A DNA stretch of 64,000 bases. Origin: Candidatus Poribacteria bacterium. GTDB lineage: Bacteria > Poribacteria > WGA-4E > WGA-3G. How positions within the stretch are numbered: position 1 is the stretch's first letter; the number at the start of each line of letters is the position of its first letter. Below, piece after piece: positions 1-64,000 of this stretch. Made by a program: the position numbers and the translations under genes. The notes below the pieces were generated by a model that was not told where the DNA came from, made no database searches, and was given only the letters and a program-made list of their open reading frames with translations. Where the stretch lies: NCBI GenBank assembly GCA_965197475.1, contig CBDANF010000003.1, forward strand, positions 2,368,001 to 2,432,000. Reading direction: 5' to 3'.

Positions 1-1
1 A

Positions 2-142
2 ATCACAATGATTGATGCCACACAGACAGATAAACTTGTTTGCATAGAACAACCCCGAATTGACTGTACGAAATTGGAAAAACAGGAAACACCTTGTCCA
101 AAATCAACCATACCACCCTGCACGCGCGAAGCAGGGAAATAA
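2..142 (+). CDS. 3' end of an upstream Cys-containing hypothetical protein (truncated by window edge)
   Basis: Frame 2 is open from base 2 to TAA at 140-142 (...LVCIEQPRIDCTKLEKQETPCPKSTIPPCTREAGK*). The stop overlaps the RBS of the next gene. Confidence 0.45.
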   Translation: MTMIDATQTDKLVCIEQPRIDCTKLEKQETPCPKSTIPPCTREAGK

Positions 143-155
143 AGGAGGAACGGAC

Positions 156-1748
156 ATGAAATTCTTTAGAAACAACGCATATTGGATACTCGGTATCCTT
201 ATCGGTATCGGTATTAGCACGGTGATTTTGATACTACGCGGACAACAAAAGGACGCGGAAACAACGCAGCACGGACCATCTGCGAAACCTGAACAACAGG
301 GCATCGCACAGGTTTCCCCAGAAAATGCTGCCAAACCACCGCCGCCCGGTGAAACACCAGAGAGCGGGTATTGGCATGGTGATCATTGGCACAAAACATC
401 GCCACCACAGGTGCTACCTCCGGCAAAACGAAAACGTCCTGCAAAATCGTCAACACAGAAAAACCTTCCCCTGAAACAGTGGACACACGGACCACACATC
501 GGACACCATCACCCGCGACCAAAACCAGGACCGGACCCGTTAGATTACGGGTTATCCCAAGAACAGATAGACCGAGCAAAAGAACGTCTTGCGTCCACAG
601 AATGGTACGAATACGGAGGCGACGATAGATCCTACATATACTGGAACGAAGAAAAACGGAAAGGTAAAACAGGAGAAGAGATATATGAGCAAATTAATCG
701 AGAAAAAGTAGACATCTTTACAGCGGATATGGATACCGTGAATGCGTTTAAATATCTCGCAGCGTATTCAAATTCAAATATAAATCAGTATGCGCCAGAG
801 TTTGCTGAACGTGCTGTAGCCGAAAATCCCGATTTTCTGGAGGGACATCTTTTCCTGGCACGACAAGAATTTGATATGCAAGGTGGTCGTGTTGGAACAG
901 TAAGGGATATGGTCCGTGCAACTGAGATATATCGCAAAATCGTGGAACACCCCGAACTCCACAGTGCATTGAATCCTACCGATGTGGTCAATTCCTTTGA
1001 AAGCTTAGGCAGCCTGCTTGTGATGGAGCAGCCTGTTGAATCGATTGAATACTTTAAACAGGCAACTAATATAGACCCGAAGTCCGGTTTGTATGGATTA
1101 AGTGTGGCTTACCAGCGATTAGGGGATGTCAAGACTGCCTGGGTATACCTCAAAAAGCTGCAAATCTATCCGCATTATGCAGAACTTGATCGGTATGCGG
1201 AGGCGATTGAAGCGGGTAAACCGTTGATTGACCCGTTACCGAGAACACCTGCACCGCCCGCTGCAAAGAAGGAACTGCCACCTGAGGTCTGGGATGCGTT
1301 TCCCGAAGGGACATCGGACACCGAGAAACCGTTTCACCCCGATACGGAGTGGGACCCACGCACACCAGCGCAGAATACCGCACCCGGTGCAAATACACAC
1401 CCGGATGCCGAACGCGCACGCGCTGCCGCACAGCAGGCACACGAGCATTTCCAAAAACAACACGAACGTGCATTGCAAGAACTCAACGATTTTTTTGATT
1501 TCGCACAAACCGTCTTCAACGCGGACAACCCGATGAATACCAATAACTTCTTACTCAAAGACATGGAGGCATTTTTCAAAGGTGGGCAACCGAAGTTTGA
1601 TCCTGACCGTATCATTCGCGCTTTCGAAACATTTGAACACTACGGTGCAAAAGAGGGGATCAAACATCTCCAAAAAAGCGATCTCGATGTCGCTGAAGCG
1701 GTTCTACAGCTGCTTACCGAAAAACGAAAATCCACTCCCAAAAAGTAA
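156..1748 (+). CDS. Membrane-anchored hypothetical protein with HxxHxH motif and TPR-like helices (paralog 1)
   Basis: RBS aaggagg before ATG156, matching the paralog start. N-terminal TM (AYWILGILIGIGISTVILIL), Pro-rich linker, WHGDHWH, and TPR-like LGSLL..ESIEYFKQATNIDP..LSVAYQRLG. Confidence 0.85.
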   Translation: MKFFRNNAYWILGILIGIGISTVILILRGQQKDAETTQHGPSAKPEQQGIAQVSPENAAKPPPPGETPESGYWHGDHWHKTSPPQVLPPAKRKRPAKSSTQKNLPLKQWTHGPHIGHHHPRPKPGPDPLDYGLSQEQIDRAKERLASTEWYEYGGDDRSYIYWNEEKRKGKTGEEIYEQINREKVDIFTADMDTVNAFKYLAAYSNSNINQYAPEFAERAVAENPDFLEGHLFLARQEFDMQGGRVGTVRDMVRATEIYRKIVEHPELHSALNPTDVVNSFESLGSLLVMEQPVESIEYFKQATNIDPKSGLYGLSVAYQRLGDVKTAWVYLKKLQIYPHYAELDRYAEAIEAGKPLIDPLPRTPAPPAAKKELPPEVWDAFPEGTSDTEKPFHPDTEWDPRTPAQNTAPGANTHPDAERARAAAQQAHEHFQKQHERALQELNDFFDFAQTVFNADNPMNTNNFLLKDMEAFFKGGQPKFDPDRIIRAFETFEHYGAKEGIKHLQKSDLDVAEAVLQLLTEKRKSTPKK

Positions 1749-1789
1749 CGCCTCTTGATAACGGCGGCAACAATAAAGGAGGAACGGAC

Positions 1790-3376
1790 ATGAAATTCTT
1801 TAGAAACAACGCATATTGGATACTCGGTATCCTTATCGGTATCGGTATTAGCACGGTGATTTTGATACTACGCGGACAACAAAAGGACGCGGAAACAACG
1901 CAGCACGGACCATCTGCGAAACCTGAACAACAGGGCATCGCACAGGTTTCCCCAGAAAATGCTGCCAAACCACCGCCGCCCGGTGAAACACCAGAGAGTG
2001 GGTATTGGCATGGTGATCATTGGCACAAAACATCGCCACCACAAGTGCTACCTCCGGCAAAACGAAAACGTACTGCAAAGTCGTCAACACAGAAAAACCT
2101 TCCCCTGAAACAGTGGACACACGGACCACACATCGGGCATTATCATCCGCCTAAAAATACGTGGCCGAACTATGCGGATTACGGGCTATCTCAAGAACAG
2201 ATAGACCGAATCGAAGAACTTGGCTTACAATGGCAAGCTGAATACGGTGATGAAGCATTCTTCAATAGAAGATGGGAACAGAAAGGCCAAACTCAAGAAG
2301 AATGGGAAGCGGAAGGACATCGGAAACAAGTTGATAACATCACAGCGGATATGGATGCTATTAATGCGTTTAAATATCTCGCTGCTACATCGCCTATCCG
2401 AAATCCTTCCCAACATCTGTCAGCTTACCGTCATTCTCGATTTTATGAATACTTGCCGGAGTTCGCTGAGCGTGCTGTCGCCGAGAATCCCGATTTCCTG
2501 AAGGGGCATCTTTTTCTAGCACAACAAGAAAAGGATCCGGCCCGTGCTATCGAAACATATCGCGAAATTGTGGAACACCCCGATGTACACACTGCCCTCA
2601 GTCCCACCGATGCTGTTACTGCCTTTGACAGCTTAGGCGGCCTGCTTGTGATGGAGCAGCCTGTTGAATCGATTGAATACTTTAAACAGGCAACTAATAT
2701 AGACCCGAAGTCCGGTTTGTATGGATTAAGTGTGGCTTACCAGCGATTAGGAGACCTCAAAACTGCCTGGGTATACCTCAAAAAGCTGCAAACCTATCCG
2801 CATCATGCAGAACTTGATCGGTATGTAGAAGCGATTGAAGCGGGTAAACCGTGGATTGACCCGTTGCCGAGGACATCTGCACCGCCCGCTGCAAAGAAGG
2901 AACTGCCATCTGAGGTCTGGGATGCGTTTCCCGAAGGGACATCGGACACCGAGAAACCGTTTCACCCCGATACGGAGTGGGACCCACGCACACCAGCGCA
3001 GAATACCGCACCCGGTGCAAATACACACCCGGATGCCGAACGCGCACGCGCTGCCGCACAGCAGGCACACGAGCATTTCCAAAAACAACACGAACGTGCA
3101 TTGCAAGAACTCAACGATTTTTTTGATTTCGCACAAACCGTCTTCAACGCGGACAACCCGATGAATACCAATAACTTCTTACTCAAAGACATGGAGGCAT
3201 TTTTCAAAGGTGGGCAACCGAAGTTTGATCCTGACCGTATCATTCGCGCCTTCGAAACGTTTGAACGCTATGGTGCAAAAGAGGGGATCAAACATCTCCA
3301 AAAAAGCGATCTCGATGTCGCTGAAGCGGTTCTACAGCTGCTTACCGAAAAACGAAAATCCACTCCCAAAAAGTAA
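1790..3376 (+). CDS. Membrane-anchored hypothetical protein with HxxHxH motif and TPR-like helices (paralog 2)
   Basis: Same RBS and same N- and C-termini as 156..1748. Confidence 0.88.
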   Translation: MKFFRNNAYWILGILIGIGISTVILILRGQQKDAETTQHGPSAKPEQQGIAQVSPENAAKPPPPGETPESGYWHGDHWHKTSPPQVLPPAKRKRTAKSSTQKNLPLKQWTHGPHIGHYHPPKNTWPNYADYGLSQEQIDRIEELGLQWQAEYGDEAFFNRRWEQKGQTQEEWEAEGHRKQVDNITADMDAINAFKYLAATSPIRNPSQHLSAYRHSRFYEYLPEFAERAVAENPDFLKGHLFLAQQEKDPARAIETYREIVEHPDVHTALSPTDAVTAFDSLGGLLVMEQPVESIEYFKQATNIDPKSGLYGLSVAYQRLGDLKTAWVYLKKLQTYPHHAELDRYVEAIEAGKPWIDPLPRTSAPPAAKKELPSEVWDAFPEGTSDTEKPFHPDTEWDPRTPAQNTAPGANTHPDAERARAAAQQAHEHFQKQHERALQELNDFFDFAQTVFNADNPMNTNNFLLKDMEAFFKGGQPKFDPDRIIRAFETFERYGAKEGIKHLQKSDLDVAEAVLQLLTEKRKSTPKK

Positions 3377-3460
3377 CGCCTCTTGACAACGGCAACTTTT
3401 ATAGCAAAGGAGAACTTTATGAAACTTATACGCGATTTAATACAGCAAAGGAGAAACTTC

Positions 3461-5347
3461 ATGAAATATAAACGCGCTTTTATCTTGTTACTGTTCGTCT
3501 TACTGTCCGCGCCGGTGGTGCCAGTCTACTCAGCCACGCCAGAAGTATACCCAATGTCAATCACGAAATACGGTTACACGTTGGAAGTGTCAAAGTTAGC
3601 CGCAAACTTCTTTCCCGATATCAATACAGATATAGGGTTTACGATCACCGTCACCTTTCCCTCAAACGCTTCGGGGGCTGACCTCTTTGTCGGACTACTA
3701 CCTGACAGCGTTTCGAACCATTTGGGGCAATGCATCAGCCACGATGACAATGGTGAACATGCTAATCCCGATCTTATGCTGCGATTGATGAATAACGATG
3801 GATGGAGACGGGTGAGCGGCAGCAGGACGACCCTTGTCAGTCATCTCATCGCCACGGGTACTTTACCTGTCCCTTCATCTGTCAATGTCTACTGTAAGGA
3901 TAGTGCCGCCTCTGGCAAAATCGTTATTAGCTTAGACCCGACTGGTAAACCCGCCATCAGTCTGACCCGGCGCATCCCATTTGATGACGCAAACGAAAAC
4001 GGTATCGCTGACGGCTGGGCAGGCGATGCAATCAAAAACTATACCGGTGGCGAAGACGAAGAAACAGGGCCCGCTGGCACCAACTTTTTAGGGTACGTTC
4101 TGGATGCCAACGGCAATATTGAGTACAATAACGTCGGCATACCAAAGACGAAGAGATATAACGTTGCCGCGAATGGACATGTTGGCGATGGACTTACCGC
4201 TTTTGAGGAGTACCGCGGCGCAAAACTCGCCCGCGGGCTACCCGTGAAAAGGTTCGATCCGACTGTAAAGGATATCTTCGTGACACATAGGTACCATAAC
4301 AATAATGACTTAAAGCAAAAAGGAACCGGCACGGGTGCTGATTTTAAACTCACTCCCTACGAGATCATAACCGCGAGGACGGATAACGTGGTCAATTTAT
4401 ATACGGACGGACGCGCAGCCTCTCGTGTTTTCGCGATTAAAATTGAAGAAAATACGACTCAAGCCCCCGCAAACTTGCAGGTTCCCCCTCTCGGAGAAGC
4501 AACAGGAAATGCAAACATACCGAAATGTACGGATGTGGCTAATGGATTCTATGAGTTCCCGCCAGAGGTAACCATTTACACTGCCCGTCTCACAGCTGAC
4601 GAGATGGGCAAGGTGCTCTCACACGAAATTGGGCACTGCGTCAACTTAGAGCATTGCGATCAGGCAGAACCGGGGTGCCTGATGTTTCATGCAGAAAAGA
4701 AATTGCGTATAAGTTTTGGCAAGTATCACATCCCCGAGTATGATTTGATAGAACCCTTTGCAGCAGTGCCGGTAGCTAACCCCATTATTGGTGGGGACAA
4801 CCCGGGCGATGGTAACGGGGACAGTGGTGATGATAGTAACATCCTCAGCACGAATACGGGTTATAGTTCTTCACATGGGTGTGATTATAACTCCGAACAT
4901 GACTATTGCTCAGACACTGGTACGTGTGGAAGTCAAACGTCGTTTGATGGCATCGGTCTCTGTGGACATCGTTGGTGCCTCTGTCCTGCCGATGATAGCA
5001 GTAGCATTCTCAGCACGAACACTGGTGTCAGTGATACCTATGGTTGTCACTATATATCAGAACGTGACTACTGCTCAGACACTGGCACGTGTGGAAGTCA
5101 AACGTCGTCTGATGGCATCGGTCTCTGCGGACACCGATACTGCCTCTGTCCCGCCACCGATGATAGCAGCACCGATGATAGCAGTAGCATTCTCAGCACG
5201 AACACTGGTGTCAGTGATACCTATGGTTGTCACTATATATCAGAACGTGACTACTGCTCAGACACTGGCACGTGTGGAAGTCAAACGTCGTCTGATGGCA
5301 TCGGTCTCTGCGGACACCGATACTGCCTCTGTCCCGCCGCGGACTAA
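3461..5347 (+). CDS. Secreted metzincin-like zinc metalloprotease with C-terminal Cys-rich repeats
   Basis: RBS aaggag + ATG3461. Signal peptide MKYKRAFILLLFVLLSAPVVPVYSA. HEIGHCVNLEH followed by a CLM Met-turn. DxNxNG/GDGL..EE Ca-type loops and three 6-Cys repeats. Confidence 0.8.
   Translation: MKYKRAFILLLFVLLSAPVVPVYSATPEVYPMSITKYGYTLEVSKLAANFFPDINTDIGFTITVTFPSNASGADLFVGLLPDSVSNHLGQCISHDDNGEHANPDLMLRLMNNDGWRRVSGSRTTLVSHLIATGTLPVPSSVNVYCKDSAASGKIVISLDPTGKPAISLTRRIPFDDANENGIADGWAGDAIKNYTGGEDEETGPAGTNFLGYVLDANGNIEYNNVGIPKTKRYNVAANGHVGDGLTAFEEYRGAKLARGLPVKRFDPTVKDIFVTHRYHNNNDLKQKGTGTGADFKLTPYEIITARTDNVVNLYTDGRAASRVFAIKIEENTTQAPANLQVPPLGEATGNANIPKCTDVANGFYEFPPEVTIYTARLTADEMGKVLSHEIGHCVNLEHCDQAEPGCLMFHAEKKLRISFGKYHIPEYDLIEPFAAVPVANPIIGGDNPGDGNGDSGDDSNILSTNTGYSSSHGCDYNSEHDYCSDTGTCGSQTSFDGIGLCGHRWCLCPADDSSSILSTNTGVSDTYGCHYISERDYCSDTGTCGSQTSSDGIGLCGHRYCLCPATDDSSTDDSSSILSTNTGVSDTYGCHYISERDYCSDTGTCGSQTSSDGIGLCGHRYCLCPAAD
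4829..5339 (+). repeat. Three intragenic ~54-aa Cys-rich repeats
   Basis: 4989-5156 and 5172-5339 are identical (offset 183). 4829-4990 is a diverged first copy. Confidence 0.95.
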
Positions 5348-5364
5348 CACAGGGAATGCCCATC

Positions 5365-5402
5365 ACAGGCAGTGCTTCCTTATTGAAAGGCTGCCTGTTT
5401 TC
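5365..5402 (+). terminator. Hairpin between protease and GspC-like gene (terminator/processing site)
   Basis: Stem acaggcag...ctgcctgt followed by a T-run. The related aggcag/ctgcct hairpin is at 28221. Confidence 0.55.
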
Positions 5403-5421
5403 TCAAGATGTTTAATACCCT

Positions 5422-5874
5422 ATGCGCCGTTGTCATTTGATTTACAGTCTGTGCCTCTTGGCATTTCTCATGTTTTGCGGAATATCGCTGTTTCCGCGAA
5501 AGGATCCTCCGCGATCGGAACCGTTAGTCGTGCCACCGGAGGACCCTGCCCCGCAGGCATCAAATACGTCCCCCGATGCCACACCGGACACATTCTATCA
5601 ATTTATCATCGACAATAATCTGTTCCGCCCACTTGGGTGGCAACCGCCCAAGCAGCAGCCCGACTATATCCTGCTCGGCACCGTCGTCGCACAGTTCCCC
5701 CAAGCGACCACCGCTGTTATCTTGGAACGCCGTTCCAAACAGTTGCAGATTATCACAGTCGGGGATACCCTTGGCACGTTAATCGTCACCGCCATAGAAC
5801 CTAAGCAGGTTACGTTGTGCAGACCCAATGGACAGCAGATTCTCATGCGCGGTGCCGCTTTCCAATCCTACTAA
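5422..5874 (+). CDS. GspC/T2SS protein C-like (TM + HR domain, no PDZ)
   Basis: N-terminal TM, Pro-rich linker, NLF motif, then YILLGTVV..AVI..VGDTL..VTAIEPKQVTL..G, which is the HR/PilP-type beta pattern. Confidence 0.65.
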   Translation: MRRCHLIYSLCLLAFLMFCGISLFPRKDPPRSEPLVVPPEDPAPQASNTSPDATPDTFYQFIIDNNLFRPLGWQPPKQQPDYILLGTVVAQFPQATTAVILERRSKQLQIITVGDTLGTLIVTAIEPKQVTLCRPNGQQILMRGAAFQSY

Positions 5875-5885
5875 CGTTATGTTTA

Positions 5886-6037
5886 GAGCGTATGTCATAA
5901 ATCATTTGTAGGGCGAGGTCTCTGTGCCTCGCTATGTCTTGAGAACGAAAACAACGGGCGGGCACAGAGACCCACCCCTACGATGAAGTTGGATGCTCTG
6001 AAGGAAACCGTGTTTAACGATTTATGAGATAGACTGT
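5886..6037. mobile_element. MITE-like element containing a GTAG-type REP pair
   Basis: Imperfect TIR tatgtcataaatc/gatttatgagata encloses gtagggcgaggtctctgtgcctcgc ... gggcacagagacccacccctac. Confidence 0.6.
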
Positions 6038-6288
6038 ATTCAAATTATAATGGTTATTCGGATTTTACAAAGAGGGTTATGACCATATAATGAAATTTCC
6101 AACTTTAATCAAAATGAACCGCTGCAGGCGCGGGTTCTCAATCCCAAAAACTGTCTCATATTATTTAGTCAATACTATCAAAATTTGAACGTCCAAACCG
6201 TAATCCTGTGTGGAAGAGCGATTAAATCGTAAAAAATTAGCAGTTTCGCAAAAAATTTCTAATTATTTTCATAATTTTCAAATTTAAC

Positions 6289-6317
6289 TTGACAAATGAC
6301 AGAAACCGTATTATAAT
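6289..6317 (+). promoter_or_regulatory. Consensus sigma70 promoter of the ribosomal superoperon
   Basis: TTGACA (6289) - 17 bp - TATAAT (6312), with an AT-rich upstream tract. Confidence 0.9.
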
Positions 6318-6434
6318 TAAAGTTTTGAGTGTGATAGTTAAGTTTTGTCTAGAACAAACATAGGGGGCATTCAATTTGGAAGCAGTCTAACGTCGTTTTT
6401 TCAGAGCAGCGTTAATGTGTTCAAGTAAATTATG

Positions 6435-6458
6435 AGCCCTGCAAGGGCTTTTTCTTTT
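6435..6458 (+). promoter_or_regulatory. Terminator-like hairpin in rpsL 5' leader (possible attenuator)
   Basis: agccct-gca-agggct followed by ttttctttt. Confidence 0.45.
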
Positions 6459-6510
6459 GTCTAAACGTTGTAGGTGTGACCTATTGTCGTTATGTCAGTG
6501 AGGTGTGGAG

Positions 6511-6885
6511 ATGCCAACTATTAATCAATTAATTAAAAAACCGCGCAAAAAATATCGTAAAAAAACGAAATCCCCGATTCTCCAGCAGTGCCCACAACGT
6601 AGAGGTATCTGCTTACAGGTGAAAACGGTAACGCCAAACAAGCCTAACTCAGCCTTACGGAAAGTGGCACGTGTCCGGTTTACCTCTTCTACTGATGAAG
6701 CAACCTGTTATATTCCAGGGATTGACCACAATTTGCAGGAGCACTCAATGGTGTTAGTCCGCGGCGGGCGAGTCAAGGATTTGTCAAACGTGCGATACCA
6801 TATTGTCCGTGGCAAATTAGATACAGATGGTGTTGAAAACCGTCGCCAGGGTCGCTCTAAATATGGGGCGCGGAAGCCCGGTTAA
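6511..6885 (+). CDS. rpsL: 30S ribosomal protein S12
   Basis: MPTINQL..PQRRG..PNSALRK..HNLQEHS..GGRVKDL..RSKYG. Confidence 0.99.
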
Positions 6886-7001
6886 TTGACCAACAATATA
6901 AATTTCATCTTTGTTCAAGAAAACTTTGTTCAAGAAGATACGATAGATTGTAATACCGGTAAGAGAGCGGGTTGTGCTCTTGATTTCTGGAGGAATGATA
7001 C

Positions 7002-7472
7002 ATGCCGAGGCGTGGAAACGTCGCAAAACGGGACGTAAGTCCCGATGCCGTTCACAACAGCAAATTAGTTTCAAAATTTATTAACCATCTAATGTGGGAT
7101 GGTAAAAAAGGCACCGCACAACGGATTGTCTACACCAGTTTTCGGATTATTGAGGAGCGAGCGAAAGAGGATGGATTTACAGTGTTTCGACAAGCCATCA
7201 ATAATGTGAAACCTGTGCTGGAAATCCGCCCACGGCGTGTCGGAAGCCAAACATATCAAGTACCGGTTGATGTAAAAGCTGAACGACGAACCACTTTAGC
7301 GGTTAACTGGATTATCCAATCTGCGCGTAACCGAGGCGAAAAAGGTATGGCCGCGCGGTTGGCAGGCGAGCTTTTGGATGCATCGCAGAATGAAGGTAAC
7401 GCAATTGGTAAGAAACAAGACCAACACCGGATGGCGGAAGCAAATAGAGCCTTTGCACATTATCGATGGTAA
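7002..7472 (+). CDS. rpsG: 30S ribosomal protein S7
   Basis: [24 protein letters not shown]. Confidence 0.99.
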
Positions 7473-7558
7473 TCAAATTAAATAATAAACATAAAAACAA
7501 CACACAGAAAATTGTGAAACGGTGTCAAAAAGATCGACTAAACAAGGAGTCTTAAACT

Positions 7559-9670
7559 GTGTCGGACAACAAACAGAGGGTGCCACATCGGTCAGTCCTA
7601 TCGCATACGCGAAACATCGGTATTATGGCCCATATTGACGCGGGCAAAACGACTGTAACCGAACGAGTCCTATTTTATACGGGACGGGTCTACCGTATTG
7701 GTGAGGTACACGACGGTACGAGCACAATGGACTGGATGGTGCAGGAGCAGGAACGCGGTATTACCATTACTGCTGCGGCAACTACCTGTAACTGGAAAGA
7801 TCACCAAATTAATATCATTGATACGCCAGGACATATTGACTTTACCGTTGAAGTTGAACGTTCCTTGAGAGTTCTGGATGGTGCAGTTGCTGTGTTCTGT
7901 GCAGTCGGCGGCGTTGAACCCCAATCGGAAACGGTTTGGCGGCAAGCGGATAAATATGAAATCCCTCGTATTGCGTATGTCAATAAAATGGATAGAACCG
8001 GTGCTGACTTTTTCCGAACCGTTGAAATGATGGGTGAACGTTTAGGTGCTACTGCCTTACCTATCCAACTCCCAATCGGGTCTGCCGAACAATTCAAAGG
8101 AATTGTTGACCTCATTTCAATGAAAGGACAGTTGTGGGACGAAGGAAGTCTCGGTGCTGTTATTCATGAAACCGACATCCCCGCAGAAATGGAGGAAATG
8201 GTGCATGAATACCGGGATCGGTTGTTTGCTGCAGTCGCAGAATGGGATGATGAACTCTTAGTCAAATATCTTGATGGTGTTGAGATTACGCCTGAGGAAA
8301 TTAAAGCGGGGTTGCGTCAAGCGGTACTCAGTAGTAAAGTCGTGCCAGTGCTTTGCGGAAGCGCGCTAAAAAATAAGGGCGTTCAACCACTTTTAGATGG
8401 CATTGTCTCCTATCTCCCAGCTCCAACAGATGTCAAACCGGTTGTTGGGTTTAACCCGAAAACTGAGGAAGAAGAGACGCGTCCAGCAGATAAGGACGCA
8501 CCGTTCAGTGCACTTGCATTTAAAATTGCCACCGATCCACACGTTGGAAAACTGACATACCTACGCGTCTACTCCGGTGTCCTAAACAAAGGCACCACGG
8601 TTTACAACAGCAAACGCGAAAAATTTGAACGCATCGGCAGGTTGATGCAGATGCACGCTAATAAACGCGAAGAACATCAATCTGTTAGTGCTGGTGACAT
8701 CGTTGCTGTGATCGGATTAAAAGATTTAGGCACTGGTGACACTATCTGTGATCCTAAATCACCAATTGCACTGGAAACAATGGTTTTTCCGTTACCTGTC
8801 ATGTCAGTAGCGGTTGAACCACGCTCGCAATCAGACATTGATAAGTTAAATCTTGCCCTCTCAAAATTGGCTGAGGAAGACCCGACTTTCAAAGTTCATC
8901 AAGACCCAGATACAGGACAAACGCTCCTATCCGGCATGGGTGAACTGCATCTGGAAATCATCGTGGATAGGTTAGTGAGAGAGTTTAACGTTTCCGCTAA
9001 CGTAGGTTCACCTGAAGTGGCATATCGGGAAACACTTCTGAAACCAGTAAAAGTCCAAGGTAGATTTGTACGGCAATCGGGCGGCAGAGGGCAGTTCGGA
9101 CATGTTGTTATTGAGGTTACACCTCTTGAAAAAGGTACTGGCTTTGAATTTACTGATGAAACGAAGGGTGGGGTTATCCCCCAAGAATACATCCCTGCGG
9201 TTCGAAAAGGCATCGAAAATGCAATGAATGTCGGAACTTTAGCCGGTTACCCTGTCGTTGATGTTGGTGTTCGACTTGTAGACGGTTCTTTCCATCAGGT
9301 AGATTCCTCAGAGATGGCGTTTTCGATTGCTGGTTCTATAGCGTTCAAGGAAGCTGCAAAAAAGGCAGGATCAGTATTACTTGAGCCGATCATGGAGGTT
9401 GAAGTTTTAGTCCCTGATGAGTACCTTGGGAAAGTGATTGGCGATCTTAACTCTCGACGCGCTCATATTAGAGACACAGCGGTACATGCAAAATCGCGGA
9501 TTCAAGTCGTTCAGGTAGATGTTCCGTTGTCTGAAATGTTTGGTTACGTCAAATCACTTCGTTCGCTAACACAGGGACGTGCCAACTATTCTATGGAGTT
9601 TGGACATTATAGAGAGGTTCCAGCGAGCGTTGCTGAGGATTTGATTTCAAGCACAGTATCAACATCATAA
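7559..9670 (+). CDS. fusA: Elongation factor G
   Basis: [29 protein letters not shown] start after aaggag. Confidence 0.99.
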
Positions 9671-9920
9671 GACCGATTGAAACATTATAGTTCGTTCGCC
9701 TTTGAGGTGATATTGAACGTTTGTTGATCATTACAAAATAAAGCGACACGCCAAAGCGATTTAATAATCGTAAGGCTATTTATGAACGTCCGAAAACATT
9801 CGGACACATTTGAAACACGTTGTGCGCCTACTATGCGCGCCTATGATAATATAGATTCAACTCAGGTAAAATGAGATTTAAAACATTTATATCTAACCTA
9901 TAATTGGAGCTCGGACAGAA

Positions 9921-11120
9921 ATGGCAAAGCAAGCTTTTGAAAGGACAAAGCCACACGTTAATATTGGCACTATTGGCCACGTTGACCATGGTAAAACAAC
10001 GCTCACAGCAGCGATTACTATGGTATTATCAAAACTCGCTGACAAAGACTATGTCATGACCTATGAGGACATTGACAAAGCACCCGAGGAAAAGGAACGT
10101 GGCATTACGATTAACACGGCTCATGTTGAATACGAGACAGAAAACCGTCACTATGCTCACGTTGACTGCCCTGGGCACGCAGACTACATCAAAAATATGA
10201 TTACGGGTGCTGCGCAGATGGATGGTGCCATTCTAGTTGTTTCCGCAGCAGATGGCCCTATGCCGCAGACACGTGAACACGTACTTCTGGCAAGGCAGGT
10301 GAACGTCCCATCCTTGGTTGTCTTTCTTAATAAGGCAGACATGGTAGATGACGAAGAACTGCTGGAACTCGTTGATCTGGAAGTCCGTGAGTTATTGACA
10401 GAATATGAGTTCCCTGGGGACGATACACCCATCATCACGGGTTCCGCTCTTGAAGCCATGGAATCTGCTGGTGATCCAACAAGTGAAAAATGTAAACCGA
10501 TCCTTGATCTCATGGCATCTGTTGATGAGTTTATTCCCCAACCGGTTCGAGATACGGAAAAACCTTTCTTGATGCCGATTGAGGATATCTTTACAATTAG
10601 TGGACGTGGAACTGTTGTCACTGGTCGTGTAGAGAGAGGCATCGTTGAAGTCGGAAATACGGTAGAAATCGTTGGGCTTCGCGAAACCATGAATACGGTT
10701 GTCACCGGTGTTGAAATGTTCAAAAAATTCCTTGACGAAGGTCGAGCAGGCGACAACATCGGAGCACTGCTGCGAGGTATTGATCGAGAAGATGTCGAAC
10801 GCGGACAAGTTTTAGCGGTTCCGGGAACGGTTAAACCCCATACCAAGTTCGAAGCAGAAGTCTATATCTTGACAAAAGAAGAAGGTGGACGTTGGAATCC
10901 ATTCTTTAATGGATATCGTCCGCAATTCTATTTCCGTACAACAGACGTTACCGGTGAAATGAATCTGGCTGAAGGTGTTGAAATGATTATGCCTGGTGAC
11001 AACGCAAAGATTACCGTTGAACTGTCGAAACCGATTGCGATGGAAGAACAACTCCGATTCGCTATCCGTGAAGGTGGACACACTATCGGAGCCGGGGTTG
11101 TCTCTAATATCCTGGACTAA
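9921..11120 (+). CDS. tuf: Elongation factor Tu
   Basis: [29 protein letters not shown]. Confidence 0.99.
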
Positions 11121-11145
11121 CAAGGAATGCTTTTGCAGGAACTGT

Positions 11146-11266
11146 TCCTCGGTTAGTTTGGCAAACAACGTGTTTATCTATCTCGAAGAAGCGTTCTTGG
11201 CTAACAGATGGTTGATTATTCAAGAACGCTTCAACAAGAAATATATTATGAATTAGCCACAAGGAA
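11146..11266 (+). promoter_or_regulatory. Structured tuf-rpsJ leader (candidate r-protein leader)
   Basis: Perfect 12-bp stem gaagcgttcttg (11188)/caagaacgcttc (11221) inside an outer ttcct.ggttagtt/aattagcc.aaggaa pairing. Confidence 0.5.
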
Positions 11267-11299
11267 ACGTACCGTTACTTTTGAAAAAGGATACAGGAT

Positions 11300-11611
11300 A
11301 TGGACAATCAAAAAATTCGCATTCGGCTCAAAGCGTTTGATCACCGTTTGCTTGACCGGTCAGCGAAACAAATTGCGGTTACCGCAAAACAAACCCAGGC
11401 GAGAGTCTCTGGTCCGATCCCGTTGCCGACAAAGAAACACATCTATACCGTTCAGCGATCAACGTTCAAGGACAAAAAGTCACGAGAACAGTTTGAAATG
11501 CGGATTCACAAACGGTTATTAGATATTCTTGAAACTGCCCCGAAGACAGTTGACGCTTTGATGCGGCTTGACCTACCTGCTGGGGTTGATGTCAAAATCA
11601 CACTACTATAG
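11300..11611 (+). CDS. rpsJ: 30S ribosomal protein S10
   Basis: [33 protein letters not shown]. Confidence 0.99.
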
Positions 11612-11623
11612 AGAGGTTGAGAC

Positions 11624-12280
11624 ATGGTTAACGGAATTATTGGCAGAAAAGTTGGAATGACCCAAATATTTGAAGACACTGGAATAGTTATTCCGGTCAC
11701 TGTTATTGAAGTCGGTCCTTGTCCAATTGTTCAAGTGAAAACGCAGGAACGTGATGGGTATCAAGCAGTTCAGTTAGGGTTCGGCAAACGGAAAGAAAAC
11801 AAGTTTAACAGTCCAAAACGAGGACATTTTGCCAAAGCAGAGGTGTCCCCTACACAAGTACTCCGGGAATTTCGGGTAGATAGTCTTGATGACGTGTCTG
11901 TCGGCGATACAGTTGATGCAAGTTTATTTTCAGAAGGCGAACTCGTGGATGTAACCGGCACTTCCAAAGGACACGGGTTCACCGGTGTTGTGAAACGTTG
12001 GGGATTTGCTGGCGGTAGAAAAAGTCATGGCGGTGAACAAGACCTGCGTCGTGCGGGTTCTATTGGCGCAAGTGCTACACCATCTCGTGTTTTTAAGGGA
12101 AAGAAGATGCCTGGACGTTACGGTGCCAAACGACACACTGTCCAAAATTTACGAGTTATCCAAGCCGACGCTGAGCGAAATTTGTTAGTTGTTAAAGGAG
12201 CGATTCCAGGACCGCCAAACGGACTCCTGCTAATTAGGAAAGCTATCAAGGCTTCTGGAACGGACAATACTGAAGACTAA
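11624..12280 (+). CDS. rplC: 50S ribosomal protein L3
   Basis: GRKVGMTQ..DGYQAVQLG..SKGHGF..GSIG..KGAIPG. Confidence 0.99.
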   Translation: MVNGIIGRKVGMTQIFEDTGIVIPVTVIEVGPCPIVQVKTQERDGYQAVQLGFGKRKENKFNSPKRGHFAKAEVSPTQVLREFRVDSLDDVSVGDTVDASLFSEGELVDVTGTSKGHGFTGVVKRWGFAGGRKSHGGEQDLRRAGSIGASATPSRVFKGKKMPGRYGAKRHTVQNLRVIQADAERNLLVVKGAIPGPPNGLLLIRKAIKASGTDNTED

Positions 12281-12375
12281 CTTGGTGGATAATCATTTCC
12301 TTCAACCCCAGCGACTTTGAGAGAAGAGCAGGGTAATTCATGCCAAGTTCAGTAAATCGGAGAAATATAAAAGAT

Positions 12376-13011
12376 ATGGCAACTTTAAACGTACACAATC
12401 GTTCAGGAGAAGTGCTTCACGAGAAAAACCTTGCTGACTCGTTTACACATGCTGAGGTAAATACTGCTGTTGTTCACCAATGTGTGGTAGCTTATCTTGC
12501 TAACCAGAGACGCGGCACAGCTTCAACGAAAAGTCGTAGTGAAGTCAGAGGAAGTGGTAGGAAATTGCACCGCCAAAAAGGAACAGGTAGAGCGCGTGTA
12601 GGTGATGCAAGGTCACCGATTCGCGTACATGGCGGTGTCGCATTTGGCCCGAAACCCCGCAGTTATCGTCAGTACACCCCTAAGCAGGTACGCCGCCTCG
12701 GTTTAAAAAGTGCTCTCGCTGATCGGTTTCAGAATGATCAGTGTGTGCTGATTGAAGATTTTACACTTGAACGTCCGCATACAAAAGAGATTGTCTTACT
12801 CTTAAACGCATTGAACTTGGAAGGAAAAGTGTTGTTCGTTCTTGATGAACACAATCCGAATATCTATCTCTCCCTACGAAATATCCCAAAGGTCAACAGC
12901 TGCACCTGGGATATGCTCAATATATACCAAGTCCTGTGGCATGACAAACTTGTCATCACTGAACGCGCTGCAGAAAAATTGGAAACTAAATTTATAGGTT
13001 CAGAAGGTTAA
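12376..13011 (+). CDS. rplD: 50S ribosomal protein L4
   Basis: RRGTASTK..RQKGTGRAR..GGVAFGPKPR. Start moved to ATG12376. Confidence 0.98.
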   Translation: MATLNVHNRSGEVLHEKNLADSFTHAEVNTAVVHQCVVAYLANQRRGTASTKSRSEVRGSGRKLHRQKGTGRARVGDARSPIRVHGGVAFGPKPRSYRQYTPKQVRRLGLKSALADRFQNDQCVLIEDFTLERPHTKEIVLLLNALNLEGKVLFVLDEHNPNIYLSLRNIPKVNSCTWDMLNIYQVLWHDKLVITERAAEKLETKFIGSEG

Positions 13012-13014
13012 CTT

Positions 13015-13314
13015 ATGAAAGATAAATACCAAATTATTTTGAGACCTCATATCACAGAAAAAAGCACGATGCTCCGAGAGGATAATAAATACTCGTTCGT
13101 TGTGAGTCAAAACGCAACGAAAAAGGATATTCGCCGTGCTGCCGAGGAGATGTTTGACATTCAGGGAAGTATCATTAACGTTCATACGATGCGAGTCCGA
13201 GGCAAAATCAAAGGGAAAATGAATCGCTACCAACGTGGTCGTCGTTCCCATTGGAAAAAAGCTGTTATCACTGTAGAAGAAGGGACTCGGATCCCTGTTT
13301 TTGAGAGTATTTAA
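13015..13314 (+). CDS. rplW: 50S ribosomal protein L23
   Basis: PHITEKS..WKKAVIT; position in the S10 operon. Confidence 0.98.
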   Translation: MKDKYQIILRPHITEKSTMLREDNKYSFVVSQNATKKDIRRAAEEMFDIQGSIINVHTMRVRGKIKGKMNRYQRGRRSHWKKAVITVEEGTRIPVFESI

Positions 13315-13401
13315 ATTTGATAATCTGTTTTCGTTCATGTTCTGTGCCGCGTGCTTATCACCGAGCCGCATGAAAGAATGTTTCTACGAGAGGAATTGAG
13401 A

Positions 13402-14217
13402 GTGGCTAAAACATATAAACCTGTCACACCGAGTCGTCGGTTCATGACCGGATATACCTTTGAAGAGATTACACGTCAGAAACCTGAGAAATCACTTATC
13501 AAAGGCACCAAGAAAAATGCGGGACGTAACAGCAAAGGTCGTATAACAGTGCGCCGGCGAGGTGGTGGACACAAACGCCGATATCGCGTTATTGATTTCA
13601 AGCGAGATAAATTTGGTGTTCCAGCGAAGGTTGCTGCAATTGAGTATGACCCAAACCGTTCTGCACATATCGCTTTGCTACGCTATGCAGATGGTGAAAA
13701 GCGTTATATCATCGCACCTCTCGGGCTTCGGGTTGGTGATAGTGTTACATCCGGACCAAACGCAGAAATACAGGTCGGAAATGCCTTACCCCTTGAAAAT
13801 ATTCCGTTGGGGTCTTCAATACATAATATAGAGATGCAACCGGGTAAAGGTGGGCAACTCGTTCGGAGTGCTGGCGGAGCGGCACAGTTGGTTGACCGTG
13901 AAGGTAAATATGCACGTATCCGTCTGCCTTCAGGCGAAATTCGACTTGTTCTAGTAAAGGCAATGGCAACTATAGGACAGGTCGGAAATGCTACCACTAT
14001 CGTCATCGGTAAGGCTGGGCGTTCAAGATGGTTAGGAAAACGTCCAAAAGTTCGAGGTGTAGCAATGAATCCCGTTGACCATCCGCATGGCGGTGGGGAA
14101 GGTAAAAGTTCTGGTGGAAGACATCCAGTTACACCTTGGGGTGTGCCGACGAAAGGGTATAAGACGCGAAATCCCAAAAAGAAATCCAGTCAGTATATTA
14201 TGGGGAAGCGTAAATAG
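13402..14217 (+). CDS. rplB: 50S ribosomal protein L2
   Basis: [29 protein letters not shown] start at 13402. Confidence 0.99.
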
Positions 14218-14269
14218 GGTTTTCACAACTTATCTTTTCAAACACAGTCGCAGCTAAAAGGAGAATCCA

Positions 14270-14539
14270 ATGTCGCGTTCTATAAAAAAAGGACCTTACG
14301 TTGACGCAAAACTTGCGAAACATATAGCAGAAATGGAACAATCGGGTAGTAAACGTGTCATTCGAACGTGGGCTCGAAGTTCTACGATTACACCGGAATT
14401 TGTTGGACATACCGTCGCAATTCACAATGGGAAGAAGTTTTTTCCGGTTTATATCACTGAAAATATGGTTGGTCATAAACTCGGTGAATTCGCGCCGACT
14501 CGGACTTTCCGTTCTCACGCTGGCGGTGCAAGAAGATAA
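14270..14539 (+). CDS. rpsS: 30S ribosomal protein S19
   Basis: [22 protein letters not shown]. Confidence 0.99.
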
Positions 14540-14676
14540 TTTTATATATTGTGGTTAATATCAGAATTAAGTGCTTCTTTCATTTGGGCACTTGTTGTTC
14601 TGAAAAGTTGTTAAGAGTAATATAAAGCAAGACATAGCACATTGGCTTGTGCCAAAAGTTTTGTTAGGAGAAACTG

Positions 14677-15027
14677 ATGGAAGGAAGGGCAAAGATTCGG
14701 AACGTTTCGGTAGCACCGCGGAAAGCCCGCCTTGTTGCCGACTTGGTTAGGAATCAATATGTTGACGATGCGCTGAATCAACTGCTCTTTACACATAAAG
14801 CGGCAGCCCCTGTGATTTACAAGCTGATCCAATCCGCCGCATCGAATGTCCAATACCAAGAACCTGCTGTGGATACCGCTAATTTGTACGTCAAAGAGAT
14901 TCGTGTTGATGAAGGAATTACACGAAAATGGATACGTCCCCGCGCACGGGGTATGGCAAATCGTATTTTAAAACGCCAAAGTCATATCACTGTTGTTGTA
15001 GATGAGGAGAACAAAGATGATGGTTAG
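14677..15027 (+). CDS. rplV: 50S ribosomal protein L22
   Basis: PRKARLVADL..RPRARG..SHITV. Confidence 0.98.
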   Translation: MEGRAKIRNVSVAPRKARLVADLVRNQYVDDALNQLLFTHKAAAPVIYKLIQSAASNVQYQEPAVDTANLYVKEIRVDEGITRKWIRPRARGMANRILKRQSHITVVVDEENKDDG

Positions 15028-15090
15028 TAATCAATGCCATCCCATGCCCTCCGAAACAACAAATCGGGTAGTGTCCAACAGGAGGTTTGT

Positions 15091-15915
15091 GTGGGACAAA
15101 AAACTCACCCGCGTGGGTTACGCTTAGGAATAATTGAGACGTGGGATTCAAAGTGGTATAGCGACCGAGATTATGCAAAATGGTTGCACGAAGATTTTCA
15201 GATTCAGCGATACATCAAGGAGAAGTTACTACGCGCTGGAATCTCAAAAATTGAAGTTGAACGCGTTGCTGAAAAATGCAGTATTAATATACATACCGCT
15301 CGCCCTGGAATCGTGATCGGGCGTAGAGGCGTAGAAACAGAGAAATTACAGGCGGAACTTGAAAAACTTATTGGTCGACCTGTCAAAATTGAGGTCTTTG
15401 AGATAAAAGTTCCCGAACTTGATGCCCAACTCCTCGCTGAAGCTGTGGCAACCCAAATTGAACGCCGTACCAGTTTTAAGCAAGCGATGCGTAAGAATAT
15501 CGCTGTCTCAATGCAAGCTGGCGCACAAGGTGTTAAAGTTATGGTCAGTGGTAGACTTGATGGAAAAGAGATCGCACGATCAGAATCCAGTCTGGAAGGA
15601 AGGGTCCCCTTACACACCCTCAGAGCAAACATTGATTACGGGTTTACTGAAGCAAATACAACTTACGGGAAAATCGGTGTCAAAACTTGGATTTTCAAAG
15701 GTGAAATCCTCGGTGTACCTGAAGCATTGAGTGGGGAAACAGTAAATCGCCGCCAACAGGGCGGGAGGCGCAGCAATACAAGTGATTCGCGTGCCGACAA
15801 CCGACAAGGTGGCAATCGACAAAGTGGCAATCGTTCACCGTCACGCAGGCAGCGAGACCAAGGACGTAATAGGCGCAGACAACAAAGAGATAACGATGGG
15901 CAGAATCGAAACTAA
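15091..15915 (+). CDS. rpsC: 30S ribosomal protein S3 with R/N/Q/G-rich C-tail
   Basis: GQKTHP..ARPGIVIG..GRVPLHTLRA. GTG start at 15091 after ggagg. Confidence 0.99.
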   Translation: MGQKTHPRGLRLGIIETWDSKWYSDRDYAKWLHEDFQIQRYIKEKLLRAGISKIEVERVAEKCSINIHTARPGIVIGRRGVETEKLQAELEKLIGRPVKIEVFEIKVPELDAQLLAEAVATQIERRTSFKQAMRKNIAVSMQAGAQGVKVMVSGRLDGKEIARSESSLEGRVPLHTLRANIDYGFTEANTTYGKIGVKTWIFKGEILGVPEALSGETVNRRQQGGRRSNTSDSRADNRQGGNRQSGNRSPSRRQRDQGRNRRRQQRDNDGQNRN

Positions 15916-15969
15916 CGCAATTCGAAACTTTTGTTCGTGCTTTTACAACTGATTTAAGGAGTGATTCAA

Positions 15970-16383
15970 ATGTTGATGCCGAAACGTGTTATGCACCGAA
16001 AGGTACATCGAGGCAAACGTAGAGGAAAACCGCGTAGAGGTTCACAGATTAGCTTCGGCGAATATGGGTTACAAGCAATGGAAGCCGGTTGGATAACAAG
16101 CAACCAAATTGAATCTGGAAGGGTAGCAATCACTCGAGCTGTCCGACGTGGCGGAAAAATGTGGATCAAGATCTTCCCACATAAACCGATCACCAAAAAA
16201 CCCGCTGAAACTCGGATGGGAGGTGGAAAGGGATCCCCGGAATTTTGGGTCGCTGTTGTTAAACCTGGACGCATCATATACGAGTTAAGTGGCGTATCCC
16301 GTGAAGTCGCCAAAGGCGCAATGGAACGTGCCTCACACAAATTTCCCATTAAGACGAAATTCGTTGTGCGGGATGAGGTATAG
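15970..16383 (+). CDS. rplP: 50S ribosomal protein L16
   Basis: [17 protein letters not shown]. Confidence 0.99.
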
Positions 16384-16385
16384 TT

Positions 16386-16586
16386 ATGAAAGCTCACGAG
16401 TTACGAACCAGATCTACTGAAGAATTGGCAAATGAACTAGAATCTCTTAAAGAGAATCTTTTTAACCAAAGAGCCAGAAGTATTCTGGGGCAATTGGAAG
16501 ACACAACTCTTCCCGGAAAAATTCGAAAGGACATCGCACGGGTGAAAACCGTTCTACGTGCTCGAGAATTGGAAACCCAGGATTAG
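16386..16586 (+). CDS. rpmC: 50S ribosomal protein L29
   Basis: MKAHELR..IRKDIARVKT. Confidence 0.97.
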   Translation: MKAHELRTRSTEELANELESLKENLFNQRARSILGQLEDTTLPGKIRKDIARVKTVLRARELETQD

Positions 16587-16721
16587 AAGGCTGAGAGAAG
16601 ACTATACAGCGCGATTCGCATTACTTCAACGCTTACAAAACACATCTTCACATAAACAGTAAAGCGTTTAGTATACACATAGTCTTATACCAACATGTCC
16701 CTCAAAAAGGATAAATTGAAC

Positions 16722-16991
16722 GTGGAAAAACGAAGACACCGAAAAATCCGAACAGGCACGGTCGTCAGCAATCGCATGGAAAAAACTGTGTCCGTGGCAA
16801 TTGTACGGAGTTTTCAACACCCTCTTTACAAAAAAGTTGTGCGTACTACGAAAAAGATTCTTGCGCATGACGAACAGAGTAATTGTAACGTTGGGGATGT
16901 TGTACAGGTGATCGAAAGCCGCCCGATTAGTCGTCATAAACGTTGGCGGGTGCAATCTATAATATCAGCGGCACAGTCTGCCACTGATTAA
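16722..16991 (+). CDS. rpsQ: 30S ribosomal protein S17
   Basis: [32 protein letters not shown]. Exact start uncertain (16695-16722). Confidence 0.97.
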
Positions 16992-17011
16992 TTGGGAAGG
17001 AAGGTACGGCA

Positions 17012-17383
17012 ATGGTTCAATCTTATACTCGATTAACCTGTGCTGATAATTCAGGCGCCAAAAATCTAATGTGTATTAGCGTACTTGGAGGAACCCGGAG
17101 ACGCTATGCAAGGGTTGGTGATATAATTGTGGCGAGCATCAAAGAGGCAACACCGAATACACAGGTCAAAGCAGGTGCAGTTGTTCGTGCCGTTGTTGTT
17201 CGGACTGCTAAAGAATATCGCCGTCCTGATGGTTCTTATATTAAGTTTGATCAGAATGCAGCAGTTCTCCTTAAACCCGACGATAACGATCCAATGGGAA
17301 CACGCATTTTTGGACCGGTCGGTCGTGAACTCCGAGAAAAAGAGTTCGCGAAAATTGTTTCACTTGCTCCTGAGGTGATTTAA
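17012..17383 (+). CDS. rplN: 50S ribosomal protein L14
   Basis: [24 protein letters not shown]. Confidence 0.99.
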
Positions 17384-17393
17384 GAGGTGAATT

Positions 17394-17627
17394 ATGTCTA
17401 AGAAAAAGCTGCATATCAAAAAAGATGACTTAGTGTTGGTCTTGAGTGGTCAAGACCGCGGTAAACAAGGCATCGTGTTAGAAGTGATTCCAAAGAAAAA
17501 TAGAGCTGTGGTTGAAGGTATTCATTTCGTGAAACGGCACCTCCGCCCCAATCAAATGGGGCAAGGTGGCATTGTTGAACGCGAAGGCACCATTCACATC
17601 TCTAACTTGAAAAAAGTTGAAAGATAG
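17394..17627 (+). CDS. rplX: 50S ribosomal protein L24 (short form, 77 aa)
   Basis: IKKDD.V.V.SG.DRGK.G KOW motif..IHISN. Confidence 0.97.
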   Translation: MSKKKLHIKKDDLVLVLSGQDRGKQGIVLEVIPKKNRAVVEGIHFVKRHLRPNQMGQGGIVEREGTIHISNLKKVER

Positions 17628-17725
17628 ATTTTATTACTTATTGGAAATATCAGATTTTTCAACTCCGTTTACGGATTTTGTGAAAAATTAACAATATAAC
17701 CAGCATGTTATAGGATACAAGGCTG

Positions 17726-18289
17726 ATGAGTCAATTTAAAGCATTTTATCAAACAGAAGTTGTTCCTGCATTACAGAAAGAGTTTAATTACAAAAATGTA
17801 ATGCAGATTCCAAAATTGGAAAAAGTTGCGCTAAATATCGGGGTAGGTGAAGCGTTGCAAAACCCGAAGGCACTTGAAGATGCTGTTGAAGAGTTGACAC
17901 GTATTACAGGTCAACGCGCGATCATTACTCGTGCAAGAAAATCCATCTCCGCCTTCAAAATTAGAGGCCCGTCTAAGAAAGCACGTACGCCCGGTTCGGC
18001 AATTGGATGCAAAGTTACACTCCGCCAAAATCGGATGTACGAATTTCTCAACCGCTTAATTAACGTTGTTCTACCTCAAATTCGAGATTTCCGAGGTGTT
18101 TCACCCGACGCTTTTGACGGTCGTGGGAACTACTCGTTAGGTTTAACCGAGCAACTCATCTTTCCAGAAATCGATTATGACGACGTGAACGATATCCGTG
18201 GTATGAATGTGACGGTAGTGACATCTGCTAAAACCGATGAAGAAGCACGGGCGTTGTTACGTGAACTCGGCTTGCCTTTTCGCAAGTAA
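17726..18289 (+). CDS. rplE: 50S ribosomal protein L5
   Basis: IPKLEK..KVTLR..FDGRGNY..FPEI. Confidence 0.99.
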
Positions 18290-18345
18290 CACGTTATATT
18301 TTTTGCAGTTAGCACGAGTAATTAACCATCAAAGGAGTACTTAAG

Positions 18346-18531
18346 TTGGCAAGTAAATCATGGATTGCCAGAAATAAAAAGACCCCTCGGTTCCGGACGC
18401 GGAAATATAACCGTTGCAAGACTTGTGGGCGTGCGCGAGGGTACCTGCGTAAGTTTGAATTATGTCGTATTTGCTTTCGCCTCTTTGCGCGAGCAGGGAA
18501 AATCCCTGGTGTCAGAAAGGCGAGTTGGTAA
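18346..18531 (+). CDS. rpsN: 30S ribosomal protein S14 (zinc-binding type Z)
   Basis: 61 aa, [22 protein letters not shown] start. Confidence 0.98.
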
Positions 18532-18544
18532 GAAGGAGGTTTTC

Positions 18545-18946
18545 ATGTCAATGACTGACCCGATCGCAGATATGTTAACGCGAATCCGTAACGCTAATAT
18601 GGCTGGACATGAGCGCGTTGAGATGTCTGCGTCCAAGGTTAAATTGGAGATTGCCCGTATCCTTTCTGAAGAAGGGTTTGTCCGAAACTACCGTTTAATT
18701 GAGGACGAAAAACAGGGAATTGTACGTATATATCTGAAATACGGCGCAAATAACAAAGAAAAAGCTATTACTAATCTCAAGCGAATCAGCAAACCTGGAA
18801 GACGCGTTTACGCAAAGTCAGACAAGTTACCGCGGGTTTTAGGTAACCTCGGGATTGCTATTCTGTCGACATCGCATGGGGTCAAAACCTCAATTGAGTG
18901 CCGACGCGCAAAAATTGGCGGTGAAGTTCTCTGTTATATCTGGTAA
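18545..18946 (+). CDS. rpsH: 30S ribosomal protein S8
   Basis: [28 protein letters not shown]. Start ATG18545. Confidence 0.99.
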
Positions 18947-19005
18947 TCAAGTACTGAGGACTGCACAGCATACCCGCAAGTTCAAATGTAGATTGGAGAA
19001 ATAGA

Positions 19006-19572
19006 ATGTCACGCATTGGACAAATTCCAATTCCAATTCCGAGTTCGGTGAAAGTTGCTTTCAACGACAGTGAGGTACAGGTAGAGGGTCCCAAAGGCAA
19101 ATTGAATTGGATGATCCCACAAGGAATTGATGCAAGTATTGAAGAAGACGTTATCACAGTTACACGCGCGAGCGATAAGAAACAACAAAAAGCACTACAC
19201 GGTTTAGCACGCAGCCTCATCGCCAATATGGTGGTAGGTGTTTCGGAAGGCTTTGAGAAAACATTACGCGTCGTTGGAATAGGATACCGAGCTGAAGTTA
19301 ATCGCCAGAATGTTTTGACCCTTGATGTTGGATATTCACATTCTGTAACCTTCACGCCTCCTGAAGGAATCACACTGGCTGTTGATTCTCCGGAGAATAT
19401 AGATGGACAGACGCACACTCCTATTGTAGTGAGTGGGATTGATAAGCAAGTCGTGGGACAAGTCGCTGCCTCTATCCGTCAAATTAAAAAACCTGACACC
19501 TATAAACCTTGTAAAGGTATCCGGTACGATGGTGAGCGTGTCCGCGACAAAGAAGGAAAGGTTGCTGGCTAA
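19006..19572 (+). CDS. rplF: 50S ribosomal protein L6
   Basis: MSRIG..GPKG..GIGYRA..GYSH..KGIRY. Confidence 0.99.
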   Translation: MSRIGQIPIPIPSSVKVAFNDSEVQVEGPKGKLNWMIPQGIDASIEEDVITVTRASDKKQQKALHGLARSLIANMVVGVSEGFEKTLRVVGIGYRAEVNRQNVLTLDVGYSHSVTFTPPEGITLAVDSPENIDGQTHTPIVVSGIDKQVVGQVAASIRQIKKPDTYKPCKGIRYDGERVRDKEGKVAG

Positions 19573-19646
19573 TTAATTACCGAGAGGTACTATAGGCAGC
19601 TCGTTACCAGTATTGTTGTAGTATTTTAGATGCGGGAGGACATCCG

Positions 19647-20015
19647 TTGGAAAAGGCGAAAAGAAAACAGATGAACCATCTTCGACGAAAGAAAAGAATT
19701 CGTCGAAAGATCAGCGGCACTAATGAACGCCCGAGGCTCTCTGTGAGTAGAAGTTTGAAACATATCTATGCCCAAATCATTGATGATGAGAACGGGAAGA
19801 CGCTTGCCCATGCCTCCAGTTTATCCCCTGAAGTAAAGGGAAATGCTGCTGAAGGTGGGAAGATACAAGTCGCTCAAAGCGTCGGTCAACTCATCGCGCA
19901 AAAGGCAAAGGAACATCAGATTGAGGGAGTCATCTTCGACCGAGGCGGTTATCTCTATCATGGTCGAATTAAAGCTCTCGCTGAAGCTGCAAGGGAAGGG
20001 GGGCTTAAGTTTTAA
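19647..20015 (+). CDS. rplR: 50S ribosomal protein L18
   Basis: [24 protein letters not shown]. Confidence 0.99.
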
Positions 20016-20050
20016 CTGCCCCGCGTTTTATCCCTTGAGAGGAGACTTTT

Positions 20051-20581
20051 TTGCGAAAAGAAAAAATCAATCCTGAAGATTTTGAATTTGAAGAACGACC
20101 TATTGCTATAAATCGAGTCATGCGTGTTGGAAAAGGGAGAAGGACCCCGAGTTTTAATACCCTCTCCGTTGTCGGCAATCGAAACGGCATCGTTGGAATC
20201 GGTTTTGGGAGCGCAAGCGAAATTTCTGGCGCACTCCGCAAAAGTTTTGCTGACGCACGGAAAAATTTAATTCGCGTTCCTCTATCTGATGGTACACTTC
20301 CTCATGAAATCATCTGTGAATTCAAAGCTGCAAAAGTCCTGCTAAAACCTGCAAGACCCGGTACTGGTATCATTGCTGGTCATGCAACGCGGGCTATTTT
20401 GGAACACGCAGGTGTACGGGACGCACTCACAAAATGCCTGTCTTCAAGAAATGTCAAGAATATCGCTGAGGCTACGATGATCGGTTTGAGAAATCTCAAA
20501 GATGTTAATGATGTCGCACGAATTCGAGGCAAAACAGTTGAAGAACTTTTACATAAACGTACTAACAATTCTAAAAACTGA
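20051..20581 (+). CDS. rpsE: 30S ribosomal protein S5 (divergent)
   Basis: INRV..VVG..PHE..PA.PGTGIIAG..AG. Confidence 0.97.
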   Translation: MRKEKINPEDFEFEERPIAINRVMRVGKGRRTPSFNTLSVVGNRNGIVGIGFGSASEISGALRKSFADARKNLIRVPLSDGTLPHEIICEFKAAKVLLKPARPGTGIIAGHATRAILEHAGVRDALTKCLSSRNVKNIAEATMIGLRNLKDVNDVARIRGKTVEELLHKRTNNSKN

Positions 20582-20616
20582 GCCTGCTCAGTCATATCTA
20601 AGGAATAATAGATTCA

Positions 20617-21063
20617 ATGAAACTCAACGAACTCAAACCTCCCCCTGGCGCAACTCGTAAGCGAAAACGCGTTGGCCGTGGTCGCGGATCCGGACATGGT
20701 GGCACCTGTGGTCGTGGGCATAAAGGACAAAAATCTCGTTCCGGCGGTTCAATCCCCGCTTGGTTTGAAGGCGGACAGATGCCTTTGGTCAGGCGTGTCC
20801 CGAAACGCGGACCCCGCAGAATCGCACACAAACGGTTAGAGTATGATGTCGTTAATATAAAAACCCTCAACCTATTTGAAGAGGAAATTGAGGTGAACCC
20901 TGAACGTCTCCGAGAAGCCGGCATCATTAAACGGAAAAACGCGCTCATTAAAATACTCGGCGATGGTCAACTTGACAAACGACTGAACGTGCGCGCACAT
21001 CGGTTTTCAAAATCCGCAATTGAAAAGATCGAAGCTAAAGGTGGCACTGCTGAGGTGATTTAA
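20617..21063 (+). CDS. rplO: 50S ribosomal protein L15
   Basis: [20 protein letters not shown]. Confidence 0.99.
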
Positions 21064-22407
21064 GTGATCAAGGCAATTCAAAACGCGTTTAAAATCCCTG
21101 AATTACGTAAGCGCATTATTTTTTCTGTGATGCTTTTAATCGTTTATCGACTTGGGGCACACATTACGCTTCCAGGTATTGATGATGGTGCACTTGAGGC
21201 ATTTTTTGAACAACTCATGGAGCGTACGGGAAATGTCATTGCACTGATCAATGTCTTCTCAGGCGGCGCATTTAGCCAGATGACGATTTTCGCACTCGGA
21301 ATTCAGCCCTATATCAGTGCCATGATTATTATGCAGCTGCTTCCTATGCTCATCCCATCCTTAGAAAGACTCTCTAAGGAACCGGATGGACGTAAAAAAA
21401 TCACCCAATATACACGCTACGGCACAGTCCTCCTCAGCATTGTTCAAGGGATAACGATTACCATTTTGTTAAGAAATCCAGGACAATTAATCGGCGGGGG
21501 TGCTGGTACTATAGTCAACAATCCCACCATTTGGTGGCACGCCTTGACAGTCTTAACATTAACAGCAGGCACCGCTTTTGTGATGTGGCTCGGTGAACAA
21601 ATTACCGAACGCGGTATTGGACAAGGAATCTCAATAATTATTACTGTCGGTATTATGGCAGGGTTTCCCAGTGGTGTCGTTACTGTCTTCAGGAGCCTGT
21701 TTGAAGATACGCGTTTTGGACTTATCCATCTGGTTACCTTACTTGCTCTCATTGTAATAGCTGTGGCAGGCACAATCTTTATTCATCTTTCTGTTCGCAA
21801 AATTCCAGTTCAATACGGTAAGCAGATCCGTGGTAACAAAGTGTTCGGTGGACGATCGATGTCTTTACCCTTACGGGTCAACACCGCCGGAATGATACCA
21901 ATTATCTTCGCTGTCTACTTAATGACGTTTCCAGGATTCGTCATCGGCATATTGCCAACGGATTGGACTTGGGTTGAAGGTTTGACAAGATTGATGGATC
22001 CTCAAAATCCATCTTTTTTATATCTTAGTATTTATGCATCGTTAATCATCGGATTCACCTATTTCTACACAGCCGTGCAACTCAATCCTGTTGAAATGGC
22101 TGAGAACTTGCAAAAACACGGTGGTTTTATACCTGGACTCCGGCCCGGAAAGCAGACTGCCGATTATATCAATACAACGTTGACACGTATTACACTTCCC
22201 GGTGCATTGTTTCTGGCTGGCATTGCTGTAATTCCTATTTCTATCACTAGTTGGCTCGGTGTTGGCGGAATGGTTGAAGGTGCTTCTGTCTTGATTGTCG
22301 TAGGGGTTGTATTGGATACGGTGTCACAAATTGAATCTTACTTAACGATGCGTCATTATGATGGATTCTTGAAAGATAGACGTTTAAAAGGACGCCGAGG
22401 CAGATAA
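21064..22407 (+). CDS. secY: Preprotein translocase SecY
   Basis: IFALGIQPYISA..WLGEQITERGIG..FIPGLRPG; multiple TMs. Confidence 0.99.
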   Translation: MIKAIQNAFKIPELRKRIIFSVMLLIVYRLGAHITLPGIDDGALEAFFEQLMERTGNVIALINVFSGGAFSQMTIFALGIQPYISAMIIMQLLPMLIPSLERLSKEPDGRKKITQYTRYGTVLLSIVQGITITILLRNPGQLIGGGAGTIVNNPTIWWHALTVLTLTAGTAFVMWLGEQITERGIGQGISIIITVGIMAGFPSGVVTVFRSLFEDTRFGLIHLVTLLALIVIAVAGTIFIHLSVRKIPVQYGKQIRGNKVFGGRSMSLPLRVNTAGMIPIIFAVYLMTFPGFVIGILPTDWTWVEGLTRLMDPQNPSFLYLSIYASLIIGFTYFYTAVQLNPVEMAENLQKHGGFIPGLRPGKQTADYINTTLTRITLPGALFLAGIAVIPISITSWLGVGGMVEGASVLIVVGVVLDTVSQIESYLTMRHYDGFLKDRRLKGRRGR

Positions 22408-22491
22408 ACGCACTATATTATATTCGTATGTGTTGTGCAAGAAAGACTTGCTTGTGAGGCGACCTATAGCAAACGAATTGGAAGGAAAACT

Positions 22492-22608
22492 ATGAAAGTC
22501 CGACCCTCTGTCAAGAAAATGTGTAACCGTTGTAAAATTATTAAAAGAAAAGGAATTATCCGCGTTATCTGTCCTTCGAATCCGAAGCATAAACAACGGC
22601 AGGGATAA
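22492..22608 (+). CDS. rpmJ: 50S ribosomal protein L36 (not in ORF track)
   Basis: Translated by hand: [38 protein letters not shown]. Confidence 0.98.
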
Positions 22609-22634
22609 TCTTTTCTACATGTAAGGAGGAAACC

Positions 22635-23030
22635 ATGGCACGCATAGCAGGAGTGGATTTACCCCGTACTAAACGGATTGATATCGCTTTAACAGCTATC
22701 TTCGGCATTGGTCGTTATACTGCATCACAGATCGTAACTGACCTTAATATCGACCCAGCCAAGAAGGTTGATGCTCTGGCTGAAAACGAAGTCAGTCAAC
22801 TCCGAGATAGAATCACTGAAGAATATAAAGTTGAAGGTGACTTGCGCCGAGAAGTTGACCAAAATATAAAACGACTCATGGATATTAACAGTTATCGTGG
22901 ATTTCGCCACAGACGGCAATTACCTGTGCGGGGGCAACGCACAAATACGAATGCTCGCACACGAAAAGGTAAAGCACGCACGATTTCTGTTGGTAGAAAA
23001 GCCAAAGAAGCAGCACGTAAAGGCGGTTGA
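22635..23030 (+). CDS. rpsM: 30S ribosomal protein S13
   Basis: [26 protein letters not shown]. Confidence 0.99.
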
Positions 23031-23121
23031 TTTAATCAGAGTTCCGCAGCAGTGCTATTTCTTATGTATCACAAATTGCGCATCCTACAGCGCACTTACG
23101 GTTATCTAAAGGAGAAACAGT

Positions 23122-23493
23122 TTGCGTTCACGAAGACGGGAACGAAAAAATGTACCGGAGGGCATCGCCCACATCCAGGCTACGTTCAATAATACAATTG
23201 TGACTATCACCGACCCCAACGGCAATACGGTTGCTTGGGCGAGCGCAGGAATGACGTTTCCCGGTTCGCGCAAGTCAACACCTTTTGCAGCGCAACAGAC
23301 TGCAGAAGCATGTGCCAGAAAAGCAATGGAACACGGTATGAAACGGGTTGAAGTGAGAGTCAAAGGCCCAGGATCCGGGCGAGAATCTTCAATTCGCGCA
23401 CTTGCCGCTGCTGGGCTAGAAATTACTTTGATGAAAGATATGACACCCATTCCACACAACGGATGTCGTCCACCCAAAAGACGACGGGTGTAA
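23122..23493 (+). CDS. rpsK: 30S ribosomal protein S11
   Basis: [29 protein letters not shown]. Confidence 0.99.
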
Positions 23494-23505
23494 CCAAGGA
23501 GGCAC

Positions 23506-24138
23506 ATGAGTAGGTATTTAGATTCTGTTTGTAAGTTATGCCGTCGAGAGGGGGAAAAACTTTTTCTGAAAGGCCGCAGATGCCTTGGACCAAAATGCTC
23601 CTTTGAACGAAGAAGTTATCCACCCGGCGACCACGGACAAAAACCACCCACACGCGCTCGGGGCGAATATCGACGACAATTACGCACTAAACAAAAAGCA
23701 AAGCGAATTTACGGTATCTTTGAGAAACAGTTTCGCAACTATTATTTCAAAGCAGCACGCCAAACCGGTATCACCGGCGAGAATTTAATTGCGCTCCTTG
23801 AACGCCGCTTAGACAATGTCGTTTATCGACTCGGGTTTGCAACATCACGTAAACAAGCCAGACAATTGGTGAAACACAATCACTTCACTGTCAATGGGAA
23901 GCGAGTCAATATACCTTCCTATCTGGTTGAAATTGGAGATGTTATCACCCCACGCGAAAAAAGCCGTGAAAGCATCACGATTCAAGAAGCGTTAGAATTT
24001 TCAAAGCAACGGGGCGCACCCGAATGGCTCGAAATTGATGCTGGTAAGCCTGAAGGACGAGTGCAAGGAACACCAATTGTGGAGCATATTGCAGCAGAGT
24101 TAGACACACAACTAATTATTGAATTATACTCAAGGTAA
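23506..24138 (+). CDS. rpsD: 30S ribosomal protein S4
   Basis: [25 protein letters not shown]. Confidence 0.99.
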
Positions 24139-24236
24139 CAACTATTGCCTCTTGAATGTTAACAAATTTGATCCGTTCAATATGATTGTTATTTTATCAA
24201 ATTTGACAGAAAAAGCCGTAAATCCACGGTTCCCTA

Positions 24237-24266
24237 TTGCGTAGGATAATATAAGAATATTAAAAT
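24237..24266 (+). promoter_or_regulatory. Possible internal promoter for rpoA-rplQ
   Basis: TTGCGT - 18 bp - TAAAAT in the 400-bp rpsD-rpoA spacer. Confidence 0.3.
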
Positions 24267-24540
24267 GCGCCTTACCTCTGTCGAAATTCCAAGAGGCAAT
24301 TCAAGTTGTTTTCATAACTACTTACTGTTGTAACCTCTACTAATTGTTTGATACAACCGTGTCAACAATAACAGATAACACAACACAAGCAGTTGTAACG
24401 AGTACATAGTCAAAAAACATTACAGTTTTACAAGCCACATTAATCCCGCGACAACGCACGTGGGCAGGCGAGGTAATGTTTTTGGAACAAAACTGTTTGA
24501 CTCTGTTTATAGAAAAACTTAAGCCTATAGGAGGAAATCG

Positions 24541-25563
24541 ATGAATAGGTTGCATTTAACAATGCCTGACCGTCTGGTAGCCGATACCGAAACCTTACTG
24601 CCAAATTATGCGAAATACACCGCTGAGCCTCTTGAACGAGGATTCGGTACTACTCTGGGCAACTCGCTTCGTCGAGTACTTCTCTCTTCCATTAAAGGAT
24701 CTGCCATCACTGCCATTCAAGTCGATCAGGTCAAGCATGAATATTCAACTATTCCAGGAATTTTAGAAGATGTTGTACAGATAATTCTTAACCTCAAGAC
24801 AATTCGGTTCCGACTTCTACAGGACGAACCCATGATATTGGAACTCACCGCAAGCGGTTCCGGTGAACTGACAGCAGCCGACATCCGCCCCAATGCACTT
24901 GTTGAAATTATCAACCCTGACCAACACATCGGAACGCTTGATAAGTGTCAGGGAATAGATATGGAAATTCAAGTCCAGACGGGACGCGGTTACTCACTTG
25001 CAGAAGAACATAGGGATCTTAAACAACCCATCGGATGGATCCCGGTTGATGCAAAATTTTCGCCGGTCGAAAAAGTTAATTTCTGGGTAAACGAAACCCG
25101 GGTTGAAGACATGACGAATTTCGATCAACTCAATCTCGAAATATGGACAGATGGAAGTATTACACCGAAATTGGCTATCACACAAGCCGCGGATATTTTG
25201 CGCAGCCAACTTGATATCTTTACCGAATTCGATGAAACCTACGTCGAACCAGAACCCGAAATTGACGAAGCGAAAATATTGAGAAACAGATACCTCTCAA
25301 AACCTGTCGCTGACTTGGAGCTTTCAGTACGAGCTGGAAACTGCCTTGAAACCGCAAATATCAAAACTATACGTCAACTTGTTGCCAAAAATGAGAAAGA
25401 GATGTTGGAATACAAGAACTTCGGTAGAACTTCTCTGAATGAAATCAAAGACCAACTTGCCAACATGGGATTGACTCTTGGAATGGATTTAGATGACGAT
25501 CTTTATATTGACACAGATGGGGAGGAATCAGAATGCGACACAGAAAACGCGGAAGAAAATTAG
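24541..25563 (+). CDS. rpoA: RNA polymerase alpha subunit
   Basis: EPLERGFGTTLGNSLRRVLLSS..LELSVR..KNFGRTSL.EI. Confidence 0.99.
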   Translation: MNRLHLTMPDRLVADTETLLPNYAKYTAEPLERGFGTTLGNSLRRVLLSSIKGSAITAIQVDQVKHEYSTIPGILEDVVQIILNLKTIRFRLLQDEPMILELTASGSGELTAADIRPNALVEIINPDQHIGTLDKCQGIDMEIQVQTGRGYSLAEEHRDLKQPIGWIPVDAKFSPVEKVNFWVNETRVEDMTNFDQLNLEIWTDGSITPKLAITQAADILRSQLDIFTEFDETYVEPEPEIDEAKILRNRYLSKPVADLELSVRAGNCLETANIKTIRQLVAKNEKEMLEYKNFGRTSLNEIKDQLANMGLTLGMDLDDDLYIDTDGEESECDTENAEEN

Positions 25564-25934
25564 GACGTACCACAAGCCATAGAAACGCTCTCTTCCGCAA
25601 CCAAGCTACCGCACTGTTCGAACATGAACAAATCCGGACAACCTTGCACAAATGTAAGGAACTCCGACGCGTCGCGGAAAAACTTATCACACTCGCAAAA
25701 CAGGACACTTTGCATGCACGCCGACGTGCCGCACGACACTTATATGGGGCGAACCTCCATTATACACCACGTCGTGGTGAATCGGGAGCAGTCCAAAAAC
25801 ACGCTATTCTTCAGAAACTTTTTGAAGATATAGCACCTCGGTACCAAGATCGGAATGGCGGCTATACACGCATTATTCGCGGGGAATTAAGACGCGGCGA
25901 CGGTGCACAGATGGCTTACATTCAACTTGTTTGA
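25533..25934 (+). CDS. rplQ: 50S ribosomal protein L17
   Basis: MRHRK..LGR..GGYTRI..RRGDGA.MA. Overlaps rpoA by 31 bp. Confidence 0.99.
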   Translation: MRHRKRGRKLGRTTSHRNALFRNQATALFEHEQIRTTLHKCKELRRVAEKLITLAKQDTLHARRRAARHLYGANLHYTPRRGESGAVQKHAILQKLFEDIAPRYQDRNGGYTRIIRGELRRGDGAQMAYIQLV

Positions 25935-25951
25935 TAATTACCCTTATAACA

Positions 25952-25985
25952 AAACAAGGGCGGAGTTTCAACTCCGCCCTTGTTT
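25952..25985 (+). terminator. Intrinsic terminator ending the ribosomal superoperon
   Basis: aaacaagggcggagtt-tc-aactccgcccttgttt. Confidence 0.88.
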
Positions 25986-26060
25986 GCTTAAACTGTAAAA
26001 CTCAAATTAAAACCGATACGCTCCTGATACGAAAACTTGATGTGTATTCTGCTTCATTGT

Positions 26061-26215
26061 TATACCATTTCTAAGTGATTATATTGCATTAATTCGTCCG
26101 TTGGGTAGAGTTTGCGAAACCCATTATGTGTCAACTTAAGGAAATTAACCCTTATTTGTATGTATTTCAGCCCCAACGGGGCGAAAGGTGTATAAAAAAC
26201 GCGTGATAACAATTT
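26061..26215. mobile_element. Composite MITE/REP segment abutting the transposase 3' end
   Basis: 26061-26140 is a near reverse complement of 49721-49802. agccccaacggggcgaaaggtgt is related to repeats at 49545 and 52058. Confidence 0.6.
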
Positions 26216-27264
26216 TTAGATGCCGCCAATACTGTTCTATACCGTGGTGTTGAGACCATATCCGTAGGATTTCACACGCACGCAGCGGTTTCCCGAATAC
26301 CAGCATTGTTCGGATTTTGCCACGGTCTGCCAAGAACAACACCACTACTTTTCCAAAAGTTGGACTTGTGGCTTTAGTGCGATAGACCGGTTTATCGCAA
26401 CCCCATTGATTGGAGAGGAGTTTGATCGGCTTTTTATGCTCCGAGAGTTTCACCTTTTTTTCATCAATCGTCATCACATAGTTGCTTTTTCCGTGCACAA
26501 GGATCGTTTCAAATCCCATTTCTCGCAAGGTGTCAATCAAGTGGTGGCTGCCATACCACGCATCGAAGGTGATCGGATAGTTTCGGATATCTATTCCGGT
26601 CTCTTCAAAAAAGGACACCACTTCCTTGAACATAGTGATGACACAGGAGGGTTTATCCGTGTTCCCGCGGCCTTGTTTGCTGACCAGTCGCATATTCAGC
26701 GGAATGATCTGATTTCCAATCTTTATTGTGATCCCCAATATATTTTGTCCCTTCATCGGCTGATTTGCTTGAGAAGACCACCAATCAGATACGTAGGAGA
26801 GCTCCGCTCCATAACGGAAAACAAAGGTATCATCCACACTGATGACGATACACAGACGCGATAGGGTAGAAGCACTTTTTGATACTGCCTCCTGTAGCAC
26901 CTCTAACGCAATAGAACACCCGATACGCACAAAAAGATGCTGCCAGAGATAAAGACTCATCGTATTCAGTGCCCGATATAGTCTCGCTTTCGGAATAGAC
27001 AGCGCATCCGCCACTTGATCCGGGTTAGTAAGTCCAAACAGATGACAGGTTGACAAAAACACTAAGGTATGAACAAGACCCTGTTTCAAGGTGCGAAACT
27101 GTGAAGAAAGAAGTAGTTGAAAAAAGGTTATAGATTTGATAAGCTGAGTTAGCATGAGATGTCCTCCTAATGCATTTTATGTCTGAAACTGTAATTAGGA
27201 TGGGCTCTCATGCTATAAAAGTCAAGGAAAATGGACACAGCAAAAACGCATTTTCATGGCGTTA
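26145..27264 (-). mobile_element. IS4/IS701-like DDE insertion sequence, 3'-truncated (transposase 27155..26145)
   Basis: SVDDT, FDAWYG and HGIEQYWRHLK DDE motifs. The 22-bp end taacgccatgaaaatgcgtttt (27264-27243) is shared with 60261. Confidence 0.8.
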
Positions 27265-28208
27265 CACCTTGTTTCTATTGATGATTATTAGGTTGAAGAC
27301 CATTCTGAGAAATATCAGATAGGTTACGTCAGTGACGATGCCATTAAAATGCAGGAAGCTGCCCATGCAGCCGGTGCTGATAGATACTGGTCTTATACAG
27401 AGTATGATAATCATACGCATGCGGATTGGCGGGATGATTATCAAAGGGCAATAGGTGCTGAAGATTGGCCCCCAGAAATTGATACTTCCGGGCAGCTGGC
27501 ATCCCAAACACAGACCGGCGATGGCACGTCTTCGGAAACTACTGTGCCGGTAGACAACTCCCCCGACTGTGATTCCTGTACAACAGGTGGGTGTTCCGCG
27601 TGCCCGGTTATGGTGCTTGTGGGGTGCATACCGGCATCGCCTCAAGTGAGGCAAGTGACCACGCTTATACAGTGGGTGGCTGTACGCATTCCTACTATAT
27701 GTGTCAAGCAAGCGGCCATGAATGGGGCACCGCGCCGTGTGGCGATGCGACACATGTTGGGTATCTCTGTCAAATTGTCGCATCGGATCAGGAGTGGGTA
27801 TATGAGATTTGTCCATCCATGCATGCATATTATGAATGCGATGGGAGTGATCATTCATTACAAGCGAGTTGTTCAGAAACGAATGCAAACGGCGATAGTT
27901 GTACGGTGACGAGTTTCTATGCGTGTCAGACGCATACGCATGCCTATCCACCTCTGCCGACGGTTGCTTGTTGGGCGAGCAGCTGGTCTGGCTGCACGGC
28001 ACAGGTGAGTTCAGGTACAGCGCATAGAGTTGACAGCTGCACATCGTGTAGCAGTACCTATTGGACGTGTAGTTCAGATCATGTTGCCCTACATGAAACA
28101 CAACGAACATGTCGGCGTTCCGGCTGTGGGCAGACTTTTATACGCTGTTCCAAGCCAACGTGTCTCGCTGACTCAGACAGGAAGTGCTGGGCGGTGAATA
28201 CCGACTAA
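27265..28208 (+). pseudogene. Disrupted secreted protein: peptidase-M15-like tail plus Cys/His-rich C-terminus
   Basis: 5' end removed by the IS, in-frame TAG at 27289, and a frameshift near 27610 joining ..CDSCTTGGCSACPV to GACGVH..C-rich. YDNHTHADWR resembles the M15 HxHxDxR motif. Confidence 0.6.
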
Positions 28209-28220
28209 TCTTTCAACAAC

Positions 28221-28256
28221 AAGGCAGGTATCCGATTTTGGTATCTGCCTTTCTTC
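28221..28256 (+). terminator. Hairpin before second GspC-like gene
   Basis: aaggcaggtatc...ggtatctgcctt followed by tcttct. Confidence 0.6.
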
Positions 28257-28277
28257 TATTCAACGGGACACACTTTG

Positions 28278-28751
28278 ATGAACCCTCGCATATTCGGATT
28301 TCTCTTTGTTGGACTGCTTATTTTATTGACTGCGGACAGTCTTTATCTCCGCCCAGCTGCACCTACCCCTCCGCAGCAACGACAAACGCGCGAGGTATCA
28401 AGTCAATCAAAGTCAATGCAGCGCGATGCTACCACAAGGAACACCGATAGCACACCCGACTCATTCTACCAGACTATCATTGACAACAATATCTTCCGTT
28501 CACTCGGTTGGCAACCGCCCAGAAAACAGCCGGACTATACCCTCATCGGCACAGCAGTTTCCCAAAATGTTGCAGATTCAAAGGCGTTTATATTGGAGCG
28601 GCGTTCAAATCGGTTGCATACTGTCAAAGTTGGGGACACCCTTGACGATGCGCGTGTAAAAGAGATTCAATCGAAACGTGTTACACTGCATGAAGCAGGA
28701 AAAGACATAATCCTGCATGGCGGCAGGCTGCAGTTTTCTAATATCAATTAA
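28278..28751 (+). CDS. GspC/T2SS protein C-like (paralog of 5422..5874)
   Basis: TM, then TPDSFYQTIIDNNIFRSLGWQPPRKQPDYTLIGT (26/34 identical to paralog), then VKVGDTL..VKEIQSKRVTL. Confidence 0.68.
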   Translation: MNPRIFGFLFVGLLILLTADSLYLRPAAPTPPQQRQTREVSSQSKSMQRDATTRNTDSTPDSFYQTIIDNNIFRSLGWQPPRKQPDYTLIGTAVSQNVADSKAFILERRSNRLHTVKVGDTLDDARVKEIQSKRVTLHEAGKDIILHGGRLQFSNIN

Positions 28752-28837
28752 CTTGATTAGAAGTTTTGTGAAAAAGTCAGCATTGTGAGGAGAATCCAGA
28801 GACCTCGCACTACAAATCGGGTTAATTTGGTATTACA

Positions 28838-29890
28838 CTAAAATTCGTTAAATACTTTCACAGGTTTTCCTGTTTTAATAGATTCCCACGCTGCAACCCC
28901 TACAGCAATAGACTTCGCGCCATCAACAACATTTGGAGACGGTTCCAAATCTTCCGCAAGACACTGCTGAAAATGCCGCATATATCGGATAACTGTTTGT
29001 CCGTGTCCATAAACACTTGTGTCAACTTCAGGTGGACATATCATCTCAAAAGGTTCTCTCGTGGACATTTTATCAAGCATGAGTTTTACTTGTCCGCCTT
29101 TGTTATCCGTAAAGTCACCGATCATTGTGCCTTTGCTACCGTAAATGGATACTTGCATCATCGGCATCGGTGGGTGAACAACGTCGTAAAGCCCCATCGC
29201 TCTTGCGATTTGTCCACTCTTAAACTTCAGATTAAGAAAAAAGTTGTTTTTTATCGGGTATTCTGGCGTGAGCGTACCTTTTGTGCCGTAAGCATGAACC
29301 TCTTCGACATCACCGAGAAAACTGCGTAGAATGTCAACAGGATGCACAACCCCTCCAAACATTAGGTCTTGTGGAGCATGGAGTCGCCACGGTGTGAAAT
29401 CATAGACATCGCGCAGATCATGGACATAATAGGCATCTGCCACCATAATATCACCTAAATCACCATCGTCAAAGAGGCGTTTCATTGTTAAAAATTGCAG
29501 GTCAAACCGCATCGTCTGTCCGACAAGGAATTTGACACCGTGTTCACGGACTAAGTCCACTAAGCATTGTGCATCGGCTAACGTTGTCACCATCGGTTTA
29601 GTGCAGACAACATGTTTTCCAGCTTCAATGGCTGCGATGCAATGTTCGGCGTGAAGATGGTCAGGAGAATACACAGCAATGACAGAGATGTCATCACGTA
29701 GAATCAATTCACCATAATCTGTCGTCCAAAAATCGACTCCAATATCTTTGGCGTAGTTTTCAAGAATGTCCGGTCGCTTTGCACAGATGCCGCGAAGTTC
29801 ATAATTCAGGTCCGGCACATCTTTGAGCAGAGTTGCCGTTGAACCCATATTGGTAGGGTTGATTCCGATGACACCTAATCCTATTGCCAT
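28838..29890 (-). CDS. Gfo/Idh/MocA family oxidoreductase
   Basis: PDHLHAE..AGKHVVCTKPM..VGQTMRF..HPVD. Confidence 0.9.
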   Translation of the reverse strand: MAIGLGVIGINPTNMGSTATLLKDVPDLNYELRGICAKRPDILENYAKDIGVDFWTTDYGELILRDDISVIAVYSPDHLHAEHCIAAIEAGKHVVCTKPMVTTLADAQCLVDLVREHGVKFLVGQTMRFDLQFLTMKRLFDDGDLGDIMVADAYYVHDLRDVYDFTPWRLHAPQDLMFGGVVHPVDILRSFLGDVEEVHAYGTKGTLTPEYPIKNNFFLNLKFKSGQIARAMGLYDVVHPPMPMMQVSIYGSKGTMIGDFTDNKGGQVKLMLDKMSTREPFEMICPPEVDTSVYGHGQTVIRYMRHFQQCLAEDLEPSPNVVDGAKSIAVGVAAWESIKTGKPVKVFNEF

Positions 29891-29949
29891 TTTTTACTCC
29901 TTTGATTACGCACAATCTTATCATAAATCCCTTTGATTGGCAAGTTTTT

Positions 29950-30115
29950 ATCGGGTGTGTAAAGTTTTTGTCACAAGGTGTGAGATTGTGAGGTCTCAGT
30001 GCATCTTGCTACGGGTGCACCCGTAGGAGGGAACTCCGATTCCCGACAAAAAATGTAATGGTTGCGCTTCGGAGATCTCTCATACAATATTCGGAAAACT
30101 AAATAACCCTGCCAA
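29950..30115. repeat. MITE/REP-like intergenic element
   Basis: Imperfect ends cgggtgtgtaaagtttt / aaaactaaataaccctg around gtaggagggaactccgattcccgac...ggagatctctcatac. Confidence 0.4.
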
Positions 30116-30214
30116 TAACAATTCTTACTTGCTATTTTTTTGTTAATCGTTTATTATTAATAGATATGGCAGAGATTGATACCGGTATCAGAATATTACA
30201 AGGAGAACACGATT

Positions 30215-31234
30215 ATGGCAGGGAAACTGAAAGTTGCAGCTGTCGGTTGCGGCGGGATCGGATTATTACACCAACGCGGATATCTCCAGCATCAGGGGGC
30301 GGAATTGGTGGCTGTGTGTGATATAGACGCTGCCAAAGCAAAAGCCCGTGCTGAATTACTCGGTATTGCCAAGTGGTATCCGTCCATTAGAGAGATGCTT
30401 GCGAATGAAGAGTGTGATCTGGTTGACGTTGTGACTGCCGACCATTTGCACTTTGAACCTGTGATGGAATGTCTTGATGCTGGGAAACATGTTATTACTG
30501 AAAAACCGTTGTCGCTGGATATTGATGAAGCGGAACAGATGGTCGCGAAAGCGGAAGAGAAAGGGGTGCATCTCGCGATAGACTATAATCGCCGCTTCGC
30601 CCCCGGTTATGTGCAGGCGAGGCGTTGGTTTGACGCTGGAGCTATCGGACAAACCTATTATTTGGATATGAAATTATCACAAGGGGGACAGGCTTCAACC
30701 TGGAAGGGTGAGTATTATCTGCTCTATGAGTTGCAAACGCACGCGCTTGACCTACTGCGGTGGTTCGGAGGAGAGATCGTTGCTGTATGTGCAGAAATGG
30801 CGAAACCAAGAAAACATGAGGCACGTGAAGGTGAAGATGCATGCTATACCAGTATGGCGATTTCATTGCGATATGACACAGAAATAGTCGCAACTTTGCT
30901 GGCGAGTTGGGATAGCGATTTTATTCATCCGATTGAACGGATGGAAATTTGCGGTTCTACCGGGGAAATCGTTGTTGATAACGTCTTGAGTCGAGCAACA
31001 CTGATGAAACGCGATAACCAAGTCGTTGAGGAATATCGCCCATCCATTTTTCGTATGGAACAACTTGCATTTGATGGAACTTTTGCGCTACGTATAGCTG
31101 CGTTGGTAGATGATTTGCTAAATGATCGACTACCGGCACCTACAGGACGTGACGGCTTGCAGGCGATGCGAATAACAGAAGCGATCGTGGAATCTTGGAA
31201 GGAAAAACGGGAAGTAGGGGTTAAAATCGATTAA
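30215..31234 (+). CDS. Gfo/Idh/MocA family oxidoreductase
   Basis: VGCGGIG, GKHVITEKP, NRRF, HALD. Start ATG30215 after aggag. Confidence 0.92.
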   Translation: MAGKLKVAAVGCGGIGLLHQRGYLQHQGAELVAVCDIDAAKAKARAELLGIAKWYPSIREMLANEECDLVDVVTADHLHFEPVMECLDAGKHVITEKPLSLDIDEAEQMVAKAEEKGVHLAIDYNRRFAPGYVQARRWFDAGAIGQTYYLDMKLSQGGQASTWKGEYYLLYELQTHALDLLRWFGGEIVAVCAEMAKPRKHEAREGEDACYTSMAISLRYDTEIVATLLASWDSDFIHPIERMEICGSTGEIVVDNVLSRATLMKRDNQVVEEYRPSIFRMEQLAFDGTFALRIAALVDDLLNDRLPAPTGRDGLQAMRITEAIVESWKEKREVGVKID

Positions 31235-31274
31235 CAATGTGCAAACTGTTGCTATATGCAAGGAGGAACAAATT

Positions 31275-31961
31275 ATGAAACGCCAAATGTCTTTTTTAAG
31301 AAAACTTCACCGATCATTACTAACTGATTCTTCATATTCAACCGCTAGCACTTGTGTTGTATGGCTTGTTTTCATGCTGCTGGCAATAAGCTGCGGTCCG
31401 CTGCCGACCGGAGAATTCAATGTCCCTGAAACGACCACTACCACTGCTGAAAAAACGACCAAAATGCAATCAAAGCAGAGCAAAGGGAGTTTACCGGAAT
31501 CCGCTACCGTCGATTTACAAAAGCTGCCTTACTTCAGAAATGCTTTCAAACAACTGCCGCGCGTTCGTAGCAGAAGGGCACTTTCTAATTTTCATCTACA
31601 GATGCGTGAGATGGGACAGCATAGTGCTATTATTACCAACTGTTCGTTTGATGTCTTAAAAGCTTTTGTTGCGAAAGGATGGGCTCCAATTGTGATGATT
31701 CAGTTGCAAAGCCGCACCCCGGTCATCTCGCCGTTGTCCCACTATGATAACCAGTCAAGTGAAGTACACCTTCAAAATCCTACGAGTTCCAGCAAGCGTC
31801 AATTGACCTATGAGGAGTTTGAAAAGTCTTGGGAAAAGGATACGCAGAAAAGAGGCATCTTAATCACACCTCAGCGGCTCACTGAAGCAGACGTACGGAA
31901 AGTACTAGGAGAATATTTACCCGCAGAAGCGTTCCAACAGATAAACGTGAATAGTCACTAA
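31275..31961 (+). CDS. Putative lipoprotein with degenerate peptidase-C39-like domain
   Basis: LLAISC lipobox-like. LKAFVAKGWAPIV..YD..VHLQNP..YEEFEKSW resembles C39-like folds; no catalytic Cys seen. Confidence 0.55.
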   Translation: MKRQMSFLRKLHRSLLTDSSYSTASTCVVWLVFMLLAISCGPLPTGEFNVPETTTTTAEKTTKMQSKQSKGSLPESATVDLQKLPYFRNAFKQLPRVRSRRALSNFHLQMREMGQHSAIITNCSFDVLKAFVAKGWAPIVMIQLQSRTPVISPLSHYDNQSSEVHLQNPTSSSKRQLTYEEFEKSWEKDTQKRGILITPQRLTEADVRKVLGEYLPAEAFQQINVNSH

Positions 31962-31979
31962 TATCAAGATCACCATTTT

Positions 31980-32015
31980 GTAGGTTGACGCATAGTTCCC
32001 TATGCGTCAACCTAT
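31980..32015. repeat. GTAG-type palindrome / terminator
   Basis: taggttgacgcatag-ttcc-ctatgcgtcaaccta. Confidence 0.65.
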
Positions 32016-32045
32016 CACCGTATTAACCAGAATGAGGGAAAAATT

Positions 32046-33929
32046 TTGAAAGCACTTCCGTTTACAGATGTTACAATTACTGACCGTTTTTGGGCACCAC
32101 GACAGGCGACGAATTCAGAGAAAACTATTCCACATGAACTTGAGCAGTGCCGAAATACCGGTAGGATAAATAACTTTGCGAAAGCCGCTGGCTTGATGTC
32201 TGGCAACTTTGAAGGCATCTTTTTTAACGACTCGGATGTTCACAAATTAGTGGAAGCAGCGTCTTATACCCTAAAGACACATCCTAATCCTGAATGGGAA
32301 GCAGAACTGGACGAAGTTATTGACACAATCGCCAAAAGCCAACAAGTAGATGGCTATCTGAATTCTTATTTTACGTTAGTTGAACCGCAAAAGAGATGGC
32401 AAAACCTTGGTATGATGCACGAGTTGTATTGTGCTGGACATCTATTTGAAGCAGGTGTAGCGCATTATCAAGCGACAGGAAAACAAAAGTTGCTTGATGT
32501 TGCGTGTCGATTCGCAGATCTCATTGATAGCACTTTCGGACACGGGAAACGTGACGGTTTGCCAGGACACCAAGGAATTGAACTTGCGTTAGTGAAATTG
32601 GCGCGTGTGACAGGCGAAGCACGTTACATGTCTCTCGCTGAATACTTTGTCACGAAGCGCGGACATTCTCCGTCAGTGTTTGAGAAGGAATTGGAAAATC
32701 CTGACCTACCCGGCGGACTTGGGGCGTATCAGCATCACTACACACGTGATGATAAATTTGAAGGCACCTATTCACAGGCACATCTGCCGATACAGGAACA
32801 GACAGAATGCGTTGGGCATGCAGTCCGTGCGATGTATCTCTATGGCGGTGCTGCCGATATCGCTTATGATACCGGTGACACCGGTATCACAAACGCATTG
32901 GACGCACTTTGGCAGAATGTAGAGAAGCGATTGTACGTTACAGGTGGCGTAGGTCCGTCTGGACATAACGAAGGGTTCACCCAGGATTACGAATTGCCGA
33001 ATTTCTCCGCGTATGCTGAGACGTGTGCATCGATCGGATTGATATTTTGGGCACATCGGATGTTTCTATTGAAAGGTGAGTCACGTTTTATTGATGTCCT
33101 GGAAACCGCACTCTACAACGGTGCGCTCTCCGGTATTTCACTTGATGGCACAGATTTTTTCTATCAGAATCCGTTGGCGAGTCGCGGTGGAAGACATCGG
33201 CACGCTTGGTTCGGGTGTGCGTGTTGTCCACCGAATATTGCTCGTCTGCTCGGTTCCCTCGGGCAGTATATCTATGCACAATCTGAAAAAGAACTATGGG
33301 TTAACCTATATGTTGGCGGCACCGCTTCCGCTAAAGTAGCAGGAGATGTCTCTCTGAAATTAACACTGGAGACAGATTATCCATGGTCGGGAGATGTCAA
33401 GATAACTGTTAATCCTGAGAGATCTACAAAGTTTACATTGAATTTGCGGATTCCGAGTTGGTGTAACAATTTTGACGTGAGCATCAACGGTGAATCTTAT
33501 AATGCTAAGACTACATCTGATGGATATCTTCCAATTGATAGACAGTGGCATGCTAACGACACAGTGGAATTGAACTTGGATATGCCGGTCGAACGAATTC
33601 ACGCGCATCCTTATGTGAGAGATAATCTTGGACGGTCAGCATTAAGCCGCGGTCCTTTAGTCTACTGTTTTGAGGATACTGACAATCCCGATGGTGCTTT
33701 TGAGACGTTGTCGCTTGTTAATGATGCAGCTGTGAAAGCCGTGTTTGACAGTGAACTCCTCGGTGGTATTACACTGCTCCATGGTACTGGCACGGTGTAT
33801 GATGCCACTGATTGGGAAAATAATCTCTATCTTCAGAAACCGGACTTGAAACGGATGGGAGTTACGGCGATTCCGTATTACGCATGGTGTAACCGTGGAG
33901 CAGGACAGATGGCAGTGTGGGTTCTTTAG
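32046..33929 (+). CDS. Glycoside hydrolase family 127 (beta-L-arabinofuranosidase-like)
   Basis: DSDV.K, HELYCAGH, GHAVRAMY, YAETCAS, CACCPPN, IPYYAWCNRG. Confidence 0.93.
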   Translation: MKALPFTDVTITDRFWAPRQATNSEKTIPHELEQCRNTGRINNFAKAAGLMSGNFEGIFFNDSDVHKLVEAASYTLKTHPNPEWEAELDEVIDTIAKSQQVDGYLNSYFTLVEPQKRWQNLGMMHELYCAGHLFEAGVAHYQATGKQKLLDVACRFADLIDSTFGHGKRDGLPGHQGIELALVKLARVTGEARYMSLAEYFVTKRGHSPSVFEKELENPDLPGGLGAYQHHYTRDDKFEGTYSQAHLPIQEQTECVGHAVRAMYLYGGAADIAYDTGDTGITNALDALWQNVEKRLYVTGGVGPSGHNEGFTQDYELPNFSAYAETCASIGLIFWAHRMFLLKGESRFIDVLETALYNGALSGISLDGTDFFYQNPLASRGGRHRHAWFGCACCPPNIARLLGSLGQYIYAQSEKELWVNLYVGGTASAKVAGDVSLKLTLETDYPWSGDVKITVNPERSTKFTLNLRIPSWCNNFDVSINGESYNAKTTSDGYLPIDRQWHANDTVELNLDMPVERIHAHPYVRDNLGRSALSRGPLVYCFEDTDNPDGAFETLSLVNDAAVKAVFDSELLGGITLLHGTGTVYDATDWENNLYLQKPDLKRMGVTAIPYYAWCNRGAGQMAVWVL

Positions 33930-34011
33930 TCTGCTTACTGCTAAAAGAACAATTGAATTTCCGGAAAGTAAATCGAATTATATTAACAATTCTTCATAAA
34001 AGGAGTTAAAA

Positions 34012-34560
34012 ATGAAGCGAATTGTGCAATTAATTGTATTGATATTTTGTGTATCCACACTTTTCGCCGGTTGCGACCAGATGACTAAACCGGTTATGAA
34101 TGTCATGCCCCCTACCCAGACCAATATAGAAAGGGCACGAGCGGCGATGGAGAGAGTCAATCAGAGACGGACAGAAGCACATCAAAAGGCTGAAGAAACA
34201 GGTGATTTTTTAACATTATTTATCGATTCTGAAGCCATTTTCAAAGAAGAACTCGGATTCCGAAAAGGATTGTTGGCCGATTTAGTTGAGATATATCGCG
34301 AAGAGAATTCTGAAGATCCTGAAGTATTAGAAGGTTATAGCAAGATGCAGGATGCTTTCACTGAAAAATTGGAAGAAGGCACACTTCCCCCATTTGGAAT
34401 GGTCTACTTTGAATACATCAGAACTTTTGATCCGTTAATTGTTGAATATCTTCGGTTATCATACGTATTTCCGCAAATGGAGGAGGCAGGTCTACTTGAA
34501 CGATTCAGAGGGTCTATAAGAGAAGGTAAAGTGACTATAGTATTCCCCGAAAATTTTTGA
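34012..34560 (+). CDS. Hypothetical lipoprotein
   Basis: MKR + hydrophobic stretch + LFAGC lipobox; RBS aaggag. Confidence 0.8.
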   Translation: MKRIVQLIVLIFCVSTLFAGCDQMTKPVMNVMPPTQTNIERARAAMERVNQRRTEAHQKAEETGDFLTLFIDSEAIFKEELGFRKGLLADLVEIYREENSEDPEVLEGYSKMQDAFTEKLEEGTLPPFGMVYFEYIRTFDPLIVEYLRLSYVFPQMEEAGLLERFRGSIREGKVTIVFPENF

Positions 34561-34595
34561 TTTTCTCTGTTAATGTTGCTGACTCTGTGATGCAA

Positions 34596-37352
34596 CTAAC
34601 GTATCTCCCATAGGAGGATTGTGCCATCCTCACTCCCACTGGCGAGCGTGTTTCCATCTGGAGAAAATGCTACGAAAATGTCATCATTTCTATGATGTCC
34701 AGTGAGTGTGGTTATATGCGTCCCCGTTTGTGTTTGCCACAAACGTACTGTGCTATCTCTACCTCCAGTAGCGAGTATGGTGCCATCTGGAGAAAACGCA
34801 ATGGAAGTGATAGAATTAGTATGTCCACTGAGTGGTTCAATTATCTTTCCTGTGTGTGCGTCCCATAGGATTAGACTTTTGCTTGACCCTGCACTGGCGA
34901 TTGTAGTGCTATTCGGTGAAAATGCAACTGAAGAAACAGTCGAAGCATGATAACCTTCAAGCGTGGCAATGTGTTTCCCTGAGGGTATATCCCACAACCG
35001 TACAGTCTTATCATAACTTCCGCTTGCAAGTGTATTTCCGTCTGGAGAAAACGAAACAGACGTGACATGTCGCGTATGTCCTGCAATTGTTGCTATGTGT
35101 TCTCTTGTGTGAATGTTCCACAATCGAACTGTTTTATCATCACTTCCGCTTGCAAGGATGTTTCCATCCGGAGAAAATGCTGCAGAAGTGACCCGACCAT
35201 TATGTCCTATGAGAGTGTGTATATGTTTTCCTGTTTGTGCTTCCCATAAGCATATCGCCTTTTGTGCAGTTGTGGTAGCAATAGTTTTTCCATCCGGTGA
35301 ATATGCGACGGAATCAATACCGTATGAATGTCCTTTCAGTGTGGCTTTGAGTTGTCTGGTGTGAACGTCCCATAAGTATCCCTCCTTGTCCCACCTTGTG
35401 GTAGCAATAGTTTTTCCATCCGGTGAATATGTTAAAGCAGTGACTTTTGACTTATGTTCAGTAATTGTAGTTCTGAGTTCTCCGGTTTGTGTGTTCCACA
35501 ATTTCACTGTACTGTCATCCTGACTACCAGTAACAACGGTATTTCCATCTGGAGAAAACGCTACAGAAGTAACAGCGTGAGTGTGACCTTTGAGTGCGGT
35601 TTTTTGTTCTCCAGTATGTGCATTCCGCAGCTGCATGACTCCATAGCTTCCAGTTGCGATAGTCGTACCATCAGGTGAAAACGCTAAAGAATAGATACCT
35701 CCATTAGGTTCTGCGATTATATTTCTGAGTTCACCAGTTTGTGCGTTCCACAATCGCAATCTATTATCCAAACATGCGGTAGCGATGGTTTTTCCATCAG
35801 GAGAATACGCGATAGAAGAGACTGTTGAGAAATGGCCTTTTTGTTTAGATGGTCTTGTGAGTGTTGCTATATGCTGCCCTGTGCGTGCGTTCCATAGGTG
35901 TGCTGTCTTGTCGGCACTTCCGCTGGCAATTGTCTTGCCATCCGGAGAATATGTGATGCATGTAATACCGTCCGTATGTCCTTTGAATGTCGTTATGAGT
36001 TCTCCTGTTTGTTTATTCCACACCCGTACTTCTGGTTCTATTTCTTCAAAGACCTTAAAAGTCCCATTGCCGGTCGCCAGCGTGTTTCCATCTGGGGAAA
36101 ATGCTATTGCAGTTATATCCCACTGATGTCCTACAAGTGTAGCTAAGTGTGTTGCTGTACGTGCGTCCCACAATCGGACAGTTCTATCTCGACTTCCACT
36201 GGCGAGAGTGGCACCATCCGGAGAAAATGCAATGGCAGTGACATCGGACGGCTTTCCTGCTATTAGGTTAAGTTCTTTTTCTTTGCCAGGTCGCACATCA
36301 TAAATCCATATCCCGATGGAGCTTGCAACTGCAAGACGATTGCCATCAGGTGAGAAAGCGATATTTCCAGTTATCTCACCCTTACCGAGTCGTGCTTTTG
36401 CGCCTTTGGGCAGTGCCCATTGCGTGTAGTCTCCTGGGTCTGATAAAACTTGATTTGATTGCTGTTCAGTGCCACTACCTGTGCCGGAAGTATCGGAATT
36501 ATTTCTTTGCAGATTTCTGACATCCGGTTTTGCCTCAATATCCTGGACTATAGGTGTATCAATAAGTTCTACCGTCATCTCAGACTGCGTGTCCAAGCTA
36601 TAGGGTTGCTGGAAACGCGCTAATTTCTGGCTGCCCATGCCAAGTATCAACACAATTAAAATGATACCGGATGCAGCCAGTACCCACGGCACGAATGGCG
36701 TACTTCCAGAAGGCGCAGCTGGATTAAGGTGTGCTACCTCTCTTATTATATTCTCAGTTAAGTTTGCAGAAATTTGAAAATTACTCAGTGCTTCTCGAAT
36801 CATCGGTTCCTCCTTTTTTAAACGTTGTCTGGCACGGCTGAGCCGACTCTTAATTGCACTGGGAGATACCCCTAAAAATCGACTAATCTCTTCACACGTC
36901 ATCTCACCAAAATAGTGGAGTATCATTACCGTGCGTTCACTCTCTTTTAGTTTCGCAAGCAGCTTCTTTACAACCTCGCGTTGTGCCTCTGTCGTAGTTT
37001 TTGCCTTTTCCCTTGCAACATATTGGGAATACGCGGTTTCCTCACCTATCTCAGTGTCAATGTCTTCCAGGGGTTCAGTTTCCAAGCGTCTCTTACGGAG
37101 CCAGGCAAGGCAACGGCGCGTCGCAATTACATACAACCACCCAGAAAACTGATTTGGGTTTTGCAAAGTTCCCAGTTTTTGATAGACTTTGAGGAATGTG
37201 TCCTGCGTAATCTCTTCAGCGATATGGAAATCACCTATTTTCCGCCAAGCGAGTGCGTGCACCTGCTTTTGATATTTTTCGACTAAACTTGCAAAGGCAG
37301 TATCATCACCCTCAAGGAAACGGTAAATTAGTTCAACATTATTATTTTTCAT
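34596..37352 (-). CDS. ECF sigma factor fused via TM helix to WD40 beta-propellers
   Basis: sigma2 (AEEITQDTFLK..WLYVIA), sigma4 (EEISRFLGVSPSAIKSRLSRAR), TM (WVLAASGIILIVLILG), then many GH..FSPDG..W repeats. Start ATG37352. Confidence 0.92.
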   Translation of the reverse strand: MKNNNVELIYRFLEGDDTAFASLVEKYQKQVHALAWRKIGDFHIAEEITQDTFLKVYQKLGTLQNPNQFSGWLYVIATRRCLAWLRKRRLETEPLEDIDTEIGEETAYSQYVAREKAKTTTEAQREVVKKLLAKLKESERTVMILHYFGEMTCEEISRFLGVSPSAIKSRLSRARQRLKKEEPMIREALSNFQISANLTENIIREVAHLNPAAPSGSTPFVPWVLAASGIILIVLILGMGSQKLARFQQPYSLDTQSEMTVELIDTPIVQDIEAKPDVRNLQRNNSDTSGTGSGTEQQSNQVLSDPGDYTQWALPKGAKARLGKGEITGNIAFSPDGNRLAVASSIGIWIYDVRPGKEKELNLIAGKPSDVTAIAFSPDGATLASGSRDRTVRLWDARTATHLATLVGHQWDITAIAFSPDGNTLATGNGTFKVFEEIEPEVRVWNKQTGELITTFKGHTDGITCITYSPDGKTIASGSADKTAHLWNARTGQHIATLTRPSKQKGHFSTVSSIAYSPDGKTIATACLDNRLRLWNAQTGELRNIIAEPNGGIYSLAFSPDGTTIATGSYGVMQLRNAHTGEQKTALKGHTHAVTSVAFSPDGNTVVTGSQDDSTVKLWNTQTGELRTTITEHKSKVTALTYSPDGKTIATTRWDKEGYLWDVHTRQLKATLKGHSYGIDSVAYSPDGKTIATTTAQKAICLWEAQTGKHIHTLIGHNGRVTSAAFSPDGNILASGSDDKTVRLWNIHTREHIATIAGHTRHVTSVSFSPDGNTLASGSYDKTVRLWDIPSGKHIATLEGYHASTVSSVAFSPNSTTIASAGSSKSLILWDAHTGKIIEPLSGHTNSITSIAFSPDGTILATGGRDSTVRLWQTQTGTHITTLTGHHRNDDIFVAFSPDGNTLASGSEDGTILLWEIR

Positions 37353-37403
37353 TAGACATCTCCAGAAAGAAGTAGCTGCATTGAAAGTCGCTTCAATATA
37401 TAG

Positions 37404-37431
37404 TGACGCGGGTAGGAGGTAAAACGGTCGC
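37404..37431 (-). promoter_or_regulatory. Possible ECF-type autoregulatory promoter
   Basis: Minus strand GCGACC - 17 bp - CGTCA about 50 bp upstream of the sigma start. Confidence 0.4.
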
Positions 37432-37616
37432 TTAATTCTAAAAAAATTGTAATTCAAATAAATTTTTTATGAAATGGTAGGATTGTGTGGAATAACATTC
37501 ACAAGCAAATTGAGATATCAATATGTTAGATTATTGGTTAATTCCACGAGAGAAGTGTTTGTAAAATAAATTGAACAAAGGAAAAGTAGTGAGGTAATTA
37601 CTTGATTGGCACGGAA

Positions 37617-37963
37617 TTAACGCAATTTCCATAGGAGGATTGTGCCATCGTAACTTCCACTCACAATCGTGTCTCCATTCGGTGAAAACACAACATTCTT
37701 GACACCTCCTGTATGACCATTGAATGTGGCGATGTGGTTTCCAGTATGTGTATCCACAACTGCACCATATTGTCCCTACTACTCGTAACGATAATTACCC
37801 CGTTCGGTGAGAAAGCGATATTTCCAGTTATCTTGCCTTTACCGAGACGCGCGGTGGCACGGTCGGGTAAACCCCATTTTATGTAATCTTGAGCAAATGC
37901 GTTGGGTGGCAATAAGGTAAAAGTTAAAAATAAGGTGATGATAGATAACAGAGTATTTTTCAT
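37617..37963 (-). pseudogene. Internally collapsed, frameshifted WD40 paralog
   Basis: Signal peptide + QDY.KWGLPD..RLGKGKITGNIAFSP. A second frame ends ..SGSYDGTILLWKLR* like 38016..40766, with only ~2 repeats between. Confidence 0.8.
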
Positions 37964-38015
37964 TGATCAGATTTTCCCTTCAAAAACATAAATTTTGCTT
38001 GATAGAAGGCTGCAA

Positions 38016-40766
38016 CTAACGCAGTTTCCATAGGAGGATTGTCCCATCGTCACTGCCAGAAGCAATTGTAGCACCATCTGGGGAAAACGCTACAAAAATG
38101 CGATGCCCCTTATGCGCGTTGGTGAGTGTTGCTATGTTCTGTCCTGTGGCTGCATCCCACAACCGGACCGTCTTGTCTGAACTTCCACTCGCGATAATGT
38201 TGCCATCCGGAGAATACGCTATAGAATAGACAGTTGACTGGTGCCCGATGAGTGTGGTTTTGTGTTTTGCTGTGTGCGCGTCCCACAGGCGTATTGTCTT
38301 GTCATAACTTGCGGTAGCAATAGTATTTCCATCCGGAGAATATACCACAGAAAGGACAGCGTCCTTATGTCCAGCGAGTGTTGCGATGTTTTGTCGCGTT
38401 GCTGCATCCCACAGCTGCACGGTCCGATCCTTACTTCCTGTGGCGATCGTATTTCCATCCGGAGAATATACCACAGAAGTGACATTGTCTCTATGTCCTG
38501 TGAGTGTTCCTATGTGCGTTTCTGTGCGTGTATCCCACAACCGCGCTGTCATGCTTCTACCTCCACTCCCACTTGCGAGTTTCGTGCCATCCGGTGAAAA
38601 CGCCAAGGAATTGATAAGATATTTATGTCCTGTAAGTGTTGCCATGTGCTGCCTTGTAGATGTATCCCATAACCGTATTGTACTATCCCAACTTCCCGTA
38701 GCGATAATTTTGCCATCCGGGGAATACGCGATGGCATATACAAATGACTTATGTCCTTTAAGTGTGGTAATGTGTTTTCCCGAGTGTGCGTCCCATAAGT
38801 GCACTGTATCGTCGGTACTGCCGTTAGCAATAGTATTTCCATCCGGTGAAAATACAACGGAAGTGACACTCTCTGTATATCTTGTGAGTGTGGAAAATTT
38901 GTGTCCTTTTGTTTTTGTGTCCCACAATCGCACTGTTCTGTCCGAACTTCCAGAAGCAATAGTAGTATTATCCGGGGAATACGCGACAGAAAAAACAGTC
39001 CCCGCATGTCCTGTGAGTATAACTTTGTGTTGCCCTGTGTGTGCGTCCCATAAACGTACCGTCTCGTCCCAACTTACGCTAGCGATAGTATTTCCATCCG
39101 GGGAATACGCAAGGGATCTAATCTGCCCCGTATGCCCTATGAGTGTGTTTTTGTGTTTTCCTGTTTGTGCGTTCCACAACCGCACCGTTTTGTCCCAACT
39201 TGCGCTTGCAATCGTTTTTCCATCCGGGGAATACGCTACGGAATAGACCTCTCCTGTATGCCCTATGAGTGTAGTTCTGTGTTTTCCCGTGTGCGCGTCC
39301 CTCACCTGCACGGTCTTGTCCGCGCTACCAATAGCGATAGTTCTTCCATCAGGGGAATACGCGATGGAATGGATTCCTGGTGTATCCCTCGTGATTGTAG
39401 ATTTATGTTTTCCTGTGTGTGCGTCCAATAATAGCACCTTGTCCCAACATGCTGCAGCGATAGTGTTCCCATCCGGGGAATACACTACGGATAAGAGATT
39501 CTGCGTATGCCCCGTAATTGTGATTTTGTGTTTTCCTGTATGCGCGTCCCATAACCATACTTTGTCCCAACTTGCACAAGCGATAGTATTTCCATCCGGG
39601 GAATACGCTAAGGAATCAACTCTCAACGGATGTTCAGCGAATATGATGTTTTCGCCTGTGTGTACGTCCCATAAACGCACCGTCTTGTCCGAACTACCCG
39701 TAGCGATAGTTTTTCCATCAGGAGAGAACGCAATGGATAAGATAATCCCTATATGTCCTTTGAGTACGGCTTTGTGTTGCTCAGTGTCTGCATCCCACAG
39801 TTTTACTGTCCCATCCCCACTTGCACTTGCAATTATGTCTCCACCTGGAGAAAACGCGACAGCACCGACTCCTGAGATATGTCCTATCAGTATGGTTTTA
39901 CGCTCCGCTGTGCCAGCGTCCCACAGTCTCACTATCCCATCCCAACTACCCGTAGCGATAGTTTTTCCATCAGGAGAAAATACTACGGATCTAACTCTGC
40001 CCGTATAAACGCTGATTGAGGCAACTTTCTGTTTCCCTGTGTGAGCATCCCACAGTCGTAATGTGCTGTCCGAACTTCCTGTAGCGATCATGTTTCCATC
40101 AGGAGAAAATGCGACGGAAGTGACATAGCCCGTATGCCCTGTAAGAGTGATATTATGTTTTCCAATGTGAGTATCCCATAAGCGCACTGTCTTATCTGAA
40201 CTTCCGCTGGCGATAGTCTTTCCATCCGGGGAAAATGCGACGGACCTGACACCCTCCGTGTGCCCTATGAGTGTAGTTTTGTGTTTCCCAGTCTGTGTGT
40301 CCCATAGGCGCACTGTATTGTTTGAACTGCCACTAGCAATAGTGTTTCCATCCGGAGAATAAACTACGGAAGTGACATAGCCCGTATGCCCCGTGAGTGT
40401 TGTTATGTGTTGTCCCGTTACTGTATCCGACAACCGGACAGTTTCGTCCAGACTTCCACTCACAATAGTGTTCCCGTCTGGTGAAAACGCTACGGAAGTT
40501 ACCCAACCTTTATGTCCCGTAAGCAAATCAAGCTCTTTTTCTTTACCGGGACGCACATCGTAAATCCAAACACCGATCAAACTTGCAACAGCAAGCCGAG
40601 TGCCGCTTGGTGAGAAAGCGATATTTCCAGTTATCTTGCCTTTACCGAGACGCGCGGCGGCACCGTCAGGTAAACCCCATGTGGTATAATCTTGGGCAAA
40701 TACGTATGGCAGCAATAGGGAAAAAGTTAAAAACAGGGAGATAAGAAACAATGACACTGTTTTCAT
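38016..40766 (-). CDS. Secreted WD40-repeat protein (~20 repeats)
   Basis: Signal peptide ..VFAQDYTTWGLPDGAAARLGKG; regular GHT..V.SVAFSPDG..SGS.D.TVRLWD repeats. Confidence 0.95.
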   Translation of the reverse strand: MKTVSLFLISLFLTFSLLLPYVFAQDYTTWGLPDGAAARLGKGKITGNIAFSPSGTRLAVASLIGVWIYDVRPGKEKELDLLTGHKGWVTSVAFSPDGNTIVSGSLDETVRLSDTVTGQHITTLTGHTGYVTSVVYSPDGNTIASGSSNNTVRLWDTQTGKHKTTLIGHTEGVRSVAFSPDGKTIASGSSDKTVRLWDTHIGKHNITLTGHTGYVTSVAFSPDGNMIATGSSDSTLRLWDAHTGKQKVASISVYTGRVRSVVFSPDGKTIATGSWDGIVRLWDAGTAERKTILIGHISGVGAVAFSPGGDIIASASGDGTVKLWDADTEQHKAVLKGHIGIILSIAFSPDGKTIATGSSDKTVRLWDVHTGENIIFAEHPLRVDSLAYSPDGNTIACASWDKVWLWDAHTGKHKITITGHTQNLLSVVYSPDGNTIAAACWDKVLLLDAHTGKHKSTITRDTPGIHSIAYSPDGRTIAIGSADKTVQVRDAHTGKHRTTLIGHTGEVYSVAYSPDGKTIASASWDKTVRLWNAQTGKHKNTLIGHTGQIRSLAYSPDGNTIASVSWDETVRLWDAHTGQHKVILTGHAGTVFSVAYSPDNTTIASGSSDRTVRLWDTKTKGHKFSTLTRYTESVTSVVFSPDGNTIANGSTDDTVHLWDAHSGKHITTLKGHKSFVYAIAYSPDGKIIATGSWDSTIRLWDTSTRQHMATLTGHKYLINSLAFSPDGTKLASGSGGRSMTARLWDTRTETHIGTLTGHRDNVTSVVYSPDGNTIATGSKDRTVQLWDAATRQNIATLAGHKDAVLSVVYSPDGNTIATASYDKTIRLWDAHTAKHKTTLIGHQSTVYSIAYSPDGNIIASGSSDKTVRLWDAATGQNIATLTNAHKGHRIFVAFSPDGATIASGSDDGTILLWKLR

Positions 40767-40806
40767 GGATCAATCTCTCCTCAGAAGTCAACTATTCACT
40801 GGATAA

Positions 40807-42699
40807 TTATTGCCGATGAAACCGGCGTTCCAATTCATCGCGCCCCATCTCAATGATGATAGGTCTTGAATGCGGACAATTGAACGGTAGTTTCGCCTCA
40901 GACAACTCGCGAACGAGGTTAATCATCTCTTTAGTATCTAATGTGTCCCCAGCTTTAACAGCAGAACGACAGGCGAGCGTAATCAAAGCGTTGTCAAGTG
41001 CTTCGGGTATTTCCACTTCGGTATGAGGTTGTTCGGGGAGTTTGTCAAGCAGGTCACTGACAGCTTGTGCTGCTGTTCGGGTTGGCAGTGGCGATGGTAT
41101 TGCCCGTATCAATATCGTGTTACCACCAAATTCTTCTAACTCAAACCCGATTTTTTTGAAGAGGTCCTCATGGACTTTGAGGATAGCAATCTGTTGCGCT
41201 GTGGCTTCAAGCGTAACAGGAAGCAGCAGCCCTTGCACAGGGATACCGTCAGTTTTTATCTGATTCACATACCTTTCATAAAGCACCCGTTCGGCGGCGA
41301 CGTGCTGGTCAATGAAGAATATCTTGTCTTGTCCCTCAGCAACAATATAGGTTTTAAAGAGATTTGTTTTCAGTTCAACATTTTCAAAATCGAGCAGTTT
41401 TAGGCTCGCGCCTTCAGGTATGGATTGTCGTGGAGGTTGCACAACAGTTTTGGTGACCTGAGGGGGGCGTTTAGTGCTTTTATCAACTGTGGGTCGTGTC
41501 TCAACCTGTTTAGTCTGTTTAGTCTCAAGATTTTCCGCAGGTACGTCCTCAAGTTGCGTAGTTTCAGTAGCATCTGCAGTTTCTTCTGCGGGAATTGTTG
41601 CCTGCCTGCGGTGTTGTGGTGTTGAGATTGGTTGCGTAGTGCCGGTGGTTTCGGTTTCAACTCTGTTTTCTTGAGACGTTTCTATAGGTGTTTCAATTTT
41701 CGGAATGAACTTTTCTTTGTGGATAACGTTGCGGATCATCCGAACAATGCCGCTGAAAATCGTCCGCTCATTCCGGAACCGCACCTCAACTTTGGCGGGG
41801 TGGACGTTTACATCAACGGTATCAGGTTCAAGTGTCAGGAAAAGCAGTGCTATGGCGTGTCTATTTTTCTGGATTGTTGCGCCGAGTGCTTCTTTTAGGG
41901 CTGCACCAATGATTTGACTTCGGATCGGCCGCTGATTCATAAAAAAGAGTTGATATTCGCGGTTCGGCTTGGTAAAATCGGGTTTTCCGAGTAGACCGGA
42001 GAGCTGAAAGTCAGGCAATTCTTCCGCAAATTCAATCAGATTATCAGCAAATTCTTTGCCATACAAGAGGCGCGCACGCTCCATGTTTGAATCACAAGCG
42101 CGGACATCCAAAATTGATCTGCCGTTGTGAGATAACGAAAAATGTATTTTCGGGTGTGCAAGTGCTGCCCACGTCACCTGTTTTGTGATGTGGTTCACCT
42201 CGGTAGTATCAGTTTTGAGGAACTTGAGGCGTGCGGGGACATTGTGGAAGAGATTGTTAATTGAAATGTGGGTGCCAGGGGAACATCCACTCTCTTCGAC
42301 AGAACGAAAGACACCACCCTCAACGTCAATCTTGGTCCCCTGTATGGCATCCGCAGTTCTGGTAAGAAGTTCAAACTGAGATACAGAGGCGATACTCGCT
42401 AACGCCTCCCCACGAAATCCGAAGGTGTGGATATTTTCAAGGTCTTCAATGCGGCTTACTTTGCTTGTTGCGTGGCGTTCTAAAGCAAGGAGCGCGTCCT
42501 CACGTTCCATGCCGACACCGTTATCTGAGACTCGGATGAGTCGTTTTCCGCCTGCGCGAATTTCGACACGAATGCTTGTGCTTTCAGCGTCAAGTGCATT
42601 TTCTATGAGTTCTTTAACAACAGATGCAGGACGTTCAACAACTTCACCTGCGGCGATTTTATTGGCTACATCTGCTGAGAGTATTTTGATTTTTGGCAT
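40807..42699 (-). CDS. mutL: DNA mismatch repair endonuclease MutL
   Basis: IAAGEVVERPASVVKEL, GFRGEAL, DVNVHP; endonuclease motifs DQHVAAER, ACR, CPHSRP. Confidence 0.98.
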   Translation of the reverse strand: MPKIKILSADVANKIAAGEVVERPASVVKELIENALDAESTSIRVEIRAGGKRLIRVSDNGVGMEREDALLALERHATSKVSRIEDLENIHTFGFRGEALASIASVSQFELLTRTADAIQGTKIDVEGGVFRSVEESGCSPGTHISINNLFHNVPARLKFLKTDTTEVNHITKQVTWAALAHPKIHFSLSHNGRSILDVRACDSNMERARLLYGKEFADNLIEFAEELPDFQLSGLLGKPDFTKPNREYQLFFMNQRPIRSQIIGAALKEALGATIQKNRHAIALLFLTLEPDTVDVNVHPAKVEVRFRNERTIFSGIVRMIRNVIHKEKFIPKIETPIETSQENRVETETTGTTQPISTPQHRRQATIPAEETADATETTQLEDVPAENLETKQTKQVETRPTVDKSTKRPPQVTKTVVQPPRQSIPEGASLKLLDFENVELKTNLFKTYIVAEGQDKIFFIDQHVAAERVLYERYVNQIKTDGIPVQGLLLPVTLEATAQQIAILKVHEDLFKKIGFELEEFGGNTILIRAIPSPLPTRTAAQAVSDLLDKLPEQPHTEVEIPEALDNALITLACRSAVKAGDTLDTKEMINLVRELSEAKLPFNCPHSRPIIIEMGRDELERRFHRQ

Positions 42700-42857
42700 G
42701 TGTTCTTGAAACCCCGTTTTTTCAAACGCGAGTCGTCTCCATTATGTTAAATTTTGCGTTTAATTTAGCATATTCAGAGGCGGAAGTCAAGTAAAATAAA
42801 TTCGCTGTTCAATTGGAAATAGGTTGTAAAACTTGACAGACAGATAGCATCGCGCTT

Positions 42858-43952
42858 ATGATGATGCAGATGAAACAGATAAAACTTGAACCTGAAGATT
42901 TTATTGTTGAAGAATTACCGCTTTATGCCCCTTCGCGGACAGGCACCCACACGTTTTTCGCTATCCGTAAACGAAATCTCAGTACGTTGGAAGCGATTAA
43001 TCAAATCGCATGGGTACTGCATGTGAACGCCAGAAATTTCGGGTACGCTGGTCTGAAGGATAAACGTGCAATCACAACGCAGGTGTTGTCTGTGGAAGGC
43101 GTTCCGCCTGAACAGGTTTTGGAGATGGAACTACCCGGAGTTGAGGTTTTGTGGGCTGAGCGGCATGGGCATAAATTGCGTGTCGGGCATCTTCGTGGCA
43201 ATCGGTTTGAGATAACGTTACGTGATATTTCACAGACAGCACACATGGTTGTTGAAGAAAAGATGGCTCAGTTGGCAACTGAGGGGGTGCCGAATCGGTT
43301 TGGTGCACAAAGGTTTGGCAATAAACAGGACTCGCACCTAATTGGAAAAGCATTGGTAAAGGGAGAATGGGAAAAAGCATTAGGGTACCTGCTTGATGAT
43401 GAAGCAACACGATTCAGCGAATACGCTAAGCGGATAGAACGGAAGAAAGAACAGGAATCGTTGGAAAACGCAGTGACATGCATTCCACATCGTCTTCGGA
43501 AGTTGTATTTGTCGGCATATCAGGCATCTCTGTTTAATTCTATTCTGGAGAAGCGACTGCCAAATTTAGGTAAACTTCTGGATGGCGATATTGCGGTGAA
43601 GCATAGCAACGGTGCTCCGTTCCTCGTTGAAAGTGCTACGGTAGAACAACCGCGGGCAGATGTATTTGAGATTAGTCCTTCCGGTCCTATCTTTGGGTAC
43701 AAGATGCGACATCCCACTGGAGCGGTTCAGGTGTTGGAGGCGGAACTTCTTGCTGAAGAAGAAGTGAAACCCACAGCGTTTCGCAAAGTTGCAGGAATTC
43801 GGCTACCGGGAACACGGCGACCACTACGTATGCAGATGGAATTGCATCGGGTTATGACCGTTCAAGCGGGATTACGTCTCTGTTTTACGTTACCTGCGGG
43901 TGGTTATGCCACGGTGGTGTTGGATGAACTCAAAGATTATCTTGTTGACTGA
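42858..43952 (+). CDS. truD: tRNA pseudouridine(13) synthase TruD
   Basis: PEDFIVEE, YAGLKDKRA, GNRF.I, PNRFG.QRFG, F.LP.G.YAT. Confidence 0.95.
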   Translation: MMMQMKQIKLEPEDFIVEELPLYAPSRTGTHTFFAIRKRNLSTLEAINQIAWVLHVNARNFGYAGLKDKRAITTQVLSVEGVPPEQVLEMELPGVEVLWAERHGHKLRVGHLRGNRFEITLRDISQTAHMVVEEKMAQLATEGVPNRFGAQRFGNKQDSHLIGKALVKGEWEKALGYLLDDEATRFSEYAKRIERKKEQESLENAVTCIPHRLRKLYLSAYQASLFNSILEKRLPNLGKLLDGDIAVKHSNGAPFLVESATVEQPRADVFEISPSGPIFGYKMRHPTGAVQVLEAELLAEEEVKPTAFRKVAGIRLPGTRRPLRMQMELHRVMTVQAGLRLCFTLPAGGYATVVLDELKDYLVD

Positions 43953-46032
43953 AGAATTTTATCCCAATCCCAGATAAGAATAGTGCCATCGGAACTCCCT
44001 GTGGCAAGTGTTTTACCATCATAGGAAAATGACAACGTGTTGATTCTTGCGGAGTGTCCTGTCATTGATGCAAGATGTTTGCCAGTAAAAGGGTCCCATA
44101 ATCGGAGTATACCGTCCTCATCGGCACTGACAAGGATGTGTCCATCTGGTGAAAATGCTGCTACATAGACAGTTTCGGTATGCCCCACCAGAGTGGAAAG
44201 ATGTTGGCAGTTAATCGGATCCCAAAGTCTGATGGTTTTATCCGTACTCCCATTTGCAAGCGTCCGTCCATCCGGTGAAAACGCAACTGTTTCAACACTA
44301 TCGGTATGTCCTGTGAGGCAGGCGATCTGATGACCCGTAGTGCCATTCCATAAGCGAATTGTATCGTCAACACTCGCGCTGGCAAGGGTTCTACCATCCG
44401 GTGAAAATGCCACCGCCCCTACCCGTTCTGTATGTCCAGTTAGAACTGCAAATTGGTTTCCTGTATCAATATCCCACAATCGGATAGTGTTATCCTGATC
44501 TCCACCAGCAAGAATGGTGTTGTTCGGTGAAAACGCCAAAGATGTGACCGAATCTGTATGTTCTTGCAAGATTAACCGCTCAGTCCTGGTATCCACATCC
44601 CACAACCTTATGGTATCATCAACACTCGCGCTGGCAAGCGTTGTGCCATCTGGCGAGAATGCGACAGCTTCAATCATATACTCATGTCCTTCAAGCGTTG
44701 CGTGTAGCGTGTGTGTATTTAAGTCCCACAATCGAAGTGTTTCATCATCGCTGCCGCTAGCAAGTAGAGTTCCATCAGGAGAAATTGCCACTGAACTGAT
44801 CCATTCGGCATGTCCCATAATTACTGACTTTTCGTTGCCCAAGGTGATATCCCAGAAACGGATGGTCTGGTCGCCACTTGCGCTTGCGATCGTTTTGCCA
44901 TCAGGTGCAAAAGAGATGGCAGAGATGTAATCTTTGTGATCTGTGAAGGTTTTACGTTCGACACCTGTATCAGCATCCCAGAGTCTAACGGTATTGTCAT
45001 TGCTTCCACTCGCAAGCGTTCTACCATCCGGTGAAAATTCCAAATTGCCGATGGTGCCGACGTCTTCAATGAGGGTAACCCTCTTTACTCCGGTAGTGGC
45101 ATCCCATAGGCAGAGCGTCTCGTCCGAACTTCCACTGGCAAGAAGGACACCGTTGGGAGAATATGCAAGTGCTTTTACCGCGTCTGTATGTCCATTGAGT
45201 GTGGCGAGGTGTCTACCATTGCGTGCATCCCAGAGCCGGATGGTTTCATCACGACTTGCACTGGCGATGGTTGCCCCATCCGGTGAGAACGCTAAATCAC
45301 AGATTTCCCATTCATGTCCAGTAGCATTGAAAAGATGGCGGCGTGTACGGATATCCCAAAAGCGGATTGTCTTGTCCCATCCTGCAGCGACAAGTATATT
45401 AGACATTATAATGATTTAATCGTCCGTCCCTGATATCACTAAGACCGAAATATAGTCTAAACGCTAATGGCTTGTCCGTCGGGTAGAGCGCAGCGAAACC
45501 CGACCTGTTTGTTCTGAATGTCAAGTGTTCAGATGGTGGAAGTTACCGTTTTATAGATTGCGAAATCTGCTATATTATCTCTGGAACCCTGATATTGTCG
45601 GGTTTCGCTGCGCTCTACCCGACCTACGAACTTTAGATTTTATTATAGACCAGTAACAACACACAATTAAAACGTTATAATGTCTATTACCATCCGGCGA
45701 GACTACCAACGCGTTTATATCGTTTTCATCTGCGCCCATTATAGTGGTGATCTGCTCTCCAGTACGAATATCCCAAAGCCGAATCGTTTCATCTCCGCCA
45801 GCACTGGCGAGAGTGAAAAAATGTGAGTGAATAGACCGGTTCCGTATGCCCTGTAAGGAATGCGATTTCGGCGCATGTGTGTACATTGTATATCCAAATG
45901 CCGATATAAGTAGCGGCAGCAAGACGGCTACCATCTGGCGAATACTTAATATCTCTTAATGCGCCTTTACCGAATCGAGCTATGGTACACGGGGGAAGTC
46001 CCCATTGGATATAGGGTTTTTGTATGTTCATG
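43937..46032 (-). pseudogene. WD40-repeat gene split by a frameshift and a MITE insertion (3' part 43937..45406 remains open)
   Basis: N-cap YIQWGLPP..ARFGKG near 46000, frameshift near 45815. ..SPDGN is interrupted by a 283-bp insert and resumes as ILVAAGWDKTIRFWD. Confidence 0.8.
45402..45684. mobile_element. 283-bp MITE with internal REP doublet
   Basis: TIR gacattataa/ttataatgtc with TATTA target duplication (45397-45401, 45685-45689). Internal 27-bp perfect IR at 45478-45504 / 45597-45623. Confidence 0.85.
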
Positions 46033-46242
46033 GGTCCTATCTCTGATTTTAAGATGAATACATCTGCTTTATATGATACGCGTGTTTTGTGAATACCGAT
46101 GTTGGCAAATTGCTTGTATTTTTGTGTTAAATAAGATATACTAAACTCCATGAAGGTTGATTTTACCCTGACGTGATATTGTGCCACATTAAACCTTGAA
46201 AAACAATACAAATTCCTTTCCGAGAACATTGAGGCGAAAGAG

Positions 46243-49200
46243 ATGAACATTCTCCACGATTTGAATAAAAAACAGGTGGAAGCTGTAATCCATAAAAACG
46301 GTCCTATGCTTGTTATTGCGGGTCCTGGCACTGGCAAGACAAAAGTCATCACACACCGTATCGCCTACCTAATTCGTCAGCACGGAATTAAGCCCTACAA
46401 CATTCTTGCGATTACCTTTACCAATAAAGCCGCACAAGAGATGCGCGAACGCGTTAACAACGAGATTGGCGAACCGCACGGTTCTAACATTAAGGTCAGT
46501 ACCTTCCACGCCTTTTGTGTTAAAGTTCTCCGCAAGTATGCCCATCATATAGGATTAAGCGAAAATTTCACTATTTTCGACAAGGAAATCCAAGATGAAA
46601 TCTTTGCGGAAGTGGTCCGCGAACTAAATCTCAATCCTTACAATTACCCGCCGTGGAGGTTGCGGAATATCATCAGCGATGCTAAATGCAAATTGGACAA
46701 TTTGATGGATGACCCATATATTGATCCGGATGCTATTGCTGACATAGACGATACGGACGCGGAAACGAATATCGAAAATGCGTTGAATGCCTATCAGAGC
46801 AAACTTGCCGAATACAACGCCCTCGATTTTGATGATCTTCTGGTCCAAACGGTTGTGTTGTTTGAACAAGTGCCAGAGGTACAACAGGACTACCATAAGC
46901 AAATATCACATATCCTTGTAGACGAATACCATGATGTGAACAGCGCGCAATACGCACTACTCAAACTAATTTGCGCGTCTCCAGAACATAATCTCATGGT
47001 TGTTGCCGATGCAGATCAATCTATCTACAGTTGGCGTGGGTCAAATCCGCAGTATATTGATAATTTTATCACCGATTTCACACCGCAAACCGTAGAATTA
47101 GATGAGCATTATCGGTGTAGTGAGAAAATCTTACGCGCTGCAGAGAAGGTTATTGACAAAAATAGTGAACGCCAGAAACAACACACACTCAAAACACATA
47201 AAGATGTGGGACGTAATATCTTTCACTATACCTTTAATACCGCCCCAGAGGAAGCACGTAGTATTATTCGGATTATCCAAAAATTGATAAAAGAACGCAG
47301 CTACTCTTATCGTGATATCGCGGTCTTCTACCGTACACATAAACTCGCCGATGTTTTGACAGAAGAGTTGCTACGATCAAAAATAAAATTTCAGCGTATT
47401 CGTCCTACCAATTCCTTTGATGAGGAAAATAGCAAAGGTGTCCTCTCTTACCTCCGTTTTATCCAATGGCAACTCCCGCACGATCTTGAATATGCTATCA
47501 ATTTTCCTGAAAAACGGATTGACGATTTGACCTGGGTTCGCCTCAGATGGTTAGCACAACGTAAAGCGTTAACGTTGGTTGATCTTTTGAAAAACATTGA
47601 GGAGTATCCAGAAGATGTCGGTCCATTGACACGGCGAAACATTCAACGGTTTTGGACACAACTTGAGAGATTATCGGGCGAAATTGAGGGCGAAAAGATC
47701 GATAAAATCGCTCAAAAACTCTTTGCAACTTTGGATCTTTTCCGTTCTCCCTACCGCACTAAAGAATTGACGGTCATTGAAAAACAACCTGAGATGCAGA
47801 ATCTTGCTCTCGCGCAGGATGTACTATACAGCGCACTTGATCGTAATGAACCGATTCAGATTACTGCCAGTTATGAGATCGATGAGTATTGTGCTGCAGA
47901 GATTATCCATCAGACGCTTAAAACCTATCTGGATAAGAATGTCCACATCCGATTTTTGCCCAAAGAGTTACAAACTGATAAACAAGAATCTCAACCTACG
48001 AGTAGTAGTGTCAGTAAAAGTGCACCGATACGGAACGGAAATGGAATCAATCTGTTAATTGGAGACTTTGGGGAACTTGGTGAAATGGCAGCAGAATCGC
48101 GAACAATCCTTATCGGCACGACAATTTCTGGGGAGATAGGTGTGATTCAGCTGCAACTCGATGGAATTCGGAGTATCGCTGCGCTCAAACTATGTCAACG
48201 TCTTTTGAGTCGTTTTGAAACGCCTAACATGGCAGATATGGTTATCTACGACTTGGAAACAACAGGTGTCAATACAAAAAATGCAAACATTGTTGAGATT
48301 GCTGCACAACGACTAAATGTAATTGGGAATGAGGTTGAACGTTATTATCGGTTAGTGAAACCTCCGGGCGGATACATACCGAGGGAAACCACCCGTATAC
48401 ACGGAATTGACGAAGACACAGTCAAAGATTGCCCCAGTATAGAAATTGTCCTTCCCGAATTTTGTGGGTTCATCCAAGACCGCATCCTAATTGGACATAA
48501 TGTGGCACAGTATGATAATCCTATTCTGGAACGTGACTTACGAAGATATCTTAAGCGAGGGTTACCGAATCCCCATTATGACACGCTTACGACTGCCCGC
48601 AGACTTTTTCCGCGTCAACGGCGCGGCATCGGGACACTCGCTGAAAAATTCGGCATTGAACATGATCGTCTCCATAGAGCGATGGAAGATGTTGAAGCTA
48701 ACCGCAAAATCTTCAAGGAATTAATCAAGATTGATGCGCAAAAGCAGGAAGTGAAGTCCCTCACAGAATTTCTGCCACTTGTCGGGGTAGGTATCCTTGC
48801 CAAAACAGTTGACCCTGACGAACGCGACGTATTGAACGATGTCAGTGCGTTTCTAAATGCTTCAAAACGTTATGTCCAAGCGAATCATTCCAGATTATCT
48901 GACGATCTGCCCTTTGATTCCACTGAGAAAGAACAAGCAGAAGAATTCATCAATCAGTTGCAGCAATCTGATATCCCAATTTTTCGAGAAGATACGGAAT
49001 GGATTGAACACAAGTCGAAGTTCCTAAACGTCATCGTCCATTTTGAAAAAATGGGACAAGGGCATTTTCTTACCGACTTTTTAGATTATCAGAAATTGCT
49101 TACCAGTTTTGATGAAATTGACGATAAGACGGAGCAACTCACATTGATGACGCTGCACGCTGCGAAAGGGACAGAATTTCCGGTTGTGATTATCATCGGT

Positions 49201-49422
49201 ATGGAGGAGGGGAGTTTTCCGATGTGGAAACAGGGTATCACGCAAGCGGAACTTGAAGAGGAACGCCGTCTCTTCTATGTTGGTATGACGCGTGCACAGG
49301 ATCAGCTCTATCTATCTTCTGCTGTCTATCGTTTTGGTGACCGTCAGCGTTCTACGTCTATGTTTATTCACGAGATGCCGCCTGATTATATGATAAAGTG
49401 GAGTCCGTTTAGAGATAGGTAA
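46243..49422 (+). CDS. UvrD/PcrA-family helicase with inserted DEDDh 3'-5' exonuclease domain
   Basis: AGPGTGKT, AITFTNKAA, LVDEYHD, IYSWRG, MTLHAAKGTEF, EERRLFYVGMTRA. Exonuclease motifs YDLETTG, GHN..YD, HRAMED. Confidence 0.92.
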   Translation: MNILHDLNKKQVEAVIHKNGPMLVIAGPGTGKTKVITHRIAYLIRQHGIKPYNILAITFTNKAAQEMRERVNNEIGEPHGSNIKVSTFHAFCVKVLRKYAHHIGLSENFTIFDKEIQDEIFAEVVRELNLNPYNYPPWRLRNIISDAKCKLDNLMDDPYIDPDAIADIDDTDAETNIENALNAYQSKLAEYNALDFDDLLVQTVVLFEQVPEVQQDYHKQISHILVDEYHDVNSAQYALLKLICASPEHNLMVVADADQSIYSWRGSNPQYIDNFITDFTPQTVELDEHYRCSEKILRAAEKVIDKNSERQKQHTLKTHKDVGRNIFHYTFNTAPEEARSIIRIIQKLIKERSYSYRDIAVFYRTHKLADVLTEELLRSKIKFQRIRPTNSFDEENSKGVLSYLRFIQWQLPHDLEYAINFPEKRIDDLTWVRLRWLAQRKALTLVDLLKNIEEYPEDVGPLTRRNIQRFWTQLERLSGEIEGEKIDKIAQKLFATLDLFRSPYRTKELTVIEKQPEMQNLALAQDVLYSALDRNEPIQITASYEIDEYCAAEIIHQTLKTYLDKNVHIRFLPKELQTDKQESQPTSSSVSKSAPIRNGNGINLLIGDFGELGEMAAESRTILIGTTISGEIGVIQLQLDGIRSIAALKLCQRLLSRFETPNMADMVIYDLETTGVNTKNANIVEIAAQRLNVIGNEVERYYRLVKPPGGYIPRETTRIHGIDEDTVKDCPSIEIVLPEFCGFIQDRILIGHNVAQYDNPILERDLRRYLKRGLPNPHYDTLTTARRLFPRQRRGIGTLAEKFGIEHDRLHRAMEDVEANRKIFKELIKIDAQKQEVKSLTEFLPLVGVGILAKTVDPDERDVLNDVSAFLNASKRYVQANHSRLSDDLPFDSTEKEQAEEFINQLQQSDIPIFREDTEWIEHKSKFLNVIVHFEKMGQGHFLTDFLDYQKLLTSFDEIDDKTEQLTLMTLHAAKGTEFPVVIIIGMEEGSFPMWKQGITQAELEEERRLFYVGMTRAQDQLYLSSAVYRFGDRQRSTSMFIHEMPPDYMIKWSPFRDR

Positions 49423-49544
49423 CAATTCACAATGCAGTGCGTCAACCTCAATCCAAAATTTCAGCTAATAGACTGCAACTGAGATTGAAGTTAACTTATA
49501 CCATACCTAATTGACAAAATATCATAATAGCTTGTTTTATACCA

Positions 49545-49802
49545 TACACCTTTCGCACCGCTGGTGCTGAGATGCGATTGACTATAGCCTCGGAGAGGCA
49601 GCATGCGCGTATGGCATGCTGCATGAGGTGTCCAGCAGCTGATGTCTGTTTTACCAAGCCCCAGAGGGCAGCATGCGCGTATAGCATGCTGCATGAGGTG
49701 TCCATTTTTCCACGGCATAACACTAAAATTGACGCATAAGGGTATCGCAAGCTCTACCCGACCTACGAAATAATGCAATACAATCTCTTAGAAATGGTAT
49801 TA
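49545..49802. repeat. Composite REP/MITE array including a 38-bp palindromic repeat in two copies
   Basis: ggcagcatgcgcgtat(g/a)gcatgctgcatgaggtgtcca at 49597 and 49667. Flanked by cacctttcgcaccgctggtgct and gggtatcgcaagctctacccgacctac. Confidence 0.75.
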
Positions 49803-51677
49803 TTTTTGAATTGCGCGAACTTTGTCCCAGTCCCATAATAGAATAGTGCCATCATCACTCCAACTCGCGAGGGTTTTGCCATCCGGTGAAAACTCAACCA
49901 CATTGACTGACTCTGTGTGTCCTGTGAGCGTTAAAAGGAGGGTAGCAGTCGCAACATCCCATAACTGTATCCCCCTACCCATTCCACCGCTTATCAATGT
50001 CCCTCCATCTGGTGAAAATACCAAAGATTCTATAAAAGTATTTTTCTCTATGAAAACTTGTAACTTTCGGTTTTTGTTAATATCCCACAACAAAAGTTCG
50101 TTCCAACTTACACTCGCTAAGTGGCTTCCATCCGGTGAAAATGCGATTGCTAAAATGTCGTTTTTATGTCCAGTAATAGTAGATAGCAGCTTGCCGTTAA
50201 TTGTATCCCATAAGCGAATTGTGTTATCCCGATCCACATTTACGAGGGATGTACCGTCTAGCGAAAACTTTACCATCTTGGAGTCCGCTTCATCAATTTT
50301 AAGAGTAGCGTGCAATTCGCCACTCCTTACATCCCACCGCCATATTTTCTGAAACAACCCTGCGCTGGTGAGTGTGGTGCTGTCAGGTGAGAAAGCTAAT
50401 GTCATTTGCGTTTTCATGCTGTCATGACGAATTAACAATGCTTCTCTGGTTCCGATGTTCCACAAATAGATTGTATTGTCAGAATTCCCACTAGCAAGTG
50501 TCTGGCCGTCAGGTGAGAACGCTAAAGCCTTCGATGTTCTCATATTTTCATGACGAATCAGCACCGTTTTTCCTGTCTCAATGTCCAACAACTGGATTGT
50601 ATCGTCAGCGTTCCCACTGGCGAGTGTCGTGCCGTCCGGTGAAAACGCTAACCCAGTTCCAACATGTTTATGTGCTACGGCGGGAAAGCGTTGATCCCCG
50701 TTGATCGTATCCCAAACCCGAATTGTGCCATTTCGACTCACCGTCGTAAGTGTTTTTCCGTCAGGTGAGAACGCCAACCCATCAACCCAACCAGGATGTT
50801 CCTTCGGTAACACAGTGGTGTCAATATCGTTGGAATTCATTTCCAACCATTCAACTGCATCTGAATCTCCTCCAACAGCGAGTTTAGTGCCATCTGGTGA
50901 GAATGCTAACGCGTCAACCGACCAGTTATGTGAATGATGATTCTCCCGAATTTTACGGGTCTTTACATCCCACACATAAAGCGTTGGCCACTCAGTTCCA
51001 CCACTGGCAATCATTTTCCCATCCGGTGAAAATGTTAACTCAGTTACAATATAATCATGTTCAAAGAAGGTGTCCTGCAGTTTACCCGTTTCTGGGTTCC
51101 ATAAACACACCGTCTTGTCTGAACTTCCGCTTGCGAGCGTTTTGCCATCCGGTGAAAACGCAACTATGTTGACAGCACCTGTATGTCCAGTGAGTTGTCT
51201 ACTACTCTTACCTGTCTCTGTATCCCACAACCCGATTGTTCCATCACGACTTCCGCTGGCGAGTGTTTTGCCATCCGGTGAAAACGCAACTGAATAAATC
51301 TTTTGTGTGTGCATGGGAGAAAAATGCCTAATTTCACCTGTTTCTAAATGTTGTAGCCAGATTGCCCCCTTATTACTACCGCTAACAAGCATTTTGCCTG
51401 CTGGCGAGAATGCGATCGCTGAAACATCAAACGGGGTTGCAGGTGCCAAAGCAGTTTCAGTACCATTAGCTGAATCATAAATCCAAACGCCGATATTACT
51501 GGCTATTGCAAGTCGTGTCCCATCTGGTGAGAACGCCGTGTCACTTACGTTCCCTTTATTGATACCGAATCGGACTTTGGCACCGAAAGGTAATTCCGTT
51601 TGGGCTTCAGCATTTTGATAGACCACAATGCACATTGATAAGAAAATGAGGGCAATGAAATGTGTCTGAATCTTCAC
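49800..51677 (-). CDS. Secreted WD40-repeat protein
   Basis: Signal peptide, LPFGAKVRFG cap, ~14 FSPDG/WD repeats. Confidence 0.93.
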   Translation of the reverse strand: MKIQTHFIALIFLSMCIVVYQNAEAQTELPFGAKVRFGINKGNVSDTAFSPDGTRLAIASNIGVWIYDSANGTETALAPATPFDVSAIAFSPAGKMLVSGSNKGAIWLQHLETGEIRHFSPMHTQKIYSVAFSPDGKTLASGSRDGTIGLWDTETGKSSRQLTGHTGAVNIVAFSPDGKTLASGSSDKTVCLWNPETGKLQDTFFEHDYIVTELTFSPDGKMIASGGTEWPTLYVWDVKTRKIRENHHSHNWSVDALAFSPDGTKLAVGGDSDAVEWLEMNSNDIDTTVLPKEHPGWVDGLAFSPDGKTLTTVSRNGTIRVWDTINGDQRFPAVAHKHVGTGLAFSPDGTTLASGNADDTIQLLDIETGKTVLIRHENMRTSKALAFSPDGQTLASGNSDNTIYLWNIGTREALLIRHDSMKTQMTLAFSPDSTTLTSAGLFQKIWRWDVRSGELHATLKIDEADSKMVKFSLDGTSLVNVDRDNTIRLWDTINGKLLSTITGHKNDILAIAFSPDGSHLASVSWNELLLWDINKNRKLQVFIEKNTFIESLVFSPDGGTLISGGMGRGIQLWDVATATLLLTLTGHTESVNVVEFSPDGKTLASWSDDGTILLWDWDKVRAIQK

Positions 51678-51762
51678 ATTCTCTCTCCTTCAAACTACTT
51701 GACTTGTCTGGAATTAGTTCTTCGTTTTAGCTACTCAGCAAACTGTAGCAAAGAATATTATA

Positions 51763-52290
51763 ACGTGAGCTCGGTATAAGCAATCTTTTGTAGTACAAAC
51801 TGTTAGTTTGCGTTCCAGGATGCACAAACTAAATGAAGATTAACTTATTCTTTCGGTAATTCTTATTTTCTCCGTTACCGGTAGGTGCGGTTTCCTAATC
51901 ACACCATAAGCGTCAATTTAGTGTGTTTTTTATGCAAAAAAGGTGTAGATTTATGAAGAAAGCAGCACCAGCGGTGCGGAATGTGTATAGAAAACGGTGT
52001 TAAACACACTCTTGAACCTCAGCGGGGTGACAGGTGCCTGACAACAGGTGCACATGGACACCTTTCGCCCCGCTGGGGCTTAGATATCCGAATATAGGTT
52101 TATTTCCTTAAATTGATGCCTATGGTGCGGTTTCCCAGTTGCACTGGAGCTGGTTATGAAATTACCGATTTTATTTGTTAATCTTCATACAGTTTGTGCT
52201 ACAAAGTGCGGTTAGAAACCGCACCTACCGCGGTTATGAGAGTAAGATTCAAGCATTAAGAACTTCATATCTCTTATACCGAGCTCACGT
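51763..52290. mobile_element. 528-bp non-autonomous element with nested inverted-repeat layers
   Basis: Perfect 18-bp TIR acgtgagctcggtataag/cttataccgagctcacgt flanked by direct TATTATA. Inner IR pairs at 51787/52189, 51833/52177 and 51904/52109. Confidence 0.85.
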
Positions 52291-52453
52291 TATTATAAGT
52301 AAAGAATGTAAATTCACAAAAATAGTTACATAAAAACGTAAGTTTGTCTTGATTTACTTTTATGAAGTCTTCTCTTGAAAGAGTTATTGAAAAAAATGAC
52401 TAAGCATGGCATACTAACAGATATACCGAAATCAAACATTTTACATCAAATAA

Positions 52454-53425
52454 ATGCGAATTGATTGCCAAAGCCACATATTCCCAAAAGCCTATATTGA
52501 AATCCTCGCGCAAAACCCACATCCGCCCCAGGTAATTCGCAGCGGCAGTGAGGCGATTGTCACCTATGGTGATGTGCAGACATTTCGGTTACAGGACGAG
52601 GTTTACGACCCGAAACGCAAACTGAAGGACATGGATGAAGCAGGTGTAGACATGGCACTGCTCAGCACTAATATACCGCCCCCGTGCATGCTTTCACCTG
52701 AATTGGGAAACAAGGGCGCGCAAGCGATTAACAACGCTATCGCAGAACTTGTGGATACGTACCCACACCGATTTGCGGGCTTGGCATGCCTTCCGTGGCA
52801 AAATCCTGAAGAAGCGATAACGGAAATGGATCGGGTTAAGAGAATGGGGTTTCGCGGGATAATGCTCTATTCACATATCGGAGGCAAACCTGTTGATGCA
52901 CCACACTTTGAACCTGTTTACACGTATGCCGAATCACTGGGGATGCCGATTGTCATGCATCCCACGGTTCCAACGTGGGGTGAGGCAATCAAAGATCACT
53001 GGATGATTGGGATGATGGGATTTCAGGTAGATAATAGTTTTGCGTTGTTACGATTGATTTTAAGTGGTATACTTGAACGCCACCCAAACTTACAACTTGT
53101 GATGCCGCACGTCGGAGGCATTTTGCCCTATATGAGTGGTCGTATAGACCATCAAACCGAAGTGTTGGGCAGAGCAAGAGAACACATCACACAACCACCG
53201 AGTGCGTATCTACGACGTATCTATTTGGATACTGTGTCGCCATCACTACAGGCACTGCGATACGCATACGAGTTTGTTGGCGAGCATCGTCTGCTATTTG
53301 GGACAGACCACCCGTGGGTTGATATGCCCCGGTTTGTTCGTTTAATCGAAAAGATGGATATTCCCGATACCGCCCGTTCGCGCATCTTTGGAGAAAACGC
53401 TGTAACACTTTTTGGTTTAAAATGA
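52454..53425 (+). CDS. Amidohydrolase-2 family protein (ACMSD/decarboxylase-like)
   Basis: IDCQSH, VMHP, PHVGG, LFGTDHP, IFGENA. Confidence 0.88.
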   Translation: MRIDCQSHIFPKAYIEILAQNPHPPQVIRSGSEAIVTYGDVQTFRLQDEVYDPKRKLKDMDEAGVDMALLSTNIPPPCMLSPELGNKGAQAINNAIAELVDTYPHRFAGLACLPWQNPEEAITEMDRVKRMGFRGIMLYSHIGGKPVDAPHFEPVYTYAESLGMPIVMHPTVPTWGEAIKDHWMIGMMGFQVDNSFALLRLILSGILERHPNLQLVMPHVGGILPYMSGRIDHQTEVLGRAREHITQPPSAYLRRIYLDTVSPSLQALRYAYEFVGEHRLLFGTDHPWVDMPRFVRLIEKMDIPDTARSRIFGENAVTLFGLK

Positions 53426-53474
53426 AAAGAGAATAGGAAACATCACCATTACTACAAAACAAGGACGTTAATAT

Positions 53475-54353
53475 ATGCGTTTAACTCAATCTGAAGTTTC
53501 GTTTTTCCACAACAACGGGTATCTGCTGCTTGAAAATGTACTGGATGAGAATGACCTTGGTCCTGTGATTACGGAGTACTCAGGTATTATCGCTGAACGC
53601 GCGGAAAAATTGCACAAGGAAGGAAAGGTTACCTCAACCTACCCCGATAAGTCGTTCACGGAGCGGTTGTTTCATCTCGCTGCTGAGGCACCAGAGGTGA
53701 CCGCAAACTTGGACATTATGCGTGCGCGAGGTGAAGCGACATTTAATTTTCTCAAAAACCCTAAAATCCTTGATCTTGCTGAATCTTTTGTCGGTTCTGA
53801 GATTGTGTGCAATCCTATCCAACATATCCGCGCGGTCCTGCCGAAACAGAGTTCAGAGCGCGAACCGACACCGTGGCATCAGGACGCAGGTGTCTGTTGG
53901 CCCGATACAGACCCTTACTTTATGCTAACCATCTGGATACCGATTGTGGATGCGACTTTGGAAAACGGATGCTTACAAGTGCTTCCGGGCAGCCATAAGA
54001 TGGGACTGTTTACACATGATTGGGGTGAGGCGGGATTGTTGGTTCCACCTAAACATCAGCCACCGAATCTTACACCGAAAGTGTTACCGATACAGGCAGG
54101 CGGTGTTATCCTGTTCCACAATTACACGCTCCACAGCGCAAAATCGAATGAATCCGAGACCGTTCGGTGGAGTTTTGATCTGCGATATCACGATGTTTAT
54201 CAGCCAACAGGAAGACCCTACTATCCTGCGTTTTTGATGCGGAGCCGTTTACGTCCAGAAGCGTGCCAAACCGATTATGAAACGTGGTGTAAACGGTGGG
54301 AATTTGCGTTGGAAAACTCCAGAGGTGTGCAGGCATACCGGTGGCCGTGGTAG
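53475..54353 (+). CDS. Phytanoyl-CoA dioxygenase (PhyH) family protein
   Basis: F.NNGYL, PWHQD, ENGCLQVLPGSH, H.A..N.S..RWS.D.RY. Confidence 0.9.
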   Translation: MRLTQSEVSFFHNNGYLLLENVLDENDLGPVITEYSGIIAERAEKLHKEGKVTSTYPDKSFTERLFHLAAEAPEVTANLDIMRARGEATFNFLKNPKILDLAESFVGSEIVCNPIQHIRAVLPKQSSEREPTPWHQDAGVCWPDTDPYFMLTIWIPIVDATLENGCLQVLPGSHKMGLFTHDWGEAGLLVPPKHQPPNLTPKVLPIQAGGVILFHNYTLHSAKSNESETVRWSFDLRYHDVYQPTGRPYYPAFLMRSRLRPEACQTDYETWCKRWEFALENSRGVQAYRWPW

Positions 54354-54368
54354 AAACGAGGAGAAAAC

Positions 54369-54788
54369 GTGCTTGAGATTTCAGATTTGCCAACTATCAA
54401 TGCAACCTTAAATACGATAAGTGCTATCTTGTTGACAGTAGGATATGTCCTAATTCGGCAGCGGAAAATTGCGGCACACAAAAAATGTATGCTTGCGGCA
54501 TTCACTGTGTCTGTGCTTTTCCTTATCTGCTATGTTTTTTATCACGCTAACGCTGGGTCAAAATCTTTTACACAGCAGGGATGGATACGTCCTGTCTATT
54601 TTACAATTCTGATTTCGCACATAATTTTGGCGTTTGCGATAGTGCCGTTGGCGTTACGCACCCTCTACTTGGCATGGCGTGAAAAGTTTGACAAACACCG
54701 CCGCATCGCAAAAATCACACTTCCGATCTGGCTATATGTGTCCGTAACAGGTGTGATTATCTATCTGATGCTGTATCAGATGGGGTAA
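54369..54788 (+). CDS. DUF420 family membrane protein
   Basis: LPTINATLN..HKKCM..FL..Y..YH..ILISHI..HRRIAK..PIWLYVSVTGV. Confidence 0.88.
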   Translation: MLEISDLPTINATLNTISAILLTVGYVLIRQRKIAAHKKCMLAAFTVSVLFLICYVFYHANAGSKSFTQQGWIRPVYFTILISHIILAFAIVPLALRTLYLAWREKFDKHRRIAKITLPIWLYVSVTGVIIYLMLYQMG

Positions 54789-54803
54789 AAAGGAGATTTA
54801 CTT

Positions 54804-56951
54804 ATGAGAGCAACACGCGTTTTTATTTTTACAATTCTGTTTTTCAGCGTGCTTTTTCTTCCACAGACCTTCGCGGACGACTACACACGGTGGGAATTGC
54901 CTGAAGGGGCGCAGTCAAGGCTTGGCAAGGGAAAAATCAAAAACATTGTAGGGAGATTTCCATATCAGTTCTCACCGGATAATAGTCAACTTGTTGTATT
55001 CAGTTCAATAGGAATTTGGGTATACGATGCCCAAACAGGAAAAGAGCTTACATTAACTACAAAATACATGGAAAAAGGATATGACAACGTTGTTCTTAGT
55101 CCTGACTGTAAGACATTCGCTGATGTCAGTAATAGAGCCGAACGTCACGAGATTGAGTTATGGGATTTACAGACAAGTAAACTTAGAACTACCTTTGATA
55201 ATCATGCTGCGACGGTCAATTCTGTTGCGTTTCATCCAGGTGGACAGATGCTTGCGAGTGGTGATTCAGAGGGGGTGATTCGGTTATGGAACATTGAGAC
55301 AGAAGATAGTAGACCACTTCTGAAGCTAAATATAGCTGTTGGCGTGGTAACGTTCAGTCCTGATGGGCGGATAATTATGAATTGGAACAGAGAAGGTGTT
55401 TGGTTATGGGACACCCAAACTGGAAAACTCATAACGAAATTAGATGATACAGAAGATATTATTCGCATTTCCTTTGGTCCCAATAGAAAATTTTTCGTAG
55501 GTGAAAGTAATAAAGAGATTAGAATATGGGATACTGAAAACGGGAAAATCAAAATTAAATTAGAGCAGCCCGGATTGATAAAAAAGTTCACATTATCACC
55601 CGACGGTACAACTATCGCGAACGTTACTGGAAACACTTCTACGGTTAAGTTATGGGATGTCCACACAGGAAAACTGAAAAATACGTTCACAGGAGATTAT
55701 GCAACCAAGCGCGTTGAATCTATAACATTCAGTCCTGATGGGCGGACTATAGCAGTTGCGAGCTATGGTGAGATTCGATTGTGGGATATAAACTCAGGAA
55801 TTCATAAGGCTACACTAAAAGGACCAGGATTTTTCCATCACCTTATGTTCAGTCCTGATGGACGTACCCTTGCTGCGTATAGCTATCCCTCGCGAAGTGA
55901 AGTCGGTATCTATTTATGGGAGATAAACGCAACAAATCTTCAAAAATCCACAGTCCGACACGTTATCACAGGACACAAACTTGAGGTAAATTCAATCGCG
56001 TTCAGTCCTGATGGACAATCAATCGCGAGTGGACATAGACACAAAAACATCAGATTGTGGGATGTTTCGACTGGAGAACTCAAAAAGATATTTAAAGGAC
56101 ATCCCTCTCCATTATGGTATCCAGCGATCGCGTTTTCTCCAAATGGAAAAACACTTGCCAGTTTGAGCAACATAACTCTGGATAAGGACGAAATCTTTCT
56201 GTGGGATGTAGGTAAGGGTGAATATATAACTACTCTCGGAAGACATGGTAAAGCTCTTGGTAACAGCTATGCTTTTCGCCCAAGCGGACTTGCTTTCAGT
56301 CCGGATGGAAAGTTACTTGCCAGTGGAAGTTTGGATGGAACGATTCGGTTCTGGAATGCCAACGCCGCAGTAAGCGATTCGCTATTTCATAATCTATGGG
56401 GCGGAATTTTTGGCTACAAGAAAGGTACTATAAAGAGGTATAAAGATTACGTACTCTCTGTTGCATTTAGTCCAGATGGACGCACCCTCGCAAGCGGAAG
56501 TGCTGACAAAACTATCAGACTGTGGAATGCGCGGAATCGGAAACAGAAAGCGATCTTAACAAAAGAAGGTATGGGCAGCGTAAACTGTGTTACTTTTAGT
56601 CCAGATGGACATACCTTAGCAAATGGAGATAGCAGAGGAAGGATTTTCCTATGGGATCCTATCACTATGAAACATAAAGCTACTCTCGAAAACGATTCAC
56701 ATGTCATTTGTGATATTTTTTCCATCTCGTTTAGCCCTGATAGTAGTACACTTGCATGCGGAAGTATTGCCCGCTCAGAAGAAATTAAAAAAAATGTAGT
56801 TTTTCTATGGGATATAAAAACGCGTGAACTTAAAACAACACTCATAGGACATACTGAGTATGTCATTTCTGTTACATTTAGTCCTGATGGACGCACCCTT
56901 GCAAGTGGAAGTTCAGATGGGACGGTGCTCATCTGGGAACTGGAGCAGTAA
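54804..56951 (+). CDS. Secreted WD40-repeat protein
   Basis: Signal peptide ..TFADDYTRWELPEGAQSRLGKG; FSPDG/WD repeats. Confidence 0.93.
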   Translation: MRATRVFIFTILFFSVLFLPQTFADDYTRWELPEGAQSRLGKGKIKNIVGRFPYQFSPDNSQLVVFSSIGIWVYDAQTGKELTLTTKYMEKGYDNVVLSPDCKTFADVSNRAERHEIELWDLQTSKLRTTFDNHAATVNSVAFHPGGQMLASGDSEGVIRLWNIETEDSRPLLKLNIAVGVVTFSPDGRIIMNWNREGVWLWDTQTGKLITKLDDTEDIIRISFGPNRKFFVGESNKEIRIWDTENGKIKIKLEQPGLIKKFTLSPDGTTIANVTGNTSTVKLWDVHTGKLKNTFTGDYATKRVESITFSPDGRTIAVASYGEIRLWDINSGIHKATLKGPGFFHHLMFSPDGRTLAAYSYPSRSEVGIYLWEINATNLQKSTVRHVITGHKLEVNSIAFSPDGQSIASGHRHKNIRLWDVSTGELKKIFKGHPSPLWYPAIAFSPNGKTLASLSNITLDKDEIFLWDVGKGEYITTLGRHGKALGNSYAFRPSGLAFSPDGKLLASGSLDGTIRFWNANAAVSDSLFHNLWGGIFGYKKGTIKRYKDYVLSVAFSPDGRTLASGSADKTIRLWNARNRKQKAILTKEGMGSVNCVTFSPDGHTLANGDSRGRIFLWDPITMKHKATLENDSHVICDIFSISFSPDSSTLACGSIARSEEIKKNVVFLWDIKTRELKTTLIGHTEYVISVTFSPDGRTLASGSSDGTVLIWELEQ

Positions 56952-56973
56952 TTTCACAAGGAGAATTCAACCC

Positions 56974-59148
56974 ATGAAAAAGATATGGATTTTTATTCTA
57001 ACACTGTTTTTCATCAATATAATTATTTTTTCCTCCACTTTCGCGGATGACTACACTCGATGGGAATTGCCGGAAGGAGCAAAATTAAGGCTTGGAAAGG
57101 GGCAGATTAGGAATGTTGCAAGAAAACCCTCATTTCAGTTCTCGCCCGACAGTAGCCAATTCATGGTGTTCAGTTCTATAGGAATTTGGGTATACGATGC
57201 CCAAACCGGGGAAGCACTAAGGTTATTAACAGGAAACAAGGAAGGAAGTCCTGACGACATAATCATTAGCCCTGATTGGAGCACATTCGCAAGTCCGATA
57301 GATAATTGGAATAATCCTGGGATTCAATTATGGGATTTTCACACCGGCCAACTTCAAACCACTTTTGAAGGTCATGTAAGAGGGGTAACATCCATCGCGT
57401 TTAGCCCCAATGGAGAGATGCTCGTAAGTGGTGATTTTGAGGGTGTAATGCGATTATGGGATATTGGCAGTGGACAACACAAACGTATTCCAACACCACA
57501 TAATATTGTGAGTGATGTCGTATTCAGTCCTGACGGGCGAACGATTATGAGTTGGCGGAGTGGGGATTATCGGTTGTGGGATGTGAAAACCGGAAAAATA
57601 AAAGCAAAGTTGGAGGGCACAGATGGAATTAGAAAGATCGATTTTAGTCCCGATGGGCAACTACTTGTTGGTGCTAATGACTGGGAGATTCGATTGTGGA
57701 ATGCTGACACAGGTAAAATCAAAATGAGATTCAAAGTCAAAAAGCCGCGTTGGAGAACAATATTAGCATTTACACCCGATGGAAAGACTCTTGCCAGTGT
57801 TGGTGTGAACAACGATAAGGTTCGACTATGGGACCTACACGCTGGACAACTCAATAAAACGCTCACAGGAAAACCTAAGCATGTTAAAAAGATACAAGTT
57901 GAAGAAAACAGTGTAATATTCTTTGAACTCTCTGGAAGGCGTGTTGATTCTATGGCGTTTAGTCCTGATGGACAAACACTTGCGGTCTCAAGTCGTAGCG
58001 AAATCCAGTTGTGGGATACAGTTACTGGAATACATAAGGTGACGCTCAAAGGACAAGGATCTTTCAATCGTCTTGTGTTCAGTCCCGATGGACGCACCCT
58101 TGCTGCAAAAGGGGAGGTTTGGCGGAATGAGTCCGGCATCTTTTTGCTGAATATAGACACCACAGATGTTCAAAAATGCGGTATTCGGTACTTCTTACCG
58201 GCGCACAGACCGGAAGTAAATTCTGTAGCGTTCAGCCCAGATGGACAGACACTTGCCAGTGGGTATAAGCGCGAAAACATAAGACTGTGGGATGTTTCCA
58301 CTGGAAAACTCAAACAGGTTTTCAAAGGACATTCATATCCGTTATGGGTTCAGTCTGTTGCCTTTTTTCCAAACGGGAAAACACTCGCGAGTTTGAGTAT
58401 ACAGAGTTCATCTTCAAAAGCCGAGATTCTTTTATGGGATGTGGCTACAGGAAAATACCAGGTGACCTATAAAGGTCACGGCAAGATGATCGGCAACAGT
58501 TTATCCAGTCATACAAACAGCATCGCTTTTAGCTCAGATGGTAAAACGCTGGTGAGTGGGAGTTTGGATGGGACGGTTCGGTTATGGAATATCAAAACTA
58601 CAATGAGCGACTCACCTATAGAAAAATTACAAGGAGTTTTCTCTGGTTACCGAAAAGGAACTCTAAAAGGGCATACAGACCAAGTGCTTTCTGTCGCCTT
58701 AAGTCCTGATGGAGATACTATTGCAAGTGCATGTTTGGACAAAACCATTCGGTTATGGGATATGCACACTCAAGAACTAAAAGCGATTCTTGATAAACAT
58801 CCAGCAGGTGTTGAAAGTGTTACTTTCAGTCATGACGGGCAAACTATAGCAAGTTGTGATGTGAACGGAACAATCTTTTTATGGAATCCCATCACCTACG
58901 ACCGTACGACTATCCTTTTATTGAGTGACAATCCCAATCGTACTACTACTTCACTTGCGTTTAGTCCTGATGATAATTATCTCGCAAGTGCAATTGGAAG
59001 AAATATTTTTATCTGGGATATGAACACACACCAACTTAAAAAGACACTCACAGAACATAGAGGGTCTGTCTATTCGGTTAAGTTCAGTCCTGATGGCACC
59101 TTGCTTGCGAGTGGCGGATCGGACGGGACGGTTCTTATCTGGGGATAA
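56974..59148 (+). CDS. Secreted WD40-repeat protein (tandem paralog)
   Basis: Start ATG56974 after aaggag; same cap DDYTRWELPEGAKLRLGKG; collinear with 54804..56951. Confidence 0.93.
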   Translation: MKKIWIFILTLFFINIIIFSSTFADDYTRWELPEGAKLRLGKGQIRNVARKPSFQFSPDSSQFMVFSSIGIWVYDAQTGEALRLLTGNKEGSPDDIIISPDWSTFASPIDNWNNPGIQLWDFHTGQLQTTFEGHVRGVTSIAFSPNGEMLVSGDFEGVMRLWDIGSGQHKRIPTPHNIVSDVVFSPDGRTIMSWRSGDYRLWDVKTGKIKAKLEGTDGIRKIDFSPDGQLLVGANDWEIRLWNADTGKIKMRFKVKKPRWRTILAFTPDGKTLASVGVNNDKVRLWDLHAGQLNKTLTGKPKHVKKIQVEENSVIFFELSGRRVDSMAFSPDGQTLAVSSRSEIQLWDTVTGIHKVTLKGQGSFNRLVFSPDGRTLAAKGEVWRNESGIFLLNIDTTDVQKCGIRYFLPAHRPEVNSVAFSPDGQTLASGYKRENIRLWDVSTGKLKQVFKGHSYPLWVQSVAFFPNGKTLASLSIQSSSSKAEILLWDVATGKYQVTYKGHGKMIGNSLSSHTNSIAFSSDGKTLVSGSLDGTVRLWNIKTTMSDSPIEKLQGVFSGYRKGTLKGHTDQVLSVALSPDGDTIASACLDKTIRLWDMHTQELKAILDKHPAGVESVTFSHDGQTIASCDVNGTIFLWNPITYDRTTILLLSDNPNRTTTSLAFSPDDNYLASAIGRNIFIWDMNTHQLKKTLTEHRGSVYSVKFSPDGTLLASGGSDGTVLIWG

Positions 59149-59214
59149 AACCGTAGAGAATACAATAAAAAACCGCCTCTACAAAGGAGTGGTTATGTGT
59201 ATTGATCTGTCTCT

Positions 59215-60111
59215 CTATGTTGAATAAGGACGGAAACCTCGTACCATCAAACCACGATCACTATTGGATTTCTTTGCTTCTTCTGCTGCCGCTGCACGTT
59301 TCTCTGCCTCTGCTCGATTTGCTGTGGTCGTTCCCCCAATTATCACATAGTCATCTGTCCGACGGTAACGATTGATAAAAACCGGGCGCGGTTTGCCTGA
59401 CATATTCTGTTTGGAACCGTGTACCGTCTTGACATTAAAGAAGATTGAATCACCTGCTTTACCTGAAACGGGGAGCGCGCTTTCCCAGGGCCACTTATCC
59501 TCTTCTAAACCGAGGTGCGAAAAAGTGTCAATATGCTTGAGTTGTCCAAGGCGATGCGAACCCGGCACGACGTGTAATGCACCGTTCACAAGGTCAGTGT
59601 CTACAACGTAGTTCAAAGTACCGACAGGTCCCTGATAGCGATGTTCAAAGTAAGCAGAGTCTTGATGTAGGTGCTTCGGATGTCCGCCTACCGGCTCTTT
59701 ATAGAGACACTGTCCATTGCCAAAAATCTCAACATTCGGACCCAATATCGCCTCTACGATTTTGACTGCATTTTCATCGAAAGCGGAGTGGAAAAACGCG
59801 GCACTCGTCTGATAGTTCACCGCCAACACCATGATCTGCTTATCCCGTTCGTAGCCTTGTGGTGATGGCAGGAAAAGCATTCCATTTGGTGTGCGCCACC
59901 CTTCAACGATCTGTTGTGCCTCGTCAAGGAGTACTATAGATTCTGCTGCTGCAGCCTCAATATCCTGATGAATTGCCTCAATGTAGGGGTTCATCAGACC
60001 GCGCACGACAAGACATCCATGTTCCTCGAAAATGCTCGCGGCTTTTTCAACATCTAAAGCATCAACCGACACTTCAATATCTTCAACTGTTACTTTATGT
60101 TCCTGATTCAC
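59215..60111 (-). CDS. Phytanoyl-CoA dioxygenase (PhyH) family protein
   Basis: FEEHGCLV, YKEP..HLHQD, NGALHVVPGSH, HGS..N.S..R. Confidence 0.9.
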   Translation of the reverse strand: MNQEHKVTVEDIEVSVDALDVEKAASIFEEHGCLVVRGLMNPYIEAIHQDIEAAAAESIVLLDEAQQIVEGWRTPNGMLFLPSPQGYERDKQIMVLAVNYQTSAAFFHSAFDENAVKIVEAILGPNVEIFGNGQCLYKEPVGGHPKHLHQDSAYFEHRYQGPVGTLNYVVDTDLVNGALHVVPGSHRLGQLKHIDTFSHLGLEEDKWPWESALPVSGKAGDSIFFNVKTVHGSKQNMSGKPRPVFINRYRRTDDYVIIGGTTTANRAEAEKRAAAAEEAKKSNSDRGLMVRGFRPYST

Positions 60112-60260
60112 GAAATTTACTCCTTGGAAGTCGTATCATAATAATATGTGGGGACAAAGTCATTCCCCACAACAGCATGCGTTTTCAATAAAAAGTGAAA
60201 GTTACTAACCTGATATTTCTTACAATCGTGCAGAACCTAATAATCAACACAAAGCAGGCA

Positions 60261-60707
60261 TAACGCCATGAAAATGCGTTTTCGTTTGAAGATTTTGCTT
60301 GACATTTAGCGCATGGATACAAAGCCATTCAATTCTCTTGTACTTTCACTTCCTATTCAAAGCATCTCTTCTGTAGGAGTGACCTCCTGGTCGCGACCCT
60401 TTAAGAATGCAGAGAAAACTTGAAACTGAATACCTCTGGCATGAGATACCATCCTAATTGACAATAAATCTACCCTAATTGAAGATTAGGAGGACCTCTC
60501 ATGCAACAGCAGCTTATCAGATGTGTCAAGTTTTTTCAACTACTTCTTTATTCAAACTTTCGGCAACTGCGACCGAAATTGGTTTGGAACCTTACTTTTG
60601 CTTTCAACCGGGCATCTGTTCGTCTCTATAACCCGAATCAAGTGGCAGGTGCGTTGGCAATCCCAAAAGCGAACCTTTACCGACATCTGAAATCTGATAT
60701 CTATTGA
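60261..60707 (+). pseudogene. Remnant of the same IS family as 26145..27264 (left end + transposase N-terminus)
   Basis: Identical 22-bp end. MQQQLIRCVKFFQLLL..NPNQVAGALAIPKANLYR aligns with MLTQLIKSITFFQLLL..NPDQVADALSIPKARLYR. Confidence 0.8.
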
Positions 60708-60949
60708 CATCAGGGTGATTTTGAGAAATATCAGTTAATTATGTCTTTTCCATGTATTCAACTGTCCAGTTTCTGGACAGTGTTGACCAAATTGTGACCA
60801 AATTTGGTTGAAAAACGCTGAATTTTACTGGTTTTTGTTGGCATACAATTTGCGTATAAGATAACATGCAGGTTGCAGATGAGTGTCTGCTAAACAAATA
60901 TGACAACCGCAAGACATGCCGAAAAGACAAATTCAAAAGGAACATGACA

Positions 60950-63298
60950 ATGCAAAAAGCAATTTATCTATTTTTAGTAATAAGTTTCGGTTTATTAGTA
61001 AGTTGGATGCCAAGTGTGTGTGCGGATGGCCATACTGACTGTGAGGTTATGAGTTGTGGTGAGATCGTGGAACTGCCAGAGGTAACAGTGACCGCCACAC
61101 GTGCCGAAAAAGACCCATTTAAAACACCAAGCTCTATTACTGTTCTTAATCTAAAACAACTTGAACGGAGCAACGCAGATATCGCGTCTAATCTACTACG
61201 GGATGTCGTTGGCGTTATAGCACAACAGACGACAGTCGGACAAGGTTCGCCGATGCTCAGAAGTCTAACTGGCTATCAGACGTTGGTACAAGTCGATTGG
61301 GTCCGCCTTAATAACTCAACATTTCGCTCAGGACCGAATCAGTACACAGCAACCATTGTGCCAGAAAACCTCTACCGAGCAGAGGTGCTACTCGGATCAA
61401 GTTCTATGTTGTATGGTAGCGGCGCGATGGGGGGCGTTGTCAGTTTCTTTACGAAACCGATACTGCTCAATCCATCACAGGAAACCTGGGAGGTACACCC
61501 ACGACTCTTTGCCCGCTACACGACTGCCACACAAGAACGACTCGGTAGATTAGAGGTAACAGGGAGCCAAGGGCAATTTGGATTCAGTGTTGGGGGCGGC
61601 GTGCGATACTACGGTGACATAAACCCCGGCAGCGGGTACGATCTGCATAATAAAAATCGGAAGTTTGAAATTGTCAACGAAATACCAAGCGGCGTGGAAC
61701 TTTATGACTATAATAAAGTGCGTGAGTTGTCAAGAGAAAGTATCCCTGATAAATGGCTCATTGACAACGAGGGACCTTTGGGTTGGACCGCCTTTGATGG
61801 TGATGCAAAAATTGCGTATCAACTCAACGACACAAGTACTATCAATGTTGCATACCAGATGTGGCGGCAGCCGCAAACACCGCGCTATGATAAAATCGCA
61901 CCACAAGAGTTTGATGAATTCTTTTTTGAGCCGCAAAATCGGGACCTCGTCTATGTTGACTATCAAACAAATCCTGAGAGCAGCATTGACCTATTCCGTC
62001 TGACCGCTTCCTATCACCGCCAAAATGAGGGACGCAACGAGGTGAAGCGTGATGCGACTTCTCGAAGGCAACGATATGATACGGTTAACACCATCGGTTT
62101 AAGTACACAAGCAGTCAGTTCTGTCCTTCCTCGACAACGCATCGTCGGAGGGGGTGAATTCTACTTAGATATGTTGCAGAGTCGGACTGTCAAAACTGAT
62201 CTTGAGACAGGCAAAGAAGATGTTGACGAAAACCTTGGACGTTTCATCAACGGTTCGCAGTTTTGGGATGCGAGTCTATACCTTCAAGATGAAATTACGG
62301 TGCACGAACGACTTGAATTGACCCTCGGTGGTCGTGCAACGCTTTATCAAACCAATGCTGACCTTTCCATCCGGGATGAGACTTTTGATGAATTTAATGA
62401 ATTCGACAGCAGTTTGACAGGAAGTGCTGGGGTAGTTATCGGTTTGACAGACTCGCTGAACTTTGTTGGTAGTATTGCCACAGCGTTTCGCGCCCCTTCG
62501 TTGAATGATACTACAGCAGTGGAAGTTACAAATGAGGGTGTTACGGCACCGAGTCCAAACCTTGAAGCGGAGACTTCATGGACAGTTGAGGGCGGTCTCA
62601 AGATGAAACATACCTACTTCCGTGGTGCGGTTACATTATTCCACAGCCGGGTCAACGGTTTAGTTACGCGCAGACCTGTCCAAGAGGCGTATGAAGATGG
62701 TGAAATCCCTCAACTCCATCAAGACCTTATTAAAGAATATGAGGGAATTGACGTGCTCGTGTTTGACAACGTTGATGAAGCACAGCTTCAAGGGGTTGAA
62801 GTAGCAGGTTTAGTTCCGATTGATCCTGCTTGGTCAGTTTACGGAAATGCAGCGTTGCTGCGCGGGGAAGTCTTGTTGATTAACGGTGTAGCCCCTGATC
62901 CGGATAAGCCTTGGGAGGCACGCACTCGTAGAGAACCGCCTTTGAACGGAATCGTTGGAATCCAGTGGGAACCGGCAAATACGCAGTTTTGGGCAAGTCT
63001 GTTTGTGCGGGGTGCTGCTGAACAGAGGCGTTTGAATCGGAGCGACATCCGCGACCCGCGGATACCGGGGAAAACGCGTGATCCAGCGGAAGTTGAATTT
63101 GACTCTAACGGCAATGCAGTAGATGCTGGTACGCCAGGGTGGTGGACACTTAATGTGCGGGGTGGTGTCAAACTGTTTGAATACACGCGTTTGACGTTAT
63201 CACTTGAAAACCTGCTTGATCGTCGCTATCGACCACACGGGTCAGGCGTGAATTCACCGGGCTTTAATGTGAGTTTGAGTTTAGATAATCGGTTTTAA
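60950..63298 (+). CDS. TonB-dependent outer-membrane receptor
   Basis: Signal peptide, TonB box EVTVTATR, plug (SMLYGSGAMGGVV), AFRAP, PNLEAETS, ENLLDRRY, C-terminal F. Confidence 0.93.
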   Translation: MQKAIYLFLVISFGLLVSWMPSVCADGHTDCEVMSCGEIVELPEVTVTATRAEKDPFKTPSSITVLNLKQLERSNADIASNLLRDVVGVIAQQTTVGQGSPMLRSLTGYQTLVQVDWVRLNNSTFRSGPNQYTATIVPENLYRAEVLLGSSSMLYGSGAMGGVVSFFTKPILLNPSQETWEVHPRLFARYTTATQERLGRLEVTGSQGQFGFSVGGGVRYYGDINPGSGYDLHNKNRKFEIVNEIPSGVELYDYNKVRELSRESIPDKWLIDNEGPLGWTAFDGDAKIAYQLNDTSTINVAYQMWRQPQTPRYDKIAPQEFDEFFFEPQNRDLVYVDYQTNPESSIDLFRLTASYHRQNEGRNEVKRDATSRRQRYDTVNTIGLSTQAVSSVLPRQRIVGGGEFYLDMLQSRTVKTDLETGKEDVDENLGRFINGSQFWDASLYLQDEITVHERLELTLGGRATLYQTNADLSIRDETFDEFNEFDSSLTGSAGVVIGLTDSLNFVGSIATAFRAPSLNDTTAVEVTNEGVTAPSPNLEAETSWTVEGGLKMKHTYFRGAVTLFHSRVNGLVTRRPVQEAYEDGEIPQLHQDLIKEYEGIDVLVFDNVDEAQLQGVEVAGLVPIDPAWSVYGNAALLRGEVLLINGVAPDPDKPWEARTRREPPLNGIVGIQWEPANTQFWASLFVRGAAEQRRLNRSDIRDPRIPGKTRDPAEVEFDSNGNAVDAGTPGWWTLNVRGGVKLFEYTRLTLSLENLLDRRYRPHGSGVNSPGFNVSLSLDNRF

Positions 63299-63337
63299 AG
63301 TCTATATTGGCAGGCGCGGTTAAAACCCGTCTGCAAA

Positions 63338-63850
63338 TTACTTTACCTCAAATTTCCGCTTGATGAATTCCACAACAACCGGCGGCACCATTTCCAGCAA
63401 CTTTTCTTCACTAACTTGCCCTTGTCCCATCTCAACAACCTCCATCACGAGCGTTGAGCTGATATGTGCGTATTGTGTACTTGCCACCATAAAGAGCGTA
63501 TCAATTTCTGGGGCAATCTGCTGATTCATCCGTGCGTACTTGAATTCCCATTCAAAATCAGAGATTTCACGTAGTCCACGAATGATTGTACATGCACCGC
63601 GTGCTTGTGCGTAATACACCATCAGTCCGGCATCGCCATCAATAGTTGCTTTCGGATAGGGTTTAATGACCTCTTCAAGCATTTGGATACGTTCCTCAAT
63701 CGTGAAGCGCTCTGGCTTTGCTGGGTTCACACCGATAACGACTACAAGTTCATCGAAAACATCAAGCTTGCAAACCCGATCAATCAAGTCTGCATGACCG
63801 AGAGTAATCGGATCGAAACTTGCTGGGAAGATTGCAATTTTTTTGGACAT
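63338..63850 (-). CDS. coaD: Phosphopantetheine adenylyltransferase
   Basis: FPASFDPITLGH, IIRGLR..DFEWE, ISST. Start ATG63850. Confidence 0.93.
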   Translation of the reverse strand: MSKKIAIFPASFDPITLGHADLIDRVCKLDVFDELVVVIGVNPAKPERFTIEERIQMLEEVIKPYPKATIDGDAGLMVYYAQARGACTIIRGLREISDFEWEFKYARMNQQIAPEIDTLFMVASTQYAHISSTLVMEVVEMGQGQVSEEKLLEMVPPVVVEFIKRKFEVK

Positions 63851-64000
63851 TTTTACTCCTTTCATGTATAAATTAAGGCTCTTTAGACGGTTCTGATGTT
63901 TTCTCCTTAATATGGAATTCTCGTGATGCGATGTTTCCATGCATGTCAATCATCCGAAGTTTAACAATCTTTATTTCAGGATATGTTATTTCAAAAGCAA

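Follow-up and report, generated by a model that had tools for sequence, protein, structure and literature searches.

In the sponge symbiont Candidatus Poribacteria, short single-pass membrane proteins encoded behind secreted-peptidase genes are a genuine, hitherto undescribed variant of a known T2SS component. In this lineage, a GspC/PilP-like gene has left its operon and its copies have multiplied up to 15-fold; some of these copies are tied physically to cargo genes, and the tail modules of the cargo swap together with them. The best explanation, to which we give a probability of about 0.4, is that these proteins are orphan paralogs of the protein taking the place of GspC/PilP in the T2SS, and that the cargo-linked copies bias the single T2SS of this genome.

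The window, i.e., the whole stretch of 64,000 nucleotides that was analysed, contains two cassettes, each made of a secreted-protein gene, a hairpin and the gene of a short single-pass membrane protein, as the earlier note had described (short ORFs at 5422-5874 and 28275-28751). Their features and neighbours are the following.

156..1748, + strand: T1, membrane-anchored TPR protein (ORF and translation), tandem duplicate of T2
1790..3376, + strand: T2, the other copy of this membrane-anchored TPR protein, immediately 5' of passenger P1
3461..5347, + strand: P1, predicted secreted metzincin-like peptidase (ORF, motif, weak profile matches)
5365..5403, + strand: Hairpin 1, terminator-like element between P1 and G1 (sequence and fold)
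5422..5874, + strand: G1, short GspC/PilP-like protein (family profile, AF2 model, Foldseek)
26145..27155, - strand: IS-type DDE transposase gene (ORF; weak DDE_5 and DDE_Tnp_1 matches below cut-off), abutting truncated P2
27331..28208, + strand: P2 remnant, the 3'-terminal third of a Cys/His-tailed, M15-like passenger (tblastn)
28221..28257, + strand: Hairpin 2 (stem, then T-rich run)
28275..28751, + strand: G2, short GspC/PilP-like protein, intact (Pfam T2SSC match)

G1 (150 aa) and G2 (158 aa), for which an adaptor role is plausible and which are called adaptors below, start about 70 nt 3' of their secreted-protein genes, with a GGCAG/CTGCC terminator-like hairpin between. They are paralogous (51% identity over 103 aa, E 4e-37), and 26 of 34 residues of the TPDxFYQ..GT stretch are identical when counted by eye on the translations, the number given earlier. 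G1 clusters with copies from other genomes at the equivalent site upstream of rpsL, and G2 is 86-87% identical to a copy at C2:361559. T1 comprises an N-terminal TM helix, a GYWHGDHWH motif, TPR and a conserved C-terminal helical region; the TPR matches of T1 and T2 are weak, under the Pfam cut-offs, and relatives of both proteins are located 5' of passenger genes.

Adaptor fold and the T2SS operon

The AF2 model of the short protein (pLDDT 82.6) comprises a TM helix at residues 3-22, followed in G1 by the conserved FYQxIIDNNxFRPLGW segment and by an HR beta domain, whose six strands at 82-143 reach a pLDDT of about 95. Eight of the top 10 PDB matches returned by Foldseek were PilP, GspC, LspC or PulC-HR chains and one was GspB; the GspC-HR chain 3oss_C was matched with a TM-score of 0.83 on the target and an rmsd of 2.8 Å over 71 columns. 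Judging by this model, the small proteins adopt the GspC-HR/PilP fold, which the earlier note had named beforehand as one of the points on which its interpretation hung.

The Pfam T2SSC profile (PF11356, cut-off 27 bits) matched G2 with 28.3 bits over model positions 2-139 of 141, thus covering the TM, linker and HR regions, and G1 with 15.7 bits; the other paralogs scored 22.7-25.9 bits or gave no match. GspC_delta was the sole NCBIfam match of the adaptors, with scores of 37.3 bits (G2) and 23.9 bits against a cut-off of 150. Like GspC of ETEC, PulC of Klebsiella and LspC of Legionella, the adaptors would combine a single pass through the inner membrane with a periplasmic HR domain (structural matches 3oss_C, 6hcg_e, 7oio and 2lnv). 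They differ from GspC, however, in scoring at or under the curated cut-offs, in that conservation across the family is highest in a FYxxIIxNNxFRPLGW segment N-terminal of the HR domain, and in being encoded outside a gsp operon, in 12 copies of which 7 lie behind cargo genes. Moreover, classical GspC typically carries a PDZ or coiled-coil domain C-terminal of HR, whereas the short adaptors stop 7-10 residues past the last HR strand and have no such domain. Long-form paralogs bear a charged C-terminal extension.

PilP, the lipoprotein of the type IVa pilus alignment complex, gave the top structural match (3jc8_Pa, then 2lc4, 2ivw and 2y4y). By contrast with PilP, the adaptors have N-terminal TM helices, in which the alignment shows no lipobox cysteine where one would be expected, and the Pfam PilP profile (PF04351) weakly matched a single paralog (C2:1210609; 17.6 bits against a cut-off of 25.6, E 0.0038). 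GspB/OutB is likewise bitopic, with an HR-like periplasmic domain (4wfw, structural rank 9), but at the level of sequence families the adaptors gave no GspB match. In some species GspB is encoded away from the main operon; it is single-copy and not known to be cargo-linked.

As the earlier note had stated, no T2SS genes were seen in the window around either cassette. The genome does hold the secretin core that its reading presupposed, with one secretin, one GspE, one GspF and a single T2SS operon, on another contig. This operon includes T2SSK, T2SSJ, PilM_2 and pseudopilin genes, and it is because of the T2SSK and T2SSJ pseudopilin genes, a further difference from the PilP context, that we assign it to a T2SS. 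Profile searches found no T2SSC or GspC-like gene in it. A 420-aa protein encoded 5' of the secretin gave no match to the family profile (hhalign probability of 1.9%); it is a homologue of a GspM-like protein.

In four of five deep-branching Poribacteria (G046, G006, G008 and G013), a long-form member of 256-377 aa with the same motif is encoded in the operon between the GspM-like gene and the secretin, which it adjoins. This position, between a PilM/PilN/GspM-like block and the secretin, also recalls that of pilP in the gene order pilMNOPQ. Since the long form lies inside these operons, while the operon studied here lacks a GspC, the adaptor family is the T2SS equivalent of GspC/PilP, moved out of the operon and multiplied. 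The family was found in 60 of 61 genomes of the phylum and a secretin in all 61; no family gene adjoins the secretin here or in any of the rows listed for 61 genomes, among which the nearest such pairs are 26-50 kb apart. The GspD N0 match of the secretin homologs reached 21.4 bits in L157 (below the cut-off) and 54.4 bits in L159 (above it).

Passengers, hairpins and shared 3' modules

Twelve adaptor genes are scattered over this genome, all with open frames and no stops. Seven of them are located 55-112 nt 3' of, and in the same orientation as, a passenger-family gene, a linkage far beyond chance, and the site upstream of rpsL keeps the cassette in relatives, so that the expectation of non-random neighbours was borne out. 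The enzymes of the passenger family are of metzincin-like or M15-like type, and their tail modules are shuffled. The family gave 20 profile matches in this genome versus 0-6 in relatives. The cassettes point to a large, rapidly shuffling secreted-peptidase arsenal in this uncultured symbiont of sponges, a finding relevant to the processing of host matrix or food. The passengers that precede adaptors show at least four tail types and two enzyme types, which speaks against the Cys-rich tail being a recognition tag; none of the six dockerin-tailed passengers of this genome has an adaptor gene nearby.

P1 comprises a signal-peptide-like N-terminus, an Ig-like N-domain, a HEIGHCVNLEHC..C.M motif and three 6-Cys tail repeats. 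Its zinc-type motif, HEIGHCVNLEH, has Asn at the position where Gly is expected (HExxHxxGxxH); H388, E389, H392, C399, C406 and H423 are invariant in the family, and M408 is nearly so. The passenger family profile matched archaemetzincin and adamalysins in the PDB with E 1.6e-3 to 0.03 (3lmc, 2x7m and snake-venom metalloproteinases), which likewise carry HExxHxxxxxH with C and C.M after it. P1 is thus predicted to be a metzincin-like peptidase. It differs from known metzincins in scoring far under the family cut-offs (archmetzin, the sole NCBIfam match, 25.3 bits versus 145; Pfam M54, E 0.1), in its added N-terminal Ig-like domain and swappable tails, and in the motifs IPRDxNxNxIADxWE and GDGxxxxxEYRG. 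Its AF2 model is confident at residues about 30-175 only, the catalytic region being poorly modelled.

The second passenger agreed with its earlier description as an M15-like remnant, as P1 did with that of a metzincin bearing 6-Cys repeats, and both reading frames terminate with GAC TAA, as had been reported. P2 is 5'-truncated, with a frame change near 27615-27624. Intact paralogs used as tblastn queries (C3:581067, 602 aa; C2:362104, 711 aa; the L030 passenger) match it in two frames, with no match before about query residue 328 of the 602-aa M15-like protein. P2 has been cut by the IS element and frameshifted.

The hairpin between passenger and membrane protein, noticed earlier at both loci, was present in all six cassettes folded in this genome. 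Hairpin 1 has the stem ACAGGCAG/CTGCCTGT (about 5365-5372/5391-5398), an 18-nt loop and a T-run after it, and the P1-G1 intergenic stretch that contains it folds at -27.6 kcal/mol; it was missing from a simple terminator scan because the latter considered loops of 3-8 nt. Hairpin 2 has the stem AAGGCAGGTATC/GGTATCTGCCTT (28221-28232/28240-28251), followed by a T-rich run. A G+C-rich stem-loop with a T-run at the gene end, as in intrinsic terminators, was found in six of six cassettes of this genome, and the element is, on sequence grounds, a putative rho-independent terminator. It also occurs in five of nine related loci of other genomes, a sixth having a variant, and 3' of about nine further passenger-type genes, with the adaptor present or absent there.

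A metzincin gene and an M15-like gene share 92.5% DNA identity over 891 nt, from the final tail module through the hairpin to the adaptor; tail, hairpin and adaptor are thus exchanged as a single piece of DNA among unrelated enzymes. The near-identical DNA extends past the adaptor stop codon (96.7% identity over the HR part and 140 nt downstream). Such a mosaic structure could also arise if the adaptors were decaying duplicates without function, hitch-hiking on a recombining 3' module of tail, hairpin and downstream DNA; cassette 2 of the window is already IS-broken, and the passenger expansion is unusual to this one genome. We nevertheless consider this very improbable, given that all 12 copies are open, that G2 of the broken cassette is still intact, and that the rpsL-upstream copy is kept in several species, with 34-53% protein identity to G1 and an intact motif.

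Among five paralogs, identity of the HR domain is 80-97%, which argues against cargo discrimination by this domain, and the 96.7% DNA identity suggests homogenisation. Both observations would suit a generic supply of GspC, in which interchangeable T2SS subunits are positioned 3' of strongly expressed secreted-enzyme genes so that GspC amount is coupled to secretion load, with no cargo recognition; a T2SS operon devoid of its own GspC and the variety of tails and enzymes in front of adaptors fit as well. This explanation is possible but somewhat doubtful, as the long-form paralogs conserved across the phylum are a more obvious housekeeping copy, and distinct sub-family contexts are conserved over long evolutionary distances. 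In addition, the N-terminal TM-plus-linker region diverges strongly between cassette groups, with 78-99% identity inside tail groups and 19-33% across them. It should be noted that the history of duplications could by itself account for this co-variation of N-terminal region and tail type, and that the tree has too few independent events to discriminate.

Neighbourhoods and candidate roles of the adaptors

At the site upstream of rpsL/rpsG, the T-P-G layout is kept in L030-L032 and L035, while L034 ends at a contig edge. The reverse test, starting from passengers, yielded four more P-G or G-T-P loci. Overall, an adaptor accompanies the passenger in 4 of 20 loci of other genomes, none being nearby in the other 16. 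A membrane-anchored TPR protein, by contrast, is encoded 5' of the passenger in 17 of the 20, and this constant companion agrees with the earlier proposal that the upstream TPR protein is a partner. The commonest neighbour of the family in other genomes (n=88) is an STT3-like membrane enzyme (21), followed by an ECF sigma factor (8) and a passenger (8), and G052 and G058 have 15 family matches and no passenger match. Of the earlier interpretation, the fold, the recurrence and the secretin core hence stand, but the dedicated substrate-specific adaptor is not supported: most passengers elsewhere lack one, the HR domains are near-identical, and most family members neighbour other genes.

These contexts would suit a re-use outside secretion, in which the short paralogs serve envelope enzymes and anchored TPR-like proteins as periplasmic scaffolds or regulatory partners. 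They may then take part in the retention, maturation or glycosylation of exported proteins, or provide input to an ECF sigma signal. The gene of the STT3-like multi-pass protein often overlaps that of the adjoining adaptor at the stop and start codons, the ECF sigma gene overlaps it by 15 nt in L036, L037 and L039, and T-like anchored proteins are encoded 5' of STT3-linked copies too; the passenger, for its part, has the TPR protein and not the adaptor as its constant partner. We hold this re-use to be possible, though on balance somewhat unlikely: the motif and HR domain of the ancestral form encoded in the operon persist in every sub-family, the solved relatives of the fold all contact secretins, according to PDB entry titles, and no other known partner of the fold is present.

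From a mechanistic point of view, the explanation by T2SS-biasing orphan paralogs starts from a protein that crosses the inner membrane once and would dock on the secretin through its periplasmic HR domain. Ancestrally, the gene of a long form had the GspM-like gene on one side and the secretin gene on the other; in this Poribacteria family it has left the operon and multiplied. The cargo-linked copies directly follow the gene of a Sec-exported peptidase, metzincin-like or M15-like. As only the terminator-like hairpin lies between, with no space for a promoter, the adaptor would be co-transcribed and probably produced by read-through, at a lower level than its cargo. The FYxxIIxNNxFRPLGW segment and HR domain may dock all paralogs on one T2SS, and the variable TM-plus-linker part, co-inherited with the cargo tail, may bias that T2SS to the co-encoded cargo, either directly or via the anchored TPR protein. 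Further points weigh against this explanation: adaptors are optional for the cargo family, and the terminator between cargo and adaptor could instead mean separate expression.

A stronger version, which we regard as unlikely, is a panel of exchangeable GspC-like entry adaptors co-inherited with cargo tails, in which the constant motif and HR domain would plug into the secretin and platform and the variable membrane-proximal part would select the cargo or partner; if true, this choice would fall on the secreted peptidase, on an STT3-like glycosyltransferase or on an ECF sigma pathway, and specificity for a T2SS would be modular and cargo-encoded. T2SS substrate recognition is a long-standing open question, with GspC among the suspected readers. 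Provided that the copies do work as adaptors, the naturally occurring sets of an adaptor, its cargo, the anchored TPR protein and one secretin would suit tests of substrate selection.

An analogy is offered by effector-linked adaptor or chaperone genes, such as the adaptor genes found next to effector genes in T6SS, where a small accessory gene is co-inherited with variable cargo and the machine is encoded elsewhere. The Poribacteria case differs from these in machine, in fold and in location, the adaptors being here predicted as membrane-anchored and periplasmic.

Two cassettes and the fold of their small protein

The earlier note had described a two-copy arrangement of exported passenger, hairpin and small transmembrane (TM) protein. 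This description was correct, as judged from the open reading frames (ORFs), the paralogy of the two small proteins (the adaptors G1 and G2) and the stems present at both sites. The genes concerned are the following.

156-1748 and 1790-3376, + strand: T1 and T2, near-duplicate membrane-anchored proteins (ORFs, weak TPR matches)
3461-5347, + strand: P1, passenger of 628 aa with a signal-peptide-like start, HEIGHCVNLEH and three 6-Cys repeats
5422-5874, + strand: G1, adaptor of 150 aa (ORF)
26145-27155, - strand: DDE transposase gene (IS-type), adjoining the remnant of passenger P2 and replacing the 5' two-thirds of this passenger
28275-28751, + strand: G2, 158-aa paralog of G1 (ORF)

G1 and G2 are 51% identical over 103 aa (E 4e-37), and the 26 identical residues out of 34 previously reported between them agree with a count by eye on the translations. 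The gene 5' of G2 is a passenger remnant, matched by intact paralogs in two frames and only from about residue 328 of 602, and is also frameshifted near 27615-27624. In the tandem T pair (60-3376), the N-terminal (~95 aa) and C-terminal (~190 aa) parts are identical and the middles have diverged, a pattern which points to a recent duplication with partial conversion. A large block of ribosomal-protein, EF-G/EF-Tu, secY and rpoA genes (6505-25934) separates the two cassettes; the first lies just 5' of rpsL/rpsG, a position kept in several other Poribacteria (loci L030-L032, L034 and L035).

The AlphaFold2 model of G1, based on 64 homologs (mean pLDDT 82.6), showed two helices, a TM one (residues 3-22) and a short one (55-64), followed by a six-stranded domain (82-143, pLDDT ~95). 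Its best Foldseek matches in the PDB were PilP chains (3jc8_Pa, 2lc4, 2ivw, 2y4y), Legionella LspC (7oio) and the PulC HR domain (6hcg_e), together with the HR domain of ETEC GspC in complex with GspD (3oss_C; TM-score 0.83 on target, rmsd 2.8 A). The modest E-values (2e-3 to 0.15) are expected, because the domain has only ~70 residues. These matches support the GspC-HR/PilP fold that had been proposed for the small proteins. The Pfam T2SSC model (cut-off 27 bits) was matched by G2 at 28.3 bits over nearly its whole length. G1 and the remaining paralogs fell short of this cut-off, and the sole NCBIfam match, GspC_delta, was far below its own.

The type II secretion operon and the origin of the family

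Twelve full-length paralogs of the small protein were found in the source assembly (5.7 Mb, three contigs). The genome indeed possesses the secretion core that the earlier note had presumed. Secretin, GspE and GspF occur once each and together in one operon (C2:571641-585329), whose other genes encode pseudopilins, T2SSJ, T2SSK, a PilM_2-type protein and a 420-aa protein with no Pfam match. For the latter, GspM-like protein, a relative's T2SSM-like protein is a homolog (E 5e-10), an atlas look-up gave only weak leads to T2SSM/PilO, and there was no match to the adaptor-family profile (hhalign probability 1.9%). The operon thus contains no GspC/PilP-like gene, which leaves the 12 dispersed genes as the genome's sole carriers of this domain.

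Five deep-branching genomes of the phylum were searched with the family profile and the loci were then read. In G046, T2SSK, PilM_2/PilN, a T2SSM-like protein, a 263-aa family member and the secretin follow one another contiguously on one strand. A ~269-aa member lies directly 5' of the secretin, after the large third platform gene, in G008 and G013; in G006, a 377-aa member is flanked by a T2SSM_b protein and the secretin, and a second one of 256 aa (T2SSC 21.8 bits) is found directly 5' of a second secretin (786 aa). In the fifth genome, G002, the family match is on another contig than the secretin matches. The operon-encoded forms resemble the source genome's long forms in combining the Y..I..N.F.PLGW segment with the HR domain and a charged tail at the C-terminus. 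Across the phylum, 60 of 61 sampled genomes contain the family (1-15 matches each) and all 61 contain a secretin; in the window's taxonomic family, all listed pairs of adaptor gene and secretin lie at least 26-50 kb apart. The adaptor family, which is the Poribacteria equivalent of GspC/PilP, left the T2SS operon in this lineage and radiated. A pattern scan for relatives retained 80 of 161 loci, nearly all labelled Candidatus Poribacteria and a few 'uncultured bacterium' only; the homologs are named in their sources only as hypothetical proteins. At the level of listings and abstracts, the literature on the Poribacteria T2SS, on GspC paralogs and substrate specificity, and on Poribacteria secreted metalloproteases yielded no description of the system.

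Many close relatives, genomes of genus g1, have two or three tandem secretin genes of ~1010 aa (e.g., G040:C1:569997-573705), where the source genome has one, and long-form adaptor genes are often in tandem pairs as well. Classical GspC has its own PDZ domain. In the source genome, the gene for a two-PDZ protease of the DegP/HtrA type lies ~450 nt 5' of one long-form adaptor (C3:2807746-2810593); the other genomes inspected do not conserve this neighbour.

Passengers, tails and hairpin

Common to the passengers are an Ig-like N-domain, the motifs IPRDxNxNxIADxWE and GDGxxxxxEYRG, and an invariant HExxH...H...C...C.M block. Their family profile matched PDB entries of archaemetzincins (3lmc, E 1.6e-3; 2x7m) and of adamalysins, and the catalytic part is a candidate metzincin. 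The full-length AlphaFold2 model of P1 had a mean pLDDT of 50.7 (tails below 30), and Foldseek matches were only generic Ig-like sandwiches, to its N-domain; a word-based search with the N-terminal and catalytic parts recovered three proteins, the passenger itself included. Two cassettes of one type (C3:581067 and C3:587999) carry a different N-terminal enzyme, for which 'M15-like' is the earlier note's label. The passenger family is patchy (18 of 41 genomes) and most expanded in the source genome (20 matches).

The tails are built from modules of several kinds: 6-Cys repeats, dockerin-like repeats, a Cys/His module, an Ig-like one ('YKITARVYPW') and, in other genomes, Fn3-like ends. A C-terminal, Cys-containing signal for sorting as in the MYXO-CTERM type was considered by comparison with a preprint (10.1101/2023.06.07.544157) and rejected, since the tails are without a terminal TM segment. 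The six dockerin-tailed passengers of the source genome have no adjacent adaptor, and WD40-dockerin genes come next downstream. Pairs of T and dockerin-tailed metzincin genes (C2:589008-597778, C2:639524-648918, C3:989650-1000160 and C3:3704337-3711722) precede arrays of WD40-type proteins also ending in dockerin-like repeats; no adaptor adjoins any of them, and such loci may represent a cohesin/dockerin-style surface assembly.

In both window cassettes, the stretch from the passenger's stop to the adaptor's start contains a GGCAG...CTGCC stem followed by a T-run, as it does in all six cassettes folded from the source genome. Genome-wide, 22 such hairpins with a T-rich tail were found, about nine of them after other secreted Cys-rich or Ig-tailed genes without an adaptor; the hairpin is thus a terminator-like element of the passenger gene and is not adaptor-specific. 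It is separated from the adaptor start codon by only ~20-40 nt, and the simplest inference is that the adaptor would be made by read-through past it. The hairpin is kept in L029, L032, L033, L035 and L129, has a variant in L030, and was not found in the stretches taken from L031 and L128. At L034 (183-420) it is split by a ~150-nt insert which itself folds into a long stem and may be a miniature mobile element. A further cassette family (C2:1188206-1194501 and C3:2830957-2833875) pairs a small anchored protein with a secreted protein containing 26-31 Cys and ending in ..RIRFHEPRQ; it has the same terminator hairpin and no adaptor.

Adaptor neighbourhoods and the proposed link to cargo

In the source genome, seven of the 12 paralogs follow, on the same strand and at a distance of 55-112 nt, a gene of the passenger family; of the other five, two adjoin an STT3-like protein, one is in the order G-T-P and two have no screened neighbour. 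The cassette is a real, recurrent and partly conserved use of the short paralogs. The proposal that each adaptor is dedicated to its passenger was not supported: at 20 passenger loci from other genomes of the same family, T was upstream in 17 and an adaptor nearby in only four (L119, L122, L128 and L129, L119 being apparently the same record as L035). A generic supply of GspC from dispersed copies would suit an operon devoid of its own gene; we consider this rival rather unlikely.

The copies themselves are mosaics. A metzincin cassette (C3:3666k) and an M15-like one (C3:582k), whose enzyme parts are unrelated, share 891 nt of 92.5% identical DNA that contains the hairpin together with the adaptor and the final tail module. 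A 418-nt stretch of 96.7% identity between C2:362k and C3:582k takes in the HR-coding part and extends 140 nt past the stop codon. The HR domains of five short paralogs are 80-97% identical; for the TM-plus-linker parts, identity is 78-99% inside a tail group and 19-33% from one group to another. G1 is the outlier (HR 44-46%). This pattern would fit a constant docking part and a variable part moving with the cargo tail, and duplication followed by gene conversion would produce it equally well.

The adaptor tree (27 rows) groups by genomic context and, within the source genome, by tail type, with too few independent events to tell co-evolution from duplication history. Contexts form separate clades and are thus old and stable. 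Non-functional hitch-hiking of the copies appears very improbable.

Neighbours within 600 nt were scored for 88 family members (loci L029-L108): 21 had an STT3-like neighbour, eight a passenger (one, L090, a weak partial match), eight an ECF sigma factor, 12 were tandem long forms, one adjoined a T gene and 38 had none of the screened classes. In these other genomes, STT3-like neighbours are thus commoner than passengers. In 16 further loci from family-rich genomes, some duplicating earlier ones, the STT3-linked operon recurs, often with a CDP-alcohol-phosphatidyltransferase-like gene after it (a label read from N-terminal sequence, not from a family match). No passenger match was found in G052 and G058, which have 15 matches to the adaptor family. 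Re-use of the domain outside secretion, with anchored TPR-like proteins and STT3-like enzymes, would account for these neighbourhoods; it seems improbable to about the same degree as a generic supply.

The best-supported mechanism, to which we assign a probability of about 0.4, is that the short paralogs are cargo-linked entry adaptors, which would dock on the single T2SS and serve the cargo encoded beside them. A single co-folding run without controls (secretin residues 50-235 with adaptor residues 50-150) scored 0.20 versus a mark of 0.32, which speaks neither for nor against binding. Among public sequencing runs, four of DNA type from two studies were listed and none of RNA, a result that has no bearing on expression.

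The conserved STT3-linked operon (C3:337028-342455 in the source genome; L148, L149, L151, L153, L154) encodes T-like proteins with a membrane anchor and a multi-pass protein of ~820 aa that resembles STT3 (41 bits to Pfam STT3; 52 bits to NCBIfam archaeo_STT3, below cut-off). Its further products are a GspC-like protein, at whose gene stop and start codons often overlap, and in many cases a small multi-pass protein of ~205 aa. An 837-aa neighbour considered as a secretin was discarded, the protein being STT3-like. In L036-L039 (e.g., L037:7330-8441), the GspC-like gene has a 15-nt overlap with the end of a gene for an ECF sigma factor, the usual place of an anti-sigma factor; this role was dropped, as these copies have only ~12 cytoplasmic residues. 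Nearby genes encode proteins of 850-990 aa in which an ECF-sigma-like N-terminus is fused to WD40 or glycosylhydrolase-like parts.

Follow-up and report, generated by a model that had tools for sequence, protein, structure and literature searches.

Textbooks treat lysine 42, proline 90 and glycine 91 of ribosomal protein S12 (E. coli mature numbering) as fixed features of decoding, along with two elements of 16S rRNA, the 530 pseudoknot and the central pseudoknot; together they form the classic target of streptomycin. The drug is described as contacting C526/G527 and S12 (PMC10525438, PMC7345809), and the S12 loops that hold K43-K44-P45 and K88 are described as meeting h18 at nucleotides 525-526 and h27 at nucleotides 912-913 (PMC9456066). 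In E. coli and Salmonella, the replacement K42N gives streptomycin-resistant, error-restrictive and slow-growing mutants (PMC3082907, PMC5954217); PMC5954217 reports 22% slower growth, and PMC3082907, for E. coli, a doubling time of 106 versus 46 min and a fall of UGA read-through from 148 to 5 units. These laboratory mutants are costly and are rescued by changes in S4, S5, L19 or h14/h44. Changes at P90 and G91 in Thermus thermophilus and E. coli make the ribosome resistant to the drug or dependent on it (Carr 2005; Timms and Bridges 1993, as cited in PMC3884664). At P90 of Thermus, small side chains (G, A, C) lead to resistance and bulky ones (L/R/E/M/W) to dependence, and in model organisms a change at K42 within the same protein can suppress P90 defects (PMC3884664).

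Natural S12 target-site variants are already known as a kind. In a survey of intrinsic rpsL variants (Ngo, Letten and Engelstadter, bioRxiv 10.64898/2026.06.09.731231), which counts residues from the initial methionine, 7.57% of 15,721 species carry one of eight resistance variants: 830 species have 88R, 359 have 43R, and seven have any other, including 43N and 43T, so that 43N or 43T occurs in at most 7 of the 15,721. Carriers include all 70 Planctomycetia screened (88R), Sphingomonadales, and Wolbachia (43R); the trait shows a strong phylogenetic signal, and at P90/G91 the panel lists 91L and 92D. In PMC6183457, 16S streptomycin mutants of M. tuberculosis are described in the 530 loop and the 915 region, and R42 and R87 are given as the two commonest clinical resistance residues.

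The case reported here comes from Candidatus Poribacteria, an uncultured sponge symbiont. An earlier note, made from the letters of the window (the whole stretch of 64,000 nucleotides that was analyzed), had proposed that its S12 carries streptomycin-resistance or -dependence substitutions in both conserved loops. The locus shares with the K42N mutants of E. coli and Salmonella the identical replacement at the identical position and, like the carriers in the survey, its wild-type S12 has clade-wide a residue of resistance mutants (43N in the eight-mutation panel), again with a strong phylogenetic signal. Its other S12 changes lie in the same loop as those of the P90/G91 mutants, beside h44 and C1490; the small residues A, C and G at P90 are resistance alleles in Thermus, and Poribacteria use S or A. 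As in the 16S mutants, there are changes in the 530 and central pseudoknot/915 regions.

Other features differ. Unlike the carriers in the survey, nearly all of which have the low-cost 43R or 88R, Poribacteria fix the costly-type 43N in 72 of 149 species, and they add 91S and 92N, both off the panel, and 16S changes outside the survey's screen. Unlike the laboratory K42N mutants, Asn42 is stable here over 39 species of one genus, with S4 and S5 of full length, on a background altered at 90, at 91 and in three rRNA tertiary pairs. Neither P90S nor G91N figures among the alleles that the consulted passages of PMC3884664 list, and Asn91 is the phylum-wide wild type, not a selected mutant. Moreover, the 16S mutants are single substitutions, whereas in Poribacteria both partners of 20-915, 18-917 and 505-526 are swapped. 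This instance and its composition were not found described: the words "Poribacteria" and "sponge" are absent from the text of the preprint, publications naming Poribacteria and streptomycin are, among the matches listed, incidental by title and start of abstract, and a literature search for "A915G" with streptomycin and 16S returned none.

The rpsL gene and its authenticity

The window holds a standard, intact str operon (rpsL, S7, an EF-G-like ORF and EF-Tu), with the following features:

6511..6885, forward strand: rpsL (uS12, 124 aa), ATG at 6511, stop at 6883-6885, TIGR00981 match, sole copy in the genome
6637..6639, forward strand: Asn at the E. coli K42 position (residue 43 counting Met), codon AAC, motif TPNKPNSA
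6778..6780, forward strand: Asp, kept, at the E. coli D88 position (RimO methylthiolation site), codon GAT
6784..6786, forward strand: Ser at the E. coli P90 position, codon TCA
6787..6789, forward strand: Asn at the E. coli G91 position, codon AAC
7002..7472, forward strand: rpsG (S7), following rpsL in the str operon (TIGR01029, 207.4 bits)
7559..9670, forward strand: EF-G-like ORF at the fusA position of the str operon, named from reading of the translation only
9921..11120, forward strand: tuf (EF-Tu; TIGR00485, 722.3 bits)

The S12 translation begins with MPTINQL at ATG 6511 and scores 201.4 bits against TIGR00981 (rpsL_bact; cut-off 112.95), with residues 1-123 covered; family score and str-operon context (rpsL, rpsG, fusA, tuf) both place it in uS12. 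In ungapped phmmer alignments with the five best solved S12 chains, N faces K and S-N faces P-G, changes that read K42N, P90S and G91N in E. coli mature numbering. Translation and alignments bear out to the letter the motifs that the earlier note had reported, namely TPNKPNSA with AAC at 6637, and KDLSNVR. In the latter, D-L-S-N is encoded by GAT-TTG-TCA-AAC (6778-6789), Asp88 standing two residues ahead of S90. Asn at 42 is one of the replacements on the preprint's resistance panel (43N, 43R, 43T); Ser90 has a small side chain, as A, C and G have, yet does not itself figure among the reported P90 alleles, and Asn91 is not the D of panel variant 92D. K42N is one base change away from either Lys codon, AAA or AAG, and all the position-42 changes seen are single-base steps, G91 to Asn being two.

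An artefact (misread or misassembled sequence, a pseudogene, contaminating DNA or a hidden second canonical copy) has to be weighed, given that the genome (5.7 Mb in 3 contigs) is a metagenome assembly, 92.7% complete and with 6.97% estimated contamination. Against it stands the single rpsL in an intact str operon: in this 92.7% complete genome no further rpsL appeared beside the 6511-6885 gene at E <= 10, and both rpsL and the single 16S gene lie on contig C3. Furthermore, contigs without a single letter differing from the window were recovered from four runs (X1, X3, X4, X5) of two studies. One from X3, a sponge metatranscriptome library, is exact over 6576-6735, codon 6637-6639 included; others, from X1, X3, X4 and X5, are exact over 6718-7500 or parts thereof. 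These matches concern the stretches that the run contigs span, bins without cover occurring in X1, X3 and X5; two of the four runs are sponge metatranscriptome libraries, and the best DNA run may be the source sample. Since, in addition, 39 of 39 species of the genus have N/S/N with synonymous codon differences, an artefact can be regarded as extremely improbable, and neither of the two outcomes that the earlier note had named as fatal to its claim, a sequencing error and a second canonical rpsL, was encountered.

At 3383-5347 (forward strand), the window also contains a 654-aa ORF with no Pfam match and an HExxH-like stretch, HEIGHCVNLEH. It ends in Cys-rich units of about 61 aa, which derive from a 183-bp tandem repeat of 2.6 copies (4895-5339), the last 1.9 copies being 100% identical.

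S12 residues within and outside Poribacteria

S12 was read in 149 species genomes of Poribacteria, of 150 with a match, sampled in two draws (G151 was left out). All of them have Asn at position 91. Position 90 is occupied by Ser (104 genomes), Pro (36) or Ala (9), and position 42 by Asn (72), Lys (62), Arg (9), Thr (4) or Ser (2). In the genus of the window (g1), N42/S90/N91 is found in 39 of 39 species genomes. To the question whether the changes are fixed in the lineage, which the earlier note had raised, the answer is that they are clade-wide, i.e., fixed across a taxon and not confined to single isolates. Residues other than Lys at 42 are restricted to family f1 (N, S, R) and a few genomes of family f3 (T). 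Among the 99 genomes of f1 there are 72 N, 16 K, 9 R and 2 S; the 16 with Lys belong to genus g9, where K42 recurs inside the N42 family. Arg42 always comes together with K85, R87 and A90, and S12 of family f5 has N85 or R85, R87, PN and G93.

The selective regime can be read from the genus. There, mean identity of rpsL is 85.8% for DNA and 99.2% for protein, and third codon positions hold 36,022 of the 38,702 pairwise differences. Among the 39 genomes, N42 is encoded by AAC (36) or AAT (3), S90 by TCA (10), TCG (14), TCT (11) or TCC (4), and N91 by AAC (23) or AAT (16). This synonymous turnover at all three codons, with the amino acid unchanged, implies that the residues are kept by selection: to judge from codon usage, N42, S90 and N91 are long-maintained functional residues under purifying selection.

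Outside the phylum, the comparison relied on the best 150 of 5,202 hits among 50%-identity cluster representatives (1.84 billion proteins), a sample chosen by score and not at random. All 150 of these best-scoring S12 proteins have K at 42, with no departure; in the second loop, readable in 147 of them, PG occurs in 145, PS in 1 and PA in 1, hence none departs from P90. The earlier note had called these positions nearly invariant in bacteria, a description that holds for P90, for G91 and for the rarity of Asn at 42, but not for the natural K43R and K88R, which are common, a panel variant being present in 7.57% of the 15,721 species (bioRxiv 10.64898/2026.06.09.731231).

Several observations on individual lineages deserve mention. 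Genomes G044, G046, G109 and G137 of family f5 (S12 loci L199-L202, L206) have Gly at R93. In genus g9, whose members differ in having K, N or R at 42, the R42/K85/R87/A90 combination stands at two separate places on the 16S tree; it is carried, e.g., by G080 and G098 (L191, L212) and by G085, G106, G127 and G142 (L209, L214, L213, L210), and also appears in the more distant Poribacteria loci L075 and L119, so that it is either convergent or exchanged between species. Two of the runs (X3, X4) also contain a relative with AAA (Lys) at window positions 6637-6639 and about 30 differences in 314 bases, i.e., roughly 10% divergent, from which it follows that K42-type and N42-type Poribacteria share samples. 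Finally, N91-type metagenomic S12 proteins (P0036, P0092, P0066, P0069, P0082, P0068) show further variants around residue 42 (APNKPNSA, PPNKPNSA and PPIKPNSA, the last with Ile at 42). Outside Poribacteria labels, the N91 type is represented by one "Zixiibacteriota" protein (on a 1.8-kb contig), two labelled "bacterium" and others unlabelled, for which a cluster look-up yielded almost no names; either the type extends past what is named Poribacteria, or these labels could be mistaken.

16S rRNA and other ribosomal partners

The 16S gene of the same genome was numbered by alignment to an E. coli rrs:

L120:1501-3052, reverse strand: own 16S gene, single copy, contig C3

It carries U13A and a series of paired changes. 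In the central pseudoknot, C18A goes with G917U, turning C18-G917 into A-U, and U20C with A915G, turning U20-A915 into C-G; in the 530 pseudoknot, G505A goes with C526U, turning G505-C526 into A-U. In Thermus, central-pseudoknot substitutions are known as streptomycin-resistance mutations, among them those at 13, 20 and 915. In the Rfam bacterial consensus, C18, U20, G505, C526, A915 and G917 are written in upper case. There are two further differences from E. coli: A19C with U916G yields C19-G916, the common bacterial state per the same consensus, and the change of A1410-U1490 to G-C yields the T. thermophilus state (PMC3884664). The Thermus 30S structure shows a base triple of U13, U20 and A915, with U20 and A915 as pairing partners (PMC3278836). 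Pairing is therefore preserved in the exchange to C20-G915, and likewise in those to A18-U917 and A505-U526. The own 16S is unchanged at 523, 530, 885, 912-914, 1408, 1409 and 1491-1493. It has none of the four high-confidence resistance mutations of the preprint's rrs panel (523C, 885A, 912G, 913G), nor any change at the site of 2-deoxystreptamine aminoglycosides (A1408, C1409 and G1491 are kept).

These states extend over the phylum. Of 62 Poribacteria 16S sequences, 61 were read at 915: 60 have G915, and G042, which is the deepest genome, keeps U20-A915. U917 is present in 61 of 61, and of the 48 with a readable 5' end, 47 show A13/A18/C19/C20. At 505-526, 60 genomes divide into A-U (42), G-U (10), G-C (5) and G-A (3). 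In one control phylum, approached via a Clostridia-labelled locus, the 515-536 22-mer occurs in 61 of 301 genomes, and C526 in 150 of 150 among the matches listed (there being 56 further matches). A maximum-likelihood 16S tree of 61 rows was built without G111 and the partial G143. It requires residue 42 to have changed at least 6 times, residue 90 at least 5 times and the 505-526 pair at least 8 times, counts to be taken as rough minima because branches are short and kin are not independent; residue 42 was thus replaced at least 6 times among 59 genomes. The S12 and 16S positions that vary in Poribacteria are structural neighbors by the contacts described in the sources cited above.

Some lineages depart in ways of their own. 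G505 opposite A526, non-standard at a pseudoknot pair that is otherwise G-C, is found in G051, G054 and G106 (16S loci L158, L159, L224); the S12 of two of these genomes has Ser42 and that of the third Arg42. In family f5 (16S loci L164-L167 of the four genomes named above), A1409-U1491 replaces the conserved C1409-G1491 of helix 44, a separate decoding-site departure situated in the 2-deoxystreptamine aminoglycoside pocket. G111, a genus g1 assembly in 230 contigs, has its 16S locus L135 on a 3-kb contig that groups with genus g6 of family f3, which by its placement is probably a binning error.

Two ribosomal proteins in which compensation might be sought are also encoded in the window:

20051..20581, forward strand: rpsE (S5), full length, 176 aa (TIGR01021, profile positions 3-156 of 156)
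23506..24138, forward strand: rpsD (S4), full length, 210 aa, C-terminus intact (NF003717, profile positions 1-202 of 202)

No ram-type truncation of S4 or S5 was seen in the own genome, judged by profile coverage from end to end. The earlier note had expected compensation in S4, S5, EF-Tu or 16S; in 16S, where it had pointed to h18, h27 and h44, coordinated pocket changes are indeed present at 13, 18-917, 20-915 and 505-526. The visible candidates for compensation lie in S12 itself and in 16S rRNA.

Regarding the modifying enzymes, RsmG is present in the own genome (157.4 bits; cut-off 99.5), which rules out its loss as a route to resistance. RimO (TIGR01125) was not found above cut-off in the own genome, the two best hits being MiaB and MtaB. 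Within the phylum it exceeds the cut-off in 5 of 41 genomes, all from f5, f8 and f9, which are deep families; none of the 36 genomes of families f1-f3 reaches it. This indicates that the enzyme that methylthiolates D88 was lost in the order that holds this genome, though Asp88 remains; a RimO-modified S12, which takes both the enzyme and the Asp, is accordingly not expected in this genome.

Predicted drug response, build-up and possible causes

The window encodes the genuine and only S12 of this symbiont, and we consider it likely that it belongs to a lineage-wide, selection-maintained alternative S12/16S interface, one that would form the streptomycin pocket and help to shape the decoding site. 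Genome comparison establishes, at the level of sequence, that the changes at contacting positions of S12 and 16S are stepwise, nested and maintained by selection, and the reading in terms of three S12 residues should be widened to a phylum-level rebuild of the pocket.

The order of the build-up, based on group codes and on the short-branched 16S tree, would be the following. S12 G91N, 16S A13 and A18-U917 in the central pseudoknot would have been acquired at the level of the phylum, and C20-G915 in place of U20-A915 at that of the class, while RimO, the D88-modifying enzyme, would have been lost at that of the order. The 505-526 pair of the 530 pseudoknot would then shift among G-C, G-U, A-U and G-A, and S12 position 90 among P, S and A. 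In one family, later than the phylum-wide G91N, K42 would have become Asn and afterwards Ser, Lys or Arg. The nucleotides lining the pocket (the backbone of 526, the 915 region and helix 1) would thereby sit in altered pairs which, together with Asn42 in place of the streptomycin-interacting Lys, should weaken drug binding. K42N, costly in E. coli, is probably tolerated here since N91, S90 and the rRNA pairs re-tuned the site first.

That these ribosomes bind streptomycin poorly is accordingly a prediction by analogy, in which we place rather good confidence: Asn replaces Lys42, whose side chain interacts with the drug, and K42N is resistant in E. coli and Salmonella. The K42N effect is known on canonical ribosomes only, and the background here differs at many neighbors, which makes resistance an extrapolation. 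The earlier note's account of E. coli K42N as resistant and hyperaccurate agrees with PMC3082907 and PMC5954217. Its alternative reading of the P90 change as one of dependence is unlikely in view of the Thermus alleles (PMC3884664), Ser90 being small and P90S thus resembling by analogy a resistance allele more than a dependence one. Whether the cost of K42N is absent here owing to the background re-tuned beforehand seems to us an even call. The suppression of P90 defects by K42 changes and the resistance conferred by small P90 side chains, both from other organisms, would fit a cost-free K42N. K42 itself persists, with N91 and the rRNA background being the same, in 62 of 149 genomes, which shows that its loss is not forced by this background.

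As to the cause, the explanation to which we give most weight, while holding it somewhat short of an even chance, dispenses with the drug: a slightly harmful change, in S12 or in one of the conserved tertiary pairs of the rRNA, would have been fixed early in small populations of a host-bound symbiont and then compensated at contacting sites, insensitivity being a by-product. The rRNA changes speak for it, as they are pair-preserving and the G-U intermediate still exists in some lineages (10 of the 60 genomes), and so do the nesting by taxonomic rank, the repeated change of both the contacting residue 42 and the 505-526 pair (6 and 8 times) and, in the survey, the presence of 43R in obligate endosymbionts such as Wolbachia without obvious drug exposure (bioRxiv 10.64898/2026.06.09.731231). 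Drift would not, however, account for amino acids long under strong purifying selection, and it does not by itself predict that three of the four residues to which position 42 has moved (N, R, T and S) belong to the resistance panel (43N, 43R, 43T), or that the R42 lineages also carry R87, which is panel variant 88R. Alternatively, target-site resistance would have been selected by long exposure in the sponge holobiont to streptomycin or to a compound binding the same pocket, with the turnover of residue 42 and nucleotide 526 reflecting continuing selection. Such a history would be favored by the clustering of changes at described drug contacts (K42, K87 in the R42/R87 lineages, and 526; PMC10525438, PMC9456066, PMC6183457), by the single rRNA operon, through which rRNA variants are fully expressed, and by the replacement of residue 42 at least 6 times among 59 genomes, compared with a very low rate elsewhere (bioRxiv 10.64898/2026.06.09.731231). 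We nevertheless rate it as rather unlikely, as K42 returns within the N42 family (the 16 g9 genomes), G91N and P90S are absent from the preprint's panel (which lists 91L and 92D), and the literature joining Poribacteria and streptomycin is incidental, in the sense given above.

Selection on decoding itself, toward a restrictive, hyperaccurate and slower mode suited to a slow-growing symbiont, as with K42N in E. coli, appears improbable. The drop in read-through and the doubled doubling time of the E. coli mutant (PMC3082907) and the role of the S12 loops in organizing the decoding site (PMC3884664) would accord with it by analogy, but restrictive effects depend on the background, and close relatives of the same habitat have K, N, R or S at 42, the K42 relative occurring in the very same runs, which argues against one optimal setting. 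A more far-reaching proposal, which we advance tentatively and regard as possible but doubtful, is that Poribacteria reached a second workable shoulder of the decoding site: the pairs 20-915, 18-917 and 505-526 and the P90-G91 loop would have changed jointly and RimO been lost, whereupon K42 would have become freely replaceable, giving way to N, R, S or T and returning to K in six or more events. The invariance of K42, P90 and G91 elsewhere would then be a contingent epistatic lock, and the residues shared with the resistance panel would point to a pocket-binding natural product of sponges.

Positions 13, 18, 20 and 526 of the own 16S fall within the sites of the widely used primers 27F and 515F (8-27 and 515-536), and owing to their differences from E. 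coli, amplicon surveys may under-count Poribacteria. The predicted target-based aminoglycoside insensitivity of a major sponge symbiont would bear on enrichment and cultivation media and on the chemical ecology of sponges. A large and abundant phylum of symbionts has replaced several of the fixed points of decoding together, keeps the replacements under selection, and constitutes a natural experiment on the epistasis of the decoding center, namely on what makes K42N cheap. If the proposal of a second workable shoulder were true, the invariance of K42, P90 and G91 elsewhere would not be an absolute requirement.
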